Of a stretch of DNA of 64,000 nucleotides, positions 1 through 64,000 are shown in pieces. The DNA is from Thermoplasmata archaeon (lineage in GTDB: Archaea > Thermoplasmatota > E2 > JACPAO01 > JAHFTW01). Location: contig JAXDQS010000006.1 of the NCBI GenBank assembly GCA_034667725.1, positions 1 through 64,000 of the forward strand, in the 5' to 3' direction. Numbering within the stretch: the stretch's first letter is position 1; each line of letters starts with the position of its first letter. The notes under the pieces are model-generated. The model searched no databases. It saw nothing but the letters and a program-made list of their open reading frames with translations, and was not told the origin of the DNA. The position numbers and the translations under genes are program-made.

Positions 1-1
1 C

Positions 2-1825
2 TTCGGCACCCGCACCACGTTCCTGCCGCCGCAGCCGGCCGCCGCCCCCGGCGCCGCGCCGCAACTGCAGTTCCGCTGCCCGCGCCAAAACCTGCCCGCC
101 TCGCCGCCCGACCCGCAGAACCTGGGCGACAAGACGACCTACGGCTGCCCCTACCGCGTCTACGACGGCTCCGACGCCAAGGACGGCTTCCCGCTCGGCA
201 ACCCCCAGATCGCGGTCAACCCGAGCAACGCCGCCGAGGCCGCCTTCGTGTCGCTGCACGACCAGCCGGCCCCCAACGGCCCCACGCCGCGCGCCCGCCA
301 AGGCCTCACGCACACCACCTTCACGACGGCCGACCAGGGCTTCGGCTGGGAGGACCAGCCGACGCAGTACGGCGGCTCCGCCGACGGCGTGGCCTACCTC
401 GGCGAGTCGGCCAGCATCGCGATGGACCCCTCCGGCAACATGTACATCGCGTACCTCTGGGTGCTGCCCAACGGCAACGAGACGACCGGCTACGGCGGCG
501 CCATCGGCCTCTTCAAGGCGGGCACGCCGCACGACCGCGGCTCGGTCTCCGCCAGCTACAGCAACCAGCGCACCATCCCCAGCCGCACCAGCCACAACAT
601 CATCCCGCGCGTGGACGTCGTCTACGTCCCGCCCTACGTCCCCCCGGTCGCCAACGTCACCGCCGAGAACGGCACCCTCGTCCCCGCTACCGACGCCGAG
701 GCCGGCCAGGAGGCAGTCGTCGTCAACCACACCCGCGAGCGCGTCGTGGCGATGTGGTTCGAGAAGGCGGCCGACTGGCGCAACAGCACCACCGGCATGC
801 CGGGCTGGATCGACGCCGCCGTCACCGACACCTCCAGCCGCAACAGCTGGCAGCGCCTGGGCAAGGAGCAGCTCATCGGGCCCTGCCGCGACGCCAGCAA
901 CCCCGTGGCGTGGAATGGCCTCGTCTACGTGGCGTGCCAGGTCGAGCGCGGCTACGACGCCCGCACCCGCGCCCGCATCGGCGACATCGACGTCTGGGCG
1001 CTCGACCCGATGACGCACAACACCACCCTCGTCTCCACCACCGGCCTGCGCGGCGGCCACCCCATGCTCGCCGCCACCGCCGACGGCTACATGGTCCTCC
1101 TCGCCGTGACGCACCGCCCCGACGAGACGCTCGACGTGAACAGCGCCTACGGCTGGTACGGCCGCGGCTGGGCGCCGCACGGCAACCTCGGCCCCGAGCT
1201 GCACCGCATGGGCGGCAGCATCCCGCTCCTCGACGCCTCCATCAACGCCGTCGCGGTGAGCGAGCGCGAGAAGACCGTCGCCGTCGTCTACATGGAGTGG
1301 GCGCAGAAGCAGGGCGCGCTGCCCGCGCAGCCGGCGCCGGCCCTGCCCGACCCGAGCAAGCCGACCGCGACGCCGACGCCCATCCTGACCGACTTCCGCA
1401 AGTACGTCGTGGCGTTCAACGAGTGCACGTTCCCGCTCGCCAGCAGCCAGATGCAGCTCGGCACGAGCGTGGACCCCAACAACCTCAACGCCTACATGCA
1501 GAAGGCCAGCATCTTCGACGACTTCCAGGACGGCCTCGTCGCCTACCGCGAGCCGACCGGCGAGGACCTGTTCTACTTCGCCGTCGACGACTACGGCGCG
1601 ATGCAGTACGGCGCCGTCGTGACGCAGGCCGTGGGCTCGTTCTGCCCGCTCACCGCGCCGCTGTTCTCCGCCTCCCCCGCCGCCATCCCGCAGGCCCTCA
1701 CCGTCGCCTCGCCGACCTCGATGGCCATCGGCGCCACCGCAGGCGTCGCGGCGGCCGCCATGGTGGCCTACATCCTGACCGTCAAGCGCCGCGTGGCGCA
1801 CTTCGCCGTCGCCGAGGACAAGTAG
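2..1825 (+). CDS. Secreted, C-terminally membrane-anchored protein (5' partial); paralog of 7571..9409
   Basis: Frame open from position 2. Shares blocks with 7571..9409 (CPxRxYD, GLTHxxFxxADxGxGW, GPCRDxSN, GDxDxWAxDP, GWYGR, LTDFxK, FDDxQDGL, DYGAxQ). Ends in IPQA, a TM helix and KRR. Confidence 0.8.
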   Translation, partial: FGTRTTFLPPQPAAAPGAAPQLQFRCPRQNLPASPPDPQNLGDKTTYGCPYRVYDGSDAKDGFPLGNPQIAVNPSNAAEAAFVSLHDQPAPNGPTPRARQGLTHTTFTTADQGFGWEDQPTQYGGSADGVAYLGESASIAMDPSGNMYIAYLWVLPNGNETTGYGGAIGLFKAGTPHDRGSVSASYSNQRTIPSRTSHNIIPRVDVVYVPPYVPPVANVTAENGTLVPATDAEAGQEAVVVNHTRERVVAMWFEKAADWRNSTTGMPGWIDAAVTDTSSRNSWQRLGKEQLIGPCRDASNPVAWNGLVYVACQVERGYDARTRARIGDIDVWALDPMTHNTTLVSTTGLRGGHPMLAATADGYMVLLAVTHRPDETLDVNSAYGWYGRGWAPHGNLGPELHRMGGSIPLLDASINAVAVSEREKTVAVVYMEWAQKQGALPAQPAPALPDPSKPTATPTPILTDFRKYVVAFNECTFPLASSQMQLGTSVDPNNLNAYMQKASIFDDFQDGLVAYREPTGEDLFYFAVDDYGAMQYGAVVTQAVGSFCPLTAPLFSASPAAIPQALTVASPTSMAIGATAGVAAAAMVAYILTVKRRVAHFAVAEDK

Positions 1826-3853
1826 ATGCCAAGCAAGACCAAGGGCGCCCCGCGCGCCGAGAAGGCCAAGCCGGCGGGCGCCCTGCACCACGCCGACCCG
1901 CACGCCTGGGTCGTCCAGGAAGGCATCGACGACACCGCGCGCGTGCCGCTGCCCGACCTCCTCATCGACGAGGTCATCGGGCAGGAGGAGGCCGTCGAGG
2001 TCGCCAAGAAGGCCGCCCGCCAGCGCCGCCACCTGCTGCTCCTGGGCGACCCCGGCACCGGCAAGTCGATGATCGCGAAGGCGATGGCCCAGATTCTGCC
2101 GCCGGTGGAGCAGAGCGACGTCCTGGTGCTGCCCAACCCGAAGGACCGCAACCAGCCCGCCGTCCAGGTGCTGCCCGGCGCCAAGGGGCGCGAGTTCGCC
2201 ACCCTGATGCAGCACAAGGCCCGCACCCGCGGCCGCGTCTACCTCGGCATCGAGGTCATGATCACCTGCGTCCTGCTGGGCGCCGGCTTCTACGCCTTCC
2301 TCACCATGGGCGGCATCAACAGCATCCTGGTGCTCATCATCTGCGCCATCGCCGCCATCCTGTTCTTGGGCATGAGCCGGCAGTTCGGCCAGAAGGCCGG
2401 CAAGCTGGTCCCCAACCTCTTGATCGAGCGCTCCGCCGGCAGCAGCCCCGCCCCTTACGTGGACGGCACCGGCGCGCACGCGGGCGCCCTCCTGGGCGAC
2501 ATCCGGCACGACCCGTTCCAGTCGGGCGGCCTGGAGACCCCGACCCACCTGCGGGTCGAGCCCGGCGCCATCCACCGCGCCCACAAGGGCCTGCTGTTCA
2601 TCGACGAGATCAACGTGCTGCGGCTGGACTCCCAGCAGGCCCTCTTGACCGCGATGCAGGACCGCAGGTACGCCATCACCGGCCAGTCCGAGCGCTCCAG
2701 CGGCGCCATGGCCAAGACCGACCCCGTCCCTTGCGACTTCATCCTGGTGGCGGCCGGCAACATGGACGTCATCGCGCCCACCGACAGCCGCTACACCGGG
2801 CTGCACCCGGCGCTGCGCTCGCGCATCCGCGGCTACGGCTACGAGGTCTACGTCCGCTCCGTCATGGACGACACCGACGACAACCGCCGCAAGCTGGTCC
2901 GGTTCGTCGCCCAGGAGGTCCGCCGCGACGGCCAGATTCCCCACTTCTCGGGGGCGGCGGTCGCCGAGGTCATTCGCGAGGCCCAGCGCCGCAGCGGCCA
3001 CACCGGCAAGCTGACCTTGCGCCTGCGTGAGCTGGGCGGCCTGGTGCGCACCGCCGGCGACATCGCCCGCGACGGCGGCGAGCCCGAAGCCACCATCGAC
3101 CACGTGCTTGCGGCCAAGCGCATGAGCATGAGCCTGGAGCACCAGGTCACGCTGCGCGGCATCGAGGTCGCCACCGCCCGCGAGGCCATGGTCGTCGGCG
3201 CGCCCAAGGTGGGCGCCGCCATCGGCTGCGCCTTCCTCGGCACCGGCGAGACCGGCGAGCCCGCCGGCATCGTCGTCCCCATCGAGTCCGACGCCACCCC
3301 GTCCAGCGACCGCAGCAAGGGCAGCCTGTTCCTCGGCGGCGGCCTGGAGAAGGACACGGGCGTGTCGGACACGCTGGGCTCGGTCCTCAAGCGCGTCAAG
3401 GGCGCGGAGCTGGCCGGCATCGACGTCCACGTCCAGGCACTGCTGCAGCAGGTCAACGCCGACGTCGGCGCCTTGGGCGCCGCGGCCGCCATCGCCAGCC
3501 TGAGCGCGCTGGAAGGCCTCGCGGTGCGCCAGGACACCGTCATCATCGGCGCCCTGTCGGTCAACGGCCGCCTGCGCGCCGTGGACGGCATCACGCAGAT
3601 GGTCGAGGGCGCCTCGGACCTGGGCTACGCCCGCGCCATCGTGCCCGCCGCCAACCGTGACGACATCCTGTTGGAGCACCGCTACCGCGACGCCATCGAG
3701 GTCGTGCTGGCCGAGGACATCGCGGCGGCCGCCGCGGCCGCCATGACCGCCTCGCCCGCCCGCCTCGCGCCCCTGCGGGAGGCGCTGCGGCGCAGGGTGG
3801 AGGCGGCCGCGCCGGCGGCAGCCCCGGCCAAGCGGGCCAAGAAGGCCGCCTGA
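1826..3853 (+). CDS. lonB: Archaeal LonB-type AAA+ protein with a degenerate protease active site
   Basis: Walker A GDPGTGKS, 2-TM insertion, DPFQSGGLETP, Walker B LLFIDEIN, PALRSRIRGYG. The GDSAS motif reads VGALG and the catalytic Lys position is Met. Confidence 0.9.
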   Translation: MPSKTKGAPRAEKAKPAGALHHADPHAWVVQEGIDDTARVPLPDLLIDEVIGQEEAVEVAKKAARQRRHLLLLGDPGTGKSMIAKAMAQILPPVEQSDVLVLPNPKDRNQPAVQVLPGAKGREFATLMQHKARTRGRVYLGIEVMITCVLLGAGFYAFLTMGGINSILVLIICAIAAILFLGMSRQFGQKAGKLVPNLLIERSAGSSPAPYVDGTGAHAGALLGDIRHDPFQSGGLETPTHLRVEPGAIHRAHKGLLFIDEINVLRLDSQQALLTAMQDRRYAITGQSERSSGAMAKTDPVPCDFILVAAGNMDVIAPTDSRYTGLHPALRSRIRGYGYEVYVRSVMDDTDDNRRKLVRFVAQEVRRDGQIPHFSGAAVAEVIREAQRRSGHTGKLTLRLRELGGLVRTAGDIARDGGEPEATIDHVLAAKRMSMSLEHQVTLRGIEVATAREAMVVGAPKVGAAIGCAFLGTGETGEPAGIVVPIESDATPSSDRSKGSLFLGGGLEKDTGVSDTLGSVLKRVKGAELAGIDVHVQALLQQVNADVGALGAAAAIASLSALEGLAVRQDTVIIGALSVNGRLRAVDGITQMVEGASDLGYARAIVPAANRDDILLEHRYRDAIEVVLAEDIAAAAAAAMTASPARLAPLREALRRRVEAAAPAAAPAKRAKKAA

Positions 3854-3919
3854 GGCCGGCTGGACCCTCTGCCGCCATCCGGCAACGTCAAGCATGGAGA
3901 GGGATTTTCTTTCCCTGGC

Positions 3920-4732
3920 ATGGTTGCAAAGGGCGTCGAGCTCGGGACCGAGGACCTTCGACGCCTCAACGAGGTCAAGTCGCGCTTCCTCAACATGGCG
4001 GCGCACGAGCTCAACACGCCCATCACGCCCATCCGGCTCCAGCTGCACCTGCTCCAGGCGGGGGCGCTGGGCCGGCTGGAGGCCGAGCAGGCGCGCGCCG
4101 TCGGCATCGTGGCCCGCAACGTGGACCGCCTCGCCGCCCTGGTGCAGGAGATCCTCGACGTGGCCCGGATGGAGGGCGGCGGCCTGCGCCTCAAGCTGGA
4201 GCCGGTGCCGCTCGACCAGCTCATCGGCGAGACCTGGGAGTCCTACGAGGAGCCGGCCCGCCGCGTCGGCATCCGGCTGCTGCGGCCCGCCTCCACCAAC
4301 GCGGTGGTGCACACCGACCGTCAGCGCATGCTGCAGATCCTCTACAACCTGATGAGCAACGCCATCAAGTTCACGCCCGCCGACGGCGAGATCCGGATGA
4401 CCGTCAACCGGCGCCGCGACACGGTCGAGATCTGCGTCATCGACTCGGGCATCGGCATGACCGCGCAGCAGATCGCCGGCCTCTACCGGCCGTTCACCCG
4501 CCTGCACGAGGACGACTCCACGGCCAGCGGCGGCAGCGGCCTCGGCCTCTACATCGCGCAAGGCCTCGCGCAGCAGCTGGGCGGCCATCTGGCCGCCTCC
4601 AGCCCCGGTCCCGGCAAGGGGGCGACGTTCTGCCTCACCATCCCGCTCGAGCCATCGGTCGCGGCGCACATCGCGCAGCCGCAGTCGGCGGAGGCGGAGG
4701 AGCTGGCCCGGAGGCTCCGGCAGCTGATCTGA
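3920..4732 (+). CDS. Histidine kinase (HisKA + HATPase_c) with no sensor domain
   Basis: H-box AAHELNTPIT, N-box NLMSNAIKFT, D/G boxes DSGIGM and GSGLGL. Confidence 0.92.
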   Translation: MVAKGVELGTEDLRRLNEVKSRFLNMAAHELNTPITPIRLQLHLLQAGALGRLEAEQARAVGIVARNVDRLAALVQEILDVARMEGGGLRLKLEPVPLDQLIGETWESYEEPARRVGIRLLRPASTNAVVHTDRQRMLQILYNLMSNAIKFTPADGEIRMTVNRRRDTVEICVIDSGIGMTAQQIAGLYRPFTRLHEDDSTASGGSGLGLYIAQGLAQQLGGHLAASSPGPGKGATFCLTIPLEPSVAAHIAQPQSAEAEELARRLRQLI

Positions 4733-5539
4733 ATGAACCTCGCCCTCGACACGGCGCTGCAGGTCGCCACCGCCGGCCTCTACCTGATGCTGGCCCTCGC
4801 GCTTGGCCGGCGCGCCACCGAGCCGTCGGTGCGCGGCGCCCTCAACATGTTCCGCGCCTGGTGGTTCCTGCTGGCCGCCGTCACCCTCACCGAGCCGCTC
4901 CAGGTGCTGCTCTACCTCGACGGCCTGCTGCCGATCTGGCTTTACTTGACGCTCGTGCAGGTGAACCTCCTGGCCATCTGCGGCGCCTTGGCCGCGCTGC
5001 TGTGCTACCTGGTGTACGCCTATCAGGGCTCGACCCGTTCCTGGTTCCTGGTCGCGGCCGGCTACGGCGCCTTCGCCGCCTTCCTGCTGGGCGTCGTGAA
5101 CCACGCCGGCACCCCGGCCAGGATCGCGTTCGGGCCGAACGGGCTGGACCGCGACCCCCCGATCGACCTCGCCGGCCCCGTCGGCATCCTCCTCATCGCG
5201 CTGCTCTTGGGCCCGCAGATCCTTGCCAGCATCGCCTACCTCCGGCTCTACCCGAAGGCCGACACGCCGACCCAGCGCTACCGCATCGTCCTCATCGGCG
5301 CCGCCATCTCGGCCTGGTTCACCGTCAGCTTCGTCGGCGCCGTGCTGCGGCAGACCGGCCCCGAGTGGCAGACCGCGACCCGCGTGCTCGGCCTGGCCGC
5401 CGCCGTGCTGGTGCTCTTGGCCTACTTCCCGCCGCCGTCGTTCCAGCGCCGGTTCCAGGTGCGCCCGCTCGGCCGTGAGGAGCCGCCCGCCGTCGCCAGC
5501 GCCCACCCCGCCGTCTCCCTCGCGCCCCAGGATTCTTGA
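4733..5539 (+). CDS. Integral membrane protein (~7 TM), possible stand-alone sensor
   Basis: About seven hydrophobic segments; starts immediately after the kinase stop. Confidence 0.7.
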   Translation: MNLALDTALQVATAGLYLMLALALGRRATEPSVRGALNMFRAWWFLLAAVTLTEPLQVLLYLDGLLPIWLYLTLVQVNLLAICGALAALLCYLVYAYQGSTRSWFLVAAGYGAFAAFLLGVVNHAGTPARIAFGPNGLDRDPPIDLAGPVGILLIALLLGPQILASIAYLRLYPKADTPTQRYRIVLIGAAISAWFTVSFVGAVLRQTGPEWQTATRVLGLAAAVLVLLAYFPPPSFQRRFQVRPLGREEPPAVASAHPAVSLAPQDS

Positions 5540-5565
5540 GGCCGCCCCCGCTGGCCCGGCCCGCC

Positions 5566-7050
5566 GTGCTCGAACGCGTCCTGGTGGCCAACCGCAGCGA
5601 GATCGCGGTGCGGGTCATCCGGGCCTGCCGCGAGCTCGGCATCGGCGCGGTCGCCGTCCACTCCGACGCCGACGCGGGCGCGCTGCACACCCAGCTTGCC
5701 GACGCCGCCGTGCGCCTCGGGCCCGCCCCCAGCCGCGAGTCCTACCTGGTGCAGGAGAAGGTCGTGCAGGCCGCCCTCGACACCGGCTGCGACGCCATCC
5801 ACCCGGGCTACGGCTTCCTGTCGGAGAACCCGGCGTTCGCGCGCGCCGTCGGCAAGGCGGGGCTCGTCTTCGTGGGGCCGAGCCCCGGGGCGATGGAGCA
5901 GATGGGCGACAAGACCCGCGCCCGCGCCAACGCGGCCGCCGCCGGCGTCCCGACGGCGCCGGGCTCCGAGACCCTGCGCGACGCGCAGCACGCGCGGGAG
6001 GAGGCGCGGCGCGTGGGCTACCCCGTCATGCTCAAGGCGGCGGCGGGCGGCGGCGGCATCGGCATGCGCATCGTGCGGCGCGAGGAGGACCTGGCGCAGG
6101 AGTTCGCCTCCGCCACGGCGCAGGCGGCGTCGGCGTTCGGCGTCCCCGACGTGTTCCTGGAGAAGTTCATCGCGCGGCCGCGCCACATCGAGATCCAGGT
6201 CCTGGGCGACCAGCACGGCCACGTCATCCACCTGGGCGAGCGCGAGTGCAGCGTCCAGCGCCGCCACCAGAAGCTCGCCGAGGAGGCCCCAAGCCCCGCC
6301 CTGACGCCCCAGCAGCGGACGGACATCGGCGCCAAGGCGGTGGCGCTCGCCAAGCGGGTCGGCTACGCCAACGCCGGCACGATGGAGTTCCTCTACGAGG
6401 ACGGCCGGTTCTTCTTCAACGAGATGAACACCCGGCTCCAGGTGGAGCACCCGGTCACCGAGCTCGTGACCGGCATCGACCTGGTGGCTTGGCAGCTGCG
6501 CATTGCCGGCGGCGAGCGGCTCACTCTCCGGCAGGAGGACATCCAGTGGCGCGGCCACGCCTTCGAGGCCCGCATCAACGCCGAGGACCCGGTGCGCGGC
6601 TTCGCGCCCTGCCCCGGCCCCGTGCGCGGCCTGCGGCTGCCCGGCGGGCCCGGCGTCCGCGTCGACTCCGGCCTGCGCGAAGGCTGGACCGTGCCGAGCG
6701 CCTACGACTCGATGGTGCTCAAGCTCCTGGTGCACGCCGGCACCCGCGAGGCCGCCTGCGACCGGATGCTGCGCGCGCTGGCCGAGCTCAAGATCGACGG
6801 CTTCGGCACCAACCAGGCGTTCCACCGCGCCCTGTTCGCGCATCCGGCGTTCCGCGCCGGCGACCTCTCCACCCGCTTCCTCGACGAGCACGACCTGGTG
6901 GCCGGGCTGCAACGCGACGCCCGCCACGACGCAGCGCTCGCCGCCGCCGCGCTCGCCTCGGCCCCCGGCGGCCTGGCGGCGCTCCACTTGCGGCAAGAGG
7001 CGCCGCGCAAGGTGGCCGCCGGCGGCGTGCGCGACTGGGAGGCCGCATGA
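5566..7050 (+). CDS. accC: Biotin carboxylase subunit of an acyl-CoA carboxylase
   Basis: VLVANRSEIA, HPGYGFLSEN, GGGGIGM, ERECSVQRRHQK, EMNTRLQVEHPVTE. GTG start inferred. Confidence 0.95.
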   Translation: MLERVLVANRSEIAVRVIRACRELGIGAVAVHSDADAGALHTQLADAAVRLGPAPSRESYLVQEKVVQAALDTGCDAIHPGYGFLSENPAFARAVGKAGLVFVGPSPGAMEQMGDKTRARANAAAAGVPTAPGSETLRDAQHAREEARRVGYPVMLKAAAGGGGIGMRIVRREEDLAQEFASATAQAASAFGVPDVFLEKFIARPRHIEIQVLGDQHGHVIHLGERECSVQRRHQKLAEEAPSPALTPQQRTDIGAKAVALAKRVGYANAGTMEFLYEDGRFFFNEMNTRLQVEHPVTELVTGIDLVAWQLRIAGGERLTLRQEDIQWRGHAFEARINAEDPVRGFAPCPGPVRGLRLPGGPGVRVDSGLREGWTVPSAYDSMVLKLLVHAGTREAACDRMLRALAELKIDGFGTNQAFHRALFAHPAFRAGDLSTRFLDEHDLVAGLQRDARHDAALAAAALASAPGGLAALHLRQEAPRKVAAGGVRDWEAA

Positions 7051-7502
7051 CGCGCGCCCGCGCCCGCCTCGAGCTGGACGGCCGCGGGTTCGACGTCGAG
7101 CTGGAGCGCACCGCGGACGGCTGGGCCGTCACCGTGGACGGCGAGCGGTTCGAGGTCGCCGCCGCGGCCGTGGCCGGCGCCCGGGTCGGGCCCGGCACGC
7201 TGGAGCTGGACGGCGTGGCGCACGCCTGGCGGCTGGCCGCGCTCCAGTCGGGCACGGTGGCGGCCGGCGGCAAGGCGGCGGGCCCCAGCAAGGTGCGTGC
7301 CCCGATGACCGGCCGGCTGGAGTCCGTCAAGGTCGCCCCCGGGCAGGCGGTCGCGAAGGGCGACGTGCTGTTCGTGCTGGAGGCGATGAAGATGCTCAAC
7401 GAGGTCCGCAGCGCCACCGCGGGGCGCGTGGTGGCCGTCCACGCCAAGGCGGGGGCGACCCTGGAGCCGTCGCAGGTCGTCCTTGACTTGGAGCCGACGT
7501 AG
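7047..7502 (+). CDS. accB: Biotin carboxyl carrier protein
   Basis: EAMKM biotinylation motif; ATGA overlap with the biotin carboxylase stop. Confidence 0.93.
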   Translation: MTRARARLELDGRGFDVELERTADGWAVTVDGERFEVAAAAVAGARVGPGTLELDGVAHAWRLAALQSGTVAAGGKAAGPSKVRAPMTGRLESVKVAPGQAVAKGDVLFVLEAMKMLNEVRSATAGRVVAVHAKAGATLEPSQVVLDLEPT

Positions 7503-7570
7503 CGCGCAGCGGCGGACGATTCGACAAGCCATGTGCAAAGGCTAAGAACGCGGGCGGGGGGTCGAGCCCT

Positions 7571-9409
7571 ATGAAGGCGTGGCTGGTCGCCGCCGTCCTG
7601 GTCGCCGTCCCGTGCGTGCAGGCGCTGGCGTTGCCGGGGCTCCCGTCCTTGCCGACGCCCGCGGCCTTGGCCGACGAACCGCCGGGCGACAAGCGCATCG
7701 AGTTCATCTGCCCCAGCCCGGCGGACGGCAGCGCGCAGTTCCGGACGCCCGAGATGAACGTCGTCTACACCTGCCCGATGCGGATCTACGACAACACCAT
7801 CGGCGGCAACTCGGGCTGGCTGTTCGGCAATATCGACCTCGCCGTCCACCCCACCGACCCGTCCCAGATGGCGTTCTTCACGCTGCACGGTTCGCCGACC
7901 GACGACGGCCCCAACCCCTACTCGCGCAGCGGCCTCACGCACAGCATCTTCAGCTCCGCCGACCACGGCATCGGCTGGACCGATTCCTGGACCACCGGCT
8001 CGGACTACCCGGGCAGCGAGTGGCTTGGCGAGATGGCCACCGGCGCGTTCGACGACCTGGGCAACGTTTACGTCGCGTTCCTCTGGAGCATGAGCACCGG
8101 GGTCGCGGGCGAGGCCGCCGACTCCCTGCTGGGCGCCTACAAGATGCCACCCGTGGACCAGGCGTCCGACTACATGGGGCAATACGGCGAGAACGTCATG
8201 GAGTTCCGGCCCAGTTTCCCGGGCGGCTTCATCACGCGCGCCGACATGGTGCACATCCCCGGCCCCGAGGCGGCCCCCGCTCCCGGCAACGGCACGGCCA
8301 CGCCTGGCCAACCCACCGACAACCGCACCATCGGCCCCGGCGACGTCGTCCTGGCGTGGCACCAGCGCGCCGCCAACAACACCAACACGCCCATGTCGGC
8401 GTGGATCGAGTTTGCCGCCACCCACACCGGCCCCGGCAACTCGGACAAGGACTGGCACCGCACCGCCCCCACCGACCTGGTCGGCCCCTGCCGCGACATG
8501 TCCAACGTCGTCGCCTACGCGGGCAAGGCCTACGTCGTCTGCGCCGCCGACCTGGGCTACGACGACCGCCGCGGCGCCGACGTCGGCGACCTCGACCTCT
8601 GGGCCTACGACCCCGCCACCGGCCGCGCCGAGTTCGTGAGCACCACCGGCATCAACGGCGACAACCCGCAGCTCGCCGCCACCCCGGACGGCTACTTCGC
8701 GGTCTTCGCCAGCCGCCTCGAAGACGCGCAGGACGTCGACGTCGTCGGCGCCATGGGGTGGTACGGCCGCACCTGGGACGCCTCCGCCCCCGGCCTCGGC
8801 GCCATCCTGCACCAGGCGATGGGCGGCCACCCGATGCGCTCCGCCCACGTCACCGGGGTCGCCGTCCTGGAGGAGTCCAAGACCGTCTTCGTCACCTACA
8901 AGGAATGGAACGAGATGCCCGAGGTGCCGGCAGTGGACCCCAACGACCCGACCGCGGTCCCGCGCCTCACCGACTTCCACAAGTTCGTGTTCACCACCAA
9001 CGCCTGCGGCGAATTGATCGCGGGCGCCGAGCTGGTCCTCGGCACCAGCCCCGACGTGTACCAGCAGGAGGGCGCCAACCAGAACCAAGGCGCCTTCGAC
9101 GACCGGCAGGACGGCCTCTGGGTCGTCCGGATGCCCGGCGGCGAGGAGCGCGTCCAGTTCGCGGCCAGCGACTACGGCGCCGCCCAGTTTGGCCAGATGC
9201 GCGGGGCCACGGGCGCCGCCGACGACGTGTGCGGCCTCCTGACGCCGCCGCCCCCGATCCCCGCCCCGGTCATCCCGCAGGCCGTCTCGCTGGCCAACCC
9301 GGCGCTGGCCCCGGTCGGGATCCTGGTGGGCACCGCGTCGGTGGCGGCGGTCGGCTACCTGATGGTGCTCAAGCGCAAGGCGGCGGTGGCGGCGTCGGTC
9401 AAGGCCTAG
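7571..9409 (+). CDS. Secreted, membrane-anchored protein; paralog of 2..1825
   Basis: Signal peptide MKAWLVAAVLVAV, shared blocks with the first ORF, C-terminal IPQA-TM-KRK. Confidence 0.82.
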   Translation: MKAWLVAAVLVAVPCVQALALPGLPSLPTPAALADEPPGDKRIEFICPSPADGSAQFRTPEMNVVYTCPMRIYDNTIGGNSGWLFGNIDLAVHPTDPSQMAFFTLHGSPTDDGPNPYSRSGLTHSIFSSADHGIGWTDSWTTGSDYPGSEWLGEMATGAFDDLGNVYVAFLWSMSTGVAGEAADSLLGAYKMPPVDQASDYMGQYGENVMEFRPSFPGGFITRADMVHIPGPEAAPAPGNGTATPGQPTDNRTIGPGDVVLAWHQRAANNTNTPMSAWIEFAATHTGPGNSDKDWHRTAPTDLVGPCRDMSNVVAYAGKAYVVCAADLGYDDRRGADVGDLDLWAYDPATGRAEFVSTTGINGDNPQLAATPDGYFAVFASRLEDAQDVDVVGAMGWYGRTWDASAPGLGAILHQAMGGHPMRSAHVTGVAVLEESKTVFVTYKEWNEMPEVPAVDPNDPTAVPRLTDFHKFVFTTNACGELIAGAELVLGTSPDVYQQEGANQNQGAFDDRQDGLWVVRMPGGEERVQFAASDYGAAQFGQMRGATGAADDVCGLLTPPPPIPAPVIPQAVSLANPALAPVGILVGTASVAAVGYLMVLKRKAAVAASVKA

Positions 9410-9417
9410 CGACCCTA

Positions 9418-9471
9418 CTGGACACAGATTCCACAGACCTTTCTCAGAGGTTCTGTGGAATCTGTGTCCAG
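9418..9471. repeat. Perfect 20-bp inverted repeat of repeat module A (REP-like hairpin)
   Basis: CTGGACACAGATTCCACAGA, 14-nt loop, TCTGTGGAATCTGTGTCCAG. Confidence 0.93.
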
Positions 9472-9528
9472 GGGGAAGCCGAGGGCGAGGTGGACGGCTT
9501 CTTGAACGCCCCGCCCCTTTTCGCCCGC

Positions 9529-11085
9529 GTGCAGACCCAGGAGGCCGCCGCCAGCCGCGAGGCCCGCATCGCCGCCGACATCGCCCGCCTCCGCCTGGGC
9601 GGCCTCCAGAAGTACAAGGACAAGCTGGCCGACGACGGCAAGCTGTTCGTGCGCGACCGCTTGGAGCTGTACTTCCCCGGCGGCCTGGAGTTCGAGGACG
9701 GCCTGTTCGCGAACAACCGCAAGGCCGACGAGGGCCTGGCCGCGGACGGCATGGTGACGGGGGTCGGCAAGATGGAGGGCCGGCCGCTGTTCGTCATCGC
9801 CAACGACTACACCGTCAAGGCCGGCAGCATGGCGGAGCGCGGCGTCGAGAAGTTCATCCGCGTCCAGGAGCGCGCGCTACGCGCCAAGAAGCCGATCCTC
9901 TACCTCATCGACTCGTCCGGCGCGCGCATCACCGACCAGTCCGGCTTCTTCGCCAACAACCGCGGCATTGGGAAGTACTTCTACAACCACAGCATCCTGT
10001 CGGGCAAGATTCCCCAGGTGTCGGTGCTGTACGGGCCGTGCGTCGCAGGTGCTGCCTACACGCCGGTGTTCTGCGACTTCAGCATCATGGTGCGCGGCAT
10101 GAGCGCCCTGTGCATCGCGAGCCCCCGCATGGTCGAGATGGTGACGGGCGAGAAGATCGGGATGCAGGAGCTGGGCGGCGCCGACTTCCACATGGAGGTC
10201 TCCGGCTCGTGCCACATGGTGGTGGACTCGGAGGAGGAGGCCGCGCTGGCGGTCTGGCGCCTCATGAGCTACCTGCCCGACAACTGCGACCAACGCCCGC
10301 CCCGCTACGAGACGGCCGAGCCCGCCCGCAGCCCCTCGGAACTGGCCCGCATCGTCCCCGAGGACCCGAACAAGGCGTTCGACATGCACGACGCCATCGA
10401 CACCCTGGTGGACGCGGGCTCCTGGTTCGAAATCAAGGCCGGCCACGCCCAAGAACTCCTGACCGGCTTCGCCCGCGTCGGCGGCATGGTGGTCGGCCTC
10501 GTCGCCAACAACACCGCCGTGCGCGCCGGCGCCATCTTCCCCCAAAGCGCCGACAAGGCCGCCGAGTTCATCCTCGCCTGCGACGCCTACAACGTCCCCC
10601 TGCTGTACCTCAGCGACACGCCCGGCTTCATGGTCGGCAGCGAGGTCGAGGCGCAAGGCATCCTCAAGCGCGGCAAGAAGTTCATCTACGCCACCTCGAC
10701 GGCCACCGTGCCGAAGCTGTGCATCGTGGTCCGCAAGGCCTACGGCGCCGGCATCTACGCCATGTGCGGCCCCGCCTTCGAGCCCGACGCCACCCTCGCC
10801 CTCCCCGGCGCGGAGATCGCCGTCATGGGCGCCGAGGCCGCCGTGAACGCCGTGTTCGCCAACCACATCGCCAAGATCGCCGACCCGAAGGAGCGCGCCG
10901 CCTACGTCGAGCAGAAGCGCACCGAGTACAAGGCCGACATCGACATCCACGTCGTCGCGGACGACCTGATCGTGGACCACATCGTGCCGCCAGCAGAGCT
11001 GCGCCGCGAGGTCATCGCCCGGCTGGAAGCGTACCAGGACAAGCACCTGGCGCTGCCGAAGCGGGGGCATGGCACCGTGATCTAG
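9529..11085 (+). CDS. Acyl-CoA carboxylase carboxyltransferase (beta) subunit, MCC/PCC type
   Basis: GKLFVRDRL, ANDYTVKAGS, DSSGARI, GPCVAGAAY, DTPGFMVG, RKAYGAGIYAM. GTG start inferred. Confidence 0.93.
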   Translation: MQTQEAAASREARIAADIARLRLGGLQKYKDKLADDGKLFVRDRLELYFPGGLEFEDGLFANNRKADEGLAADGMVTGVGKMEGRPLFVIANDYTVKAGSMAERGVEKFIRVQERALRAKKPILYLIDSSGARITDQSGFFANNRGIGKYFYNHSILSGKIPQVSVLYGPCVAGAAYTPVFCDFSIMVRGMSALCIASPRMVEMVTGEKIGMQELGGADFHMEVSGSCHMVVDSEEEAALAVWRLMSYLPDNCDQRPPRYETAEPARSPSELARIVPEDPNKAFDMHDAIDTLVDAGSWFEIKAGHAQELLTGFARVGGMVVGLVANNTAVRAGAIFPQSADKAAEFILACDAYNVPLLYLSDTPGFMVGSEVEAQGILKRGKKFIYATSTATVPKLCIVVRKAYGAGIYAMCGPAFEPDATLALPGAEIAVMGAEAAVNAVFANHIAKIADPKERAAYVEQKRTEYKADIDIHVVADDLIVDHIVPPAELRREVIARLEAYQDKHLALPKRGHGTVI

Positions 11086-11089
11086 CGCG

Positions 11090-11242
11090 AATGGACGCCG
11101 TCCATCCGGATGCACGGGGGCTTCGCCCCCTGCGCCCCCCACGGCTAGGAGGCCGCGCCCTCGGCCCATGCGCTCCTGGCGTCGCGCAGGCGGGCGCCCT
11201 CGGTCCTGCGCGCTTGCGCGCACGGCGGCCTCCGGCTCGGCG
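11090..11242. repeat. Structured intergenic element with several hairpins between convergent genes
   Basis: Stems ATGGAC/GTCCAT, GGGGGC-TTC-GCCCCC, GGAGGCCGC/GCGGCCTCC, GCGCAGG/CCTGCGC. Confidence 0.55.
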
Positions 11243-13840
11243 CTACGCCTTCGGCTGCTTGCCCTTCTTCGGCCCGGAGGCGTTCTTGCCCTCGATGTCG
11301 GCGGCCGCGATGTCGCGCTTGGGCTGCGTCGTCCAGACGGACTCGTGCTCCATCTTGACCTCGAACTCGGTCTGGCCGGGGTTGGAGAGGTCGGCGGCGT
11401 CGCGCTCCTCGCGGTCGAGCTGCGTCTCGTAGGCCTCGGCGTCGGCGGCGCTGCGCATCTTGGGCAGCTCCTTGCGCTCCCAGGCCAGCTTGGCCTCGTA
11501 GGTGTCGACGTCGGCGGCGCTGCGCATCTTGGGCAGCTCGCGGCCTTCCTTGGCGATGCGGGCCTCGTAGGACTCGACGTCCGCCGCGGACTGGAGCTTG
11601 GGCATCTCGCGGTGGTCGCGGGACAGCTTGGCCTCGATGGCTTCGCCGTCGGTGACGTTGCGGAGCTTCGGCAGCGGCTTGGCCTCGGCGTCGCGCTTGG
11701 CGTGGATGGACTCGCCGTCGGTGACGTTGCGCAGCCTGGGCAGCGGCTTGGCCTCGGCGTCGCGGCGGGCCTCGATGGGCTCGGTGTCCGTGACGTTGCG
11801 CAGCCTGGGCAGCGGCTTGGCCTCGGCGTCGCGGCGGGCCTCGAGGGCGCCGTCGGTGACGTTGCGCAGCTTGGGCAGCGGCTTGGCTTCGGCGTCCTGG
11901 CGGGTCTCCAGGGCGTCGTCGGTGACGTTGCGCAGCTTGGGCAGCGGCTTGGCCTCGGCGTCCTGGCGCGTCTCCAGGGAGTCGTCGGAGACGTTGCGGA
12001 GCTTCGGCATCACCTTGTGCTCGGAGTCGCGGCGGGCCTCGACGGCCTCGTCGGTGACGTTGCGAAGCTTCGGGAGCGGCTTGGCCTCGGCGTCGCGGCG
12101 GGCCTCGACGGCCCCGTCGGTGACGTTGCGGAGCTTCGGCATCACCTTGTGCTCCGAGTCGCGGCGGGCCTCCAGGGCGCCGTCGGTGACGTTGCGCAGC
12201 TTCGGGAGGGGCTTGGCCTCGGCGTCCTGGCGCGCCTCGACGGTCTCGTCGGCGGCGTTGCGCATCTTGGGCAGCGCCTTCGGCTCGGCGTCGCGGCGGG
12301 CCTCGAAGGCCTGCTCGCCGAAGCGGATGCGGGGGGCGGCGCGGGACTCCTTGTCCTGGCGCGCCTCGACCTCGGTCTCCTGGATCTTGAGCTTGGGGGC
12401 GGAGCGGGTCTCGCGGTCGACGCGGGCCTCGAAGCTGGCCTCGCCGGGCGCGCGCAGCTTGGGCGCCTCGCGGGTCTCGCGGTCCTGGCGGGCCTCGAAC
12501 TTGGCCTCGCCGGGGGCGCGGAACTTGGGAGTGTCGCGGTGCTCGCGGTCGACGCGGGCCTCGATGGCGGAGTCGGCGGCGTTGCGCATCTTCGGGGCGT
12601 CGCGGGCCTCACGGTCGAGGCGGGTCTCGAAGTGCGCGCCGGCCAGGGCGGACAGGTTGGGGGCAGCGGGGCGCGACTCGGCGTCGCGCCTGACGGCGAC
12701 GGCCTCGTCGCCGGCGCCCTTCATCTTCGGGAGGGCCTTGGGTTCGGCGTCGCGCCGGGTCTCGACGGCCTCGTCGCCGGGGCTGCGCATGCGGGGCAGC
12801 TCGCGGCGCTCCTCGCGGCGCACCTGGGCGTGGCCCTTGGGGAGCGGGTTGGCGGCCGGCTTTGAGGCCTTGGTGGGCAGCTCCAGCGGGGTGGCGGCGC
12901 CCAAGACCTCGGCGACCTTGTCCATGGAGGACTTGGCCAGCTCGGAGCTCTGGGCGTCCGACTTGACGGCGAACTCGTCGGCGTCGGCCGGCGAGACGAT
13001 GCGGAACTCCTCCTTCTCGTCCTTCGACAGCTTGACCTCGAAGTCGTCGGTGTCGGCGGGGGAGCGGATCTTGCCTTGGCTGGCCTCGGCGGCGTCCTTG
13101 CGGACCTCGAAGCCGCCGGCGGCGGTCTTGCCGGTCCCGGTGGGGACGTGGTGGGGCTTGGGGGCGCGGATGTCCACCGTGCCGGCGTCGCCCGCGAGGG
13201 GCGCCGTGGGCTTGGCGCCGGGCTTCTGGACCTCGAAGTCGCCGGCGTCGAAGCCGGCGGCCTGGGCGGCGGTCTTGGCCTTCGGGGCCTTGACCTCGAA
13301 GGCGGCCTCGTCGACGTCCTCGTGCTGCACGCGGGCGGCACGGGGCTTCTGGACCTCGACGTCGCCCAGGCTCGCCAGCTTCGCGGCGGCGTCCTTGGCG
13401 GGCGTCGAGGAGTCCGGCACGTCCGGGCGGTCCACCGCGGCCGCCGCCATCGCCGCAAGGCGCTTGGCGGACAGGGCCGCGGGGGCTGCCGGCTTCGGGG
13501 CCGGGGCGGGCTCGGGCTCCGGCGCGGCGGGGAGGGTCACGGACTTGCCGTGCTTCTTCTCCTCGGCCTCGACGGCGGCGTCGATCTCGGCAAACAGCTC
13601 CTCGTCGGAGATGGTCTTGACGTTGGGCTTGGGGCCAGGGGCGGCGCCGCCGCCGGCGGCAAGGTTCACTTTCCCCGTCTTGGGGTCGTACTCCTTGCTG
13701 CCGGCGGAGCCGGACTTGGCCTCGTTGAAGGAGCGGACGGAAACGGCCGCGTCCTCTTCATCTGTGACCTTGGCGCTGAAGGCCGCCATGCGGGCCGCCC
13801 TCTGCTTTGCATCCTCGGAGGAGGGGGTGGGTTTGCTCAT
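11243..13840 (-). CDS. 865-aa charged, probably disordered cytoplasmic tandem-repeat protein
   Basis: No signal peptide or TM; ~22 repeats of 21-23 aa like ALEARRDAEAKPLPKLRNVTDG; ~8 upstream FEVKxP-like motifs. Confidence 0.85.
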   Translation of the reverse strand: MSKPTPSSEDAKQRAARMAAFSAKVTDEEDAAVSVRSFNEAKSGSAGSKEYDPKTGKVNLAAGGGAAPGPKPNVKTISDEELFAEIDAAVEAEEKKHGKSVTLPAAPEPEPAPAPKPAAPAALSAKRLAAMAAAAVDRPDVPDSSTPAKDAAAKLASLGDVEVQKPRAARVQHEDVDEAAFEVKAPKAKTAAQAAGFDAGDFEVQKPGAKPTAPLAGDAGTVDIRAPKPHHVPTGTGKTAAGGFEVRKDAAEASQGKIRSPADTDDFEVKLSKDEKEEFRIVSPADADEFAVKSDAQSSELAKSSMDKVAEVLGAATPLELPTKASKPAANPLPKGHAQVRREERRELPRMRSPGDEAVETRRDAEPKALPKMKGAGDEAVAVRRDAESRPAAPNLSALAGAHFETRLDREARDAPKMRNAADSAIEARVDREHRDTPKFRAPGEAKFEARQDRETREAPKLRAPGEASFEARVDRETRSAPKLKIQETEVEARQDKESRAAPRIRFGEQAFEARRDAEPKALPKMRNAADETVEARQDAEAKPLPKLRNVTDGALEARRDSEHKVMPKLRNVTDGAVEARRDAEAKPLPKLRNVTDEAVEARRDSEHKVMPKLRNVSDDSLETRQDAEAKPLPKLRNVTDDALETRQDAEAKPLPKLRNVTDGALEARRDAEAKPLPRLRNVTDTEPIEARRDAEAKPLPRLRNVTDGESIHAKRDAEAKPLPKLRNVTDGEAIEAKLSRDHREMPKLQSAADVESYEARIAKEGRELPKMRSAADVDTYEAKLAWERKELPKMRSAADAEAYETQLDREERDAADLSNPGQTEFEVKMEHESVWTTQPKRDIAAADIEGKNASGPKKGKQPKA
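11370..12830 (-). repeat. Coding tandem repeat, 63-69 nt unit, ~22 copies
   Basis: Recurrent + strand string GTCGGTGACGTTGCGCAGCTTGGGCAGCGGCTTGGCCTCGGCGTC; central copies are most conserved. Confidence 0.9.
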
Positions 13841-13866
13841 GACGATCGCCGCCTAGCCGGCGGCTC

Positions 13867-14940
13867 TCAGTTGGAGCCGCCCTTCTTGACCTTGGGGAGA
13901 GGCTGTTCGTCCTCGATGACGACGGTGCTGCCGCGCTTGGGCAGGCTGGCCGCCTTCGCGACCTTGGCCGCGGTGTCGGCGGGCGCCTTGCCGTTGCGGG
14001 CCGGGGCCGCGGGGGCCGCCGGGGCCGCGCGGGTCGCGGCGGCGGCCGGCTTGTTGCGGCCGGTCAGCGCGTTCCAGAAGCGGCGCCAGAAGCCGACCTT
14101 CGGGGTGTAGAGGGTCGGGTTGGCGGCCTTCTGCTTGCGGAAGGCGATGAGGGCGCGGGTGGACTCGTCGGCCCACTCGCCGGGGAGGGCGCCGCGCTTG
14201 TTGGGGCGGACGCCCGAGAGCTGGGCGACGCCTTCGTCGACCTGGGCGGCGTCCACCTGGACGACACGGGCCTTGCCGAGGCCGCCGATGACGGCGCCGG
14301 CGCCGAGGGAGTCGGGGATGTTGACCTTCATCGCGCTGGAGTTGGCGGAGGAGCCGACCAGCTCGACGCCGAACTTCTTCATGGCGTACTCGATGTCGCG
14401 CTCGACGACCCAGTCGGGGACCTCGTAGCCGGGGCCGTAGGCCTCGTCGTCGTCCTCGGACTCCTTGGTGGCGGTGCCCTGCAGGCGGCCGAGGTAGTAG
14501 CCGACGACGCTGGAGATGATGGCCGCGAGCATGAAGCCCAGGCCGATCACGAACAGGCCGACGTCGAGCCAGGCGTAGTCGGTCTTGCCGCCGCGGGCGC
14601 TCACGAAGATCTCGTTCGGGTAGTGGACCACGAACAGGATGGTCGCCATCAGGGTGGCGCTGAAGCCGGCCCAGGACGCGACCCGGAGGCCGGTCTTGGT
14701 GGGCAGGGCCACCGTGATGCCCAGGAAGAGGCTGGGCAGCGACAGGGCGCCGAGGGGCAGCGCGACGCGCCGCCAGGCAATCTGGTCGGTGGCCGGCTGG
14801 CCCAGCGAGATGAAGAAGAGAGTCAAGGCAGCGAGACCGAGGAGGACACCCAGGCCCAGCAGGAAGAATCCTGCTTGGAGCTGGCCCTTGGAGGTCTTGG
14901 TGCCGAACAAAGCGCTGTATCGGTTCTCAAGTTCTGACAT
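13867..14940 (-). CDS. Membrane protein: 4 N-terminal TM helices plus a cytoplasmic domain (possibly DUF7139-like)
   Basis: Four hydrophobic segments with FVVHYP, an acidic linker, and a basic amphipathic GFWRRFWNALTG segment. DUF7139 likeness is recalled, not verified. Confidence 0.75.
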   Translation of the reverse strand: MSELENRYSALFGTKTSKGQLQAGFFLLGLGVLLGLAALTLFFISLGQPATDQIAWRRVALPLGALSLPSLFLGITVALPTKTGLRVASWAGFSATLMATILFVVHYPNEIFVSARGGKTDYAWLDVGLFVIGLGFMLAAIISSVVGYYLGRLQGTATKESEDDDEAYGPGYEVPDWVVERDIEYAMKKFGVELVGSSANSSAMKVNIPDSLGAGAVIGGLGKARVVQVDAAQVDEGVAQLSGVRPNKRGALPGEWADESTRALIAFRKQKAANPTLYTPKVGFWRRFWNALTGRNKPAAAATRAAPAAPAAPARNGKAPADTAAKVAKAASLPKRGSTVVIEDEQPLPKVKKGGSN

Positions 14941-14979
14941 GGAGCGATCCTCGGTGAGGCGGGGGAAGGTAAGACCAAC

Positions 14980-15040
14980 CAGGGGGGCTGGGGGTGAGTG
15001 GGAAGGAAGGAGCGGGGAAGGGGAGAGGGAAGGAGGTGGA
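14980..15040 (-). terminator. Pyrimidine-rich tract downstream of the actin gene (possible terminator or attenuator)
   Basis: Minus strand reads CCTCCTTCCTCTCCCTTCCCCGCTCCTTCCTTCCC just after the stop. Confidence 0.4.
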
Positions 15041-15072
15041 GGCCCGCACGCGGCGGGGTTCAGCCTTGCGGC

Positions 15073-16095
15073 TTACTTCTTGCTGTCGACGGCGACGAGC
15101 TCCTCGAGGGTCTCGGCCTCCTCGGCGCGCGCGGCGACGAGGGTGCCCATGGCCACCGAGTAGAGCGGGCTGCGGGCCATCTTGACCTTCGAGATCTCGA
15201 AGGGCAGGTTGGCCTCGTAGATGCGGCGCTCGAACAGGTCCTTGAAGCCCTTGCACGAGGCCGTGCCGCCGGTGATGGCGACCGGGATCGTGAGGCCTTC
15301 CTCGACCTTCGCCTTCGCAAGCTCGCGCTTGAGGGTGCGGATGGCGTACTCGACGAGGTTGTCGTAGTAGATGGTCAGGGCGCTCTGGACCTCGCCGGAG
15401 GGGTTCTCCGGGTTGATCTCGAACTCGCGCTCCTTGATCGCGGTGACGCGGTCCTTGGAGTGGCCGGTGGCCTCAGCGACCTGCTGGTCGATCCAGTCGC
15501 CGCCGCGGGCGACCGCGGTGGTCATGACCGGGAGACCGTAGTGCGAGACGCACATGTTGGTCATGCCGGCGCCGAACGAGACGCCCAGGCCGGTGAACTG
15601 GTTGTCGGCCAGCTCGGAGTAGACGACGGCCATGCCCTCGTTGATCACGCGGGGGGTGTAGTCCAGCTTGCGCAGGATCGACTCGATGGTCTTCTGGTGG
15701 TACAGGACGTCCTGGTTGGGGGCGTCGACCGGGCGGGCCGGCGAGGTGTAGTAGAGAATCTCGCCAGACTCCTTCGGGGCGCCGACCAGGCGCTCGATGA
15801 TCAAGCGGATCATCGGGATGGCCGACTTCTCGTCGCGCGACAGGATGCCCTTCTGCATGGGGCGGCGGGTCGCGGTGTTGAAGATGTTCGCGAAGTTGAG
15901 GGCGTCCTCACCGACGATGAACACCTGGTTGTCCTTCTTGATGTACAGCACGTCGCTGCGGGCCAGCATCTTCTCGGCGACGTCGGAGTACTCAATCTCG
16001 ACGAAGGAGTTGCGCTGCTGCGTGAGCGTCGTCTTGTCACCGTGCCTCTCGGCGGCGATGATGTTCATCGTGCCGACGTCCAATCCCTTTGCCAT
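15073..16095 (-). CDS. volA: Actin-fold ATPase, volactin-like
   Basis: Phosphate-1 GLDVGT, connect-1 INEG, phosphate-2 SFGAGMT, RGGDWID, adenosine ITGGT. N-terminus MAKGLDVGTMNI...QQRNSFVEIEYSD matches my recollection of haloarchaeal volactin. GGAGG RBS at 16103-16107. Confidence 0.88.
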   Translation of the reverse strand: MAKGLDVGTMNIIAAERHGDKTTLTQQRNSFVEIEYSDVAEKMLARSDVLYIKKDNQVFIVGEDALNFANIFNTATRRPMQKGILSRDEKSAIPMIRLIIERLVGAPKESGEILYYTSPARPVDAPNQDVLYHQKTIESILRKLDYTPRVINEGMAVVYSELADNQFTGLGVSFGAGMTNMCVSHYGLPVMTTAVARGGDWIDQQVAEATGHSKDRVTAIKEREFEINPENPSGEVQSALTIYYDNLVEYAIRTLKRELAKAKVEEGLTIPVAITGGTASCKGFKDLFERRIYEANLPFEISKVKMARSPLYSVAMGTLVAARAEEAETLEELVAVDSKK

Positions 16096-16120
16096 GTGGT
16101 AGCCTCCAAATGTGGTAGCC
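16094..16120 (-). promoter_or_regulatory. 11-bp direct repeat GGCTACCACAT around the volA ribosome-binding site
   Basis: + strand ATGTGGTAGCC at 16094-16104 and 16110-16120. Confidence 0.45.
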
Positions 16121-16410
16121 CGGAATGGCCAGGTCGCGTCCAGAAGGACGTTTCCTGTCATCCGTGGTTGGAAGCGCCCAAGGATGGGACCTATTTACGG
16201 TTATGCCCCAGTGCTCGTTCCTCCTGGAAACGGGCCGTTTTGGCCCACACGGGAATCATGCACGGCGAGGATCGATTGCCGGCGGCCGTTTTTCGGCCTC
16301 GGCCGGCACCTCGGTTTCCCATGCAAAACCCTATGGCGACGCGCCGGCTCGCAAGGCATCGGGAGGGATGGGGGACGCGGATTGTCAAGAAGACCCTGAA
16401 GGGCGACCTG

Positions 16411-17400
16411 ATGGGCCGCACCGGGTTCAAGGAGGTCAAGCAGCCGCGCCGCAAGGCCGGCGACGAACCCGAGAAGGCCGCCGCGCCGACGCCTTCCTCT
16501 CCTGTTGCGGCGGCCCCCCCCAAGGCCACCGACGCCACCCGCCGCATCCTCGAGGCGCTGCGGGACGACGACGTCGTGGTGATCACCGAGCCGCTGCACC
16601 CGCGCCACGGCCGCGCCATCGTGCTCGACCGCGACCACCGTGAAATCTCCAGTGTCGCCCAGCAGGCGCCCAGCGGCACCGACGCGAACCTGGCCGGCGC
16701 CCCTTCGATTCCGCCGGTTCCGCCCATCCCGCCGCACGCGGCCCCGCCCAAGCCGACCGCGCCGCTTTCTTCTCCTCGCAAGAAAACAATCCAGGCAACC
16801 GCGCTCCAACAGGAGGCGGCGGCCCCCACCGCGCGCACGCTGCAGCAGGCCGAGGCCGCCCCCGCTCCCGGCGCCGCAAGGCGCGCCGCGGAGCTGGACG
16901 GCGGCGCCATCGCGCTGGCGCGCAGCGTCATCGCCGAGGCCGTGTACCGCGAGTTCGGCGCCGGCGGCTCCAAGGTCCAGCAGCCCAAAGGCATGAACTT
17001 CCTGCTGCACCCGCGCCGCCCCGCCGGGGTGGTGCGCACCCAGCACAACCTGATGCTGCCCCTTCCGTCGGGCATGGCCACCAGCCACCACGCCGACGTG
17101 GTCGTCGAGCTGGAGAACGGCGCCGTGCTGATGCTCGACGTCGTGCCCAGCAGCGTGTCGGTGACGGAGCTGAAGGCGCGCGCGTTCGACGCGCTGCAGC
17201 TGCGCCGCCTCGACCTGGCGTTCTCCATCCTGGTGTTCGTGCGCGCCCCAGGAGGGATGCCGCAGGAGCAGGCCGAGGCCCTCGGGCACGGCTACGACTT
17301 CCACTTCGGCATCGCGGAGGATCAGGTCCACTCGGAGCAGTCGTTCGCGGCGCTGCGGGCGCGAATCGGGTCCTGGCTCGACGCGAACGGGGCGAAGTAG
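16411..17400 (+). CDS. Pro/Ala-rich N-terminus plus a degenerate GxxExxY / PD-(D/E)XK-like C-terminal domain
   Basis: VYREFGAG..VRTQ..HHADVVVE..VLMLDV..FSILVF aligns by eye with the GxxExxY pattern VHRELGPG..VERQ..YRxDLLVE..VIVELK..GLLINF. Start uncertain (in-frame ATGs at 16321, 16333, 16411). Confidence 0.6.
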   Translation: MGRTGFKEVKQPRRKAGDEPEKAAAPTPSSPVAAAPPKATDATRRILEALRDDDVVVITEPLHPRHGRAIVLDRDHREISSVAQQAPSGTDANLAGAPSIPPVPPIPPHAAPPKPTAPLSSPRKKTIQATALQQEAAAPTARTLQQAEAAPAPGAARRAAELDGGAIALARSVIAEAVYREFGAGGSKVQQPKGMNFLLHPRRPAGVVRTQHNLMLPLPSGMATSHHADVVVELENGAVLMLDVVPSSVSVTELKARAFDALQLRRLDLAFSILVFVRAPGGMPQEQAEALGHGYDFHFGIAEDQVHSEQSFAALRARIGSWLDANGAK

Positions 17401-17427
17401 CTCCCGTCTGATTGGACAGCGCGCCTC

Positions 17428-17800
17428 CTGGACACAGATTCCACAGACGGTCTGTGGGGATCTTCCGAATCCGTGCGAATCAGTGCTCGTCGCGCGCCGC
17501 CGACTGGACACAGATTCCACAGATGGTCTCTGGACACACAGACTCCACAGACGGTCTGTGGGGATCTTCCCAATCTGAGAGCATCAGTGCTCGTCGCGGG
17601 CCGCCGACTGACACAGATTCCACAGAGCCCCTCTGGACGCAACACTCCACAGAGCGCCTTCTGGACGACGAACCCCATGGACGGTCTGTGGGAATCTTCC
17701 GAATCTGTGCGAATCAGTGCTCGTCGCGCGTTCCCTGGACACAGACTCCACAAGATGCTCTGTGGGAATCTTCCCAATCTGCGGGAACCAGTGCCCGTCG
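17428..17800 (+). repeat. Mosaic intergenic repeat array (A-B-A-A-B-A-A-A-B-A-B)
   Basis: A = CTGGACACAGATTCCACAGA (7 copies, some degenerate); B = TCTGTGGGAATCTTCCGAATCTGTGCGAATCAGTGCTCGTCGCG (4 copies). Confidence 0.92.
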
Positions 17801-17868
17801 ACGGACCCGTCGAAGCGAGGTTCCCAGCCCGAAAAACAAGGAGAAAGGAAGAGGAGGCGACGCTTTGC

Positions 17869-18465
17869 CTAGGCCTTGCGGCGGCGCAGCAGGAGGAGGC
17901 CTGCCAGGACGGCCACCAGCAGCATGGGCAGCTCGAAGCCCGGCACCGGCTCGTCGGCCTCGGTGGTGGTGTTGATGCCCCCGAGGGGGTAGAACTCGAC
18001 GTAGTAGTCCGCGGCGGCCGTGGTGGCCGGGGCGCCCTGGAAGACGGCGAGGCTGCAGGTCATGGCGGTCGCAGTGGCGGTGACGTTGACGGGGACCTCG
18101 GTCTCCTGGGCCACGACGCCGGCGTCGACCACGATGCTGGCGCTGAAGGGGTAGCTGGCGCCGCCGTTGGCGGTCTCGGTGGGGCCGACGGTGGCGGTGA
18201 AGGTGCGGGGCAGGACCTCGACGGTGGCGTTCTGGGCCTCGGCCGCGACGGTGATGGTGACGGTCTCGCTGCCGCCGGCGCAGGTGTTCTCGGCGACCTG
18301 GTAGGTGACCTGGATCTCCTGGGTGTGCTGGGTGCCGTTGGCGACGATGCGCTCGGGGGCGCCGGAGATGAGGAGGGTCGCGTTGCCCTCGAGGGGGACC
18401 TGGGCGGCCGCGGGGGCGACAAGCAGGAGGGCGACAAGCAGGAGAGGGAGGATCGGGCGCGTCAT
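17869..18465 (-). CDS. Small PGF-CTERM surface protein
   Basis: Signal peptide; C-terminal VPGFE-hydrophobic-RRRK. Confidence 0.88.
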   Translation of the reverse strand: MTRPILPLLLVALLLVAPAAAQVPLEGNATLLISGAPERIVANGTQHTQEIQVTYQVAENTCAGGSETVTITVAAEAQNATVEVLPRTFTATVGPTETANGGASYPFSASIVVDAGVVAQETEVPVNVTATATAMTCSLAVFQGAPATTAAADYYVEFYPLGGINTTTEADEPVPGFELPMLLVAVLAGLLLLRRRKA

Positions 18466-18568
18466 CTGGGGGTCACCGGCGGAGGCGCCGATTCGATGGT
18501 CCTAGATAAGTTGCCTGGAGGCCGTGGCGTAGGCAATTTTGATGGCGGCCACCCGCCTCGCCTGCGGC

Positions 18569-20191
18569 ATGAAGCCCACTTGGGCGGTCGCCGTCGCCCT
18601 TGCCCTGCTGCCCTTGCTGGCCGGCTGCATGCAGTCCGCCCAGGAGCCGCCAGCGCCGTTGCCCGAGGCCCGCCTGCGCATGGTGGGCGGTGTGCGCAAC
18701 CAGCAGGTGACGGTGGACCCGCCGACCCGCCAGGCCAACGAGCTGTCGGTCGCGGTCGACCCGACGGACGCGCGCAACCTGCTGGCCACCGGGAAGGACT
18801 ACACCCAGCCCTACGCCGGCGAGTGCGTGTGGGACGGCATCTACGTCAGCCACGACGGTGGCGCCTCCTGGAGCAACGGGAACCTGATGGGCTCGCCGTG
18901 GAAGGCCCGCGCCGACCTGGCCGCGGGCGGCGAGCCGGAGACGCACGCGCAGCTGTCGCGGTTCTACTGCGCCACCGATCCGGTGGTCGCGTGGGGTCCC
19001 GACGGCACCGCCTACTGGAGCGTCATGCCGTACCAGTGCGACCCGGCCTCCGGCTCCAAGACCGGCGCCGAGCTGCTGCCGGGCGTCGGGCTGCCTCCGG
19101 GCGGCGCCAACGACTGGCTATGGACCTGCAGCAGCATGTACGTCCTTGCGTCCGAAGACAAGGGCGACACCTGGACGACGGTGTCCGAGGTCGCCTTCGG
19201 CCCCCGCCTCCAGCACGACAAGCAGTGGCTCGCCGTGTCGCCGCCGCTGCCCGGCGTCCCAGGCGGCCGCGTCCTTCTGTGCTGGGACCAGGACGACTGG
19301 GCCTCCGGCGCGCTGGCGGACGACTACGCCGCCCTGACGCAGGACTCGGACGCGCCGCCCTACCCGGACGACCTCGTGGTGCCGGACCAGCCCGTGCCCA
19401 CCGCCACCGTCTGCGCCACCTCGGAGGACCGCGCCGCCACCTGGAGCCCGCCCGCGGTCGCGCACACCAGCCTCGCGCTGCCCTGGGTCGAGTTCGGCCC
19501 CGACGGCACCGCGTTCATGCTCGGCGTCAACGGCACCCACGTCCTTGCCAGCCACAGCCGCGACGGCCTCGCCTGGCACGCCCCCGTCCCCGTCGGCGGC
19601 TACACCGACCCCGCCAGCACCATCATGAACGGCTTCACCGCCCTCAACGGGAGCGTGTTCCGCACCTTCGCGCTGCCCAGCCTGGCCATCGACCGCAGCG
19701 ACGGCCCGTCCCGCGGCACCCTGTACGCCACCTGGATGGACGCAGCCTCGGGCCTGGGACGCACCATGCTCGCCGTGAGCCGCGACGGCGGCGCCAACTG
19801 GACCTCGCAATGGATTCACGGCCTGCTGCTCGACGACGGCAACGCCCGCGGCGACCAGTTCATGCCCGCGGTCTCCGTGGGCCCGGACGGCACGGTGGAC
19901 CTCTCCTGGAACGACCGCCGCATGGACCCCACCAACCACCTGTTCGACCTGTACTACGCCTACTCCGTCGACGGCGGCCGGACGTTCAGCAAGGCCCTCC
20001 GGGTGAGCGACGTCGCAAGCGACGAGCAGTACAGCCACCACCAGAACGGCGCCATCTTCCTCGGCGACTACCGCGACCTCGACTCGGCGGCGGGCACGGC
20101 GCATCCGGTGTGGGTGGACACCCGCAACGGCAAGGCGGACGTCTACACGGCGACCATCGAGCGGCCGTCGGCGAACCAGTTGGCTCCCTGA
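18569..20191 (+). CDS. BNR/Asp-box (sialidase-like beta-propeller) lipoprotein
   Basis: Lipobox LAGC; Asp-boxes SHDGGASW, SEDKGDTW, SRDGGANW, SVDGGRTF; FLGDY. Confidence 0.88.
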   Translation: MKPTWAVAVALALLPLLAGCMQSAQEPPAPLPEARLRMVGGVRNQQVTVDPPTRQANELSVAVDPTDARNLLATGKDYTQPYAGECVWDGIYVSHDGGASWSNGNLMGSPWKARADLAAGGEPETHAQLSRFYCATDPVVAWGPDGTAYWSVMPYQCDPASGSKTGAELLPGVGLPPGGANDWLWTCSSMYVLASEDKGDTWTTVSEVAFGPRLQHDKQWLAVSPPLPGVPGGRVLLCWDQDDWASGALADDYAALTQDSDAPPYPDDLVVPDQPVPTATVCATSEDRAATWSPPAVAHTSLALPWVEFGPDGTAFMLGVNGTHVLASHSRDGLAWHAPVPVGGYTDPASTIMNGFTALNGSVFRTFALPSLAIDRSDGPSRGTLYATWMDAASGLGRTMLAVSRDGGANWTSQWIHGLLLDDGNARGDQFMPAVSVGPDGTVDLSWNDRRMDPTNHLFDLYYAYSVDGGRTFSKALRVSDVASDEQYSHHQNGAIFLGDYRDLDSAAGTAHPVWVDTRNGKADVYTATIERPSANQLAP

Positions 20192-20212
20192 GGACTCTGC
20201 GTCTTCGGGCTC

Positions 20213-20272
20213 CTCGGTGGGTTCGGTGGACAAGTCGGGCGAAGCGCCGACCCATCCACCGAGTCCACCGAG
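20213..20272. repeat. Imperfect inverted repeat between convergent genes
   Basis: CTCGGTGGGTTCGGTGGA ... TCCACCGAGTCCACCGAG with inner GTCGG/CCGAC stem. Confidence 0.75.
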
Positions 20273-20282
20273 ACCCCCGCGG

Positions 20283-21143
20283 TCATTCGGCGTCGGCCAC
20301 GACCCGCTGCGCCTGCCGGACCACGGGAACGTCCACCATGCGCCCGTCCACCGTGACGACGCCGCCCTCGCCCACCTCGGCCGCCTCGACGGCGGCGAGG
20401 ACCTTGCGGGCCCACGCCAGCTCGGCCTCGCCGGGCCGGAAGGCCGCGTGGACGGGCGCGACCTGGCCCGGGTGGACGACCATCTTGCCCCGGAAGCCGA
20501 AGGCGCGCGCCTCGCGGGCCTCGGCGGCGGTGCGCTCCAGGTCGCGATAGTCGGCGGTGATCATGTCGATGGCGGGGACGCCGGCGGCGGTGGCGCACAG
20601 CACGACCCATTGGCGGGCGGCCAGCACCTCGCGGGCGTCGCGGGTGCGGGGCATCCCGACGTCGGCGGCCAGGTCCTCGGCGCCGAAGCAGACGGCGGCG
20701 ACCCGCTCGCTGGCGTGCAGGATGTCGCGGGCCGCGACGACGCCGGCCGCGGTCTCCAGGATGGGCACCAGGCCGATGGGAGGCGCCTTGTGGACGGCCT
20801 CGAGGCGTTCCAGCTCGGCCTGGACGGCCAGCAGCCCGGCCGCGGACTCGACCTTCGGCAGCACCAGCAGGTCGGGGCGGGCCGGCACCAGCGCCTCCAG
20901 GTCGGCAAGGGCCCACGTGCCCTCCGACTGGCCCCAGGCGTTGACGCGGACGGCGCGGCAGGCGGGGGCGGCGGGCACGGCGCGCAAGGCGGCGGCGACG
21001 TTGTCGCGGGCCTCCTGCTTCTGGATGGGCGGCACGGCGTCCTCCAGGTCGGCGCACACGATGTCGGCGGCCCCGGTGGCCCAGGCGGTCTTGAGGCGGT
21101 CGGCGCGCAGGCCCGGCGTGTAGAGGAGCGTGCGGACCTTCAT
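20283..21143 (-). CDS. citE: CitE-family CoA-ester lyase (HpcH/HpaI family)
   Basis: RTLLYTPG, DLEDAV, RVN, LPKVES, ILETAAG, FGAEDL, GFRGKMVVHPGQ, GRMVDVP. Confidence 0.92.
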   Translation of the reverse strand: MKVRTLLYTPGLRADRLKTAWATGAADIVCADLEDAVPPIQKQEARDNVAAALRAVPAAPACRAVRVNAWGQSEGTWALADLEALVPARPDLLVLPKVESAAGLLAVQAELERLEAVHKAPPIGLVPILETAAGVVAARDILHASERVAAVCFGAEDLAADVGMPRTRDAREVLAARQWVVLCATAAGVPAIDMITADYRDLERTAAEAREARAFGFRGKMVVHPGQVAPVHAAFRPGEAELAWARKVLAAVEAAEVGEGGVVTVDGRMVDVPVVRQAQRVVADAE

Positions 21144-21580
21144 GCGGCCACCATCACGATGCGCTTGAAGCGGCACACCTCGTCGCCGTGCTGGTTGCGG
21201 ACGGTGTGCAGCAGGGTGACGATGCCGCGGCCGGGCTTGCTGCTGGGGCGCTTGTCCACGACCTCGGTGCGGAACGCCAAGGTGTCGCCGGGGAACACGG
21301 GCTTGGGGTGCTGGACCCCTTCGTAGCCCAGGTTGGCGACCAAGGTGCCGGCGGTGGTGTCGGCGACGCTCACGCCCACGGCGGTGCTCAGGGTGTAGAG
21401 GCCGTTGACCAGGACGTCGGGGAAGCCGGCGTCGCGCGCGGCGGCGGCGTCCAGGTGAAGCGGCTGGGCGTTGCGGGTCAGGCGGCAGAAGGCCACGTTG
21501 TCCTCGAGGGTCACGGCCACCCGCTCGGCGTGCTCGATGGCCTGCCCGACCTGGAACTCGTCGAAACGCCGCCCGGGCAC
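21140..21580 (-). CDS. MaoC-family (R)-specific hydratase
   Basis: DNVAF..TRNAQPLHLD, ANLG, PVFPGDTL; 4-nt overlap with citE. Confidence 0.92.
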   Translation of the reverse strand: MPGRRFDEFQVGQAIEHAERVAVTLEDNVAFCRLTRNAQPLHLDAAAARDAGFPDVLVNGLYTLSTAVGVSVADTTAGTLVANLGYEGVQHPKPVFPGDTLAFRTEVVDKRPSSKPGRGIVTLLHTVRNQHGDEVCRFKRIVMVAA

Positions 21581-21601
21581 GGCCTCGCCAAAGCCCTTCC
21601 T

Positions 21602-21610
21602 CTTTTAAAC
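21602..21610. promoter_or_regulatory. TATA-like box between divergent maoC and the basic-protein gene
   Basis: CTTTTAAAC about 22-30 nt from both start codons in a GC-rich background. Confidence 0.6.
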
Positions 21611-21639
21611 TCGGATTTCCCATTGCCCCTCGGTCCCAT

Positions 21640-21984
21640 ATGGCGACGGTCCGCGGCAAGAAGACGTCCTCCCGAAAGAGCTCGGGCTCCCGCAAGGCGG
21701 CCTCCAAGGCCACCAAGAAGGCGTCCGCGCCGGCACGCAAGGCCGCCGCCAAGCGCGCCAAGCCCAGCAAGGCCGCCAAGAAGCCGGCCCGCCGCCCCAC
21801 GAAGGCAGCCAAGAAGGCCGCGGCGCCGGCCAAGCGCCCCGCCAAGGCGGCGGCCGCCCCCAAGAAGGCGGCGCCCCCGGCCCGCACCAACACCTGCCCC
21901 GCGCTCGACCCGTTCGGCGACCCCTGCCAGAACACCCCGCGCTACGGCTCCCGCTACTGCGGCGTCCACAGCCACCTCGAGTAG
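21640..21984 (+). CDS. Histone-H1-like Lys/Ala-rich protein with C-terminal CCCH zinc finger
   Basis: KAAKKPA-type repeats followed by CPALDPFGDPCQNTPRYGSRYCGVH. Confidence 0.8.
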   Translation: MATVRGKKTSSRKSSGSRKAASKATKKASAPARKAAAKRAKPSKAAKKPARRPTKAAKKAAAPAKRPAKAAAAPKKAAPPARTNTCPALDPFGDPCQNTPRYGSRYCGVHSHLE

Positions 21985-21995
21985 GCGGAACGCGC

Positions 21996-22604
21996 GTGCC
22001 CACGCCCGCGCCCACGCCGCGCTTCGTCGCCTTCGAGGGCATCGACGGGTCCGGCAAGTCCACCGCGCTGCGCCACGCCGCCGACGCCCTGCGCCGCAGG
22101 GGCGAGCGGGTGTGGGCCACGCGCGAGGAGACCGACGGCCCCACCGGCGAGCTGGTGCGCCGCAGCATCGCCGAGCATTGGCCTCCCGTGGCGACCGCGT
22201 TCCAGTTCCTGGCCGACCGGGCCCGCCATGCGCACGAGATCGAGGCCCGGCTGGCCGCGGGCGAGCGGGTGCTGTGCGACCGCTTCCTCCACTCCACCCT
22301 CGCGTACCAGGCCGTGACCCTGGCCGGGGTGCTGCCGGAGCCGCGGGCGTGGCTGCGCGGGCTGCACGACGGCTGGTGCCCCATGCCCGACCGCGTCGTG
22401 CTGTTCAACAGCGACCCGGCCAAGGCCGTCTCCCGCATCGCGGCGCGCGGCGCCGCCACGGCCTACGAGAAGGCGGCGTTCCTGGGGAAGGTGCGGGCGG
22501 AGTACCTGGCGCTGGCGCGCGAGGAGCCGGAGCGGTTCGTGGTGCTGGACGCGGACGCGCCGATGGGGGTCTTGGCGCAGCGGGCGCTGGCGGCGTTGGA
22601 CTGA
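21996..22604 (+). CDS. tmk: Thymidylate kinase
   Basis: FEGIDGSGKST, ADRARH, CDRF..STLAYQ. Confidence 0.95.
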   Translation: MPTPAPTPRFVAFEGIDGSGKSTALRHAADALRRRGERVWATREETDGPTGELVRRSIAEHWPPVATAFQFLADRARHAHEIEARLAAGERVLCDRFLHSTLAYQAVTLAGVLPEPRAWLRGLHDGWCPMPDRVVLFNSDPAKAVSRIAARGAATAYEKAAFLGKVRAEYLALAREEPERFVVLDADAPMGVLAQRALAALD

Positions 22605-22613
22605 CACAGATGA

Positions 22614-24059
22614 TCAAAGCAGGAAAAAAGGGTCGTTCGGCGTAGGCTGGGGAAGTCCTCGAAGTCGGGGACCATCACCCACGAGCAAAGTTTCCGCCAA
22701 ATCCAAGGCTTGACGCCCCTGCCCTTCCGTCACTGTCGGATCGCCATGCGCGAACTTGTTCCGAATCCCACGGATGGGCCGCAACTGTTCGAACAGTTCT
22801 GCTTGCAACATACCCGCCAGTTGCAGCACTTCGCAGCGGACGTCAACATCCCAGTCAGTCCCTTCGAGTTTTTCTCGACGGCGGTTCGAGACGCCTTTGG
22901 ATGCAAGAAAGGCTTGCCAGATTTCGGCCAACTTGGTCTCGATGATAGACCAAGAAAACAGGAACGACTGGGCGGCTTCTTGGCTCTCCAAGTGCGTCAG
23001 TGCCTCCAAAAACAGTGGAATCTTGTCCGCATAGGCCATCCGTGAAAGTTCCTCTGCGTGGCACAACACGCGCTCGAATTCTTGGTTTGTGACACGATGC
23101 TGGGCAAAGGCATCCCTTCCACGTCGTCCGTTCGAAGGATAGGAGCCGCCCCAACTCGGACTCGAATCAGGGGGCGGATAGACCGAAGCAAGGTCCCTAT
23201 TTCGGACGATTGCCGCGGGGAGTCCTTCCCTCAGTAAACCTGCCATCACGAAATTGAACCATCGATGCGCGGCCGCCTCGTCTGGGGTTTCAATCCCAAT
23301 GAAGCCGTTGTGGGTCGCCATGACTGCCAGACCGCCCAGTTGTCCTCTGAAGACTAAGACTCCGGGGAAAGAATCCTGGTCCCGCGGCCAATACCAGTCA
23401 CTGAGTCGATTGCTTTCCACCTTTCCAATCCTGATGTTCGCAGGCAGGAAGGCACCCCGGACTGGCGGGATGGGTTCAGGCGAAGGGACGCTGGACAGAG
23501 TGCTTGAAGGGGTTGGGATAGATGCGTGTGGAGCCCTCATCCTTGCCCGCTCCTCGGCGTCGCGGAAGGCTTCGTCGATCCACACTCTCGGGTCGATTTC
23601 TTGGAGCGGCCCGATGTGATGGAACACAGTGCAGGCTTCAGAGATGAGGTTCGTCTGAACAAACTTGTGCGGGTCCATCAGGAATGAAAGCCGGGAATAG
23701 CTGCTCACGCTGTCAATCGCCTGAAATCCCATTTCCCGCAAAGTCTTGAACTGCAGTTCCTCAATCCCTTCTCCTAGGGATTCGTCCCATAACGGGAGGG
23801 CGAATGCGGCCTCCATGGTCTTGCTCAGTTCGGGGCCTCGAACGTCCCCCCATGTCCTGATGTTGCCGTCCTCCGCCCTCGGGATTCGAACCGCAATGAA
23901 GGACTGCCAAGGTGGATTCTTCCGCGAGAACGCAAGAAACTGGACGGGGGCGCGGAAGTCTCGCCATCGGACGGCCTCCTTCTGAACCTCAGCGGGCGCC
24001 TGACTGAAGCGCTCCCTGAAATGCGCCACCGCGAGCTGAATCCATTCCTCTAGCTCCAC
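22614..24059 (-). CDS. Putatively foreign protein with C-terminal HEPN-like domain
   Basis: Visibly lower GC and many A/T-ending codons; FLFSWSIIE helix and RNKFAH (Rx4H) motif. Confidence 0.7.
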   Translation of the reverse strand: MELEEWIQLAVAHFRERFSQAPAEVQKEAVRWRDFRAPVQFLAFSRKNPPWQSFIAVRIPRAEDGNIRTWGDVRGPELSKTMEAAFALPLWDESLGEGIEELQFKTLREMGFQAIDSVSSYSRLSFLMDPHKFVQTNLISEACTVFHHIGPLQEIDPRVWIDEAFRDAEERARMRAPHASIPTPSSTLSSVPSPEPIPPVRGAFLPANIRIGKVESNRLSDWYWPRDQDSFPGVLVFRGQLGGLAVMATHNGFIGIETPDEAAAHRWFNFVMAGLLREGLPAAIVRNRDLASVYPPPDSSPSWGGSYPSNGRRGRDAFAQHRVTNQEFERVLCHAEELSRMAYADKIPLFLEALTHLESQEAAQSFLFSWSIIETKLAEIWQAFLASKGVSNRRREKLEGTDWDVDVRCEVLQLAGMLQAELFEQLRPIRGIRNKFAHGDPTVTEGQGRQALDLAETLLVGDGPRLRGLPQPTPNDPFFLL

Positions 24060-24110
24060 GCCCCGGCACCGGGCAGGCGACTAGATGAGGCTGCCAGGGT
24101 GCGAATGGAA

Positions 24111-24266
24111 CTACTTGGGCTCTAGCGGCCGCTTCGGCTTCGCCTTGACCTGGTAGCTCCAGTTGCGCTTGGCCATGATGCTCGAGAACCAGTAGCACAG
24201 AAGCGTGAAGCCGACGGTGCCGACCGCCCCGATGACGACCACGTCGAGCCAGGTCAGGTCTGCCAT
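24111..24266 (-). CDS. 51-aa single-TM protein absent from the ORF track
   Basis: Manual translation MADLTWLDVVVIGAVGTVGFTLLCYWFSSIMAKRNWSYQVKAKPKRPLEPK; host-like GC3-rich codons. Confidence 0.7.
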   Translation of the reverse strand: MADLTWLDVVVIGAVGTVGFTLLCYWFSSIMAKRNWSYQVKAKPKRPLEPK

Positions 24267-24321
24267 TGGGCTCGCATGGCCGTGGACCCCACAAAAGGGG
24301 TGTGGTCATGCCTTGGAGCCG

Positions 24322-25644
24322 TCAGTGCTGGTGCTCGTCGCCCATGATGCGCATCGCCGCGATGTTGCAGTCGAGGGCGCGGTGGAGCTCGGAGGCCGCG
24401 ACGCCGCGGAAGCCGTCGTAGGCGAAGCAGGCCATCATGCCGCCCGGGTGCTGGTCGTCGTTCATGGTGGCCAACCCATTCTGGTCATGCACCATCCAGA
24501 GGCCGGGGTTGTCCATCGTCATGAGGACGTCGTAGCGTTCGCCGGGGCCGATGGTCAGGGTGTCGACCGTGAAGGGGGCCGGCAGGGCGTAGCCGTCGCG
24601 GTGCGTGACCTGCATGTTGTGGCCGTGCGGGTGCCAGGAGTGCATCTGGTTGCCGGCGTTGATGAGGCGGAACAGCACGACCTCGCCCTCCTCGACGTGG
24701 AACACGGGGGTGTCGGGGAACGCCTTGCCGTTGACCAGGAAGGTGTTGTAGAGCGGCGTGTAGACCGGGGCGGTCTCGAACCACCAGGAGCGCGGCGTCT
24801 GCTGCAGGGGCGGGTTGCCGTGGCCGTGGGTGACGCAGCCCATGACGGTCATGAGCTGGTCCTTGACCCGCTTCTCCTCGTCGGTCACCTCCGGCAAGTC
24901 CTCGATGGCGGGGCAGCTTGCGTCCTTCACGGGCTGTGGCACTTGGCTGCCGGCCTGGTTGCCGACCTGGTTCTGGGCGAGGTAGTCCTGGATGAAGCGC
25001 TCGGTGCAGTCGCCCTTGACGAACAGGGCGCCGCTCTGCTCGCCGCCGGTGACGGGGTCGAGGTTGCCGTGGACGTGGCAGTTGTCCATCTCGTCCAAGA
25101 GCACGACGTACTCCCGGTCGAAGTGGTATTGCGGCTCGCGCTCCTCAACGATGAAGGCGCCGTACATGCCGAAGTCGATGTGGTGGGCGCCGTCGACGTG
25201 GCAGTGGTACCAGTAGGTGCCGGCCTTCATGTTCTCGAAGACGTAGGTGCGCTCCTCGCCGGCCATGATGGGCATCTGGGTGAGGTAGTCGACGCCGTCC
25301 TGGTCCCACGGGATGAGGCCGCCGTGCAGGTGGAAGGTGTGGCCGAGCGGGTTGCTGTTGCGGATGGTCAGGCGCACCGTGTCGCCCTCCTGGACGCGCA
25401 ATTCGGGGCTGGGGATGGCCTCGTCTTGCTGGTCCGCGTCGCGGAACGTGATGGCGACGACGCGAGACTGGTTGCCGTCGTTGAGCTCGTACAGCGCCGC
25501 CGTGTTGCTGGTGCCGGCCGCGACCTCCAGCACGAACTCGCGGGTCCGCCCCTCGACGCGCTCGCCCTGGGTTGGCGGGTTCGAGCAGCCGCCCAGGAAG
25601 ACCACGAGGACGGTCAAGGCGGCAAGGGCGGCCAGGAGGCGCAT
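24322..25644 (-). CDS. Two-domain multicopper oxidase lipoprotein (type C-like)
   Basis: Lipobox-like LGGC; HTFHLHG and YHCHVDGAHHIDFGM in domain 1; HSWHPHGH and WMVHDQ in domain 2. Confidence 0.9.
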   Translation of the reverse strand: MRLLAALAALTVLVVFLGGCSNPPTQGERVEGRTREFVLEVAAGTSNTAALYELNDGNQSRVVAITFRDADQQDEAIPSPELRVQEGDTVRLTIRNSNPLGHTFHLHGGLIPWDQDGVDYLTQMPIMAGEERTYVFENMKAGTYWYHCHVDGAHHIDFGMYGAFIVEEREPQYHFDREYVVLLDEMDNCHVHGNLDPVTGGEQSGALFVKGDCTERFIQDYLAQNQVGNQAGSQVPQPVKDASCPAIEDLPEVTDEEKRVKDQLMTVMGCVTHGHGNPPLQQTPRSWWFETAPVYTPLYNTFLVNGKAFPDTPVFHVEEGEVVLFRLINAGNQMHSWHPHGHNMQVTHRDGYALPAPFTVDTLTIGPGERYDVLMTMDNPGLWMVHDQNGLATMNDDQHPGGMMACFAYDGFRGVAASELHRALDCNIAAMRIMGDEHQH

Positions 25645-25721
25645 GGCGGTTCCACGACGCACCCCTCTTTTAGCGGTTGTCGAACGAGCCTGGCGCGTCG
25701 GCTGACCCGCAAAGCGCCGCT

Positions 25722-25965
25722 CTGGACACAGATTCCACAGGGCGCCCCTGGACACAGATTCCACAGATATCTGTGAGAATCTTCTGAATCTGGGGAAATC
25801 AGTGCTCGTCGCGCGCGCCGCCGACTAGACACAGATTCCATAGAGGGTCTGTGGGAATCTTCCGAATCTGAGGGAATCGGTGCTCGTCGCGGGGCCGCCG
25901 ACTGGACACAGATTCCACAGACCCTGACTTTGGACCTGGCGGGGCCTAGGGCGGAATTCCACAGA
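25722..25965 (+). repeat. Mosaic intergenic repeat array (A-A-B-A-B-A-C)
   Basis: Modules A and B plus module C (CCCTGACTTTGGACCTGGCGGGGCCTAG...AATTCCACAGA). Confidence 0.92.
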
Positions 25966-25991
25966 TGGCCGGAGACTCTGCGTCCGTCCGC

Positions 25992-27482
25992 TCAGAACAG
26001 CCGCACGACCGCCGCCACCGCCGCCTCGCCCAGGTCCCGGAGCGGGTCGCCGGTCCACTTGAGCTGCTCCTGGATCGGGCCGGTGTTCTTGCCGTCGAGG
26101 AAGATGTGCACGACGGTGAACAGGATGGCCGCGACGGTGAGGCCGTAGTGGGTCCAGCGCCAGGTGGCGTAGTTCCACTTCCGCACCATCGGGACTTGCA
26201 AAGCGCCGGTGACGCCGAGCAGTAGCATCGCAAGCAGCCCGAGGCCGCCCCACAGCAGGCCCCAGCCCCACGCGTAGGAGGCCTCGACGATGAACAGCAC
26301 CGTGTGGACGGCGGCGGCGAGGGTCAGGCCGTAGGACAGGAAGTTGTGGAACGCGACGCGGCGCTTGGCGGACCCGAAGAGGCCGTTGAGGGAGCGCCGG
26401 GTGGCCTTGCCGAACATGCCGCCGCTCCAGATGCTGGAGAGCAGCAGGAAGGCCGCGGCGTAGCCGACCGCCTCGGAGACGGTGACGATGGTGGCCGAGT
26501 CGATGGTCTCGGGGCGCACCATGACGGCGTTCTCGTTGACGAGCTGCACCATGCCGCCGCCGGGCTTGACGGCCACCACGGAGAGGTGGGTGACGTTGTC
26601 GTCGTCGCCGGTGGGCGGCGTGGAGGCGAGGTGGTCGTAGTAGGCCGTGACGTTGGCGAACAGCCGGATCTCCTCGGGCTGGGCGGGCTCGGCGGCGGCC
26701 ACCAGGGTCCAGGTGTAAAGGGCGCTGAGGCCGGCGTTGACGGTCTCGGCGCGGCTGAAGCCGAGGCTGGTGAGGCCGGCGGTGTCGAACTCGGCCTGCT
26801 CCACCACGTCGAAGTCCACCGGGGTCAGCACCGGGGTGCCGGGGACGTTGGGCGGGTTGGCGGCGACGGGCGTGAAGGAGGCGCCGACCTTGTAGGTGCC
26901 CGAGCCCATGGCGGCCAGCTCGGCCCCCGTGAACCCATGCTCCTCGGGGAGGCCGGGCCCGGCGTCGTCGAACTCGAGGGCGGCGCCCGACGGCGGCTGG
27001 ACGACCATGACGAGGTTGGGCGCGGTGTTCGGGTTGGTGTCCACCGGCACGACGGAGAAGAACAGCCGGGTCGCCCCGGGCGGGAGGAAGAAGTCGGTCG
27101 TCACGGGGTCGGTCGGCTCGCCGGCGCTCGTGAGCACGGGGGAGATGCGCAGGCCGGAGGTGCGGTTGTCGATCGGCGCATGGCCGCCGGCGAAGCGCAG
27201 GCTTGGGGCGCCGGACAGGTCCAGGGTGGGGGAGGCGAACACGACGCCGGCGCGCCAGGTGTTCTGGAGCTGGACCTTGTACTCGAACGGCTCGCCGACG
27301 GCGGCCTCGACCTTGTCGGGGGGAATCAGGACGGCGACGGCCTTCAGGGGCGGCGTCCAGGAGGAGTGGCACTCCCAGCAGGTGGACTCCTCGACCGTGG
27401 CGTGGGGGCCGAGCTCGCGGGCCTGCACGGCCACCAGCAGCGCGACCACCGCCATGGCCAACAGGAGGCCTGTCCGACGCAT
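25992..27482 (-). CDS. Secreted CxxCH domain fused to a C-terminal ferric-reductase-like (heme b) TM domain
   Basis: Signal peptide, CWECH, then TM helices with His pairs (AFHNF..AVHT; WTHY..VVHI) 13 residues apart. Confidence 0.78.
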   Translation of the reverse strand: MRRTGLLLAMAVVALLVAVQARELGPHATVEESTCWECHSSWTPPLKAVAVLIPPDKVEAAVGEPFEYKVQLQNTWRAGVVFASPTLDLSGAPSLRFAGGHAPIDNRTSGLRISPVLTSAGEPTDPVTTDFFLPPGATRLFFSVVPVDTNPNTAPNLVMVVQPPSGAALEFDDAGPGLPEEHGFTGAELAAMGSGTYKVGASFTPVAANPPNVPGTPVLTPVDFDVVEQAEFDTAGLTSLGFSRAETVNAGLSALYTWTLVAAAEPAQPEEIRLFANVTAYYDHLASTPPTGDDDNVTHLSVVAVKPGGGMVQLVNENAVMVRPETIDSATIVTVSEAVGYAAAFLLLSSIWSGGMFGKATRRSLNGLFGSAKRRVAFHNFLSYGLTLAAAVHTVLFIVEASYAWGWGLLWGGLGLLAMLLLGVTGALQVPMVRKWNYATWRWTHYGLTVAAILFTVVHIFLDGKNTGPIQEQLKWTGDPLRDLGEAAVAAVVRLF

Positions 27483-27590
27483 TGCGGGCGCGACCTTGGT
27501 GCGGCTCCTAAGGCTTGTTGTCCCTGGCATCGGCGGAGCGGTTGGCGGCGCGGGCGGTCTTGAGGCTTGTTGTCGGGCTGGGCAACGATG

Positions 27591-28559
27591 CTACTGCTCA
27601 AGCTCCAGCAGCGACTCCGCGGCCAGCCGCACCGCCTGCGCCGAGGTGTGCTTGGGCGTCCAGCCCAGCGTCCGCAGCGCGTCGATGGCGAGCCCCATCA
27701 CCTTGACGTCCCCGGTCCAGCCGCCGCCGTCCTTGGTGCCGCCGGTGAAGCGGTGGGCGGGGCGGACGCCGAGCACCTCCTCGACGATGCGGGCGAGCTC
27801 GACGACCGTGATGGCGTCGAGGCTGCCGATGTTGAACGGGTGCGACGCGCCGGGCTTGGCGGGGACGCGCGCGACGGCGTGCAGCATGGCGTCCACGGTG
27901 TCCTCGACCGAGACGTAGGACTTGGTCTGCTGGCCGTCGCCCAGGATCTCCAGCACCTTGGGGTCGGCGCGCAGCTTGCGGGTGAAGTCGACGATGACGC
28001 CGTGGGTGCTGCGGGGGCCGACGACGTTGGCGAAGCGGAACAGGAACGCCTCCATGCCGTAGGTGGCGGCGTGGGCGCTGGCCATGGCCTCGCACGCGAG
28101 CTTGGCGCCGCCGTAGACGCTGATGGGCAGGAGCGGGCCGTAGGACTCCGGCGTCGGGATTGTGGACGCGGTGCCGTAGACGGTGCTGGTGCTGGTGAAG
28201 GCGAGGTGCTGGACGTCGTGGCGCCGCATCCCTTCGAGGACCTGCCAGGTGGCGGCGGTGTTCTCGCGGTAGTGGGCGCCCGGGTCGCCGGCGCCGCTGC
28301 GGACGTCGGGGTTGGCGGCGAGGTGCCAGACCGAGTCGGTGCCGGGCAGGAGGCGGTCGAGGGTGGCGGGATCGGCGCAGTCGCCTTGGACGAACGCGAT
28401 GCGGGCGCGGGAGCGGGCGAGGAACTGCTCGCTGCCGGCGCTCAGGTTGTCGAGGACGGTGACCTTGGCGCCGTCGGCGACGAGGCGGTCGACGAGGTGG
28501 CTGCCGATGAAGCCGGCGCCGCCGGTCACGAGGACCTTCTTGCCGCGCGCCCAGGTCAT
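27591..28559 (-). CDS. NAD-dependent epimerase/dehydratase (GalE-like)
   Basis: [30 protein letters not shown]. Confidence 0.93.
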
Positions 28560-29212
28560 GGCTTCTTCACCACGAAGGCGCGGTGGTCCTGCTCGAACGG
28601 CTCCAGGTCCACCTGGGACAGAATCTGCAATCCGGCGGCCTTGAGCTGGCCTTCGACGTTGGCGTAGGTCTGCGTCAGCGTGGCGCTCACCGAGATGCTG
28701 CGCGACTTGACGACCAGGATGCCGAGCCCGCCTTGACGCAGGAACGGCAGGTTGCGGAGGAAAATCTCGACCTGGTGGCGCTGGGCGATGTCCTGCACCA
28801 CGACGTCGACGGGGCGCGCGATGTAGGCCGCGTAGCGGGCGGGCTCGCCGGCGTCGGCCAGGATGGGGACCACGTTCTTGCGCGGCTCGACGTTCCACAA
28901 GAGGTCGCGGACGCTGCGGGGCGAGAACTCGACGGCGAACACGGTGCCGGCCGTGATGTCCGACAGGTGCGACACCGTGGTGCCTGACGCGGCGCCGAGG
29001 TAGAGGATGTCGTCCTTGCCGCCGAACCAGGGCGTGTCGGGGCGGTTGCGGACCAGGGCCGCGAGCTTGCTGCGGAACGGGTTCCAGTTGCGGTACTCCT
29101 TGGCGCCGGCCTTGCGCAGCCGTTCGCCGTAGACCGCGTGGCCCGGCACCTTGTTCTCGGTCCAGAGGAAGCCCTTGTCCTCGTAGCACCCGAACGCTTG
29201 CAGGCCGCGCAC
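28556..29212 (-). CDS. flpA: Fibrillarin-like rRNA/tRNA 2'-O-methyltransferase
   Basis: [38 protein letters not shown]. Confidence 0.96.
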
Positions 29213-30430
29213 TCAGCCACCTCCCCGGCCGGGCGGGCGCGCCGGCGCGTTGTCGGAGCGGAACGCGCCCTGCGGCTTCTTCTTCCACGGCCGGCGGTCG
29301 GGCCCGTCGCGGGGCGGGCCGCCGGGGCCAGGGCCGTCCCGAGGCGGCGGCGCGCGGGGCGGGAAGTCCCGTGGCGCGTCGCGCGGCGGCGGCGCGCGGG
29401 GACCGTCCCGCGGCGGGTAGGACCGGGGCCCGTCGCGGGGCGGGAACGAGCGCGGACCGTCGCGCGGCGGCCCGCGGCTCGGGCCCCGTTGCGGGAACGC
29501 CGGGCGGCCGCCCTTCTGGCGCGGGTCGAAGCGGGGGCGCGGCGCCGGCTTGCGCTTGGCGATGCGCTCCATGTCGGCCGCGAGCTGCTTGGCAAGGAAG
29601 TCGCGGAGGTCGTTCTTGGTGAAGGCGTCGGCCTTGGCGCCCGTGGCGGCGGCGAGGGCGAGGGCGCGGGCAACAGCGCCGCGGGACCACGGCGGGGCCT
29701 GGTGGACCGACGGGTGCTGGAACAGGATGCCGTGCTTGGGCGGGCGGGTCCCCTCCTTGAGGTGGCGGAACAGCGCGGTCTCGGCGCCCAGCAACTGCAC
29801 CGTGCCGGAAGGCCAGGTGGCGAGGCGGGTGAGGCCGCCGGAGATCGCGATGAGGCGGGCGCCCAGGACGGGGCCGACGACGCTCGCGACGTTGGGGGCG
29901 ACGGTCGCCATGAGGTCGGTGACGCGGGCCTCGAGGCTGCGCCAGGACTCGTGGACCGCCTTGAGGGCGCCGGCGAAGCCTTGCAGGACGGCGAGGTCGG
30001 CGGGGTCGAGGTCGGTGCCGAGGCTGGTGGTCGCGGCGGTGGCCATGTCGAGGGCGGCCATGACGGCGGTGCGGTCGCCTTGGTCCGCGACCAGGCGGGC
30101 CAGCTGCTCGGCGTCGGGGACGGCGCGGGTGGCCTCGGGAGCGTGCAGGGCATACCACTCGCGCAGCCGCTCGACGAGGAGGTTGGCGGTGCGCACGAGG
30201 TCGTCGATGGCGCGGACCTCCTGGGCGAGGATGCGGTCGGCCTCGGCGTGCGACTGGGCCAGCTGGGTGCGGGCGCGCAGCAACGCGGCCTGGTGCAGCA
30301 CGGCCATGTCGGTGCCGGGCGGGAGGGCCACGGGCTCGAACTTCAGGGTCCCGGGCTTGCCGTGCTCCTCCAGGTAGGCGGCGACGGCTGCGGCGTCGGG
30401 GGCACGGTCGGTCCACACCGGGCGGGGCAC
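29213..30430 (-). CDS. nop5: C/D-box RNP protein Nop5 with a PPRDGP-repeat tail
   Basis: ERLREWY, APN, GARLI, PSGTVQLLGAE.ALFRHL, PPKHGILFQHP; directly upstream of flpA. Confidence 0.94.
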   Translation of the reverse strand: MPRPVWTDRAPDAAAVAAYLEEHGKPGTLKFEPVALPPGTDMAVLHQAALLRARTQLAQSHAEADRILAQEVRAIDDLVRTANLLVERLREWYALHAPEATRAVPDAEQLARLVADQGDRTAVMAALDMATAATTSLGTDLDPADLAVLQGFAGALKAVHESWRSLEARVTDLMATVAPNVASVVGPVLGARLIAISGGLTRLATWPSGTVQLLGAETALFRHLKEGTRPPKHGILFQHPSVHQAPPWSRGAVARALALAAATGAKADAFTKNDLRDFLAKQLAADMERIAKRKPAPRPRFDPRQKGGRPAFPQRGPSRGPPRDGPRSFPPRDGPRSYPPRDGPRAPPPRDAPRDFPPRAPPPRDGPGPGGPPRDGPDRRPWKKKPQGAFRSDNAPARPPGRGGG

Positions 30431-30481
30431 AGCGCAGCCACGGCCCCGACCGCTTTAAGGGAGTGGTCCCTGACAGAGGGC

Positions 30482-30679
30482 GTGGAGGAGGCCCGCGCCA
30501 AGTGGCTGTTCGCGCTGCTCTTGTGCCCGGCGTGCGGGCTGGGGCTGCTCTGGAGCCTGGGCGGCGCGGGGCTGGGGGCGGCGTTTGCGGCCAACGGCTG
30601 GGTGGTGGCCGGCATCGTGGCGCTCGTGGCGGGCGTCGTCGCCGCGTTGGTCGTGCGCCGGCGCCGGCGGGCGTGCTGA
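30482..30679 (+). CDS. Small 2-TM protein with CPAC motif (loosely MerC/MerT-like)
   Basis: LLLCPACG, two hydrophobic segments, poly-Arg tail; CTTTAAG ~25 nt upstream. Confidence 0.6.
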   Translation: MEEARAKWLFALLLCPACGLGLLWSLGGAGLGAAFAANGWVVAGIVALVAGVVAALVVRRRRRAC

Positions 30680-31659
30680 TTCAAGTCCGGCCCCGGCCTG
30701 CCGCCCCCGTGGACCTGCGGACGACCGTCACTGGCGTCGCCTTCGCCAACCCGCTGCTTTTGGCCTCGGGCATCCTGAACGAGACGGGCGCCAGCATGGC
30801 GCGCGCGGCCCGCGAGGGCGTCGGCGGCGTCGTCACGAAGTCCATGAGCCTCCAGCCGCGCACGGGCCACGCCGGCCCGAACGTCGTCGAGGTCGAGGGC
30901 GGCCTGCTGAACGCGATGGGACTGCCCGGCCCCGGGCTCGACCATTTCGCCGAGGAGGTCGCGGTCGCGAAGAAGGGCGGCGCGGTGCTGGTCGGCAGCG
31001 TGTTCGGCGGCACCGCGGAGGAGTTCGCGGAGGCGGCGCGCAAGATGGCGGCGCTCGGCACGCCCGCGTTGGAGCTGAACGTCAGTTGTCCGCACGCCAA
31101 GGGCTACGGCTCCGAGATCGGCTGCGACCCGGCCCGCTTGTCCGAGGTGGTGCAGGCCGTCAAGGCCGCCGTCCAAGTCCCGGTCTGGGTCAAGCTCACG
31201 CCCAACACCGACAACGTCGCGCGGCTGGCGAAGGTGGCCGTCGAGGCGGGCGCGGACGCGTTGGTGGCGACGAACACCCTGAAGGCCATCACCATCCACC
31301 CGGAGATGCGGCGGCCGGTGCTGGGGAACCGCGTCGGCGGCTTGTCCGGCCATGCGTTGAAGCCGGTCGCGCTGCGGGCGGTCTGGGACTGCCATGCCGC
31401 CGGGCTGGGCGTTCCGATCGTCGCGAGCGGCGGCATCTACACCGCGCGGGACGTGGTGGAGTATGCGTTGGCAGGCGCCAGTGCGTTCCAGGTCGGCACA
31501 GCCGTCATGCACGAGGGATGGGGCGTGTTCCGGCGGATTGCAGGCGACCTGACGGCCTGGATGGAGGCCGAGGGCGTGGGGTCGCTGGAGGAGATTCGCG
31601 GCGCGGCGCACACGGCGGGGGCGCCGGTGCTGTCGAAGCAGGTGGGGACGGCGGGCTGA
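30673..31659 (+). CDS. pyrD: Dihydroorotate dehydrogenase, class 1
   Basis: NPLLLASG, LNAMGL, LNVSCPH, VKLTPN, GGLSG, SGGI. Confidence 0.95.
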   Translation: MLIQVRPRPAAPVDLRTTVTGVAFANPLLLASGILNETGASMARAAREGVGGVVTKSMSLQPRTGHAGPNVVEVEGGLLNAMGLPGPGLDHFAEEVAVAKKGGAVLVGSVFGGTAEEFAEAARKMAALGTPALELNVSCPHAKGYGSEIGCDPARLSEVVQAVKAAVQVPVWVKLTPNTDNVARLAKVAVEAGADALVATNTLKAITIHPEMRRPVLGNRVGGLSGHALKPVALRAVWDCHAAGLGVPIVASGGIYTARDVVEYALAGASAFQVGTAVMHEGWGVFRRIAGDLTAWMEAEGVGSLEEIRGAAHTAGAPVLSKQVGTAG

Positions 31660-31662
31660 GCC

Positions 31663-34413
31663 CTACTTCTTCTGCCGTTCCTCAAGCACCGCGTGCGCCG
31701 CCGCCAACCGTGCAATGGGAAGCCGGTACGGCGAGCAAGACACGTAATCAAGGCCAGTCCGGTGGCAGAACTTCACCGAGTCGGGGTCGCCGCCGTGCTC
31801 GCCGCAAATCCCGACCTTCAGTTGCGGGCGCGCCTTGCGGCCTTTCTGGGTGCCCATCTCTACGAGCTGCCCGACGCCGGACTGGTCCAGCGTGGAGAAC
31901 GGGTCGGCGGGGACGATCTTGTGCTCCAGGTAGTGGCCCATGAAGGTGGCGGCGTCGTCGCGGCTGACTCCCAGGGTCGTCTGGGTGAGGTCGTTGGTGC
32001 CGAAGCTGAAGAACTCGGCGTTGCCGCGGGCGGGGTCGGCGATCTCGTCGGCCGTCAAGGCGGCGCGGGGCAACTCGATCATGGTGCCGACGAGGTAAGG
32101 GACCTCGATGCCTTGCTCGGCGAACACCTTGCGGGCCTCGTCGCGCACGCGGGTCTCCTGGTGCTTGAACTCGGAGGCGTGGCCGACGATGGGAATCATG
32201 ATCTCGGGCTTGACCTGGATGCCGTCGCGGGCGACGGCGCAGGCGGCCTCGAGGATGGCGCGGGCTTGCATGCGGGTGATCTCGGGGTAGGTGATGCCGA
32301 GGCGGCAGCCGCGGTGGCCGAGCATGGGGTTGGCTTCCCGGAGGCTCTCGATGCGGTCCCGCAGCTCGGGCAGGCCGATGCCCATCAGGAGGGCCATCTG
32401 GCGTTGCTCGCGCTCCTCGTGGGGGAGGAACTCATGGAGCGGCGGGTCGAGCATCCGGATGGTGACGGGCTTGTCGCCCATGGCGCGGAAGATGCCCTCG
32501 AAGTCGGCGCGCTGGAGCGGGAGGATTTGCTTGAGGGCCTCCTCGCGCTCGGGGCGGGTCTCGGCGAGAATCATCTCGCGCATGTGCTCGATCTTGCCGG
32601 GCCCGAAGAACATGTGCTCGGTGCGGCACAGTCCGATGCCTTCGGCGCCGAACGCGATGGCGGTGTCGGCCTGGTCGGGCTGGTCGGCGTTGGCGCGGAC
32701 GCGGAGCTTGCGGACGCCGTCGGCCATCGTGAGCAGGCGGTCGAACATGCGGTAGACGGGCGCCTCGGCGGGGGCGAGGGTCTTGTCGACCAGGACCTGG
32801 ACGACTTCCGAGGGGAGGGTGGTGACCTTGCCGAGGATGACCTCGCCGGTGAAGCCGTCGATGGAGAGCCATTCGCCCTCGCGCACGAGGCGGTCGCCGA
32901 CGGCGAAGGCCTTGGCGCGCTGGTCGATGCGCAACGTGGAGCAGCCGGCGACGCACACCTTGCCCATCTGGCGGGCGACGAGGGCGGCGTGGCTGGTCAT
33001 GCCGCCGCGGGCGGTGAGGAAGCCCTCCGAGGCGTGCATCCCGTGGATGTCCTCGGGGCTGGTCTCGTCGCGCACCAGGATGACCTGCTCGCCCTTGCGG
33101 CGCCACTCGACGGCGTCGTCGGCGGTGAACACGACGCGGCCGGTGGCGGCGCCGGGGCCGGCGTTGAGGCCCTTGGCGAGGATGCGGTGGGCCTTGACGG
33201 CGGCCTCCTTCTCCTTGGGGCTGAAGATGGGGCGCAGCAGCTGGTTGAGCTGGTCGGGGGCGACGCGCAGCAGGGCCTCCTCGGGCTTGAGGATGCCTTC
33301 GTCGATCATCTCGAGGGCGATGCGGACGGCCGCGAACCCGGTGCGCTTGCCGGTGCGGGTCTGCAGCATGTACAGCTTGCCCTTCATCACGGTGAACTCG
33401 ACGTCCTGCATGTCGCGGAAGTGGCCTTCGAGCTTCGCGGCGATGGCGAGGAGCTCCTTGTGCGCGGACGGGATCTCGTCGCCGAGGTGGGTGATGGGGC
33501 GCGGGGTGCGGATGCCGGCGACGACGTCCTCGCCTTGGGCGTTGCGGAGGAACTCGCCGTAGAACACCTTCTCGCCGGTGGAGGGGTCGCGGGTGAAGGC
33601 GACGCCGGTGGCGCAGTCGTCGCCCATGTTGCCGAACACCATCATCTGGACGTTGACGGCGGTGCCCATCTCGTGCGGGATCTTGTTGAGGTCGCGGTAG
33701 GTGATGGCGCGCTTGTTGTTCCACGACTGGAACACGGCCTCGATGGCGAGCTTGAGCTGCTCCTTGGGGTCCTGGGTGAACGGCTTGCCGGACTTCTCGC
33801 GGATGTAGGCCTTGTAGTCCTCGCAGAGCTGCTGGAGCGCCTCGGCGGGGACCTGGGTGTCGCGGTCGGTGCCGAGGCGGGCCTTGGCGGCCTTGAGGCG
33901 GTCCTCGAAGCCGTGGTGGGGCAGGCCCAGCACGACGTCGCCGAACATGGTGAGGAAGCGGCGGTAGGAGTCGTAGGCGAAGCGCGGGTTCTGGGTGAGC
34001 TTGGCAAGCCCCTCGACGGTGGCGTCGTTGAGGCCCAGGTTCAGCACCGTGTCCATCATGCCGGGCATCGAGATGGCGGCGCCGGAGCGCACCGACACCA
34101 AGAGCGGGTTCTGGGGGTCGCCGAAGCGGGCGCCGGCCTTCTTCTCCAGGGCGGACAGGGCGGTCCAGATCTCCTGCTCAAGGCCCGGCGCGAACTGCTT
34201 GGCCTTCTGGTACTCGATGCAGGTCTGCGCCGTGATGGTGAAGCCTGGCGGGACCGGGAGGCCGATGCGGCTCATCTCGGCCAGGTTGGCGCCCTTGCCG
34301 CCCAGGGTCGCCTTCATGCTGGCGTTGCCCTCCTCGAAGGCGTAGACCCGCTGCCCCATCGGGGCCTGGATGGCGGTCGTCGCGGCGGCCTTCTGGACCG
34401 GGCTGGACTTCAC
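31663..34413 (-). CDS. ppdK: Pyruvate, phosphate dikinase
   Basis: LGGKGANLAEM, VSVRSGA, GGMTSHAA, GIGLCRTEHMF, FSFGTNDLTQ, GICGEHGGDP. Confidence 0.98.
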   Translation of the reverse strand: MKSSPVQKAAATTAIQAPMGQRVYAFEEGNASMKATLGGKGANLAEMSRIGLPVPPGFTITAQTCIEYQKAKQFAPGLEQEIWTALSALEKKAGARFGDPQNPLLVSVRSGAAISMPGMMDTVLNLGLNDATVEGLAKLTQNPRFAYDSYRRFLTMFGDVVLGLPHHGFEDRLKAAKARLGTDRDTQVPAEALQQLCEDYKAYIREKSGKPFTQDPKEQLKLAIEAVFQSWNNKRAITYRDLNKIPHEMGTAVNVQMMVFGNMGDDCATGVAFTRDPSTGEKVFYGEFLRNAQGEDVVAGIRTPRPITHLGDEIPSAHKELLAIAAKLEGHFRDMQDVEFTVMKGKLYMLQTRTGKRTGFAAVRIALEMIDEGILKPEEALLRVAPDQLNQLLRPIFSPKEKEAAVKAHRILAKGLNAGPGAATGRVVFTADDAVEWRRKGEQVILVRDETSPEDIHGMHASEGFLTARGGMTSHAALVARQMGKVCVAGCSTLRIDQRAKAFAVGDRLVREGEWLSIDGFTGEVILGKVTTLPSEVVQVLVDKTLAPAEAPVYRMFDRLLTMADGVRKLRVRANADQPDQADTAIAFGAEGIGLCRTEHMFFGPGKIEHMREMILAETRPEREEALKQILPLQRADFEGIFRAMGDKPVTIRMLDPPLHEFLPHEEREQRQMALLMGIGLPELRDRIESLREANPMLGHRGCRLGITYPEITRMQARAILEAACAVARDGIQVKPEIMIPIVGHASEFKHQETRVRDEARKVFAEQGIEVPYLVGTMIELPRAALTADEIADPARGNAEFFSFGTNDLTQTTLGVSRDDAATFMGHYLEHKIVPADPFSTLDQSGVGQLVEMGTQKGRKARPQLKVGICGEHGGDPDSVKFCHRTGLDYVSCSPYRLPIARLAAAHAVLEERQKK

Positions 34414-34557
34414 GGCGCGTCCACCCCGCGGACCTGTAAAAGGGCGCTGGGGCGTAACCTGGCCCCTTCCAGAAGAAACGGTTCCCGGCCGTCGCGCGCC
34501 GACATTTAAGGACTTGGCCGCAAGTGCTTAAATCCCAGGCCGTGCCCAACCCGGTCG

Positions 34558-35541
34558 ATGAGCCGCCTTGCCCCCTCTGTCGCCGTGCTTGGGCTCGCGA
34601 TGCTGCTGCTGGCCCCCGGCGCCCAGGCGTTGGCGGCGCCCCAGCTCTACTTCCTGCGCGACCCTGACCCGCAGGCCCCCGTCGTCCCCACGCCGGCCGG
34701 CCCCGTCGGCGGCGGCAACCCCGTCCTGGACGGCATCCTGCTGCGCTACACGGTCCAGCCGGACAACCGCCCCAACGCGACCACCGCGCAGACCCGGCTG
34801 GTGCTGCCCGCAACAGACGCCGCGGCCCCGGTGAAGTTCACCTCCTCCGGCGACATCGGCGCCCAGGCCCGCATCAAGGGCTCCCCGCTCATCGGCATCT
34901 GGGCCGGCGCCTCCGCCGTCGCGCACGGCAACCTCACCGTCATCCTGTACGAGTCGCACGAGGACGGCACCCTGCGCAGCCTGACCGAGGCCACCTTCAA
35001 CCTGGACGTGGACTACAACAAGACGCCGGACCCCGCCCTGCTGGTGCCGCCGGTGCCGACCGTGGACCCCGCCAACCCGCAGAACGCCGCCCTCCAGGCC
35101 GTGTTCTACGAGTACGCACAGCTCGCGCCGTTCCTGTTGAAGGCCCCGCTGTGGAAGTTCCTGCCCCCGCTCGACACCACCTTCAACGCCACCAGCCAAC
35201 TGGTGCTCGCCTTCCGCCTCGACCCGGCCCCCGGCGACGTCCCCACGCCAGCCCCGCTGCCCTTCCCGATCACCGATCCGCCCGCCCCCGTCGCGGCGTT
35301 CGCCCAGCTCGAGTACTTCGCGGCCGCCAAGCCCAGCTTCGTGCTGGTCCCCTGGGCCGCGCCGGACCCCGAGAAGCCGCCCGTGCAGCCGCCCTCGACC
35401 TCCAGCTCCACCAGCCGCCCACTCACCTCGAGCGGCGGCACGGGGCCGGCCGGCGAGAGCCAGGCCTCGCCCGCCCCGCTCGCGTTCGCGGCGGTGGCGG
35501 TGGCGGCCCTGCTGGCGCGCGCCCGCCGCAAGACCCGCTGA
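34558..35541 (+). CDS. Secreted Pro-rich surface protein with C-terminal anchor
   Basis: Signal peptide, Ser/Thr linker, SPAP-hydrophobic-RARRK tail. Confidence 0.8.
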   Translation: MSRLAPSVAVLGLAMLLLAPGAQALAAPQLYFLRDPDPQAPVVPTPAGPVGGGNPVLDGILLRYTVQPDNRPNATTAQTRLVLPATDAAAPVKFTSSGDIGAQARIKGSPLIGIWAGASAVAHGNLTVILYESHEDGTLRSLTEATFNLDVDYNKTPDPALLVPPVPTVDPANPQNAALQAVFYEYAQLAPFLLKAPLWKFLPPLDTTFNATSQLVLAFRLDPAPGDVPTPAPLPFPITDPPAPVAAFAQLEYFAAAKPSFVLVPWAAPDPEKPPVQPPSTSSSTSRPLTSSGGTGPAGESQASPAPLAFAAVAVAALLARARRKTR

Positions 35542-35574
35542 CAACCCCCAACCGGGGCGCCCTGGGGCCGCCGT

Positions 35575-36198
35575 TCACCCGGCCCTGGGGTGTTCCAGGG
35601 GGATTTCGACGATCTCGGGCAACCCCTCGCCCAGCGCAAGCCGGCCTTCCGCCGCGGCCACGACGTCGCGGTCGCTGGAGGTGGCCGGGTGGCGCGGGCC
35701 CAGCAGGTCGCACAATTCGGGGCCGACGCTGGTGTCGTGCGAGCCCCACGCCTTGGCGAGCCGGATGATGTCGGTCTTGTCGAGGCCGAGCACGGGCCGG
35801 AGCACGGGGCGCTTGGCCGCCGCCTCCAGCGTCACCAGGTTGGAGAGCGTCTGGCTGCTCACCTGGGCGAGGTTCTCGCCGGTGGCGATGGCGTCCGCGC
35901 CCACTTGGTCCGCAAGCGCGTCGGCGAGCCGGTAGAACAGCCGCTTCTGGAGAAGGAAGTAGTAGCGGTGCGCGTCGCGGTCGTGCGGGATGCGGCCCAG
36001 CGTCTCGCCGATGCGCGCCACCCACAGCCGGGACAGCCCCATCTGGCGAGCGAGCACCTCGGCCTTGCGGACGGAGGCGTCGTCGGTGACCGGCTCGAAG
36101 CTGCAATGGAGCGCCTCCAGGCCGACGCCTTGGCGCAGCAGCATCCGGCCAGCTACGGGGGAATCGAAGCCGCCGGAGAGCAGAAGGACCGCCTTCAC
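35575..36198 (-). CDS. thiI: ThiI-like PP-loop sulfurtransferase, catalytic domain only
   Basis: LLSGGFDSPVA, TGENLAQVSSQTLSNL, RPVLGLDK..II; no THUMP domain. Confidence 0.85.
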   Translation of the reverse strand: MKAVLLLSGGFDSPVAGRMLLRQGVGLEALHCSFEPVTDDASVRKAEVLARQMGLSRLWVARIGETLGRIPHDRDAHRYYFLLQKRLFYRLADALADQVGADAIATGENLAQVSSQTLSNLVTLEAAAKRPVLRPVLGLDKTDIIRLAKAWGSHDTSVGPELCDLLGPRHPATSSDRDVVAAAEGRLALGEGLPEIVEIPLEHPRAG

Positions 36199-36268
36199 GG
36201 GCCGTGCGACGGGGTGGGCGACTTCAGGCCTTGCCTTCGCTCGGGCCGGCCAAGGTTCCCGCAGAGGG

Positions 36269-36538
36269 TCTGTGGAATTTGTTGCTGGCCCGCCAGGCCC
36301 AAAGCCAGGGTTCTGTGGAATCTGTGTCCACTCGGCGGCCCCGCGACCAGCACTGATTTCCCCAGATTCAGAAGATTCCCACAGAACGTCTGTGGAATCT
36401 GTGTCCAGTCGGCGGCGCGCGACGAGCACTGATTTGCACAGATTCGGAAGATTCCCTCAGAGATCTGTGGAATCTGTGTCAGGGGGCGCTCTGTGGAATC
36501 TGTGTCCAGGTGGGGCGCTCTGTGGAATCTGTGTCCAG
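36269..36538 (-). repeat. Mosaic intergenic repeat array, reverse orientation (A-A-A-B-A-B-A-C)
   Basis: Five TCTGTGGAATCTGTGTC copies, two reverse B modules and one C module. Confidence 0.92.
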
Positions 36539-36551
36539 GGGTCCGTAGAAT

Positions 36552-36908
36552 CTAAGGCTCCTCGGTCCGCTCGACCCCGAAGCTGACCTTCAGGTTGACC
36601 TTGTACTCCAGGATTTCGCCGTCGCGGCACTTGACGCTCATGCCCTCCACCGACGCGCCCGTGATGCCCCGGGTGGTCTCGCGGGCGTCCTCCAGGCAGT
36701 TCTGGATGGCGCGCTCGAAGGAGTCGGTGCTGCTGCACACCAGCTCGACGATCTTGGCGGTGCGGTGGGCGTGGACCTGCCCCTCGCCGCTGCCCCAGGA
36801 GGAGTCCGTCATGCGGTCCTGCTCGGCGGTGGTGGCGCCGGCGCGGCGGCCGGTGGAGCGCTCGCTGGAGCGGCTGTTGTTGCTGTTGCTGCGGGAGTTG
36901 CGGGCCAT
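36552..36908 (-). CDS. Dodecin-family protein with disordered N-terminal extension
   Basis: KIVELVCSSTDSFERAIQN...DGEILEYKVNLKVSF. Confidence 0.85.
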   Translation of the reverse strand: MARNSRSNSNNSRSSERSTGRRAGATTAEQDRMTDSSWGSGEGQVHAHRTAKIVELVCSSTDSFERAIQNCLEDARETTRGITGASVEGMSVKCRDGEILEYKVNLKVSFGVERTEEP

Positions 36909-37023
36909 GGGTTGCACCAGGCCGGCAGCATGGGCGCGGCGCTTTGGAAGGCCGCCTTCGCGGCAACCGCCGGCGCGCGGCCCGCGGCGACGGGTTTTAG
37001 GGGGCGCCGCCGTCGGCGCGGCC

Positions 37024-37293
37024 GTGACGCTGCTGCGGCCGTGCGCCACCTCCGCGGGCTTCACCGCGACCCCGGAGCCGCTGCGTCGCGTCGACATGCG
37101 CCGGCTGAAGGCCGCGCTGGCGGGCGCCGGCTACACGGTGGTGGTGGACGCCAGCATCATCCTCATCGTCCGCAAGGGCGTCGAGTCGAGCTGCTACGAC
37201 AACGGCAAGGTGCTCCTCAAGACCACCGACCGTGAGGCGGCGGAGCGCGCCTACGCGGAGCTTGCGCCGCTGGTGCAGGCCGCGTCGCGCTAG
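37024..37293 (+). CDS. Small hypothetical protein
   Basis: Host-like codons; LRPCATS..YDNGKVLLKT; GTG start inferred. Confidence 0.65.
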   Translation: MTLLRPCATSAGFTATPEPLRRVDMRRLKAALAGAGYTVVVDASIILIVRKGVESSCYDNGKVLLKTTDREAAERAYAELAPLVQAASR

Positions 37294-38051
37294 AGCGTGG
37301 CGGCGCCGCGCCAGCCGGGCGCCGGGTCGCGCTCGCCGTAGAGGTAGGTCACGGTGGCCTCGCCGGAGGAGCCGTCGGCCTCGACGACGGCGTGGGTGCG
37401 CTGGAGGCGGGCGTCGCGCACGACGGCATCGAGCGGCACGGTGCGGTCGCCCTCGGTGGCGTCGTAGGTGGCGTGGATGGTGCCGTCGCGCTGCCATTGG
37501 GCGTCCTTGAGCGCCATGCGGGGGAAGCTGCGGTCGCCGGAGACGGCGGTCAGCTCGGCGGCCAGGCGGGGGTTGTCGGCCAGGACGCGCTGGACGGCGG
37601 CGCGGAACGCCTCGGCGTCGGCGGGCGCGGGGCGGCAGGCCGCGACGGGGTTGGCGGTCTCGGCGTCGGCGTCCTTCAGCCCGAGGCCTTCGCCGTCGGC
37701 CACGCGCACGACGACGCGCTCGGGCGTGCAGGCGATGGCGATGCGGGCGGCCTGCGCGGCGGCGGTGAGGTTGCCGCCTTCGCCCTCGAGCCGGGTGTAG
37801 CGCAGCGTCGTCGTCCAGGCGTCGCCTTGGTGGTAGACGGTCTCGCCCTCGACGCCGATGCGCACCGCGGGGTCGTCGAGCCGCAGCACGACGAGCTGGG
37901 CGCGGGCGGCGCCGCCGGGGCCGAGCGCCTGCTCGGTGGCGGCCGGGGCGGCCGAGGCCTGCTCGCGGGCGAACGCGGGCGACGGCGACAGGCAGCCGGC
38001 CAGGAGGAGGGCGGGCACGAGGGCGAGGGCGGCGAGGCGCACGCTCCCCAT
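37290..38051 (-). CDS. Lipoprotein of unknown function
   Basis: MGSVRLAALALVPALLLAGC lipobox. Confidence 0.78.
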   Translation of the reverse strand: MGSVRLAALALVPALLLAGCLSPSPAFAREQASAAPAATEQALGPGGAARAQLVVLRLDDPAVRIGVEGETVYHQGDAWTTTLRYTRLEGEGGNLTAAAQAARIAIACTPERVVVRVADGEGLGLKDADAETANPVAACRPAPADAEAFRAAVQRVLADNPRLAAELTAVSGDRSFPRMALKDAQWQRDGTIHATYDATEGDRTVPLDAVVRDARLQRTHAVVEADGSSGEATVTYLYGERDPAPGWRGAATL

Positions 38052-38083
38052 GCCGCGCCGGCTCCCTTCAGGCTTGCGCTCCC

Positions 38084-41000
38084 TCAGCCGCCGAGGCTCA
38101 CCGGCACGGGCGGCACCACGACGGGCGGCACGGTCAGGGGCAGCGGCGGCAGCGGCACGGGCAGCGGGGCCGGCGTGTCCATGTGGAACGTCGCGGTCTC
38201 CGACGGGTCCGAGTCCAGCCCGGCCGTGACGGCGACGACCTGGTAGTAGTTCGTCGCGTCGGAGGGGTTGGGCAGCGTGTCCTCGCAGGAGGTGACCGTG
38301 CCCGGCACCGTGGCGATGACGGTGCCCGTGTGGAACGGGTCCGGGCTGGTGCCGCGGTACACGCGGTATTGGTCGATGGCGCAGTCGCCCGCGGGGGTCG
38401 CGGCGGCCCACGCGACGTGGACCCCGCCGGAGGCGCCCAGCGTGGCCGTGACGCCGCCCGGCGCGCTTGGCGCCTGGGGGGCGGCCGTGACGCCGACGAC
38501 GCCCGAGGTGCCGCTGCCGCCGCCTCCGTTGTGGGAGGTGACGCGGTAGCTGTAGGCGCCGCAGGCCACCAGGCCGGGGTGCGTGAGCGAGGTCCCCGTC
38601 GTGGAGCCCAGCGGATACCATGCGCCCTCGCTGGCGAGGTTGTACTCGACGTCGTAGCGCTCAGGGCAGGCGGAGCCGGCGGCCCAGGAGAGCGTGGCCT
38701 GGTTGAGGCCGGCGTCGTAGGAGGCCGTGAGGCCCACGGGGGCCGAGTCGTCCGGCACCGTGACCTGGAGGTGGTCCGTGGTGAAGGCGGTCATGCTGTA
38801 GGTGTAGGGCGGAACGGCGGGGTTGTTGCCCACGCCGACCTTGAGGTAGCGCGTCTGGCAGGGAACCAGCGACCAGCCTGGGACCTTGATGCTGTAGCCG
38901 CTCACGACGCCATCGGTGTAGGTCTCGGTGTAGTCCAGGATGGAGAAGCCCCAGCCGGCCGAGTAGGGGCCCGCGGGGTTCGTGCTGGAGTAGACTGTGG
39001 GGTGGTAGTCGGCGCAGTTGGCGGAGTTCTCCTGCGCGAACGACAGCGTGATGCGCAGGTCGCTGCCCTCCCGGGCGACCGTGCCCGAGAACAGGCCGAC
39101 CGCCTCCGGGATCCAGTGGTAGGCCTTGAGCAGGCGCGGCGTGCCTGGCAGCCAGTAGTAGGGAATGTCGTCGCCGGGGCTCATGGTGTCGTAGGTCCAC
39201 GCCTCGTCCGGCTTGTAGGTCAGCGTCGAGTACTCGTACTGGTGGCAGGCGAGCAGGCCCTCGTGCAGCGCCCACGAGCCGGTCCCGTGCCCGACCTTGC
39301 CGGCGGGGATGAAGTGGTCGTAGTAGATGCCGAGGAACGTCCACGGCGCATGGCTGTCCGGGTCGGCCGTGAGGTCGTGGTAGCCGATGACGTGCTTGTA
39401 GTTGCAGCCGTCGTTGGCCCAGTCCAGCGTCCAGCTCGGCGAGGGGGCCGGGTGGCGGCCGGACAACGGCAGCGCCCTGATGGGCGCGTAGGGCGCCGTA
39501 TGCGCGTTGTACCATTCCATGTCGCACGCCGAGGCGGACGAGTAGAAGTCGCACGGGTGCTGGGGCGAGTCGGCGTAGTTGTCGGTCGAGCCGGCGAGGT
39601 CCACCGGGTTGCTGCCGCGCCACTCGTGCATCGTGACGCCAAAGGTCTGGAAGATGCCGTCGCGGCAGATGGGCTCGTAGACGTACAGCGTGAGCGAGTT
39701 GCTCGGCCAGTCCGCGATCTTCTGCGGGAAGGTGCCGTCGACGCGGTGCAGCTCCAGCCGCTCGCCGCAGTTGGGCATGGCGCTGATGCGCAGCAGGTAG
39801 CGGTGCGAGGCGGCGTCGTGGCTGTCCACCGAGAGCGTGACGTCGGTGGGCGGGCCGGTGTACTCGCCCGCCGAGCTCGGGGCGCGCCAGGACATCAGCA
39901 GGGGCGTGCCGGCGCCGACGCTGTTGTGGGGCGTGACGCGGATGTCCACCAGCTCGCAGTCGCCGACGGGCTCGAGGTCCACTCCGGCCGTGAGGGAGTG
40001 CTCGCCGACCGGGACCGTGTAGGACTTGTGGTAAGCGCCGATGGTGGTCTCCACGACGTAGCGGGTGGGCCGGCAGTCGTTCTGGTCGATGTTCCAGGCC
40101 AGGCGGGCGCTGTGGGTGCTGGCGCGGTAGTCGGGCTGGTAGCCGGCGTCCACCCACGGGGCGTTGGGCGGCTTGGTGGGGGTCGTGGTGTCGGTGAAGG
40201 GGAAGGCGCGGGCGTTCTTGTTGTCGCCGCGCTCCGTCCAGAACGCCTCGGCGACGTTGCGGCCGTAGAGCGCCTCGTTGACGGCGTCCTTGGTCTCGAC
40301 TTGCGCCTGGTACCGGGTGCACCATTGCAACGGCAGGGCGCGCGTGGTGCCGGTGCCCAGGGCCGCGTCCGAGTTGGTGCGCTGGCCGTAGCGGGTCGCC
40401 TCGACCTTGTGCAGGTTGTTCCAGGTCGGGACGGTGGGGGCGAGGTAGTTGCAGACCGGGTCGAGCCAGTCCCAAGACAGCGTCTTGCTGGCTTCGTCGA
40501 TGGTGGCGGTCATGCCGCCGCCCGGGGAGTATGCCACGTCCCAGCGGCCGCATTCGCTGTCGCCGTAGGGGTCGCAGGCGTCGCCGGCGCCGTTGGCGTT
40601 GGCGTCGGCGGCCGTCCCATAGAGCTCGACGCAGGGGTCGGAGCCGTCGGCGAGGCCGTCGCAGTCGTAGTCGCCGGCGGTGGGGGTGTCCATGGCGACG
40701 TCCAAGGTACGGATGGCCATGTCCTCGAACGTGCTCTCCGTGAGGCGTTCGCCGAAGGTCACGAGCACCCGATAGGGGGACGCATCCATCGGGACGGGCA
40801 TGGTGCGGGTGAAGGGCAACGTGAAGTCGGCGCGCTTGAACTCCTCCCGCCGAGGGGACGCATCGACGAGGTGGCGATTGACGTGGCGGGTGTCCTTGGC
40901 GAAGCTGTCGTAGGAGACGATGACGTCCTTCCAGGCGGGGTCCCAGGCGACGGCCGAGATGGTGAGGGACACCCTGTTGCAGGAGCTGTCGAGGCTCCAG

Positions 41001-41110
41001 GTGACGTCGCCGCTGCCGTCGTTGTGGTTGGCGGCCTGGGTCGAGGCGGCGATGGCCGCAAGGGCCAGAAGGGCAAGGAAGGGAAGCAGGCGAGCTCGCA
41101 GGGGGACCAC
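38084..41110 (-). CDS. Large secreted protein with FN3-like domains and a TSP3-like Ca-binding segment
   Basis: Signal peptide; DYDCDGLADGSDPC..DANANGAGDACD; FN3 patterns (LSW..Y.V..YSYRVT); Pro-rich C-terminus. Confidence 0.8.
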   Translation of the reverse strand: MVPLRARLLPFLALLALAAIAASTQAANHNDGSGDVTWSLDSSCNRVSLTISAVAWDPAWKDVIVSYDSFAKDTRHVNRHLVDASPRREEFKRADFTLPFTRTMPVPMDASPYRVLVTFGERLTESTFEDMAIRTLDVAMDTPTAGDYDCDGLADGSDPCVELYGTAADANANGAGDACDPYGDSECGRWDVAYSPGGGMTATIDEASKTLSWDWLDPVCNYLAPTVPTWNNLHKVEATRYGQRTNSDAALGTGTTRALPLQWCTRYQAQVETKDAVNEALYGRNVAEAFWTERGDNKNARAFPFTDTTTPTKPPNAPWVDAGYQPDYRASTHSARLAWNIDQNDCRPTRYVVETTIGAYHKSYTVPVGEHSLTAGVDLEPVGDCELVDIRVTPHNSVGAGTPLLMSWRAPSSAGEYTGPPTDVTLSVDSHDAASHRYLLRISAMPNCGERLELHRVDGTFPQKIADWPSNSLTLYVYEPICRDGIFQTFGVTMHEWRGSNPVDLAGSTDNYADSPQHPCDFYSSASACDMEWYNAHTAPYAPIRALPLSGRHPAPSPSWTLDWANDGCNYKHVIGYHDLTADPDSHAPWTFLGIYYDHFIPAGKVGHGTGSWALHEGLLACHQYEYSTLTYKPDEAWTYDTMSPGDDIPYYWLPGTPRLLKAYHWIPEAVGLFSGTVAREGSDLRITLSFAQENSANCADYHPTVYSSTNPAGPYSAGWGFSILDYTETYTDGVVSGYSIKVPGWSLVPCQTRYLKVGVGNNPAVPPYTYSMTAFTTDHLQVTVPDDSAPVGLTASYDAGLNQATLSWAAGSACPERYDVEYNLASEGAWYPLGSTTGTSLTHPGLVACGAYSYRVTSHNGGGGSGTSGVVGVTAAPQAPSAPGGVTATLGASGGVHVAWAAATPAGDCAIDQYRVYRGTSPDPFHTGTVIATVPGTVTSCEDTLPNPSDATNYYQVVAVTAGLDSDPSETATFHMDTPAPLPVPLPPLPLTVPPVVVPPVPVSLGG

Positions 41111-41166
41111 CAAGGCGCAGCTACCTGGGCGCCGCTTTGAAGGTTGCCAGGGCGGAGGCTTCGCGC

Positions 41167-42945
41167 CTAAGCGTGCAGCCAGACGCCGCGGGTGGGCGAC
41201 TCGACGCGGACGAAGCCGAAGCGCTCGAACTGCACGACGCGGCCCGGCTCGGCGACGGCGGCGGCCTCGACCATGCCGTGGATCTCCAAGAGCGGCGGGA
41301 CCTCGATCTCCTTCTGGTCCTTGCCGGCGGGCGCCTCGCCGCCTTCGTCGTCGAGCGCCGCGGCCTCGTCGTCGGCCAGGAACGCCGGCTTGAGGACCGT
41401 GAACGGCTTGGCCTCCGACCTGGGGAGCCACTGCACGATGCCCATGGTGCGGTCCATGGCGTCGCCGGCGAACGACGCGCGGGCGCCTTGGACGGCGATG
41501 TTGCCGAGGTCCTTCAGGCGCAGCTGCGGGGCCAGGTCGCCTTTGGGGATGTAGATGTCGGGCTCGGCGGCAAGGACGCGATGGCCGGCGTCCGGCGTGC
41601 TAGGCAGCAGCAGCGGCTTGGCGACACGGCCGGCGATGCCGTCGACGTGCAGCGGGGCGGGGTCGGGGACGAAGAAGTAGCGGCGGGCCTCGGGCTCGAT
41701 GGCCTTGGCGTCCTCGGCGTCCAGGTTGCTGAGGCTGATCGCGATGTCCTTCTCGGTGAGGCCCAGGGACACCCAGAAGGCGCGGATGGCTTGGGGAGCG
41801 TAGCCGCGGCGGCGCAGGGCGGCGAGGCAGGGGAGGCGGGGGTCGTCCCAGCCGGAGAACTTGCCGGCCTCGATGGCGCGGCGCATCATGCTGGTGCTGA
41901 ACTTGCCGAACTCGTGGACCGACACGCGGCCCCAGTAGAGCGTCTCCGGGTAGGTCCAGCCCATGTGGGCGTAGAGGAACGCCTGCTTGCGGGTGGAGTC
42001 CATGAGGTCCTTGCCGCGGATGACGTGCGTGACGCCTTGCAGGTGGTCCTCGATGGCGCTCTGGAAGTCCAGCAGGGGCCAGGCGTGGTGGCGCGGAATC
42101 TCGCCCTTGCGCTCGCGGGGATGGATGGCGTCCTTCGCCACGACGCGGAACGCGGTCCAGTCGCGCAGCCCCGGGTGCGGGTGGGTGATGTCGGTCTTGA
42201 CCCGGAGCACGGCGGCGCCCTTCGGGGTGGTGCCGTCGCACATGGCGTCGAAGCCGGCGAGGTTGTCCGCCACGGACTGGCCGCGGTGCGGGCACGCCGT
42301 CTTGGCCTCCTTGAGGGCACGGAACGCGTCGCCCTCGCAGCCGCAGACGTAGCCGCCGCCGGCCCGGATCAGGTCGCGCGCGGCCTCCTGGTAGATCGGG
42401 ATGCGGTCGCTTGCCCGCAGTTCCCGCGTCGGCGCGCGGCCGGTGAGCCACTGGAAGTCGTCGCGGATCATCTGGTAGCCGTCCCAGCCGCGCTTGTCGT
42501 CCATCAAGGGGGGCTTGACCTGGGGGTCGGTGTCGTCGAAGCGCAGCAGCAGCTCGGAGCCGGGATAGGTGCGCCAGTATTCGGCCAGGATCGACACGCC
42601 GCGCGAGTGCCCCAGCGACAGCGGCCCGTTCGGGTTGGGCGCGAACCGCATCACGACCTTGCCCTGGACGTTGGGCAGCTCCTTCAGCCCGGCCCGCTTC
42701 TCCTTCTTCTGGACCTGCAGCAGCTCGGGCGCCTCGGCCTCCAGCGCGGCCTTCTGGGCCTCCGGCGCCATGGCGTTGACCGCGGCGGCGGCGGCCTCCA
42801 AGGCGGCGGCGACGGCGGCGGCCTGGGCCCGCAGCTCGGGCTGGCTCGCCATGATGCGGCCGACCAGCTGCTTGCCGTTGGCCTTGCCGCCGTGCTGGAC
42901 GGCGTTCTGGAGGCACATCCGGCGCGCCAAGGTCTCCAGGTCCAC
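41167..42945 (-). CDS. gltX: Glutamate-tRNA ligase, archaeal type
   Basis: VVMRFAPNPNGPLSLGH, RFDDTDP, THVIRGKD, GWDDPRL, QFERFGF. GTG start inferred. Confidence 0.96.
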   Translation of the reverse strand: MDLETLARRMCLQNAVQHGGKANGKQLVGRIMASQPELRAQAAAVAAALEAAAAAVNAMAPEAQKAALEAEAPELLQVQKKEKRAGLKELPNVQGKVVMRFAPNPNGPLSLGHSRGVSILAEYWRTYPGSELLLRFDDTDPQVKPPLMDDKRGWDGYQMIRDDFQWLTGRAPTRELRASDRIPIYQEAARDLIRAGGGYVCGCEGDAFRALKEAKTACPHRGQSVADNLAGFDAMCDGTTPKGAAVLRVKTDITHPHPGLRDWTAFRVVAKDAIHPRERKGEIPRHHAWPLLDFQSAIEDHLQGVTHVIRGKDLMDSTRKQAFLYAHMGWTYPETLYWGRVSVHEFGKFSTSMMRRAIEAGKFSGWDDPRLPCLAALRRRGYAPQAIRAFWVSLGLTEKDIAISLSNLDAEDAKAIEPEARRYFFVPDPAPLHVDGIAGRVAKPLLLPSTPDAGHRVLAAEPDIYIPKGDLAPQLRLKDLGNIAVQGARASFAGDAMDRTMGIVQWLPRSEAKPFTVLKPAFLADDEAAALDDEGGEAPAGKDQKEIEVPPLLEIHGMVEAAAVAEPGRVVQFERFGFVRVESPTRGVWLHA

Positions 42946-43037
42946 GGCCGCGGCGAGGCAGGTCCTTGATAAAGCAGGTTCGTCCTTCAAGACCCTTTGC
43001 CTCCGAGGTTTATCTCTGGAACCAAGAGACTCCGGTC

Positions 43038-43400
43038 ATGGACAAGCCTCATCCGGTCGCCCTCGTGGTGGAGGACGCCAAGACGGACGGCGAGGTGCTT
43101 TCCCGCCTGCTGGCGGCCTTGGGGTGCCGAACCGACTGGGTGCGCGACGGCCGGGCCGGCGTGCTGGCCGCGTGCAGCGGCTCCTACGACTTCGTCTTCA
43201 TGGACATCGAGATGCCGCGCATGAACGGCCTGGCCGCGACCCGGGCCATCCAGGAGCAGCTCGGCCCCAACAGCCCCTTCATCGTCGCCGTCAGCGGCCA
43301 CCGCGGCAACTCCGACCGCCAGGCCTGCGCCGACGCCGGCATGGACTACTTCATCGAGAAGCCGGTGCGGAAGCGGAACCTGGAGACCATCCTGGCCTGA
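43038..43400 (+). CDS. Single-domain response regulator (CheY-like)
   Basis: LVVED, FMDIEMPRMNG, FIEKP. Confidence 0.92.
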   Translation: MDKPHPVALVVEDAKTDGEVLSRLLAALGCRTDWVRDGRAGVLAACSGSYDFVFMDIEMPRMNGLAATRAIQEQLGPNSPFIVAVSGHRGNSDRQACADAGMDYFIEKPVRKRNLETILA

Positions 43401-43447
43401 GCCTCTGACCTCGCCCTCTTAACCGACCCGGCCTTCGGCGGCCTGCC

Positions 43448-44446
43448 ATGGATGCCATCCTCCTCGCGGGCGGCTACGGCACCCGCCTCCGCCCCCTCAC
43501 CTACACGCGCCCGAAGCCCCTCCTGCCCGTCGCGGGCCGCCCCATGGTGGAATGGGTCATCGACCGGCTGCCGCCGGAGACCCGCCGCGTCGTCGTGGCC
43601 GTCAACTGGAAGGCCCAGGCCCTCGGCGCCTACTTCGCCGCCCGCGAGCGCAAGCGCGGCGAGCACCTGGAGTTCGTCGTGGTGCGCGAGGAGGAGCCGC
43701 TCGGCACCGGGGGTGCCGCCAAGAACTGCGAGCGCCACCTGGAGTCCGACCGGTTCCTGGTGCTCAACGCCGACATCGTCTCCTCCATGGACCTGGCCGC
43801 GATGGCGCGGGTCCACAAGGCCCACGGCGGCGTCGGCACCATCAGCCTGAAGGAGGTCGCCCCCGCCGAGGTGGTCAACTTCGGCGTCGTCGAGCCCGGC
43901 CCGCCCCACCCGTCCGGCGCCATCCCGATCAAGTCGTTCGTCGAGAAGCCGAAAGACCCCAGCCTGGCCCCGAGCCGCCTTATCAACGCCGGCGCCTACC
44001 TGCTGGAGCGCCGCGTCCTCGACCTCGTCCCCGCCGGCCGCCTGGTGTCGATGGAGAAGGAGATTTTCCCGCAACTGATTCCCCAGGGCTTCTACGGCCA
44101 CCCGTTCACGGGCCACTGGATCGACGTCGGCGATCCCCAGCGCCTGCTGCAGGCGGCCCACCAGCTCGACGCGCGCTACGCCGTCGGCCCCGGCAGCCGC
44201 GTCGACCCGAGCGCCAAGTTCGAGGGCTCGGTCGCCGGGCGCGACTGCACCGTCGGCGCCGGCGCCACGGTGGAGCGCTGCGTGCTGGGCGACGCCGTCA
44301 CGGTGGCCGCGGGCGTGCGGCTGGCGGACTGCGTCGTCGGCGACGGCGAGCGGGTCGCGGCGGACGCGACCGGGCAGCGAATCTGGTCGAAGCCGGTGCC
44401 GGCGGGGTACCCGCAGAAGCAGGTCGGGAACTCGCTGGCCGTCTGA
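43448..44446 (+). CDS. NDP-sugar pyrophosphorylase (mannose-1-phosphate guanylyltransferase-like)
   Basis: LAGGYGTRLRPLT..PKPL, EPLGTGGA, FVEKP, WIDVG, hexapeptide-repeat C-terminus. Confidence 0.93.
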   Translation: MDAILLAGGYGTRLRPLTYTRPKPLLPVAGRPMVEWVIDRLPPETRRVVVAVNWKAQALGAYFAARERKRGEHLEFVVVREEEPLGTGGAAKNCERHLESDRFLVLNADIVSSMDLAAMARVHKAHGGVGTISLKEVAPAEVVNFGVVEPGPPHPSGAIPIKSFVEKPKDPSLAPSRLINAGAYLLERRVLDLVPAGRLVSMEKEIFPQLIPQGFYGHPFTGHWIDVGDPQRLLQAAHQLDARYAVGPGSRVDPSAKFEGSVAGRDCTVGAGATVERCVLGDAVTVAAGVRLADCVVGDGERVAADATGQRIWSKPVPAGYPQKQVGNSLAV

Positions 44447-44462
44447 GCCGCCACGCGCACGG

Positions 44463-44797
44463 CGGACACAGGCTCACAGAGCGCCCCACCTGGACACAGA
44501 TTCCACAGAGGCTCTGTGGGAATCTTCCGAATCTGTGCGAATCAGTGCTCGTTGCGTGCCCGACTGGACACAGATTCCACAGAGCGCCCAACCTGGACAC
44601 AGATTCCACGGATCTCTGAGGGAATCTTCCGAATCTGAGGAAATCAGTGCTCGTCGCGCGCCCGACGCACACAGATTCCACAGACCCAGACTTTGGTTCT
44701 GGCGGGGCCTAGACAAAAATTCCACAGAGTTCTGAGGAAATCTTCCGAATCCGTGCAAATCAGTGCTCGTCGCGCGCCGACTGGACACAGGTTCCAC
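44463..44797 (+). repeat. Mosaic intergenic repeat array (A-A-B-A-A-B-A-C-B-A)
   Basis: Modules A, B and C between convergent genes. Confidence 0.92.
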
Positions 44798-44818
44798 CGG
44801 CCGCCGCTGCCGGGCAGG

Positions 44819-45340
44819 CTAATCGAACGACAGCTTCGCCTGCGGCGACTTCTCGACGATGCGCACGTCGCTGAGCTTGCCGCGGGCGCGGATGCGGCGG
44901 CCGTAGTGCGTCAGGATGGTGCCGACGACCAGGAGCAGCAGCGACACCGTCGCCATGACGACGATGAGGCGGACGGCGCCGTTGTCGACGCCGGTCGCCA
45001 GGTAGTAGCGGTCGGGGTAGACGTAGGCGAACGTGACCAGGGTCGCGATGCCGGCGAGGGCGCCGAGGATGGTGGTGGCGAAGCCGACCGTGCCGAGGCG
45101 GCTCGTGGTGTTGGCGAGCTCCAGGTCGACCTTCTGCTGGACGTCCACCTCGCCGCGGGTCTGCTGGTGGGTCTCGATGTCGAGCACCAGCACGTCGTCG
45201 GCGGGCAGGCCGTCGGGGTCGGGCTCCTCGTAGATGACGAGGTAGTCGTGGTCCTGGGGCGGCGGGGCGGCCGGCTCCGGGGGGGATGCCTTGCGGGCGG
45301 GCGCCTTGGCGGCGGGCTTGGCGGGCTTCCGGGCGGCCAT
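44819..45340 (-). CDS. 2-TM membrane protein, probable paralog of 45340..45702
   Basis: TM ending in YP, second TM ending YGRRIRARGKL. Confidence 0.75.
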   Translation of the reverse strand: MAARKPAKPAAKAPARKASPPEPAAPPPQDHDYLVIYEEPDPDGLPADDVLVLDIETHQQTRGEVDVQQKVDLELANTTSRLGTVGFATTILGALAGIATLVTFAYVYPDRYYLATGVDNGAVRLIVVMATVSLLLLVVGTILTHYGRRIRARGKLSDVRIVEKSPQAKLSFD

Positions 45341-45702
45341 CAGTGCATGACCTCCAGTTCCTTGGTGGCGAACTGGTCGAGGCGGCCGGAGCCGAGGACC
45401 GTGCGGCCGTAGAAGAAGCTCGACGTCCCCAAGAACAGCAGCACGATGCCGCTGCCGAGGAACAGGACGGCCTGCTTGATGACCTCGCGCGGGGCGGCGC
45501 TGGGGTACTGGACGCCGAAGATGACGAGGCCGACGAGGGCGGACAGGACGCCGAGCACCAAGGCGACGACGCCGAAGACGGCGAGGCCGGTCATGTGCGA
45601 GTCGACGGCCACGTTGATCTCCGCGTTCAGGTCGCGGCGGTCCTCGAGGCGGGTCGGGGTCAGCTCAGGCTGGATGTTGACGCGGATGCGGTTCTCGCTC
45701 AT
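45340..45702 (-). CDS. 2-TM membrane protein
   Basis: TM ending in YP, second TM ending YGRTVLGSGRL; 1-nt overlap with the downstream gene. Confidence 0.75.
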   Translation of the reverse strand: MSENRIRVNIQPELTPTRLEDRRDLNAEINVAVDSHMTGLAVFGVVALVLGVLSALVGLVIFGVQYPSAAPREVIKQAVLFLGSGIVLLFLGTSSFFYGRTVLGSGRLDQFATKELEVMH

Positions 45703-45705
45703 GGT

Positions 45706-46980
45706 TCACCGCAGGTTCTTCTCGATGTCGATGGGCATGGAGGCGATGACGTTGCGGCCCTCGGCGGCCAGCTTCTGCATGGCCTCCTCGCGGCTGGCGG
45801 CGCGCACCCGCAGGATGCGGACGCGCTTGCGGGGCTGGCCCTGCTGGGTGTCCGCGCTCGGGTTGCCCACCATGTCGACGTCGGTCGGGTAGCCGTCGCC
45901 GCCCTCGGCGCTGCGGCGCAGGAACGGCCGGCCGGTCTCGGGGTTCTCCGCGACCTCGTAGCCTTCGGGGATGGCGGCCGGGTCGCCGCCTTCGGGCGTG
46001 CCGCGGCTGAAGAAGTAGACGCGCTGGGGCTGGTCGCCGCGCAGCTCGTCGCGCTTGTAGAGCGTCCAGTCGCCGTACTGGAACGGCTCGTCGGGGGAGC
46101 CGACCGCCTGCTCCCAGGCGCCCTCGTCGCTGGCCTGGGCCTGGGCCTGCGCCGGCGGCGCCGCGCCGGCCGCGAACTCGCCGGTCGCCGGGTCCGCGAC
46201 CTCCCAGCCTTGGGCCTGGAGGCGCTCGGCCTCGCGGGCCGGGTCGAGCGGCTCGGCGATGGCCTCGTTGACGTCGACGGCCTGGAACTCGACTAAGGGC
46301 TCGCCGACCTGGAACTGTTCGCCGGCGGCCGTGCCCGCCGCGCCGGCCTCGCCTGCGGGCAGGTCGAGCGTGCTCGAGCCGTCCGCGGGGGCCGTGCCGG
46401 TGAAGTCCGCGCCGCCGTCGCCGGCGGGCGCGACCTCCGCGCCGCCGACCGGGGCGTCGGTCTTGAGCGACTCGAGGTCGAGCTCGGTGCCCGAGCCGTC
46501 GCCTTCGCCTTCGGCAGGGGCGCCGTCGGGCACCTCGACCGTGGCGTCCTCGGCCTTGGCGGCGTTGTCGCCCCAGTCGTCGAAGTCGGACAGGTCGCCC
46601 TCGGCGACCAGGCGGTCCACTTCCTCCATGGAGGGGCCGCCTTCGAAGACCTCCGTGCCGGCCTCCATGCCGGCGCCGAGGCCGAGCGGGTCGGTGGCAA
46701 GCTCGCTGGCGTCGACGCCGATGGCGAGGCTGAACTGGCGCAGGCCGGGGCCGGTGTACTCGACCTCGATGCGGCGCTCGCCGTCGTCGGGCGCTGCCGT
46801 GCCGGTCGGGGCCGGGGCCGCGGGGGTGCCGAGGCGCTCGCCGAGGGCCGCGCTGATTTCGGCCTCCGAGTAGCCGAGCCGGCGCAGCATGGACTCCAGG
46901 TAGGGGCGGTCCGAGGCCGCGGCGGGGTCCAGCGCCAGGGTGTCGAGCGTGCGCCGGACGGGATCGACAGCAGTCGCCAT
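45706..46980 (-). CDS. Acidic, largely disordered protein with small folded modules
   Basis: Starts MATAVDP; Asp/Glu/Ala/Gly-rich; module WTLYKR..YFFS..IPEGYEV..ETGRPFLRR; basic C-terminal module. Confidence 0.75.
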   Translation of the reverse strand: MATAVDPVRRTLDTLALDPAAASDRPYLESMLRRLGYSEAEISAALGERLGTPAAPAPTGTAAPDDGERRIEVEYTGPGLRQFSLAIGVDASELATDPLGLGAGMEAGTEVFEGGPSMEEVDRLVAEGDLSDFDDWGDNAAKAEDATVEVPDGAPAEGEGDGSGTELDLESLKTDAPVGGAEVAPAGDGGADFTGTAPADGSSTLDLPAGEAGAAGTAAGEQFQVGEPLVEFQAVDVNEAIAEPLDPAREAERLQAQGWEVADPATGEFAAGAAPPAQAQAQASDEGAWEQAVGSPDEPFQYGDWTLYKRDELRGDQPQRVYFFSRGTPEGGDPAAIPEGYEVAENPETGRPFLRRSAEGGDGYPTDVDMVGNPSADTQQGQPRKRVRILRVRAASREEAMQKLAAEGRNVIASMPIDIEKNLR

Positions 46981-47057
46981 GTGCGTTGTTCCAAGTTGGG
47001 GCCGCTTCATGAGCCTTCCCTTTCCGCCCAGGAGAGAACCACCTGCCGAAACGGGGT

Positions 47058-48257
47058 TTACTTGTCCAGGACGGGCGTCCGCTGCGGGACCTTGGCCAAG
47101 ACGTAGCCGGCGCCGCTTGCGGCCAGGAGCTCCGCGAAGCCGGGCGGGGTGTCGGGCACGAACACGGCCCCCTGCGCCAGGCTGTGGTAGGCGTACCAGA
47201 CGAGTCCGCCGAAGGCCGCAAGGCCGACCAGGGTGAACAGCAGGAACTGGATGCGGGTGCCTTCCTTGGCGGTGTCGTCCGCCACCTCGTCGCCCTCCAG
47301 CATCTCCCAGAGCCGCGCCTCGGTCGGGCAGACGTTGCGGTAGAGGGCCCCCGTGCGGCGGGTCGCCATGTCGTGCAAGGTGTTGGCCTGGAGGACCGTC
47401 TGGAGGCGGGCCCGCAGCTCCTCCCCCGCCAGCTTCGTCGCCTCCTCGAGCGCCCCCAGGCCCGTGGTGGCCAGGCCCTGGACGATGGCCTCCAGCTCCC
47501 CCACCGGGTCCGCGACCTGGCCGTGCCAGGCCTGGATGCCTTTGAGAAGCTGCTCGACCTCGTCCTTGTCGGTGGCCCCCGCGTGCGCCTTCGCCTTGGC
47601 GGGCGTCGCGGCCTTGCGGGGCTTGCCGGCCAGGTTCTCCTTGGCAATGGCGGAGAACCGGGTGGCCAGCACCCCCATGCGCAAGCTGTCGTCCTTGGCG
47701 TCGATGGCCGGCGGCGGCGCGGCCGTCAGGGTCTTCAGGAGCGACTCCGCGGCCGCGGCGGGCTGGGCCGCCACCCGGCCCTTGGCGATGCCGCTGACCT
47801 TGGCGAAGTCCGGCACCTTGCGCTTCTTGTTGGCCAGCACCATGGCCGAGCCCGTGACGGTGCCGACCGTGGCCACGGTCTGGCGGGCGACGCCGACCAG
47901 GGTCCCTTGGGGGGCGCCTGCGGTGTCGGCCCCGGCCAGCCCATCCGGGTTCCACCAGCCGACGGCCAGGATGACGGAGGCCAGCAGGACCGACCACGCG
48001 ATGACCTGGAACACGCCGAGGCTGGCGACGTTGCGGCTGCTGACCACGATGCCCAGCCAGGTGCGCCGCCAGGCCCACCCGAGCAGCAGCACGGCGAGGG
48101 CGAGGCCGGCAAGCAGCAGCAGCCAGGCGTAGGCGGCGCCCATGGGCCAGTGCCGTTTCGACTCCAGCCCGGCGTAGAGGGCGCCGGCCGCCAGCGCCCA
48201 GAGCAGCAGGCCTGGGCGGCGGGCGCGGCAGGAGTGCTGGCCGGCGCCGGCCCGCAT
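47058..48257 (-). CDS. Hypothetical multi-pass membrane protein
   Basis: N- and C-terminal TM clusters around a helical soluble region; start uncertain. Confidence 0.65.
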   Translation of the reverse strand: MRAGAGQHSCRARRPGLLLWALAAGALYAGLESKRHWPMGAAYAWLLLLAGLALAVLLLGWAWRRTWLGIVVSSRNVASLGVFQVIAWSVLLASVILAVGWWNPDGLAGADTAGAPQGTLVGVARQTVATVGTVTGSAMVLANKKRKVPDFAKVSGIAKGRVAAQPAAAAESLLKTLTAAPPPAIDAKDDSLRMGVLATRFSAIAKENLAGKPRKAATPAKAKAHAGATDKDEVEQLLKGIQAWHGQVADPVGELEAIVQGLATTGLGALEEATKLAGEELRARLQTVLQANTLHDMATRRTGALYRNVCPTEARLWEMLEGDEVADDTAKEGTRIQFLLFTLVGLAAFGGLVWYAYHSLAQGAVFVPDTPPGFAELLAASGAGYVLAKVPQRTPVLDK

Positions 48258-48371
48258 GGGGCAGTCCGTGCGGTACCAGAATCCAAGCCAACCGAGGCCC
48301 ATGCCCTGGTCCACCGGGAGCCCCTGAAAGGAGCTTGTGGCCCATTCCGCCTCCTTGGGCCCCGTCTGAAC

Positions 48372-48380
48372 CTTTTAAGG
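48372..48380 (+). promoter_or_regulatory. TATA-like box
   Basis: CTTTTAAGG about 30 nt upstream of ATG 48408. Confidence 0.6.
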
Positions 48381-48407
48381 GGACCCCCCGTAGCGGCGAC
48401 CCGCCCC

Positions 48408-49778
48408 ATGATCACGTTCGGTCCCGCCGGAATCCCGCTGTCGTGCAAGGGCCGCACGGTGCGGGACGGCATCATCTACACCCGCAACCTCGAGCTGGAC
48501 GCGATGGAGGTCCAGTTCGTGCGCGGCATCCGGATGACCGAGGAGGAGGCCGTCAAGGTGCGCGAGACGGCGGAGCAGGCCGGCGTCGAGCTTCATGTCA
48601 AGGCGCCCTATTACATCAACCTGGCCGGCGACGAGGCCAACGTCGAGATGTCGGCCAACAAGATCCTGGCGACCGGCAAGCTGGCCGACCTGATGGGCGC
48701 CCAGACCGTCGTGTTCCACCCCGGCTTCTACGGCGACCTGTCGAAGGAGGAGACCATGGCGCGCGTGGTGCGCAACGCCCGCGACCTGCGCAGCCTGTTC
48801 ATCCGCGAGGGCTGGAAGCCCCGCCTCGGCATCGAGATCATGGGCAAGCGCAACGTCTTCGGCAGCCTGGAGGAGGTCGTCGAGGTGTGCCAGAAGGTCA
48901 AGGGCGTCGTGCCCGTCATCGACTTCGCGCACATCCACGCCCGCGGCAACGGCATCCTGCAGAACCCGGAGGACTTCCTGGCGGTGTTCGAGAAGCTCGC
49001 CCCGCTCAAGCTGGAGCACTACCTCATCCACTTCACGGGCATCCACTACGAGAACGGCAACGCGCGGTACCGCCTGCCCATCAAGAAGGGCGACCTGAAG
49101 TTCGAGCCCCTCGTGGACGTCCTCTTGGACCACAACATGTCGGCGACCATCATCTCGACCTCGCCGATCCTTGAGCACGACGCGATGTACATGAACATCG
49201 TCTTCGACCGCGTCAAGGAGCGCCGCGACGCCCGTGTCGCCAAGGAGCTCCAGGAGGCCATCCAGGCGGAGGAGAAGGAGAAGGTCCGCCAGCAGAAGGA
49301 GGCCGAGGCCGCCCGCGTGCGCGCCGAGAAGGAGGAGGTCGCCGCCCGCGCCAAGGCCGAGAAGGAGGCCGCCCGCCTCGCGACACTGGAGGCCAAGCGG
49401 CGCGCCGAGGAGGAGGAGGCCGCCCGCAAGGCCGCCATCCCCGACTGCGAGGCCCTCACCAAGTCCGGCCAGGCCTGCAAGAAGAAGGCCGACGGGCGCG
49501 GCAAGTTCTGCATCCAGCACAAGGGCTGGCGCGGCCAGACCATCTGGGACCTGCCCGAGAACCAGACCCCGAAGGTCGTGCAGTCCACGCCCAAGAAGCG
49601 CGTCCAGGTCCAGGTGGACGACTACAAGCTGTGGAAGAAGGACGAGCGCCTGGTGTTCGCCAAGGACAAGAAGGACGGCTACACGGCCATCTTCAAGGTC
49701 CCCGACGGCAAGCAGGTGCGCTACAACAAGCAGAAGGTCCCCGTGCTGCGCTCCCTCACCGACGACGCCGAGGAGTGA
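48408..49778 (+). CDS. Endonuclease IV-like TIM barrel with degenerate metal site, fused to a charged helix, CCCH finger and small C-terminal domain
   Basis: FGPAGIP, MEVQFVRG, APYYINL, VFHPG, EIMGK..FGSLEE, DFAH; then E/K/A-rich helix and CEALTKSGQAC..FCIQH. Confidence 0.88.
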   Translation: MITFGPAGIPLSCKGRTVRDGIIYTRNLELDAMEVQFVRGIRMTEEEAVKVRETAEQAGVELHVKAPYYINLAGDEANVEMSANKILATGKLADLMGAQTVVFHPGFYGDLSKEETMARVVRNARDLRSLFIREGWKPRLGIEIMGKRNVFGSLEEVVEVCQKVKGVVPVIDFAHIHARGNGILQNPEDFLAVFEKLAPLKLEHYLIHFTGIHYENGNARYRLPIKKGDLKFEPLVDVLLDHNMSATIISTSPILEHDAMYMNIVFDRVKERRDARVAKELQEAIQAEEKEKVRQQKEAEAARVRAEKEEVAARAKAEKEAARLATLEAKRRAEEEEAARKAAIPDCEALTKSGQACKKKADGRGKFCIQHKGWRGQTIWDLPENQTPKVVQSTPKKRVQVQVDDYKLWKKDERLVFAKDKKDGYTAIFKVPDGKQVRYNKQKVPVLRSLTDDAEE

Positions 49779-50329
49779 GGCCGGTGCAGCTCGGCACGCC
49801 GCTCGAGCACATCCTTGCCGCCGCGCGCACCACCCTCGACATCGAGGAGAAGCCGCTCGCGGAGTTCCTGCGCGTGCTGCAGCCCGCCCGCCGCGTGTTC
49901 CTGTACGGCCGCGGCCGCTCCGGCTTCGTCGCCCGCGCCTTCGCGGTGCGCCTCATGCACCTCGGCTACCAGACCTACGTCGTCGGCGAGACCATCACCG
50001 CGCCCGTCAAGCGGGACGACGTCGTGGTCCTGGTCTCCGGCTCCGGCAGCACCTACCCCGTCGTCATGACCGCCGAGCTCGGCCGCCGCCAGGGCGCCAC
50101 CGTCGTGGCCATCACGGCGCAGCCCGAGTCGGAGGTCGCGCGCCTTGCCCACGTCGTCGTGCCGCTGTCGCCGCCGGACGGCAACGGCGAGCGCGCCCGG
50201 CTGGCGCCGCTGGGCACGCTGTTCGAGACGAGCGCATGGCTGTTCTTCGACGCCGTGGTCGCGATCCTGATGGAGCGGCTGGGCGAGTCCGAGGCGTCCA
50301 TGCGGAAGCGCCACGCCACGCTCGAGTGA
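49775..50329 (+). CDS. hxlB: 6-phospho-3-hexuloisomerase (SIS domain)
   Basis: GRGRSG..FAVRLMHLG, VGET, SGSGST, APLGTLFE, RHATLE. Confidence 0.93.
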   Translation: MRPVQLGTPLEHILAAARTTLDIEEKPLAEFLRVLQPARRVFLYGRGRSGFVARAFAVRLMHLGYQTYVVGETITAPVKRDDVVVLVSGSGSTYPVVMTAELGRRQGATVVAITAQPESEVARLAHVVVPLSPPDGNGERARLAPLGTLFETSAWLFFDAVVAILMERLGESEASMRKRHATLE

Positions 50330-50347
50330 ACGCGCCAGCGCCCGCTG

Positions 50348-50402
50348 GCCGCGGAGGGCGCGGACCGTATGGGCTCCGCGGGCGCTCCGCGTCCTCCGCG
50401 GC
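50348..50402. repeat. Imperfect 17-bp inverted repeat between convergent genes
   Basis: GCCGCGGAGGGCGCGGA ... TCCGCGTCCTCCGCGGC. Confidence 0.75.
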
Positions 50403-50420
50403 TGCTGTCGATGCGGGCGC

Positions 50421-53400
50421 CTATCGCAGGCGCCGCCGCACGGCCACCAGGGCCACGGCGACCGCGCCCACCAGGGCGACGACCTCGAAGCCCGGGATGA
50501 GGCCCTTGCCGGAGGCGGGCGTGTTGTTGCCCGGGATGCCGGAGGTCGGGATCGACGCGTAGCCGGGCACGTACTGGCTGTTCAGGTCCTCGATGTAGCC
50601 GCCGGCGGCGTCCATCGAAGTGTACGCGGTCACGAGGTACTGCGACCCGGCGGGCGGGTTGATGTCGCGGAACGCCTTGGTGCTGGGCGACACGTCGAGG
50701 AGCTTGACCCAGGGGCTGCTCATGCGCCAGACCTGGTAGCCGGCGACGCCGGGCTGCTGCTGCCAGGAGACGATGACGTCGTTGCCCTCCGGGGTCGCCT
50801 GGATGGAGGCGCGCAGGGCCGCGTTGATGGCGGCCAGGTCGCCGGCCGCGGGGCCGGTGCCGCTGGTCGAGGTGGTGCCGGAGTCGGTGGTGGCGGTGTC
50901 CGAGCCCGTCGTCGACGTGCTGGTGTCGGTGGAGGTCGTGGGCGGGGGCGGGGGCGGCGGAGCGACCGGGGGCGGGGCGCCGCCGCCGGAGGTGCTGCCG
51001 GTGGCGCCGCCGGTGCCGCTCACGCGAACGGCGTTGACGGGCGGCGGGGCGTAGTCCTTGGTGGTGCCAAGCACCAGGTAGGCGACGTCGTCGTTGGCCT
51101 GGGTGGCGTCGGCGCCGTCGAAGCGCTGGTTGCCGTTGGCGTCGAAGTAGCGGATGAACCAGGTCAGGCCGCCGCCGGGGGTGGCGCAGGTGGTCTGGCC
51201 GCTCGTGAGGTCGGAGTTGCCGGCCAGCAGGATGGTGCCCGCGCCGTGCAGCGCCGTGCCCGTGGCCGGGTACGGGGTCGCGCGCAGGTCGAACGACTGG
51301 ATGGTGCCGGTGGCGCCGAAGGGGGCGCCGAAGTCCACCGTGTCGACCTCGATGTAGACGGGATCGGTCGAGGACAGGCCGGTGCGGCCGTCGACGTCGA
51401 TGTAGCACAGGCGGGTGCGCAGGCTGGCGCTGTCGCGGGTGAACGCGGCGCCGCCGGTGACCTCCTGCGAGTAGCTGGTGTCGCCGGTCTTGATCAGCGT
51501 GCCGGCCGCGGAGGCGCCGCTGGCGGTGAGGCGGATGTCGTTGACCTGCAGCGGCAGCGCGCCGGCGAAGCTCGCGAAGAACGAGTCGTCGGCCGCGGAG
51601 CCCGAGTCGCCGCGGTTGAACCGCACCAGCGTGAAGCTGCCGGCGAGCTCGCGCAGCACGGGCACGAAGCCGGTGGTGGCGGGCGTCACGCGGGCGCCGA
51701 AGGTCGAGCCGTAGAGGTAGGCGTCGCCGACGGCGAGGAACGGGAAGCAGGCGGCGGGGCACAGCGGGTCGTAGGACACGGCCACGATGTCGCCGGTGGC
51801 GAGGTTGATGCCGGTGGCGTCCGCGTCGGTGTTGACGACGCTGGTGCCCGCGACGCCGCCGACCGGGTGGTCGATGACGCGCACGTCGCCGAAGTCGACC
51901 CGGTCGTTCTCGGAGTCGTAGATGTACTCGGAGGAGCCGGCGTCGTAGGTGGTGTCCACGCCGGTGACGCGGATCTTGGCGTAGGCGGTGAGCGCGGTGC
52001 CGCAGTCGGCGTCGCCGGGGCACACCACCGGCTGGGCGGGGCCGTCGGCGAGCGAGGGGTGGAACAGGCGCATCATGCCGTTGACGACGGTGGCGCCCGA
52101 GCCGGTGTAGAGCGCCTCGGTGCCGGGCTCCCAGCGGCCGGCGACGGCGCCGAGGCCGTCGGACAGCAGGGTGCTCGCCATGGCCCGGAGCGGGGTGACG
52201 TCGGAGTTGTCGGCGTCGAAGCGCTTGACCACGAGGGCCGCGTCGGTGACGAGGGCGAGGCCGAGGTCGGAGTCGCCGGCCTTGGCCTGGGTGCCGGCCG
52301 CGAACGCGGGCAGCGCGGTCGTGATGCGGACGTCGCCAATCTCGACGGTGGCGGCGACGTTGCCGGCGCGCTTGAGGTAGATCGGGTCGTTGGCCGAGAA
52401 GCCGGCGGGCGACTGGTCGTAGTAGCGCAGCTGGCCGGCGAACGAGGCGGTGTAGGTGTCGATGCCGGTGCCGTGGCCGGGGGAGGTGGCGCTGGTGCCC
52501 TTGGTCGTGACCAGGACGCCGCCGCTGCTGCCGGAGGGGCCGCGATAGAGCGTGACGTCGCCCTGCAGCAGGACGGCGTTGGTGCCGTCGGGGTCCGGGA
52601 AGTGCAGGAACATGTGCTGGTTGGCGAGGTTGGCGTCGGCGGTGTTGGTGATGGCAACACCGGGGGCGACCTGGCGGTAGGTGGGCTTGGCGTCGACGCC
52701 GGTGGCCGTGGTGACGACCGTGCCGTAGTCGAGCGAGCTGGAGAGCAGGTTGACCGTGGTCTGCATGACGCGGACGTCGCCGAGGTCGGGGTGGATGGTG
52801 TTGGCGCCCGTCGCAGTGGGGGCGGAGGGGCCCTTGAGGAAGAACGCGTCCGAGGTGTTGATGGCGCCGGAGTTGTCGGCGTCGTACCAGGCGAGGTTGA
52901 AGGCGCCGGTGGCGAAGCTCAGGGTGATGGGCTTGGTGCGGTCGGCGTCGTTGGCCTCCACGATGTCCTGGTCGCCGGCCATCACGATGCGGGCCTTGGT
53001 GCAGGTGGTGCCGGAGCAGGAGAACTCGGCGGTGGCGCCGAGGCCAGGAGGCACGATGCGCAGGTCGCCGGCGGTCAGGGTGCCGGAGGCGCCCACGTCG
53101 ACGTAGAGGCCATCGCCGAAGGTCCAGCCGGGCTTGCCGTCCGACTCCAGGTAGCGCACCAGGGGCTCGATGGGGGCGAGCACCAGGGTGCCGTCGAAGT
53201 TGGGGGTGGCGGCGTCGGGGTCGCCGGGGCCGACCCAGGCGCCCTCCTTGGCCGTCGTGGGCGTGCACGCGCCGCTCGTGAGCACGACGCCGCAGGTCAG
53301 GCGGAAGGTGCGGCCCGCGGTGGTGAGGGCGGTGTCGGCGGCGGCGCCGAAGTGGATGTAGTAGGCGTCGTCCGCGTGGTCGGCGGCGATGCCGATGTCG

Positions 53401-53591
53401 CGGCGGGCCAGGTAGGCGTCGGTGACGCCGGCGAGCGTGTAGGTCAGGGTCGGGACGAAGTCGGGGTTGCCCGGCTGGACCTTGGTGCCGAGGCTGCCGT
53501 AGGAGACGGCGGCGGTCTCGGCGCCCAGGAGCAGGATGGTGACGATGGCCAAGGCGGCGATGCCGGCCTTGGTGGAAGCCCGGGTGGACAT
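50421..53591 (-). CDS. Large PGF-CTERM surface protein, diverged relative of 53728..55953
   Basis: Signal peptide; GTKVQPGNPDFVPT; recurring DxDxxG and D(V/I/L)R(I/L/V) motifs; Thr/Ser linker; IPGFE-TM-RRR. Confidence 0.88.
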   Translation of the reverse strand: MSTRASTKAGIAALAIVTILLLGAETAAVSYGSLGTKVQPGNPDFVPTLTYTLAGVTDAYLARRDIGIAADHADDAYYIHFGAAADTALTTAGRTFRLTCGVVLTSGACTPTTAKEGAWVGPGDPDAATPNFDGTLVLAPIEPLVRYLESDGKPGWTFGDGLYVDVGASGTLTAGDLRIVPPGLGATAEFSCSGTTCTKARIVMAGDQDIVEANDADRTKPITLSFATGAFNLAWYDADNSGAINTSDAFFLKGPSAPTATGANTIHPDLGDVRVMQTTVNLLSSSLDYGTVVTTATGVDAKPTYRQVAPGVAITNTADANLANQHMFLHFPDPDGTNAVLLQGDVTLYRGPSGSSGGVLVTTKGTSATSPGHGTGIDTYTASFAGQLRYYDQSPAGFSANDPIYLKRAGNVAATVEIGDVRITTALPAFAAGTQAKAGDSDLGLALVTDAALVVKRFDADNSDVTPLRAMASTLLSDGLGAVAGRWEPGTEALYTGSGATVVNGMMRLFHPSLADGPAQPVVCPGDADCGTALTAYAKIRVTGVDTTYDAGSSEYIYDSENDRVDFGDVRVIDHPVGGVAGTSVVNTDADATGINLATGDIVAVSYDPLCPAACFPFLAVGDAYLYGSTFGARVTPATTGFVPVLRELAGSFTLVRFNRGDSGSAADDSFFASFAGALPLQVNDIRLTASGASAAGTLIKTGDTSYSQEVTGGAAFTRDSASLRTRLCYIDVDGRTGLSSTDPVYIEVDTVDFGAPFGATGTIQSFDLRATPYPATGTALHGAGTILLAGNSDLTSGQTTCATPGGGLTWFIRYFDANGNQRFDGADATQANDDVAYLVLGTTKDYAPPPVNAVRVSGTGGATGSTSGGGAPPPVAPPPPPPPTTSTDTSTSTTGSDTATTDSGTTSTSGTGPAAGDLAAINAALRASIQATPEGNDVIVSWQQQPGVAGYQVWRMSSPWVKLLDVSPSTKAFRDINPPAGSQYLVTAYTSMDAAGGYIEDLNSQYVPGYASIPTSGIPGNNTPASGKGLIPGFEVVALVGAVAVALVAVRRRLR

Positions 53592-53677
53592 GACGGCCGT
53601 TCAATGGCTGGCAAGCGATAATAAGCTCCCGGTCGCGACGGCCACGGCGAAGCGCCTGCCGCGGCAGGTCGAAACCG

Positions 53678-53716
53678 AACAAAAGGGAGGGAAAGGGAAG
53701 GAGGGGGAAAGGGAGT
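53678..53716 (-). terminator. Pyrimidine/U-rich terminator after the probable S-layer gene
   Basis: Minus strand CCCTTTCCCCCTCCTTCCCTTTCCCTCCCTTTTGTT right after the stop. Confidence 0.6.
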
Positions 53717-53725
53717 TCGCGCTAG

Positions 53726-55953
<2,228 letters not shown>

Positions 55954-56078
55954 GTGTTTGTTCCTCCAATTGTGGTCCAGGGTTGCGTCCGGTCTGGGCC
56001 ATCACCGATGGCGACGTTCCGGGGCGTGGACCCGTGAGGGCCCGGCCTTGGACTCGGGCTCCGGTTACATTCGACCCA

Positions 56079-56086
56079 TATAAAAA
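56079..56086 (-). promoter_or_regulatory. Consensus archaeal TATA box of the probable S-layer gene
   Basis: TTTTTATA on the minus strand about 125 nt upstream of ATG; GGAGG at 55963-55967. Confidence 0.7.
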
Positions 56087-56225
56087 GGAGTCCCTTAAAC
56101 TAGATAAGGCGCCCTTCGGCCCGGGCCGCCCCTTTCCTACTGGGACAGGTTCATGTTCCAGTGGAACGGATGGAAGCCGCCCGCGTGCTTCCAGGAGAAC
56201 CTTCGCTGCCGGTGGAATCAATCGG

Positions 56226-57221
56226 CTAATCGAGCCGGCGCCGGGCCATGGCCAAGGCCGCCGCCAGGCCGGCCGCGACCGCGAACGCGGCCGCCGGGCT
56301 CGACTTGGTCGACGTGGCCGGGCCGGTGCGCGGGTTGCCCTGCGGGTAGCTGGGCGCCGACGAGGACGAGGTCGGCGGCGGGGGCGAGGTGGTCGTCTCC
56401 GACGGGTAGGTGATGGTGAAGCTCGTGCTGGACGGCGTGGTGGTGCTGGCCGAGCTGGAGGTGGTGCTGGAGCTCGTGGTGGACGAGGAGCCCGCCTTGA
56501 CCTGGGAGCCGAACTGGGTCTCCTCGAGCCGGAGCGCGCCCAGCGGGATGGTGCTGCCCGCGGGGTGGCCGGTGGCGGCCGTCGGGAGCAGGAACGCCTC
56601 GTCGGCGGGGCCGAACAGGGTGTTGGCGTCCTTCTCCAGCCAGGTCACGGACGGGGTCGCAAGCGGCACGGCGCCTTGGCCGGTGCCGTAGTAGTCGGGG
56701 TGGTTCGAGAACACCAAGGTGCCCGCGGGCAGGTCGCCGGCCGGCGTCAGGCGGATGGTGGGCGTCACCTGGGAGCCGCTGGAGCTGGTGGGCTTGAGGC
56801 CGGGGGAGCCGTCGGCGTCGAGGTAGAGCGCGTCGCTGTCGTCGTAGTTGCCGTTGGTGTTGCCGTCGACGTACTTCAGCGTCATCGGGATGATGCGCAG
56901 GTTCGTGCCCGAGAACAGCTCCGCCGCGTCCTCCGACACCACCAGGCTGCCCGGCGCCTTGTCGTAGCAGACCGAGCCCTCGCGGAACGAGCGCAGGATG
57001 CGGACGTCATGCACCGAGACGCCGCCGCCCGGGTTGCTCATCTCCAGGTAGGCGCAGTCGTCGTACGGGTCCCCGGTCAGGCCGAAGTCGATGTAGGCCA
57101 CCGAGACCTCGAAGCTCGCGACCCCGGTGGTCGCGGCGGGGCTCTGGGCCGCGCCGGGCATGGCGGCCGCGGCCAACAGGAGGGCGAGGGCGGCCGTGGC
57201 CAGGAGGGACCTGGATTGCAT
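56226..57221 (-). CDS. Surface protein with one diverged copy of the S-layer repeat
   Basis: DFG..DDCAY, YVDGNTNGNYDDSDALYL, TIRLTPAG..AGTLV, FGSQVKAG; Ser/Thr linker; SPA-TM-RRR. Confidence 0.85.
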   Translation of the reverse strand: MQSRSLLATAALALLLAAAAMPGAAQSPAATTGVASFEVSVAYIDFGLTGDPYDDCAYLEMSNPGGGVSVHDVRILRSFREGSVCYDKAPGSLVVSEDAAELFSGTNLRIIPMTLKYVDGNTNGNYDDSDALYLDADGSPGLKPTSSSGSQVTPTIRLTPAGDLPAGTLVFSNHPDYYGTGQGAVPLATPSVTWLEKDANTLFGPADEAFLLPTAATGHPAGSTIPLGALRLEETQFGSQVKAGSSSTTSSSTTSSSASTTTPSSTSFTITYPSETTTSPPPPTSSSSAPSYPQGNPRTGPATSTKSSPAAAFAVAAGLAAALAMARRRLD

Positions 57222-57318
57222 GCGCGGGCGACGGAAGGCATGCGTTTAAGGAGGTTGCGTGCCCGGCATCCGGCAGGCCCGGGCAAGGCCTCAAGTCCCG
57301 CGCCCCATCGCGCCGAGC

Positions 57319-57963
57319 GTGCCCATCCGCGCCGTCCTGTGGGACCTCGACGGCACCCTGCTGGACTCCAACCCCAGCATCCGCGCCACCATGAACCACG
57401 TCCTCAAGGAGCGCGGCCTGCCCGTGTTCGCCAAGCAGGAGCTGGACCTGCTGGTCGGCCATCCGCTGCGGGAGATCCTGGCCACCAAGTGCCCCGACCC
57501 CGCCGTGGTGGAGACGATGGCGCACCGCTACCGCGCGGTCTACAACGAGTCGGGCTGGCTCACCGTCCGGCTGCACGACGGCGTCCCCGAGCTGGTGGAC
57601 GAGCTGGAGCGCCGCGGCGTCCGCCAGGCCCTCGTCACCTCCAAGGGCCAGCAGGAGACGGAGACCCTGATAACGGACCTGGGCTTCGCGCACCCTTGGG
57701 ACGCCATCGTGGGCGACGACGACGTCCGGCCGCTCAAGCCCGACCCGGCGCCGGTGCTGGAGGCGCTTCGGCTCCTGGACTGCCTCCCCGGGGAGGCGGC
57801 GATGGTGGGCGACACCCGGTTCGACATCGGCGCCGGCAAGGGCGCGGGCGTCCTCGCGGTGGGCGTGCTGTGGGGCAACGGGTCGGCCGAGAGCCTGCGG
57901 CAGGCGGGCGCGGACGCCTTGGTGCGCGACCCGAAGGAACTGCGGAAGCTGCTCTTGAAGTGA
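57319..57963 (+). CDS. HAD-family hydrolase (phosphoglycolate phosphatase-like)
   Basis: WDLDGTLLDS, VTSK, KPDP, MVGDT..DI. Confidence 0.92.
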   Translation: MPIRAVLWDLDGTLLDSNPSIRATMNHVLKERGLPVFAKQELDLLVGHPLREILATKCPDPAVVETMAHRYRAVYNESGWLTVRLHDGVPELVDELERRGVRQALVTSKGQQETETLITDLGFAHPWDAIVGDDDVRPLKPDPAPVLEALRLLDCLPGEAAMVGDTRFDIGAGKGAGVLAVGVLWGNGSAESLRQAGADALVRDPKELRKLLLK

Positions 57964-57970
57964 GCCTGCT

Positions 57971-58147
57971 TCAGGCCGTCGTCAGGCGCCAGTAGTGGTG
58001 CAGCAGCAGGACGCAGACGCCGGCGACACCGGCCACGATGAGGACGATGCTGGGCCGCACCTTGAAGGCGGTGTCCTCTTCCGCGTCGAAGTAGCGGATG
58101 AGGCCGGCCGCCGACTGGATGCCCGGGCCCTTGTTCTTCTGCGCCAT
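57971..58147 (-). CDS. secG: Preprotein translocase subunit Sec61beta
   Basis: GIQSAAGLIRYFDAEE..KVRP plus one TM. Confidence 0.92.
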   Translation of the reverse strand: MAQKNKGPGIQSAAGLIRYFDAEEDTAFKVRPSIVLIVAGVAGVCVLLLHHYWRLTTA

Positions 58148-58194
58148 TGCGCCGGCCAGAGAGGGGGTCTTGATAGGTTCTTCGCAGCCGCCTC

Positions 58195-59058
58195 TCAAGC
58201 GGGCCCGGCGCCGCGTGGCGGCAGCAGCAGCCAGCCGCCCGCGGCCACGAGCGCGACGGCGCCGACGTGCAGCGGCGTCACCGTCTCGCCCAGCACCAAG
58301 GCCCCGCCGAACGCGCCCACCAAGGCGGTGGTGGCGACGTTCATGGCGCTGGTGCGGCCGGCGCCGATGCGCTTGAGGGCGGCGTAGAACAGCAGCGAGC
58401 TGACGGCGATCGAGACGACGCCGAGCGCCGCCATCGCGCCGGCCCCCGCGGGCTGCGGCCGCGGCGAGCCGAGCAGCAGGGCGGCGGCGAGGGTGGCGAG
58501 GCCGCCGAGCAGCGCCTTGGCGGCGATCAGGCCGGGCGCGGCGTGGGCACCGACGAGGCGGGTGCTCACGACGTTGTCGACGCCCCAGGCGAGGGCGGAG
58601 GCGGCCACCAGGAGCGCGCCGAGCGGCGTGGTGCGGCCGCCGGGGCCGGCTTGGGCAAGCGCCACGGCGGCGGAGGCGGCCAGGAGGGCGGCAAGGCCGA
58701 GGAGGTGCCGGCCGGCGAACCGCTCGTGCAGGAACGCGGCGGCCAGGATGGCGGTGGCGACCATCTCCAGCGTCAGCAGCAGGCCCGCGTCGACGGCGGC
58801 GGTCTCGCGCAAGCCCAAGAACAGCAGGACCGGGGCGAGGCCGCCGCCCACCAGGCCCATGGTGAGCACCTTGGCGAGGTCGCCGCGGGCCAGGCGCAGC
58901 CGGCGCAGGAACGGGGACAGCGCGGCGGCGGCCACGAGGTAGGCGACGGCGGCCTTCCAGAGCGGGTCCACGTCGACGGGCTTGGCCAGGACGTTGATGG
59001 CGCCGTACAGGATGCCGGAGCCGCCGGCCAGCAGCAGGCCGGTGCGTCGCGCATCCAC
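58195..59058 (-). CDS. DMT/EamA family transporter
   Basis: About 10 TM in two halves; GL..T....A.LL..LE, WGVDN, LGE. Confidence 0.9.
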   Translation of the reverse strand: MDARRTGLLLAGGSGILYGAINVLAKPVDVDPLWKAAVAYLVAAAALSPFLRRLRLARGDLAKVLTMGLVGGGLAPVLLFLGLRETAAVDAGLLLTLEMVATAILAAAFLHERFAGRHLLGLAALLAASAAVALAQAGPGGRTTPLGALLVAASALAWGVDNVVSTRLVGAHAAPGLIAAKALLGGLATLAAALLLGSPRPQPAGAGAMAALGVVSIAVSSLLFYAALKRIGAGRTSAMNVATTALVGAFGGALVLGETVTPLHVGAVALVAAGGWLLLPPRGAGPA

Positions 59059-59095
59059 GCGCGCGGCAGGCGGGCGGGCTTGAAAGCCGCCGCTA

Positions 59096-59253
59096 GAGTC
59101 TGAAGCAGAAGTCGTCTTTCCGTTTGGCAATCTGGAGCGTGGCGCCGGCAAGTGGCCGGCCCGCAGGCGTGCTGGAGGCACGGCCAGGGCCGGCCGCGCC
59201 GCCGGCGTTCGGCTCCAGGCAGCCAAACGCCAGACGACTTCTGCGCAAGACTC
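59096..59253. mobile_element. 158-bp palindromic MITE-like element (or rod-shaped ncRNA) flanked by CTA direct repeats
   Basis: Nested stems GAGTCT/AGACTC, GCAGAAGTCGTCT/AGACGACTTCTGC, CGTTTGGC/GCCAAACG, CTGGAGC/GCTCCAG, CGCCGGC/GCCGGCG, GGCCGGCCC/GGGCCGGCC, CGTGC/GCACG; CTA at 59093-59095 and 59254-59256. Confidence 0.6.
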
Positions 59254-60495
59254 CTAGGCCGGCGCGACCTGCATCGGCGCCGCCATCGGCATGGGCGCCG
59301 GCTCAGAGGCAGGGAGGGCGCGGGCGCGGCCGTCGAGGGCGGGCATCGCGTGGCCCGGGAAGTAAGCCACCGTGCGACCCTGGCGGACCACCTGGACGAG
59401 GTTCGCCTGCGTCAGGCGGGTCACGTGCCAGTGGGCGATCGAGGGCGGGATGGCCAGCTGCGCGCACAGGGTCTTCTGCATCATGCCGGGGCGGGCGCGG
59501 ATGGCCTCGGCGACGGCGCGGCTGCGGTCGTTCTGCAGGACGGCGTAGGCCTCCTTCTGGTCGTGGCCGTAGCGGCCGCCGTTCTCGAAGTAGTGGCGGC
59601 CCCGGCCGACGCGGCGGCTCACGATGAGGTGCTGCTGCTCCAAGAGGCGGAGGTGGTGGACGACGGCGGTGCGCGACAGGCCGGTGGCCTCGCCGAGCGC
59701 CTGGAGGCTGATGCCGGGCTCCTGCAGGATGCGGGCGTAGAGCGCCTCGCGGCGCGGGTGGCCGAGGACGGTGTCCTTGCCGAAGCGGGTGAACAGCGGC
59801 GAGGCGTACGGCAGCAGGCGGCGCATCTCGGCCCCGCCCTTGCTGGCGGCCGCGGCGCCCACGGAGCCAGACGAGCCGGCCATCCAGAAGACGGCGAAGG
59901 TGGCCGCGGCGGCGGCGCCGACCGCGATGAGGGTGGCCCCCAGGACCAGGTGGGTCGGGGTGGCGACGGTGACGGCGCCGCCGTCGGTCTCGGCGTCCCC
60001 GGCTTGCTGCTCGCCGGTGGCGGCGAGCGTGGGCAGGGCGCGGCGGGCCTCGTCGGCGGCGCGCTGGGCGCGTTGGGCCAGGTCGAGCACGACATCGACC
60101 GGCAGCTGGGCCAGGACGGTGTCGAGCGAGGCCTGGACCGGGCGGGCCAGGCCGGCTTCGGGCGTGGGTTCGGCGGCCTGGTCCTCGCGGGCGTCGCGGG
60201 ACGGCGGGAGGGGGGACTGGGGCGGGTCCACGGACGGCCCGCTGTCGCGCAGCCAGTGGAAACGGGCCAGGGACACGGGGCCCTGGTTGCCGCCGGGGCT
60301 GCCGCCGTCGCCGGCGCCAGAGCCAGGGTCGGTCCAGCCGAGGAACGTCCAGACCGTGTCGTCCACTTCGCTGGACGCGGAGTCGTAGACCCGGCCCGAC
60401 ACCGGAGCCACGAGGAGCAGGATCAGCAGCCCGGTGGGGATGACCCCCCGGCCCAACCGCTTGAGGAACACGCAGCAAAATCCAGAAGTCCCCAC
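59254..60495 (-). CDS. Membrane-anchored tandem winged-HTH transcriptional regulator
   Basis: Signal-like N-terminus, TM, PLFTR, then two wHTH units (HPRR..I...PG..HHLRLL; I...PG..WHVTRL). Start uncertain. Confidence 0.85.
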   Translation of the reverse strand: MGTSGFCCVFLKRLGRGVIPTGLLILLLVAPVSGRVYDSASSEVDDTVWTFLGWTDPGSGAGDGGSPGGNQGPVSLARFHWLRDSGPSVDPPQSPLPPSRDAREDQAAEPTPEAGLARPVQASLDTVLAQLPVDVVLDLAQRAQRAADEARRALPTLAATGEQQAGDAETDGGAVTVATPTHLVLGATLIAVGAAAAATFAVFWMAGSSGSVGAAAASKGGAEMRRLLPYASPLFTRFGKDTVLGHPRREALYARILQEPGISLQALGEATGLSRTAVVHHLRLLEQQHLIVSRRVGRGRHYFENGGRYGHDQKEAYAVLQNDRSRAVAEAIRARPGMMQKTLCAQLAIPPSIAHWHVTRLTQANLVQVVRQGRTVAYFPGHAMPALDGRARALPASEPAPMPMAAPMQVAPA

Positions 60496-60524
60496 ATAAA
60501 CCGAGTGGTCATGTCCTGAAACTC

Positions 60525-61496
60525 TCAGGAGAGCCTCTCCTGGACGCGGTCCACCAAACCGTCGACCGTGCCTTGCGGCGCATCCAGGACGTCGCGGCTT
60601 GCCGGCGCCGCCGCCTCGGCGGCCGGCGCGTCGCCTCCCCAGAGGCCGGCGACCGCGTCCGCGAGGGCGGCGAAGCCGTCGCCCACCGCCTGGGCGGCAT
60701 CGGCGGCCGTGTCGGCGACCGCGCGGGCCGCTTGCGCGACCCCGTCCACGGCCGTCGCGGCGGTTTGCGCCACGCCGTCGGCGGCCGCGCCGACGGCCTG
60801 GGCGACGCCGTCCACGGCGCCGCCGACGCCTGCGCCGAAGCCGGCGGCAAGCGCGCGCACCGCCGCGCCAACGGCGTCGAGCGCCGCGCCGAGGGCGCCG
60901 GCGGCCGCGTCGAGCGCGGCGCCCACGGCCCCGGCCACGGCGGCCACCATGTCCAGGAGGCCCGTGACCAGGTCGACGACGAACTGCACGAGGAAGGCCG
61001 CGAAGCTCGCGACGGCGGCGACGAGGGCCTCGAGCTGGGACGGCGCGGTGGTGGGATCCGCCACGATCTGCTCGACGGCGGACAAGGTTGCGTTGGCGAG
61101 CGCGCCGGCCTCCGCGGTCACGTTCTGGACGGGCTCGGGCAGGACGGCGGTGGCGTTCTCGGGCTCCTCCTGGGCCGGGGTCGCGTGGCCGGGGGGCGTG
61201 AAGTAGGCGGAGCAGACGGGCTCCAGCACGGGGCCGCCGGTGGCCTCATAGGCGGTCCAGCAGGCGATGTAGCCGGCCTCCTGCGTCTCGTTGGCGACGG
61301 CGTCGGGCGTGGCGGCCTCCTGCGCGTAGGCGGCCGGGTCGGCAAGGGCGCGGGCGGCGTGGTCCTGGACGTGCTCCTGGGCATAGGTGAGCGGGTCGGA
61401 GCCGGGCGCCGGGCCGGGCTGGGCGGCGGCCGCGCACGCGACGGCCAGGAGGAGGGCGGTCAGGCTCCAGGCGGCTCGGGTCCAGGTGTTCAACAT
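60525..61496 (-). CDS. Secreted Ala-rich protein with 11-mer amphipathic repeats
   Basis: Signal peptide; VDGVAQAVGAA / ADGVAQTAATA / VDGVAQAARAV repeats. Confidence 0.72.
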   Translation of the reverse strand: MLNTWTRAAWSLTALLLAVACAAAAQPGPAPGSDPLTYAQEHVQDHAARALADPAAYAQEAATPDAVANETQEAGYIACWTAYEATGGPVLEPVCSAYFTPPGHATPAQEEPENATAVLPEPVQNVTAEAGALANATLSAVEQIVADPTTAPSQLEALVAAVASFAAFLVQFVVDLVTGLLDMVAAVAGAVGAALDAAAGALGAALDAVGAAVRALAAGFGAGVGGAVDGVAQAVGAAADGVAQTAATAVDGVAQAARAVADTAADAAQAVGDGFAALADAVAGLWGGDAPAAEAAAPASRDVLDAPQGTVDGLVDRVQERLS

Positions 61497-61601
61497 CTCG
61501 GAAGCCTCCGCCTGCACCGCCGCCGGCCGGCACATAAGGCGTCGCGTGAGCCCGCTTGAACGACGGAAACCCTCTTGGGCGCCCCCTGGGTCGCGGCGCC
61601 C

Positions 61602-62102
61602 ATGCGCGTCCTGGTGACCGGCCCCCTGAACCCCATCGGCTCCGCCGTCGTCCGGGCCTTGGCCGCGGCGGGCCACCAGGTGCGGGCCTTCGGCGTGCCG
61701 GCCGGCGAGGACCCGTTCCACGGTGTCGCCAACGTCGAGTGCTACCCGGGCCATGTGGCGTTGGGCGGCAGCATCGAGCCCGTCGCCGTGGAGTGCAAGG
61801 CCATCGTCCACTGCGCCGCCTTCGACGCGCCGGGCAAGGACAGGCACGCCCACGCCGTCCACATCGAGCGCGGCGCCCTTTACACCCGCTTCGGCGCCGA
61901 GCGCGACCCGGCCGAGCGCTTCGTCGCGCTGTTCCCCGCCAGCCCCGACCGCGCCTGGCACAAGGTGGTCGCGCAGGCCGAGGGCCACGCGCGCGGCACC
62001 CACCCCATCGTCGCCCACAGCATCCTGCGCGTCGCCGACCCCGACGAGGCTGCCTCCAAGGTGCTGCAAATCCTGGCCCAGCCCATCGTGCGCGCGGCCT
62101 AA
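61602..62102 (+). CDS. Short NAD(P)-binding Rossmann protein, epimerase-like
   Basis: MRVLVTG....IG..V...L...GHQV, IVHCAA; no YxxxK; 166 aa. Confidence 0.7.
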   Translation: MRVLVTGPLNPIGSAVVRALAAAGHQVRAFGVPAGEDPFHGVANVECYPGHVALGGSIEPVAVECKAIVHCAAFDAPGKDRHAHAVHIERGALYTRFGAERDPAERFVALFPASPDRAWHKVVAQAEGHARGTHPIVAHSILRVADPDEAASKVLQILAQPIVRAA

Positions 62103-62473
62103 CGAAGCAGCTCCAGCAGCCAGTCGCCGAGCAGGCCGCCGAGGCACACCGCGCCCAGGCTGGCCGCGGCGCCGCCGAGGCCGCGTGCGAACAGCCCCCA
62201 CGGCGCGCCCCGGTGCCGGAGCCATTCCCACCAGCCCGCCGTCGCGGCCAGCGCCGCCACCGTGGCCAGCGGCAGCGCGCGGGGCCTGTCGGCCCGCAGC
62301 GCCGCCAGGCCGCCGGTGCGCGCGGCCTCGACCACGACGATGCCCAGGCAGGTGCCTGCGGCCAGGGCCGCCAGCACCGCGAGCGCCACTTCTGCAACGT
62401 CGTCGTCCTCGGCAACTGCATGCTTTAGGCCCAAGGCCGCGCCTTCCCCCTTTTTTCCTCCCTTCTCCTCCAA
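62099..62473 (-). CDS. Small membrane protein
   Basis: Three hydrophobic segments; real start probably nearer 62390. Confidence 0.45.
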   Translation of the reverse strand: MEEKGGKKGEGAALGLKHAVAEDDDVAEVALAVLAALAAGTCLGIVVVEAARTGGLAALRADRPRALPLATVAALAATAGWWEWLRHRGAPWGLFARGLGGAAASLGAVCLGGLLGDWLLELLR

Positions 62474-62520
62474 ACGGCTTGCACGGCAACCCTCATAACT
62501 GGCCTGGCGTGGAAAGCGCC

Positions 62521-64000
62521 GTGCCGAAGCTCGTCCTGGTCGATGGGTACGTGGACGAGCCGTCCGCCTTCGGCGTCCCGCCTTACATCTCCCCGCACGC
62601 CCGCTACGCCGCCGGCGCCGCCATCGCCGCCGGGGCCGAGGTCGAGTACCACACCATCGACAGCCTGCGCAAGCGCCCGCAGGAACTGCAAGGCGACGCG
62701 CTCGCGGTGTTGGCGTCGTGCGTCGTGCCCGGCAAGTACCTGCGCGGCAAGCCCATCATGCACCACGAGGCCGTCGAGCTGTTCCGCGACTTCAAGGGCG
62801 AGCGGCTCCTGTATGGCGCCAACGCGGCCTTCGGGTTCGCGGACGACGGCGGCGGCCACGCCACGACGCGCGTCCAGCCCCTCAAGGACCATGTCGACCA
62901 CTTCATCACGCGCGACGGCGACGCCGCCATCGCCGACCTGTTCGCGGGCAAGACCGTGGTCAACCGGTTCCGCACCGCCGATGAATGGGCCAGGCACGCG
63001 GTCGCCGGCGCGCCCGTCGTGGCGCAGCATCCGGACATGGGCGCGGGCATCCTCATGGCCGAGATCGACACCTTCCTCGGCTGCGTCCACTACCTCTCCG
63101 GCGGCTGCGGCTTCTGCAAGGACGCCAAGACCAAGCCGTGGTATCGCGAGGAGGAGGACATCATCGCGGAGGTCGAGACGCTCTACGCCAAGGGCGTCCG
63201 GCATTTCCGGCTTGGTGGCCAGTCCTGCTTCTGGACCTACAAGGCCATCGGCGTGGGATTGACGGACGAGCCTAAACCGAACGTCCCGGCCACCGAGAAG
63301 CTCCTCGTCGGCATCGACGCCGTGGCGCCCGACCGCAAGGTGCTGCACATCGACAACGCCAACCCGGCCGTCCTTGCCACCCACCCCGAGGAGGCTCGCG
63401 CCATCGCCCGCCTTTTGGTCGAGCACGGCACCGACGGCAACATCGCCGCCTTCGGGCTGGAGTCCGCCGACCCGGCCGTGTTCAAGGCCAACAACCTCAA
63501 CGCGACGCCGGAGCAGACCATGGACGCGATCCGCATCCTCAACGAGGAGTCCGGCCACCGCGGCCCCAAGGGACTGCCCTACTGCCTTCCCGGCCTCAAC
63601 CTCCTGTACGGCCTGCCCGGCGAGACCGCGCTCACCTACGAGCTGAACTGGAAGTTCCTCATGGACCTGAAGGCGAGCGGCCTCCGGATCCGCCGCCTCA
63701 ACATCCGCCAGCTGCTGCCCATCCGCGGCCAGAAGGAGACAGTCGCCCCCGAGCTGCGCCACACCTTCCGCACGCACAAGCAGCAGGTGCGCGAGCAGTT
63801 CGACCGCGCCATCCTCCAGCAGGTCGCCCCCGTCGGCACCGTGCTCCGGGACGTCTACCTCGAGGCCCACGAGCCCGGCCTCACCTACGGCCGCCAGATC
63901 GCCACCTACGCGCTCTTGGTCGGCATCCCGTTCGAGACGCCCCTCAACCGGTTCGTCGACGTCATGGTCACCGACCACGGCTACCGCAGCCTGACCGGCG
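62521..64000 (+). CDS. Archaeal radical SAM protein, probably with C-terminal TRAM domain (3' partial)
   Basis: Manual translation: MPKLVLVDGYVDEPSAFGVPPYISP, EIDTFLGCVHYLSGGCGFC, LHIDNANP, GLESAD, PGLNLLYGLPGET, GRQIATY. No stop in window. Confidence 0.88.
   Translation, partial: MPKLVLVDGYVDEPSAFGVPPYISPHARYAAGAAIAAGAEVEYHTIDSLRKRPQELQGDALAVLASCVVPGKYLRGKPIMHHEAVELFRDFKGERLLYGANAAFGFADDGGGHATTRVQPLKDHVDHFITRDGDAAIADLFAGKTVVNRFRTADEWARHAVAGAPVVAQHPDMGAGILMAEIDTFLGCVHYLSGGCGFCKDAKTKPWYREEEDIIAEVETLYAKGVRHFRLGGQSCFWTYKAIGVGLTDEPKPNVPATEKLLVGIDAVAPDRKVLHIDNANPAVLATHPEEARAIARLLVEHGTDGNIAAFGLESADPAVFKANNLNATPEQTMDAIRILNEESGHRGPKGLPYCLPGLNLLYGLPGETALTYELNWKFLMDLKASGLRIRRLNIRQLLPIRGQKETVAPELRHTFRTHKQQVREQFDRAILQQVAPVGTVLRDVYLEAHEPGLTYGRQIATYALLVGIPFETPLNRFVDVMVTDHGYRSLTG

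Follow-up and report, generated by a model that had tools for sequence, protein, structure and literature searches.

Intergenic repeat arrays of a soil archaeon as probable gene-less members of a repeat-plus-nuclease (GxxExxY) system

The intergenic repeats described here, from the genome of a soil archaeon, are probably gene-less members of a system made of a repeat and a nuclease of the GxxExxY family. We analysed a stretch of 64,000 nucleotides (the window) and followed its repeats through the rest of the genome and through the other genomes of the genus. Assignment of the host to the Archaea is supported by an archaeal SRP RNA (138.5 bits) and by LonB. A first-pass annotation, made from the letters of the window, had described three repeat modules, A, B and C, assembled in different orders at five intergenic loci, and this description holds. 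Allowing up to three mismatches, module A (CTGGACACAGATTCCACAGA) has 21 matches in the window against none in 100 shuffles, and module B has 10 matches (11 with a degenerate copy at 17759-17802) against none expected. Module C, for which none is expected either, is found three times: at 25922-25965, at 36269-36311 in reversed orientation, and at 44685-44728. All of these modules lie at the five loci, and codon-usage gene calls place all five between genes. A sixth related element belongs to another unit family, CACCGA. The elements of the window are:

9418..9471, no strand assigned: lone A-loop-A' palindrome with two perfect 20-nt A arms and a 14-nt loop; the stop of gene 7571-9409 lies 8 nt before it, and gene 9490-11085 follows after 18 nt.
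17428..17802, plus strand: largest array of the window, in the order A-B, A, degenerate A copies, B, A, B, A, B; 27 nt past the stop of gene 16333-17400, in the gap of a convergent gene pair.
20205..20285, no strand assigned: palindrome of CACCGA units ("module D"); flanked by genes 18542-20191 and 20283-21143, which converge.
25722..25965, plus strand: array reading A A B A B A C; located in the gap between two minus-strand genes, its C end 26 nt from the stop of gene 25992-27455.
36262..36538, minus strand: array A A A B A B A C, its order as in array 25722; 13 nt downstream of the stop codon of a dodecin gene (36552-36908).
44463..44800, plus strand: array whose modules run degenerate A, A B A A B A C B A; its neighbours, 43448-44446 and 44819-45340, are convergent genes.

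The claim that every array starts right after a stop codon stands for four of the five loci; the exception is 25722, where the C side faces the real stop. Gene 16333-17400, considered as a possible degenerate GxxExxY gene, was rejected: it gives no signal in Pfam, NCBIfam or tblastn, and relatives without the 17428 array have it conserved.

One unit of 9-10 nt, CACAGATTC, is the common building block of all modules: A consists of two forward units, B of about four reversed ones, and the general form of the unit is C-R-C-N-G-A-nnn. The arms, made of CACAGATTC units, start with CTGGAC or CTAGAC. The genome-wide module count suggested by the first-pass annotation gave 130 copies of A and 88 of B at approximately 54 loci, which are spread over 8 contigs and are each precisely intergenic. 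Two further unit families are present in the genome, CACGGA at 28 loci and CACCGA at about 13; matches to CGCCGA and CGCCAA "units" were rejected as chance occurrences within coding sequence. We also rejected a CRISPR array, as the same linkers (CGCCGCCGA, GCGCCCC) are found at different loci and the modules alternate, enclosing no unique spacers. The genome is a metagenome-assembled one, and collapsed or chimeric repeat contigs could in principle have produced such a pattern. However, each of the 54 loci has a unique flank and a distinct module order, their copies have diverged, and the A core is present in 11 of the 12 relatives within the genus, which were assembled independently. An assembly artefact is thus hardly credible.

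Comparison of orthologous gaps, a check proposed in the first-pass annotation, revealed gain or loss of arrays. Four of them (17428, 25722, 36269 and C10:118953) are absent from collinear gaps in relatives. As an example, the gap orthologous to array 17428 is empty (6 nt) in genome G004 and holds other unit families in G001, G012 and G002. The collinear gap of array 25722 is about 300 nt shorter in G007, G006, G002 and G005. Array 36269 and the dodecin gene are both missing from the gap in G007 and G004, and G006 carries there a CGCAGAT hairpin of its own. The genes flanking array 44463 are not neighbours in any of five relatives, and this array therefore marks a synteny breakpoint.

Such a distribution could be thought to need no enzyme of its own, passive spread through recombination, slippage and segmental duplication being sufficient and the link to the nuclease only a historical one. 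Arrays do most resemble nearby arrays: 14 of 30 arrays have their best match no more than 100 kb away (4.9 expected), and arrays 25722 and 36269, only 10.3 kb apart, have one 7-module order in common and are 87.9% identical over 239 nt in inverted orientation. Breakpoints of synteny or of inversions coincide with several arrays, and very recent copies are absent, no pair of A-B units being at least 97% identical. Yet units are about as alike between arrays as within them (similarity 0.826 vs 0.847), and the nearest neighbour of a unit lies in its own array for just 6 of 53 units, which argues against local tandem duplication. Furthermore, precisely intergenic loci in such number, on so many contigs, are hard to reach without an insertion process, and passive spread leaves unexplained both the tracking of copy number with the nuclease gene and the pan-prokaryotic architecture described below. 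We therefore regard it as quite improbable.

The placement of the arrays is biased toward the 3' ends of genes. Gene 3' ends are faced by 74 of 102 array sides; in tandem gaps, all 14 arrays are nearer to the stop codon than to the next start; and 20 of 35 arrays lie in convergent gaps, which make up 17% of all gaps. This bias favours an explanation in which the arrays are host elements selected at gene 3' ends, for example as RNA 3'-end stabilisers, terminators or binding arrays for a chromatin protein, and in which GxxExxY genes are secondary lodgers that home into the loops of palindromes already in place. Against it, some arrays are found in divergent promoter gaps. Moreover, a given gap holds different unit families depending on the species and is empty in other species, so that no gap requires a unit family.

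Searching for GxxExxY genes, which the first-pass annotation had listed among the candidates to look for beside arrays, was productive. The only such gene of the genome, G000:C5:135449-135904 on the minus strand, matches PF13366 (119 bits) and TIGR04256 (127.8 bits), with the catalytic D, the E-x-K and the GxxExxY residues of a PD-(D/E)XK enzyme all intact; its protein is modelled (pLDDT 96.5) with a predicted Cas4/Hjc-like fold. From the stop codon on, the 3' side of the gene carries about five A-type hairpins without a gene. Between A and A', each of them holds the last ~8 nt of the gene followed by the gene's 40-nt 3' tail, and is therefore a gene-deleted cassette. On its left side the gene has a single degenerate unit (GGATTCCCAGATGAG). 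PF13366 genes occur in all 13 genomes of the genus, and in none of 19 genomes from 10 other sampled genera of the family. At most of the 42 loci inspected in the genus, the gene is flanked by inverted sets of 2-3 tandem 9-nt units, and the same bracketing is seen at 9-10 of 11 bacterial GxxExxY loci from seven or more phyla, so that the architecture is common to archaea and bacteria. Units are uniform within a cassette and differ between cassettes. A genome of the genus has up to eight paralogues, each with its own 9-nt unit, and about one gene per unit type. Gene-less copies number in the tens to hundreds in the genus, and in the present genome they take the form of long mosaic arrays (A-B, A-C-B).

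These data bear on whether the genes could be lodgers in host elements. The gene does occupy the exact place of the palindrome loop, and there are orphan unit families without a matching gene. However, a homing gene would be expected to fill many sites, and what we see is roughly one gene against tens of palindromes; the genes sit at fixed syntenic sites across species; and the nuclease gene is the sole thing common to the archaea and bacteria that have this architecture. Taken with its merits, the host-element explanation seems to us unlikely, and we prefer to see the arrays as gene-less relatives of the nuclease cassettes.

Genus-level co-occurrence is accompanied by copy numbers that track the matching gene for two unit families. 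The CACGAA pattern has 222, 110, 104 and 76 matches in the four genomes with a CACGAA-bracketed gene, and 74, 12, 10 and at most 3 in the remaining nine. For CACCGA the counts are 153, 65, 54 and 39 in genomes with the matching gene and no more than 42 elsewhere. The genomes compared are 65-94% complete and, being related, are not independent samples. Control patterns gave 0-4 matches. The distribution of the A core across genomes likewise follows the matching gene. The CACGGA family fits this tracking only partly: its copies are richest in G001, G003 and the present genome (G000), where no CACGGA-bracketed gene was seen. For neither the CACGGA nor the CACCGA family did this 90%-complete assembly yield a matching gene or gene remnant.

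Together, these observations lead us to a model of the cassette and its derivatives. A full cassette would consist of 2-3 forward units, a GxxExxY gene (PF13366, PD-(D/E)XK) of ~115 residues, and 2-3 reversed units that overlap the stop codon of the gene. Module A would be the left arm of this cassette and module B the right arm with additional units, and module C would match the sub-terminal stretch leading from the left arm to the gene; A-B, A-C-B and A-loop-A' would thus be cassettes without the gene. The nuclease may recognise the phased units in trans and nick or cut there, and gene-less copies, often whole arrays, would be copied into nearby gaps at gene 3' ends, the nuclease gene itself presumably remaining single-copy and vertically inherited. 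Binding, cutting, movement and the mechanism of copying are all inferred. The resemblance of arrays to others close by fits copying into nearby gaps. On the other side, no copy was observed to move, and the lack of near-identical A-B pairs and of visible target-site duplications, the two unit families with no matching gene and the degenerate left arm of the genome's own GxxExxY gene all count against the model. Because gene and arms are physically linked, their common divergence is no proof of recognition. PD-(D/E)XK enzymes hydrolyse DNA and none is known to join it, so the copying step is one without known chemistry. The system most likely operates in the manner of REPIN/RAYT and NTS/Ssn.

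Folding suggests which property of the repeats could be recognised. Folded as DNA, the 9418 palindrome is very stable (-26.9 kcal/mol, z -8.4), and the palindrome at 20205-20285 reaches -26.8 kcal/mol (z -4.5). The hairpin that had been proposed for A-B is, by comparison, not significant: its stem has only 7 bp, and it folds no better than shuffled sequences (z -1.2). Since unit cores are at least 90% conserved and A-B has no significant fold, this points to a sequence that is read rather than a hairpin. An Rfam search over 9000-45200 returned no match at the gathering score or at E <= 1. The 16-nt A core has 30 single matches in viral contigs, which is about the chance level by our own estimate, and a metagenome scan with the flanking protein as query gave no match.

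Inverted arms and elements without a gene are also what one would expect of ordinary MITEs or PATEs moved by a conventional transposase (DDE, or TnpA/TnpB of the IS200/IS605 type) encoded elsewhere in the genome. But a Y1 transposase or RAYT gene (PF01797) was found in none of the 13 genomes of the genus, by a search that was positive in 6 control genomes, and no TnpB scored above the cut-off. The listed flanking genes include no family that recurs beside arrays, and the only A arms that face each other across genes are those of three pairs of whole inverted arrays, spaced 6.5-10.4 kb, with ordinary genes in between; one of the three was checked and is not a unit. In the window, the 10.8-kb stretch between the inverted arrays 25722 and 36269 was rejected as a composite transposon because the left flank and the inner part of the stretch form one collinear block in relatives. 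No target-site duplication was seen on inspection of the loci by eye, and plasmid and phage records contain no DNA similar to the largest array by BLAST. Finally, the multi-unit arms are shared with GxxExxY cassettes. A conventional mobile element is hence very unlikely. The arrays do share with MITEs and with transposons that have multi-site ends (Tn7, Mu) the inverted ends with several phased sites, here putative, for protein binding, and the occurrence of gene-less derivatives; they differ in having no transposase of the joining chemistry, no visible target-site duplication and no multi-copy autonomous element.

Two known partnerships of a nuclease with a repeat come closer. REP sequences are imperfect palindromes of 20-40 nt with a GTAG or CGTC tag at one end (PMC3733652). 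Like the present repeats, REP/BIME-REPIN elements are short extragenic palindromes that number from tens to hundreds and are located in convergent gaps and at the 3' ends of genes (PMC3116915, PMC3337134, PMC3733652). They too form mosaic clusters, and one genome harbours several families of repeats, which are not the same in related species. Another parallel is their nuclease-type gene, RAYT, which is single-copy, vertically inherited and flanked by its own repeats. The partner here is nevertheless a PD-(D/E)XK GxxExxY protein, not a Y1/HUH RAYT; the arms are made of 2-5 tandem 9-10-nt units instead of one GC-rich tagged stem, and no GTAG or CGTC tag was found in the arms of the 54 loci; A-B units form no significant hairpins; and the host is an archaeon. 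The REP/BIME-like reading of the first-pass annotation is thus right about the mosaic, extragenic and palindromic layout at gene 3' ends, but these are not REP/BIME proper, as there is no RAYT, no tag and no A-B hairpin. Its broader proposal of an amplified non-autonomous element or protein-binding array fits the evidence.

In the NTS/SRM-Ssn system (GIY-YIG, cd10448), a small single-domain nuclease gene has a hairpin repeat on both sides, the repeat is also dispersed in many copies, and homologues have their own repeat variants (PMC11893778), as with most GxxExxY genes of the genus. Ssn has been shown to cut near its own repeat (PMC11893778). Here the fold is PD-(D/E)XK and not GIY-YIG, the repeats consist of phased units, and cleavage is putative; Ssn, for its part, was described in bacteria. 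We found no Ssn-type GIY-YIG gene: the sole PF01541 match, C3:190555-190773, lies in a 945-aa frame beside no listed array. The four-helix-bundle (23S IVS) protein PF05635 gave no match in any of the 13 genomes.

Proteins of the GxxExxY/PDDEXK_3 family are very common in prokaryotes. The family is almost absent from the literature we searched, which contained no description of a GxxExxY nuclease paired with a repeat, and a 2012 survey of PD-(D/E)XK proteins lists it as "Unknown". If the nuclease does read its units, the family would gain a function, and a third, independently evolved partnership between nuclease and repeat would reach into the Archaea. Going further, we tentatively suggest that GxxExxY proteins could be a third class of domesticated, repeat-serving nucleases after RAYT and Ssn, in both Bacteria and Archaea, that would read a phased 9-nt code (C-R-C-N-G-A) whose variable bases set specificity. 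In this archaeal genus they may place copies of entire mosaic arrays at the ends of genes close by, and in this way give rise to gains and losses of genes, to inversions and to breaks of synteny. This would explain the variable intergenic gaps and the synteny breakpoints of these soil archaea, and might provide a source of small sequence-specific nucleases. With paralogues that have their own units, many gene-less copies, and gene-deleted copies beside the gene, the genus is a compact natural test set.

At up to 3 mismatches, the window held 21 copies of module A (20 nt) and 10 of module B (44 nt), against none of either in shuffled sequence, and one degenerate B and three copies of module C (~44 nt) were read directly. 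The five repeat loci were as the first-pass annotation had described them, and the genome-wide count that it had proposed gave 130 A and 88 B at ~54 loci of the assembly (2.32 Mb, 26 contigs, 90% complete, 71% G+C; hereafter G000). The host is an archaeon: an archaeal SRP RNA scores above the Rfam cut-off, LonB is of archaeal type, and one neighbouring protein matches a PGF-CTERM-type sorting signal, though weakly and below the cut-off.

A single 9-10-nt unit, CACAGATTC, underlies every module. Module A is two forward units, module B is the reverse complement of A plus unit duplications (~four reversed units in total), and module C ends in ATTCCACAGA, as A does. This A-type family takes four forms:

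A-B units, ~77 nt with the recurring linker CGCCGCCGA counted in
A-C-B units
lone A-loop-A' palindromes, about a dozen
A-linker repeats, 29 nt

The palindrome at 9418 (loci are named by coordinate) has a highly stable fold (z -8.4). The hairpin earlier proposed for A-B did not hold up, its fold being no better than shuffles (z -1.2). Since the A-B cores are at least 90% conserved (53 units compared) without a significant fold, the constraint looks like one on sequence reading, not on a hairpin.

Arrays were placed on a gene map of G000 with 2,129 genes, which we called by codon usage. Convergent gaps make up 17% of all gaps and hold 20 of 35 arrays; for lone palindromes the figure is 7 of 10. 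A gene 3' end is faced by 74 of 102 array sides, and in tandem gaps the stop codon is nearer than the next start for all 14 arrays. The window has other features:

11243-13840, minus strand, gene (865 aa, no NCBIfam match) with 66-nt tandem repeats at 11418-12650 (10 copies at 82%, plus flanking variants), hence 22-residue repeats in the protein
22614-24059, lower GC (63% vs 71%), 481-aa open frame without Pfam match; rejected by the gene caller and hence possibly foreign or non-coding
53824-53923, hexamer GCCGGT x16.7 inside gene 53728-55953 (minus strand)
57750-57838, tRNA-Gly(GCC), called at 89 nt, in which an intron could fit; overlaps open frame 57319-57963, probably wrongly accepted by the gene caller

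Bacterial REP/BIME arrays are linked to RAYT nucleases; no Y1/RAYT gene was found in the 13 genus genomes searched (G000 and 12 relatives, also labelled with G numbers). GxxExxY, a small PD-(D/E)XK nuclease family that the first pass had named among the flanking genes to look for, gave one hit in G000 in a PF13366 search:

C5:135449-135904 (contig C5), GxxExxY gene, TIGR04256 at 127.8 bits, single copy in the genome

No GxxExxY remnants were found elsewhere in G000. The protein's PD-(D/E)XK residues are intact, and its confidently predicted structure (pLDDT 96.5) shows a minimal nuclease core whose closest matches are Cas4, NucS and Hjc. About five A-type hairpins run on from its stop codon, each repeating the gene's last few bases and a 40-nt tail between A and A'; from this arrangement, the hairpins are cassettes (a gene between inverted unit arms) that have lost the gene.

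PF13366 is present in 13/13 genus genomes vs 0/19 genomes of 10 other sampled genera of the same family. Of the GxxExxY genes at 42 inspected loci of the genus, most stand between two inverted arms, each of 2-3 tandem 9-nt units (C-R-C-N-G-A-nnn), and the right arm often overlaps the stop codon. Units are uniform inside one cassette and different among cassettes (e.g. CACGAATT, CACCGATG, CACGGAAG, CGCGGATT, CGCAGATG and CACTGAAG). The inverted-unit design recurs in 9-10 of 11 bacterial GxxExxY relatives, from at least 7 phyla. By eye, module C resembles the left arm-to-gene stretch of A-type cassettes in G007, G006 and G011, and module B, in frame, the C-terminal 'ESAESV' arm of the G007 GxxExxY gene. 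At a locus on an uncultured Saccharibacteria contig (L069), the GxxExxY match seems continuous with an upstream frame that has a GTPase-like (translation-factor-like) start and contains CGCGGAT-type units; it may be an in-frame insertion.

Tandem unit pairs were counted over the 13 genus genomes, with unit families named by their first bases:

CACGAA: 222, 110, 104 and 76 in genomes with a matching bracketed gene; 74, 12, 10 and <=3 in the others
CACCGA: 153, 65, 54 and 39 with a matching bracketed gene; <=42 in the others
A core: 128 in G000; <=37 in the others

CACGGA is a partial counter-example to this match of copy number and gene: copies are plentiful in G001, G003, G002, G010, G011 and G000, and a matching GxxExxY gene turned up only in G010, G011 and perhaps G002. 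In G000 this family comprises 28 clean palindromes of 3+3 CACGGATTN units (~56 nt, loop ~6 nt), mostly 10-12 nt past stop codons (e.g. C1:146359-146414 and C10:437530-437585, outside the window), and CACCGA has ~13 loci, one within the window. No GxxExxY gene matching either was found in the G000 assembly; such orphan families may reflect incompleteness of the genomes, loss of the gene, or a nuclease that serves more than one unit type. Unit families also nest: several A-B arrays lie between CACCGA-unit arms, reversed and forward, that share the leader GCGACGCCTCACCGCCGA (C3:403294-403479, C3:387637-388043, C3:455850 and C3:462324).

Across species, several GxxExxY genes have retained their neighbours and are therefore vertically inherited at fixed sites, in the manner of RAYT genes. 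Gene-less copies turn over. Comparison of orthologous loci, suggested at first pass, revealed that the gaps of 17428, 25722 and 36269 differ in occupancy between G000 and relatives. At the 17428 site the gap of G004 is 6 nt long, G001 has an A-type palindrome, and members of other unit families occupy the gap in G012 and G002; arrays 25722, 36269 and C10:118953 are absent from collinear gaps in 4-5 relatives. In G006, a palindrome in the 36269 gap is built of the unit type that brackets this genome's own GxxExxY gene (L046), and at the C10:118953 gap G002 has one of yet another unit family. Two stretches of the window also vary:

36552-36908, dodecin gene; G007 and G004 lack both it and the array behind it at the orthologous gap, where G008 carries another insert, ~800 nt long
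37270-41170, ~3.5 kb without counterpart in G007, where the flanks lie 376 nt apart; genes 37290-38051 and 38084-41110 (1008 aa, no NCBIfam match)

Six of the examined arrays lie at synteny or inversion breakpoints with respect to five relatives (44463, the array beside the GxxExxY gene, C10:122398, C10:130993, C3:382188 and C3:387697). A 41-nt A-A' palindrome, C3:378801-378841, occupies a 94-nt gap of G000 where G007, G002 and G004 have ~820 nt with a 236-aa membrane-protein gene (locus compared: L094, G007:C6:22680-23640), which places the palindrome at a gene-loss junction.

The best-resembling array is nearby for 14 of 30 arrays vs 4.9 expected, and 25722 and 36269 share a module order, each being an inverted copy of the other. 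Units of one array are no more alike than units of different arrays, which speaks against unit-by-unit tandem duplication; together with the likeness of nearby arrays, it is consistent with short-range copying of whole arrays. No unit pairs at least 97% identical, no movement and no target-site duplication were seen.

The GxxExxY nuclease would presumably bind and cleave the units. The system most likely works like REP/REPIN-RAYT and NTS-Ssn; it falls outside both as defined because enzyme fold and repeat design differ. The searchable literature has next to no description of GxxExxY. The present case contributes an archaeal genus, mosaic arrays, gene-deleted copies beside the gene, unit counts set against matching genes, and occupancy differences at orthologous gaps.

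Follow-up and report, generated by a model that had tools for sequence, protein, structure and literature searches.

In MreB and RodZ an actin-like filament is encoded together with its membrane partner, MreB lying flat on the membrane and binding RodZ at subdomain IIA, while in MamK and MamJ an actin-like filament is paired with a repeat-rich disordered partner. In Haloferax volcanii, volactin (HVO_2015) forms dynamic filaments that have their tips attached to the membrane, depolymerise rapidly in vivo, are independent of the division site and have a role in disk shape (PMC10869688). The same paper names neither an anchor nor a binding factor for these tip-held filaments (PMC10869688). The statement of the first-pass annotation that no membrane anchor is defined for volactin is only partly right, since the CdpA-like HVO_2016 has already been pointed out as the neighbour of volactin (PMC12126565). 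Furthermore, HVO_2016 co-varies with HVO_2015 in the proteomics of the volactin paper (3 of 5 comparisons significant, supplement file 5; PMC10869688). Neither publication (PMC10869688, PMC12126565) gives an account of volactin/HVO_2016 binding or of the helix motif described below. In other actin folds partners are known to bind preferentially in the groove formed by subdomains IA and IIA, a hot spot occupied by a short helix in ParM:ParR, crenactin:arcadin-2 and actin:WH2/thymosin; arcadin-2 is encoded in the gene cluster of its actin, and such groove binders can depolymerise, as arcadin-2 does on crenactin (PMC5173319).

The window, a stretch of 64,000 nucleotides from a Thermoplasmata archaeon, contains three co-oriented minus-strand genes, which encode a volactin, a CdpA-like four-TM protein and a tandem-repeat protein (Table 1) and of which the last two are separated by 26 nt. 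Each is present in one copy in the genome, which is 90% complete. The first two belong to the same two adjacent families as HVO_2015/HVO_2016 of H. volcanii and share their cytoplasmic module (PMC10869688, PMC12126565), but here the gene order is reversed, the host is a member of the Thermoplasmatota and no cetZ5 adjoins within the window; moreover, the third gene was not seen in halobacterial loci. On balance, we read the cluster as a system of volactin filaments tethered to the membrane and supplemented by a lineage-specific accessory, a reading we hold somewhat more readily than its denial. The antisense ORFs overlapping the three genes were ruled out by a codon model, and a 345-aa ORF located at 16191-17228(-) was recognised as the shadow of 16411-17400(+).

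Table 1. Features of the volactin locus, in the order of transcription
Feature	Position	Strand	Remarks
Volactin (VolA), actin-fold ATPase, 340 aa	15073..16095	-	PF25216, 405.9 bits (cut-off 35); AlphaFold2 fold
132-nt spacer	14941..15072	-	G+C hairpins, then long C/T tract
CdpA-like (HVO_2016-type) four-TM protein of 357 aa, putative membrane anchor of volactin	13867..14940	-	PF23600, 84.5 bits (cut-off 30); AlphaFold2, tree, complex
Cytoplasmic helix A (residues 173-189)	14374..14424	-	conserved in volactin-linked members; contacts volactin in model
Beta strand and helix B (residues 222-245)	14206..14277	-	predicted interface core; motif copy 1
Helix C (residues 257-272)	14125..14172	-	motif copy 2; common to phage volactin partners
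Amphipathic aromatic/basic helix (residues 283-294)	14059..14094	-	moment 0.66
Tandem-repeat protein, 865 aa, probably disordered, third gene	11243..13840	-	orthologues of 690-956 aa across genus
N-terminal segment (residues 5-62)	13655..13828	-	common to a 230-330-aa protein family, E 3e-19
Acidic helix (residues 76-92), resembles anchor helix A	13565..13615	-	present 1-3 times in orthologues of the genus
Array of 22 units of 21-23 aa	11300..12766	-	ends in Trp-containing terminal motif

In the case of the first gene, the PF25216 match covers model positions 1-321 of 321, and the product carries the nucleotide motifs found in all 61 archaeal volactins (D6, G8, T9, E153, S173, G175, G177, G276 and G277). 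AlphaFold2 gives an actin fold with a pLDDT of 90, comparable to BeeR (VIA Z 26.1, rmsd 3.5, 304 aligned), MreB (24.6) and crenactin (24.5). The sequence is 96-99.7% identical within the genus and 57-60% identical to the halobacterial copies, and in a quick tree drawn without other actin families it groups with archaeal volactins, apart from those of phages (SH-aLRT 100). Sequence and model together identify the product as a volactin with the nucleotide site of its family, which bears out the intact actin-fold ATPase of the first-pass annotation. Judging from H. volcanii, it would assemble into dynamic filaments running across the cytoplasm, with their tips attached to the membrane, and a shape role for the cluster may be envisaged by analogy.

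The second gene encodes four TM helices (residues 18-47, 50-78, 83-106 and 123 to about 150) and a basic tail from residue 274 to 357 (15 K+R, 4 D+E) that includes an amphipathic helix followed by 60 disordered residues, in agreement with the four-TM protein with amphipathic basic tail originally annotated. The amphipathic helix, absent in genera g4 and g6, is likely a second membrane contact. No related solved structure was found by sequence, and Foldseek with the protein model returned no matches. The volactin and CdpA-like genes adjoin in 27 of the 29 Thermoplasmatota genomes that have both (12 with volactin first, 9 with the TM gene first, 6 divergent), the remaining two pairs being split at contig ends, and in all 30 halobacterial loci examined; in one genome (G028) the pair is duplicated as a whole. 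Across phyla, every volactin-linked member scores for the cytoplasmic module, whereas no CdpA or unlinked member does. With a profile built from halobacterial modules only, the protein studied here ranks first of 2090 proteins, with a weak score of 11.2 bits (close relatives reach 19-39 bits). It is a volactin-linked CdpA-like protein of the HVO_2016 type, volactin-adjacent and with helices A, B and C.

The complex of volactin and the CdpA-like protein, modelled on our own alignments as had been suggested, obtained a score of 0.82 compared to 0.24 for the best control, which passes a mark reached by 58 of 80 solved pairs and 2 of 110 mismatched pairs. The runs share at least 62% of contacts and the partner pLDDT is low, at 52-54. 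According to the prediction, the disordered cytoplasmic tail would fold upon volactin, adding a beta strand to volactin strand 3 while helix B enters the IA/IIA groove, a site assigned by motif mapping and not by superposition. Since actin folds in general tend to be bound in this groove, a likeness of fold may account for part of the pass; conservation of the volactin interface residues does not exceed the average (0.74 vs 0.78). The second motif copy lies 23 residues after the first, outside the 1:1 model interface. In 45 of 80 phage loci, an archaeal helix-C profile finds the motif at most 25 residues from the C-terminus of a protein encoded on the same strand as volactin; the helix motif that is duplicated in the anchor module thus also ends partner proteins of phage volactins. 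ParR, arcadin-2 and WH2/thymosin are soluble or DNA-bound, whereas the partner here is integral to the membrane and has its motif duplicated, and no sequence kinship with them was found. Together, adjacency in two phyla, the module restricted to volactin-linked members and the complex prediction give good support to the proposed filament with a membrane anchor, of which the anchoring itself is predicted. From the model, the CdpA-like protein is the best candidate for membrane attachment of volactin filaments, and there is a good chance that it anchors volactin directly. The analysis provides an anchor candidate, a 25-residue segment and a predicted binding site for volactin (HVO_2016, HVO_2015), an extension of the module to Thermoplasmatota, and one motif linking it to phage volactin partners.

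The third gene product, annotated as a soluble repeat protein, has indeed no TM segment, and it falls on the disordered side of the charge-hydropathy plot. Its repeat units begin at residue 359 with a spacing of 21-23 aa (19 and 22 half-motif matches compared to at most 1-2 in shuffles), and are visible at the DNA level as 66/69-bp arrays. No credible Pfam or NCBIfam match and no Atlas match was obtained; DUF3248 gave no passing stretch, and the distant matches outside the short family among 1.8 billion representatives (P0093, P0099) are repeat noise. Immediately behind the anchor, the gene occurs in 9 genomes belonging to the genus, in three further genomes (G015, G017 and G025) and on six contigs from metagenomes, and it recurs at this position in several genera in short or expanded forms, the 230-330-aa proteins that share its N-terminal segment often filling the same place. 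The terminal Trp-containing motif is common to four genera. The 600-aa protein of G017 is missed by a genus-only profile (terminal motif E 0.8) and is tied in only through this motif and G015 (E 2e-16 to G017, 5e-6 to 4e-4 to the genus), so that its homology is weak. Outside its order the third gene was not found in 301 genomes, nor was it found with most volactins. Hence, of the synteny expected for three genes, the volactin/CdpA-like pair is kept in two phyla while the third position is kept only within one order.

We consider that the repeat protein is probably a soluble accessory of the volactin system. It could also be an unrelated lineage-specific neighbour, or bind FtsZ, SepF, DNA or the product of the divergent upstream gene, a possibility to which we give real but lesser credit; it concerns the third gene only and is compatible with a volactin filament and its anchor. 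The restriction to one order, the fast divergence and the gene order shared by descent in kin speak for it, as do some short homologues located elsewhere, beside pyruvate kinase, the Lys-rich tails with which short forms start, and profile-profile comparisons of the anchor and repeat-protein families without significant match. However, the third gene keeps its place next to the anchor even where the genes further downstream differ, the two overlap by 4 nt in G015 and G017, which represent two genera, and in L188 it separates the anchor from a second volactin. Moreover, the helix-A-like segment ranks second of 2090 proteins in likeness (0 of 300 shuffles), and hhalign chooses the same segment, but with an E of 0.33. 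Matching the N-terminal helix to helix C scored poorly.

Within a volactin filament, the IA/IIA groove would be free at one end only; a CdpA-like protein bound there would hold the tips at the membrane and so account for the tip attachment that has been published. With its second motif copy it could retain another volactin subunit and could thus nucleate the filament or keep its growing end. Alternatively, the protein could be a membrane-bound sequesterer or depolymeriser of volactin in the same groove, like arcadin-2 (PMC5173319). The predicted site would be the same for both roles and volactin depolymerises rapidly in vivo, but such a role fits poorly with a protein that is integral to the membrane and has the motif twice, and the membrane-held tips would stay unexplained, so that we regard it as improbable.

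Division, the other role originally proposed, is unlikely. CdpA (HVO_0739), a haloarchaeal midcell anchor in complex with SepF, CdpB and FtsZ2 (PMC12126565), likewise combines a PF23600 four-TM domain with a largely disordered cytoplasmic tail in an anchor logic, but it has a PF23601 domain, a separate branch and a tail without helices A, B and C. No match to PF23601, the small C-terminal domain of CdpA, was found in the genome at E 1 (it is present in L108), and in a tree from which HVO_0739 itself was left out the four unlinked sequences from halobacteria constitute a branch of their own (100), outside which the query lies. Sequence thus places the product as CdpA-like and not CdpA proper. 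Given also that the filaments are independent of the division site (PMC10869688), it is quite doubtful that it acts as the functional CdpA of an FtsZ-based division cluster, even though no other PF23600 protein was found in this genome, which encodes two FtsZ and one SepF, and volactin is weakly present in CdpA pull-downs (p 0.06).

Returning to the accessory reading of the third gene, its repeats might tentatively bind several volactin subunits weakly, as a bundler, spacer or monomer buffer; a multivalent scaffold, as first annotated, is plausible but weak. The likeness of the repeats to the helix motif, first noticed by eye, has a p of about 0.01 with the archaeal profile and 0.6 with the phage profile; the unit carries a helix-breaking Pro, and the likeness is absent from G017-type repeats. 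The array is very improbably of WH2/thymosin type, for while an LRNV word in about 10 central units recalls the WH2 LKKV word, there is no WH2 or Xin match in Pfam at E 10, the last two positions across 158 units are mostly S/N and P/A with V in only 8%, and the stretch before the word holds Pro and no hydrophobic helix, giving no helix plus LKK[TV]-type word in 158-169 units. Long halobacterial volactins carry coiled coils and not these repeats, which set aside a Rosetta-stone idea. MamJ is acidic and unrelated in sequence.

Nebulin and tandem-WH2 nucleators use one short repeat per filament subunit, an analogy only, no homology to the repeat protein being detected; by such logic a stretch of 22 residues, if extended, could cover the subunit rise of roughly 5 nm. 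We think it rather unlikely, but conceivable, that archaea and phages share a general volactin-binding helix motif, of which the CdpA-like protein would use two copies to nucleate filaments and hold their tips at the membrane, and the repeat protein about 22 degenerate copies, each repeat binding one subunit, so as to serve as a ruler in the manner of nebulin, as a bundler or as a store of monomers. If so, a prokaryotic actin cytoskeleton of three parts would exist outside Asgard archaea; should the repeat protein bind filaments, it would be a multivalent regulator of actin of a kind rare in prokaryotes. Finally, the spacer between the volactin and CdpA-like genes measures 132 nt here compared to 1-39 nt in most relatives checked.

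An ORF listing of the window confirmed that the three co-oriented genes proposed by the first-pass annotation exist in the layout it described. Gene 1 matches PF25216 (Volactin) at 405.9 bits, and its AlphaFold2 model displays an actin fold (pLDDT 90) with BeeR (Z 26.1, rmsd 3.5, 304 aligned), MreB (24.6) and crenactin (24.5) as nearest solved structures; by sequence, the best PDB match is MamK (E 4e-7). Its nucleotide residues are the same as in 61/61 aligned archaeal volactins. Gene 2, for which DUF7139 had been suggested, indeed matches PF23600 (DUF7139; CdpA_N in newer annotation), and AlphaFold2 predicts four TM helices and, behind them, a largely disordered tail containing helices at 176-190, 231-243, 254-273 and 284-293. 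Within the genus, copies of gene 1 are 96-99.7% identical and those of gene 2 49-62%. The window, contig C6, comes from a 2.3 Mb genome (completeness 90%); most relatives whose volactin is 96-97% identical are labelled Thermoplasmatota or Thermoplasmata, with other labels on a few, and several come from groundwater. Since the volactin composition is not acidic, the host is likely a non-halophile.

Coordinates of the genes and other features
Feature	Location	Position	Strand	Length
Gene 1, volactin	window	15073-16095	-	340 aa
Gene 2, CdpA-like four-TM protein (proposed anchor)	window	13867-14940	-	357 aa
Helices A, B (with strand), C	gene 2 residues	173-189, 222-245, 257-272
Gene 3, repeat protein	window	11243-13840	-	865 aa
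Spacer, genes 1/2	window	14941-15072
Divergent gene	window	16411-17400	+	329 aa
Dispersed repeat	window	17300-17800, 9410-9490
Uncalled gap like the repeat	window	22600-24300
Basic-hydrophobic-acidic terminal word	window; L047; L286	~13900-13930; 10580-10613;
Coiled-coil second volactin (example)	L148	6099-9653	+
Divergent second volactin, family f2	L049; L050	8448-9458; 9562-10457
Divergent second volactin	L188	1669-2694
Tandem duplication of the entire anchor-volactin pair (G028)	L046	5950-10331

Both families and their adjacency are already known (PMC12126565); according to that paper, HVO_2016, a CdpA-like four-TM protein, adjoins volactin (HVO_2015) in H. volcanii. Among the papers searched, HVO_2016 was named only there and in the preprint, and no test of its link to volactin was found in their accessible text. 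The searchable papers gave no account of the cytoplasmic module, its duplicated motif, binding in the groove or the third gene.

Synteny of the pair holds across relatives. Among 301 Thermoplasmatota genomes, volactin was found in 30 and PF23600 in 33; 29 have both (one volactin being truncated), with the pair adjacent in 27 (12 volactin then anchor, 9 anchor then volactin, 6 divergent) and split at contig ends in two. Two genomes have volactin only, one copy being fragmentary and the other clustering with phage volactins. In Halobacteria, volactin occurs in 70/121 genomes and follows the anchor in 30/30 fetched loci, kin genomes in all these counts not being independent. Descent alone would hardly account for an adjacency that persists across three arrangements and two phyla. 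A halobacteria-only cytoplasmic profile picked up all volactin-linked Thermoplasmatota proteins (4.9-38.7 bits), the converse one gave 47-68 bits for the tested halobacterial volactin-linked proteins, and neither picked up CdpA-type or unlinked proteins. In the proteomics data of PMC10869688, HVO_2016 abundance shifts in the direction of HVO_2015 in most comparisons. The supplements also show HVO_2013 (cetZ5) and HVO_2018, near H. volcanii volactin, shifting with it. PF23600 proteins of family f24 (L097, L100, L165) are without the cytoplasmic module and carry an N-terminal coiled coil before the domain; volactin was not found in these genomes.

A division system, as the first-pass annotation had also envisaged, would fit gene 2 being the only PF23600 protein in a genome with two FtsZ and one SepF; a division role of gene 2 or the cluster is nevertheless judged unlikely, gene 2 lacking PF23601, a domain present in a CdpA-type protein, and falling outside the CdpA-type branch of the tree. 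By analogy, the filaments may control shape in the host cell.

The membrane anchor proposed by the first-pass annotation was examined by complex prediction of volactin 1-330 with gene 2 160-300, which reached 0.82 against 0.24 for the best control, a mark met by 58/80 solved complexes and 2/110 mismatched pairs (approximate, with alignments made for this analysis). At least 62% of contacts agreed between runs, with partner pLDDT 52-54. In the model, gene 2 225-229 pairs with strand 21-26 of volactin, and its helix 233-245 lies against volactin 159-167, the helix after catalytic E153, and 316-328, the C-terminal helix. From established actin anatomy, we take these two helices to line the IA/IIA subdomain groove. 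In filaments of crenactin and actin, this groove receives the following subunit; it also binds ParR, arcadin-2 and WH2 (PMC5173319). If volactin polymerises likewise, the site would be exposed at one filament end only, in agreement with attachment of volactin filaments by their tips (PMC10869688). Two caveats apply: the interface residues show no unusual conservation, and the groove is a hot spot that a model may favour. Most likely, and with fair confidence, gene 2 would tether one end of volactin filaments, holding them at the membrane.

The helix C profile finds helix B, 22-26 residues upstream, as second-best match in 28 of the 40 sequences listed (23 residues in gene 2), with the pattern D-x5-L-x-x-hydrophobic-R. 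Two copies could hold two volactin subunits. Volactins with an intact nucleotide site were confirmed in 80 viral contigs (L204-L283); in 45/80 the best archaeal-profile match falls no more than 25 residues from the C-terminus of a product encoded on the strand of volactin, and many have a partner gene of ~200-250 codons ending in the motif. Volactin of L166 (G070:C18) clusters with phage copies, so this contig may be of viral origin.

Gene 3, probably disordered, has 22 units of 21-23 aa starting at residue 359 and no match in a family search. Orthologues of 690-956 aa lie directly behind gene 2 in 9/9 genus relatives whose contig extends there. Genera g4 and g6 have at third position a 20-aa-repeat protein sharing a terminal Trp motif, its gene and gene 2 sharing 4 nt in genomes G015 and G017; homology to gene 3 is weak and transitive. 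Through its first 60 residues, gene 3 is related to a family of proteins 230-330 aa long (E 3e-19). Members stand behind the anchor in G025 and in six metagenomic contigs (a second volactin follows in one); in G029 and P0105 they neighbour pyruvate kinase, and P0101 has the same neighbourhood. Among the 301 Thermoplasmatota genomes, none of the gene 3 family was found outside the host order, where gene 3 would be a later accessory. Three features, spotted by eye ahead of testing, hint at a tie to volactin: a likeness of residues 76-92 to helix A (ranked second among 2090 proteins, 18.5 bits vs 17.3 for the next), a repeat period as long as the helix B-to-C spacing, and alignment of the unit in the expected register with the archaeal motif profile (p about 0.01) and in the identical register with the phage profile (p 0.6). 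The 230-330-aa family's own C-terminal motif is an equally possible source of the unit. On balance, we lean towards gene 3 being linked to the volactin system; that it binds directly and multivalently is doubtful. A WH2 array was rejected by WH2 search and unit consensus.

In genus g1 the terminal word closes gene 2; in G017 and G015 it closes the third gene, and the anchors there are without the tail bearing it. The spacer contains hairpins and an extended C/T tract, exceeds that of most relatives and could keep expression of genes 2-3 below that of volactin. Families f1 and f2 retain the divergent gene upstream of volactin; it has no Pfam match and a weak Atlas lead to restriction-endonuclease-like folds. 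The dispersed repeat is apparently non-coding, with short recurring words.

Divergent second volactins stand behind the anchor, those of L049 and L050 being about 50% identical; in G030 the copy is frameshifted, and a probable HTH regulator and small kinase-like ORF intervene. In about 16/121 halobacterial genomes (loci such as L147-L156), a second volactin is fused to a 400-850-aa coiled coil, ending in a hydrophobic hairpin in both copies examined full-length. Catalytic E153 is K in 5/10, and groove residues S160 and 324 are D in 10/10; these volactins are possibly self-anchored and inactive.

Follow-up and report, generated by a model that had tools for sequence, protein, structure and literature searches.

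Within the 64,000 nucleotides of Thermoplasmata archaeon DNA that were analysed as a whole (the window), three consecutive genes on the minus strand encode the actin-like ATPase volactin, a CdpA-like membrane protein, and a protein of 865 residues that consists largely of short tandem repeats. The features of this cassette and of the repeat protein are as follows:

15073..16095, minus strand: volactin, actin-like ATPase (PF25216, E 2.4e-121)
13867..14940, minus strand: CdpA-like membrane protein, DUF7139
11243..13840 (stop codon included), minus strand: gene of the repeat protein, 865 aa
13421..13840, minus strand: conserved N-terminal region (aa 1-140), from orthologue alignment and structure prediction
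12953..13369, minus strand: upstream zone with about 8 degenerate units, [FV]-E-V-[KQR] ... P-K/x ... SPAD (aa 158-296)
12845..12955, minus strand: conserved non-repeat segment KSDAQSSELAKS..KV.E, a predicted helix (aa 296-315), then a Pro/Lys linker
11396..12844, minus strand: main array, 21 units of 22-23 aa (aa 333-815)
11657..12250, minus strand: nine near-identical units ending P(K/R)LRNV(T/S)D (aa 531-728)
11246..11395, minus strand: conserved C-terminal motif NPGQ.EF.VK.EHES.WT..(K/R)RD and a short Lys-rich tail (aa 816-865)

The Pfam match at 15073..16095 bears out the initial annotation of this gene as volactin, which likely starts at the ATG at 16095 as in its orthologues. The protein is around 60% identical to haloarchaeal volactins, also gives a weak MamK-family match, and is closer to MreB/MamK than to eukaryotic actin. 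Its CdpA-like neighbor has a hydrophobic N-terminal domain, with 4 TM segments according to the paper on CdpA (PMC12126565), and a cytoplasmic C-terminal half. In the genus of our source archaeon, the CdpA-like protein carries an extra tail that ends K-G-K/S-T-V-V-I-E-D-E, and its stop codon lies 26 nt upstream of the start of the repeat gene.

The repeat protein is encoded by a real and conserved gene. GC3 is 0.97 and GC1 exceeds GC2 in its reading frame, matching the neighboring genes, while the antisense frame shows GC1 below GC2, and orthologues of 691 to 956 aa preserve the frame with repeat-number changes that are all in-frame; both the GC pattern and these length changes argue that the frame is real. 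The protein has a pI of 6.2 and a GRAVY of -0.93 and is predicted to be cytoplasmic. Because it has neither a signal peptide nor a TM segment, the N-x-T sequons (NVT) in the nine near-identical units were considered and dropped. In soil studies, Logan contigs from RNA libraries map to volactin and, with thin cover, to the 5' part of the repeat gene. This is a weak hint of expression; DNA carry-over is possible, and a lack of cover is uninformative. The protein matches no Pfam or NCBIfam family above cut-off (a DUF3248 match of 24.9 bits over 12 residues, against a cut-off of 27, is noise from the repeats), and we found no paper that describes it.

Tandem Repeats Finder reports a 66-bp period with 10 copies, 82% matches, and a score of 790, flanked by further 66/69-bp arrays, and this tandem repeat is far above chance expectation. 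Anchoring the units on P-[KR]-[LMFI] gives 21 units at a spacing of 21-23 aa in a single open reading frame. The 22-aa repeat noticed in the initial annotation is real, and the interval given for it there (11370..13380) correctly spans both the array and the upstream zone. Nine units, which are a recent local expansion, have the ending P(K/R)LRNV; the remaining endings are PKMR(N/S)A, PKFRAP, PKLRAP, and the like. LRNV is a variant of the source species; the family consensus has M-R-S-P. The charged hEARRDAE segment is found in each unit as annotated, and the annotated zone of about 8 (D/E)-F-E-V-(K/Q)-x-P-like motifs is seen as about 8 [FV]-[EDA]-[VI]-[KQR] motifs at aa 158-296. In the orthologue alignment, these motifs are degenerate copies of the main-array unit (e.g., SPTEDEFSVKMDKEDKPAPKIQSPAE in orthologues), which brings the total to about 21 to 29 copies (21 anchored plus about 8 degenerate). 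The main array is balanced in charge (104 K+R versus 102 D+E).

Across the family, the consensus unit reads x-x-PHI-E-A-[RK]-x-D-x-E-x-[KR]-x-L-P-[KR]-PHI-[RK]-[SN]-[PA]-[AG]-[DE], and the logo of 157 units is dominated by PHI17 (97%), D/E22 (96%), P15 (92%), K/R16 (88%), and D8 (74%). Class similarity between species is 0.73 at nine motif positions versus 0.28 elsewhere; the kept positions include P, K/R, PHI, S/N, D/E, D, and PHI, and the units otherwise differ by about 70%. Nine positions per 22-aa unit are conserved across species while the rest drifts, which suggests linear motifs under selection and not mere filler, and so many of them in one protein point to multivalent binding as judged from sequence. 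The number of anchored units depends on the species and ranges from 13 to 23 per orthologue. AlphaFold2, run on a shallow alignment of 9 sequences, gives a pLDDT below 50 for 690 of 865 residues and models the array as coil (pLDDT around 33), and we consider the array disordered by prediction. An ESM Atlas look-up with the array gave no usable match.

A period of 22 is also that of leucine-rich repeats, and phmmer against PDB sequences aligned aa 533-726 with the LRR domain of a Chlorobium Roco protein (5il7, E 2e-13) and with internalin A (E 8e-6). We nonetheless find it very improbable that the array is a degenerate 22-residue LRR solenoid of the internalin/Roco type. The 5il7 alignment is held by PL..L..(V/L)T(D/E) alone, placing the LRR Asn opposite Arg and the core Ile/Leu opposite Asp/Ala, and the PDB match drops to 2e-7 in one orthologue and is lost in another (L014). 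Pfam LRR models match neither the repeat protein nor four orthologues and two short relatives, each unit has 2-3 hydrophobic positions without the LxxLxLxxN/CxL core, and the AlphaFold2 model is coil, though from an alignment so shallow that a fold is still possible. Having inspected the alignment and the orthologues, we reject an LRR identity and attribute the matches to a coincidence of period that arises from the nine near-identical units.

The initial annotation had likened the repeats to WH2/beta-thymosin motifs, a homology that did not survive closer analysis. Searched by hmmscan against Pfam-A, the repeat protein gave neither WH2 (PF02205) nor thymosin (PF01290) with E up to 1, and the two short relatives and four orthologues gave neither with E up to 0.1. 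The logo has one conserved hydrophobic position (PHI3) before the Pro, the remainder being E/A/R/D/K, and no amphipathic helix. Membership in the WH2/beta-thymosin family is therefore rejected. Where WH2 has an LKK(T/V)-type motif behind its helix, the unit has PHI17-[RK]18-[SN]19-[PAV]20, which reads L-R-N-V in nine units but M-R-S-P in the family and is preceded by a conserved P-K. This basic PHI-[RK]-x-x element after a short helix-prone charged segment, the tandem and disordered arrangement of units whose 22 aa lie inside the WH2 size range, and the place of the gene in a volactin cassette would all suit a nucleator or sequestering factor on the model of tandem WH2 arrays, with a volactin monomer held by every unit and the monomers thereby aligned as a seed. 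Such a role is nevertheless quite improbable given the missing WH2 and thymosin profile matches, the one hydrophobic position in the "helix" part of the unit, and a volactin that is nearer MreB/MamK than eukaryotic actin. The nucleators known to us have 3-4 motifs, not 20 or more.

Outside the array, the N- and C-terminal parts are the best conserved in the repeat protein and the only ones with some predicted structure. The N-terminal region comprises the motif RAARMAAFSAKV..EE..VSVRSFNEA..G..K.YDPKTG.V, predicted as a helix plus a small beta-sheet, as well as the acidic helix DEELFAEIDAAVEAEE and LSAKRLAAMAAAA. The first of these motifs is common to a family of short proteins (230-335 aa), and the repeat protein contains the motif R-M-A-A-F-S-x-K-V...V-A-V-R-S-[FW]...P-K-T-G by which we define this third-gene family here (RMAAFS-motif). 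BLASTP finds 56% identity over 61 aa between the repeat protein and the short protein of locus L026, and profile searches agree; the repeat protein descends from this family of short proteins, with which it has the N-terminal mini-domain in common. The short relatives have no array. Their Lys/Ala/Pro tail resembles histone H1 and might bind DNA or acidic lipids. A fold search with a model of the short family against 48,161 PDB chains returned nothing above Z 3.

The order volactin, CdpA-like DUF7139 protein, repeat protein is kept in 10 out of 10 genomes that hold the repeat protein, all of the same genus (G000, G002-G008, G011, and G012), and recurs in the GenBank loci L013-L019, L022, and L024. 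The repeat protein was found only directly downstream of volactin and its CdpA-like partner. Occurrence chiefly in genomes that lack volactin, which the initial annotation had named as grounds for refuting its idea, is therefore not what we see. Members of the short family (alignment A2) are likewise third after volactin and the CdpA-like gene in two further lineages (L026 and L037) and lie away from this position in G029, where the copy does not adjoin volactin, and L038; for the short relatives, the genomic context is that of few loci. A search of 1.84 billion representatives gave only 54 matches, and all true repeat matches fall within the clade of the uncultured soil archaeon analysed here. 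Other matches (P0017, P0037, P0039, P0041, P0046, P0050, P0053, and P0056) are unrelated repeat proteins that were matched by period or composition.

Beyond this clade, the CdpA-like/volactin pair is kept in 77 of 80 haloarchaeal loci. There, the CdpA-like gene lies upstream of volactin, and the repeat-protein family does not supply a third gene behind the pair. The CdpA-like neighbor of volactin has been noted to hint at a function shared with cytoskeletal systems (PMC12126565). Within 6 kb of volactin, these 80 loci contain no relative of the repeat protein or the short family. In sister genera and families with volactin (G015, G017, G026, and G028-G030), no such third gene adjoins it, and a second volactin paralogue takes this place in some. 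Volactin therefore does not need the repeat protein. The absence from the 80 haloarchaeal loci and the separate position of the short relative in G029 speak against a role in the volactin module.

An alternative is that the repeat protein is a charged disordered protein unrelated to volactin (binding nucleoid, RNA, or envelope, or scaffolding a condensate) that happens to lie beside the cassette. Gene order is the sole direct link to volactin, the H1-like tails of the short relatives could serve DNA or acidic lipids, and one of these relatives is found away from volactin. We regard this as improbable, because the order is kept in all ten genomes of the genus and recurs in two lineages further away; this constancy and the 26-nt spacing speak for a shared function and for co-expression.

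Most likely, the repeat protein is a multivalent accessory or adaptor of a cytoskeleton made of volactin and the membrane protein. Our tentative preference is that it forms a lineage-specific third component of the volactin and CdpA-like module whose units most likely dock on the volactin filament, and we infer that it binds volactin directly. Each 22-aa unit would be a short linear motif that folds upon binding, so that one molecule may offer between 13 and about 29 equivalent docking sites in its array, the number differing with the species. The likeliest ligand would be the volactin filament, on which each unit could occupy one protomer or a pair of protomers. Through its conserved N- and C-terminal motifs, the repeat protein may be attached to the filament end or the CdpA-like membrane protein. 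In this way, it could stabilize, bundle, measure, or tether volactin filaments. A stricter version that follows the logic of nebulin or tandem WH2 proteins—one unit per volactin protomer, forming a side-binding ruler or stabilizer whose repeat number sets filament length or stability between membrane anchors—is unlikely. Against docking of the units speaks that the array lacks a conserved hydrophobic helix such as those that fit into the clefts of actin-family proteins.

The variation from 13 to 23 anchored units across species suits a spacer as well as a binder. It is possible, if less probable than docking units, that the N-terminal mini-domain and the C-terminal motif bind volactin and/or the CdpA-like protein, with the array acting only as a spacer, hypervariable and highly charged, or as an entropic bristle, to set distance or hold filaments apart. 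This would be the arrangement of MamJ, whose repeat domain is hypervariable and dispensable and which binds MamK via its termini (PMC3905215). The termini of the repeat protein are its best conserved and only partly structured regions, repeat number and sequence differ strongly among species, and the short relatives work without an array. A pure spacer, however, would not preserve nine specific positions in units that otherwise differ by about 70%.

The repeat protein is a good and concrete candidate, supported by synteny, for a binder or organizer of volactin filaments; soil and groundwater Thermoplasmatota encode it together with volactin and a CdpA-like protein. To our knowledge, a filament-binding protein built as a motif array would be the first described for an archaeal actin outside Asgard archaea. 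If the units bind volactin, they would provide a simple system for the control of an actin-like filament by a motif array, and they would reveal an independent archaeal origin of short-motif arrays beside actin-family filaments. Otherwise, the repeat protein would still be a MamJ-like adaptor and the N-terminal mini-domain family a new accessory of the volactin module. As the hosts are uncultured and the family was not found in the searched haloarchaeal loci, tests will need heterologous expression.

Among known systems, CdpA and CdpA-like proteins (HVO_0739 and HVO_2016) are the counterpart of the gene immediately upstream and not of the repeat protein itself. Arcadin-2 with crenactin and ParR with ParM are small partners that are encoded beside a prokaryotic actin and dock a short peptide onto it, but with one C-terminal helix per molecule and not an array; ParR also binds centromere DNA. 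Tandem WH2/beta-thymosin arrays (Spire, Cobl, VopL/VopF) share short disordered units of around 20 aa with a helix-prone part and then a basic PHI-K/R-x-V-like element, and the repeat gene adjoins an actin-family gene; unlike these arrays of 1-4 units, the repeat protein has 21-29, and its putative partner is a prokaryotic-type actin. Nebulin (with SDxxYK repeats of about 35 aa) and the tau/MAP2 repeats likewise have a long row of short motifs in a single chain, for each of which contact with one filament subunit has been proposed, and their "ruler" or side-stabilizer logic may apply to the repeat protein, though its sequence is unrelated and a 22-aa unit would have to be mostly extended to span the about 5 nm of an actin-like protomer. 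The gene for MamJ adjoins an actin-like gene, and as with MamJ/LimJ of Magnetospirillum, the repeat protein is encoded beside one, third after volactin in 10 out of 10 genomes. At a membrane structure, the mostly unstructured MamJ, whose tandem repeats are hypervariable, links or regulates the filament of the actin-like MamK (PMC3905215). No sequence similarity to MamJ emerged, with no Pfam or NCBIfam family matching the repeat protein above cut-off. The repeat protein resembles it in being largely disordered by prediction and in its hypervariable tandem repeats, but differs in that these are 22-aa and charge-balanced with a P-[KR]-PHI core, rather than 88-aa plus 20-aa Glu/Pro-rich and acidic, and in that its host is an archaeon whose cassette includes a CdpA-like membrane protein.

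The tandem 22-aa repeat picked out in the initial annotation lies in a single open reading frame downstream of volactin and a CdpA-like membrane protein gene, both encoded on the same strand, and 26 nt separate the stop of the CdpA-like gene from the start of the repeat gene.

Features of the volactin locus and of the repeat protein gene
11243..13840, minus strand: repeat protein gene, a single ORF of 865 aa
11396..12844, minus strand: main array of 21 units (aa 333-815), anchored on P-[KR]-[LMFI]
11657..12250, minus strand: nine near-identical units (aa 531-728) ending in P(K/R)LRNV(T/S)D
13867..14940, minus strand: DUF7139 (CdpA-like) membrane protein, E 7e-24
14941..15072: C/T-rich spacer of 132 nt from volactin to the CdpA-like gene
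15073..16095, minus strand: volactin (PF25216, E 2.4e-121)
16411..17400, plus strand: 329-aa gene, divergent from volactin
17869..18465, minus strand: 198-aa protein whose N-terminus resembles a signal segment and whose C-terminus reads PGF...TM...RRRKA

The frame of the repeat gene is coding: its GC3 is 0.97 and GC1 exceeds GC2, a pattern shared with adjacent genes, whereas antisense GC1 falls below GC2. Units of the main array are spaced by 21 to 23 residues, matching a DNA-level 66-bp period (10 copies, 82% matches, score 790, flanked by 66/69-bp arrays; Tandem Repeats Finder). The ending first described for the repeat, PKLRNV, holds as P(K/R)LRNV in the nine near-identical units, a recent expansion, and is specific to the window's species. 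The zone of (D/E)-F-E-V-(K/Q) motifs noted upstream is real (aa 158-296); compared across orthologues, its motifs are degenerate copies of the array unit (e.g., SPTEDEFSVKMDKEDKPAPKIQSPAE), so that array and upstream zone form one repeat family of about 29 units in all. Orthologues range from 691 to 956 aa, units having been gained and lost in frame. The protein (pI 6.2, with 104 K+R against 102 D+E in the array) shows neither signal peptide nor TM segment, and the N-V-T sequons in its nine near-identical units are probably meaningless because there is no export signal.

Across nine orthologues, 157 units combine into a logo with the consensus x-x-PHI-E-A-[RK]-x-D-x-E-x-[KR]-x-L-P-[KR]-PHI-[RK]-[SN]-[PA]-[AG]-[DE] (PHI, hydrophobic), strongest at P15 (92%), K/R16 (88%), PHI17 (97%), S/N19 (80%), D/E22 (96%) and D8 (74%). 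Overall identity between units is only about 31-35% (47% for neighbouring units), but residue class is kept between species in 73% of comparisons at nine motif positions versus 28% elsewhere in the unit, indicating purifying selection on the unit motif. AlphaFold2, run with the orthologue alignment, models the protein at a mean pLDDT of 42 and the array as coil (about 33); values of 60-80 are confined to the N-terminal region (a helix plus small sheet at aa 7-60, helices at 79-96 and 125-136), a helix at 296-315 and the C-terminal helices. Motif positions kept between species within predicted coil thus point to units that behave as selected short linear motifs, and to an array that is probably neither a folded repeat domain nor compositional filler. 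The protein is multivalent and predicted to be disordered. Pfam and NCBIfam hold no model for this family. As for the WH2/thymosin likeness raised in the initial annotation, membership fails: Pfam finds no such match in the repeat protein, in any of four orthologues or in either of two short relatives, the logo has one hydrophobic position per unit where WH2 needs an amphipathic helix, and LRNV is species-specific. Some functional likeness may exist, and we regard a WH2-like nucleator as highly improbable. A solenoid of leucine-rich repeats (LRRs) is barely credible: phmmer against PDB sequences matched LRRs of 22 residues in internalin A and, at E 2e-13, in a Roco protein from Chlorobium, but the alignment rests on PL..L..hT(D/E), sets the LRR Asn opposite Arg and core Ile/Leu opposite Asp/Ala, and weakens or disappears in orthologues.

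Full-length repeat proteins occur in 10 of 41 related genomes (the window's own and 9 of 12 of the same genus), and in all 10 the gene directly follows volactin and the CdpA-like gene, which bears out co-occurrence with volactin. The same order recurs in GenBank loci L013-L019, L022 and L024. In genome G001 the contig stops inside the CdpA-like gene, and G009 and G010 (65-76% complete) yielded no volactin and no repeat protein. This linkage is conserved and operon-like, and the repeat protein having no link to volactin is improbable. Sister genera with volactin have no relative of the repeat protein beside it, and none of the long or short family lies within 6 kb in 80 haloarchaeal volactin loci (L041-L120). 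Gene order is inverted relative to these haloarchaea, where the CdpA-like gene is directly upstream of volactin in 76 of the 80 loci and downstream of it in another locus. Tandem duplications occur in other families of the order, either CdpA-like, volactin, CdpA-like, volactin or volactin, CdpA-like, second volactin paralogue (L031, L032 and L033, from G029, G030 and G028, respectively); the G030 copy appears split. Near-identical loci belong to Thermoplasmatota MAGs (one recorded as groundwater), and sequencing runs containing the window's stretch are soil metagenomes. In RNA libraries of four soil studies, contig cover is heavy over volactin and thin over the CdpA-like gene and the opening 500 nt of the repeat gene (e.g., 13355-13792, run X5), which at most hints at expression. 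Contig depth, which cannot rank genes, falls about 10-fold across the spacer, where a GC hairpin (CCCGCCGCGTGCGGG) immediately follows the volactin stop.

A profile of nine orthologues matched only 54 of 1.84 billion representative proteins. True repeat matches were fragments from the genus's clade, other "repeat" matches were rejected as unrelated periodic proteins, and about 30 were short proteins (230-335 aa) sharing with the repeat protein only the N-terminal motif RMAAFSxKV...VAVRS(F/W)...PKTG. Two of the loci with a short protein also carry volactin, L026 and L037 (a 50-kb metagenome contig), and in both the short gene takes third place behind volactin and the CdpA-like gene; in G029 and L038 it stands elsewhere. 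Judged by where both forms occur, the repeat protein elaborates, at the level of the genus, a rarer third component of the volactin module that is restricted to Thermoplasmatota. The short family's N-terminal mini-domain is modelled at pLDDT 79-88, with FGxVE(I/L)xQ motifs predicted as beta-hairpins, and a fold search with this model matched no solved fold (Z at most 3). Short relatives (P0022-P0054, alignment A2) start with a Lys/Ala/Pro-rich, histone-H1-like basic tail of 40-90 aa; the long form lacks it and carries just a brief Lys-rich stretch at its C-terminus.

The window's volactin shares about 60% identity with those of haloarchaea. DUF7139 proteins of the CdpA-like kind have four TM segments; the FtsZ ring is anchored by CdpA, whose Haloferax paralogue HVO_2016 adjoins volactin HVO_2015 (PMC12126565). 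In the genus's CdpA-like proteins an amphipathic helix, GFWRRFWNALTGR, aligns with the conserved C-terminal helix (..LLERLR.LV.RN) in which haloarchaeal ones terminate (alignment A3), and is followed by an extra tail of ~45 aa ending KGKT(V/I)VI(E/D)DE, absent from other CdpA-like proteins in the alignment. Its co-occurrence with the long repeat protein is weak evidence because it would represent a single evolutionary event. Further upstream, every genus locus, and likewise the more distant L020 and L021, has a homologue of the 198-aa gene on volactin's strand, 1.4-2.1 kb before volactin; the 198-aa product scores below cut-off for Heimdall-CTERM (20.4 bits vs 24) and PGF-CTERM (17.8 vs 24.5) and may be a surface component associated with the volactin locus. 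The 329-aa protein has no match in Pfam or NCBIfam, and its homologue in G001 (L035) has the same divergent position.

Actin-like filaments have a protomer spacing of about 5 nm along the strand, which a 22-residue unit reaches only if mostly extended; two prolines per unit agree with this, and the fit is tight. We tentatively propose, at slightly less than an even chance, a multivalent accessory whose units would engage consecutive protomers of volactin, or else multiple copies of some other component of the module, and whose conserved termini would attach to the membrane protein or a filament end. Haloferax volactin filaments span the cytoplasm with tips touching the membrane, and so-far unnamed binding factors have been postulated (PMC10869688). 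Our literature search found no paper on volactin in Thermoplasmatota or on the repeat protein beside it, a database "hypothetical protein" confined to uncultured archaea; it is a concrete, testable, if unproven, candidate volactin-binding factor. The nucleator, the solenoid and the absence of a volactin link are all less likely than this accessory or the model offered by MamJ, whose hypervariable repeats are dispensable and which binds MamK through its termini (PMC3905215). By that analogy the termini would bind and the array would not; we consider this the main rival, though less likely than not, and short relatives have no array. We class the proposed accessory with the disordered, repeat-bearing proteins encoded beside prokaryotic actins, and its likeness to MamJ extends to the termini, which are its best-conserved parts as well.
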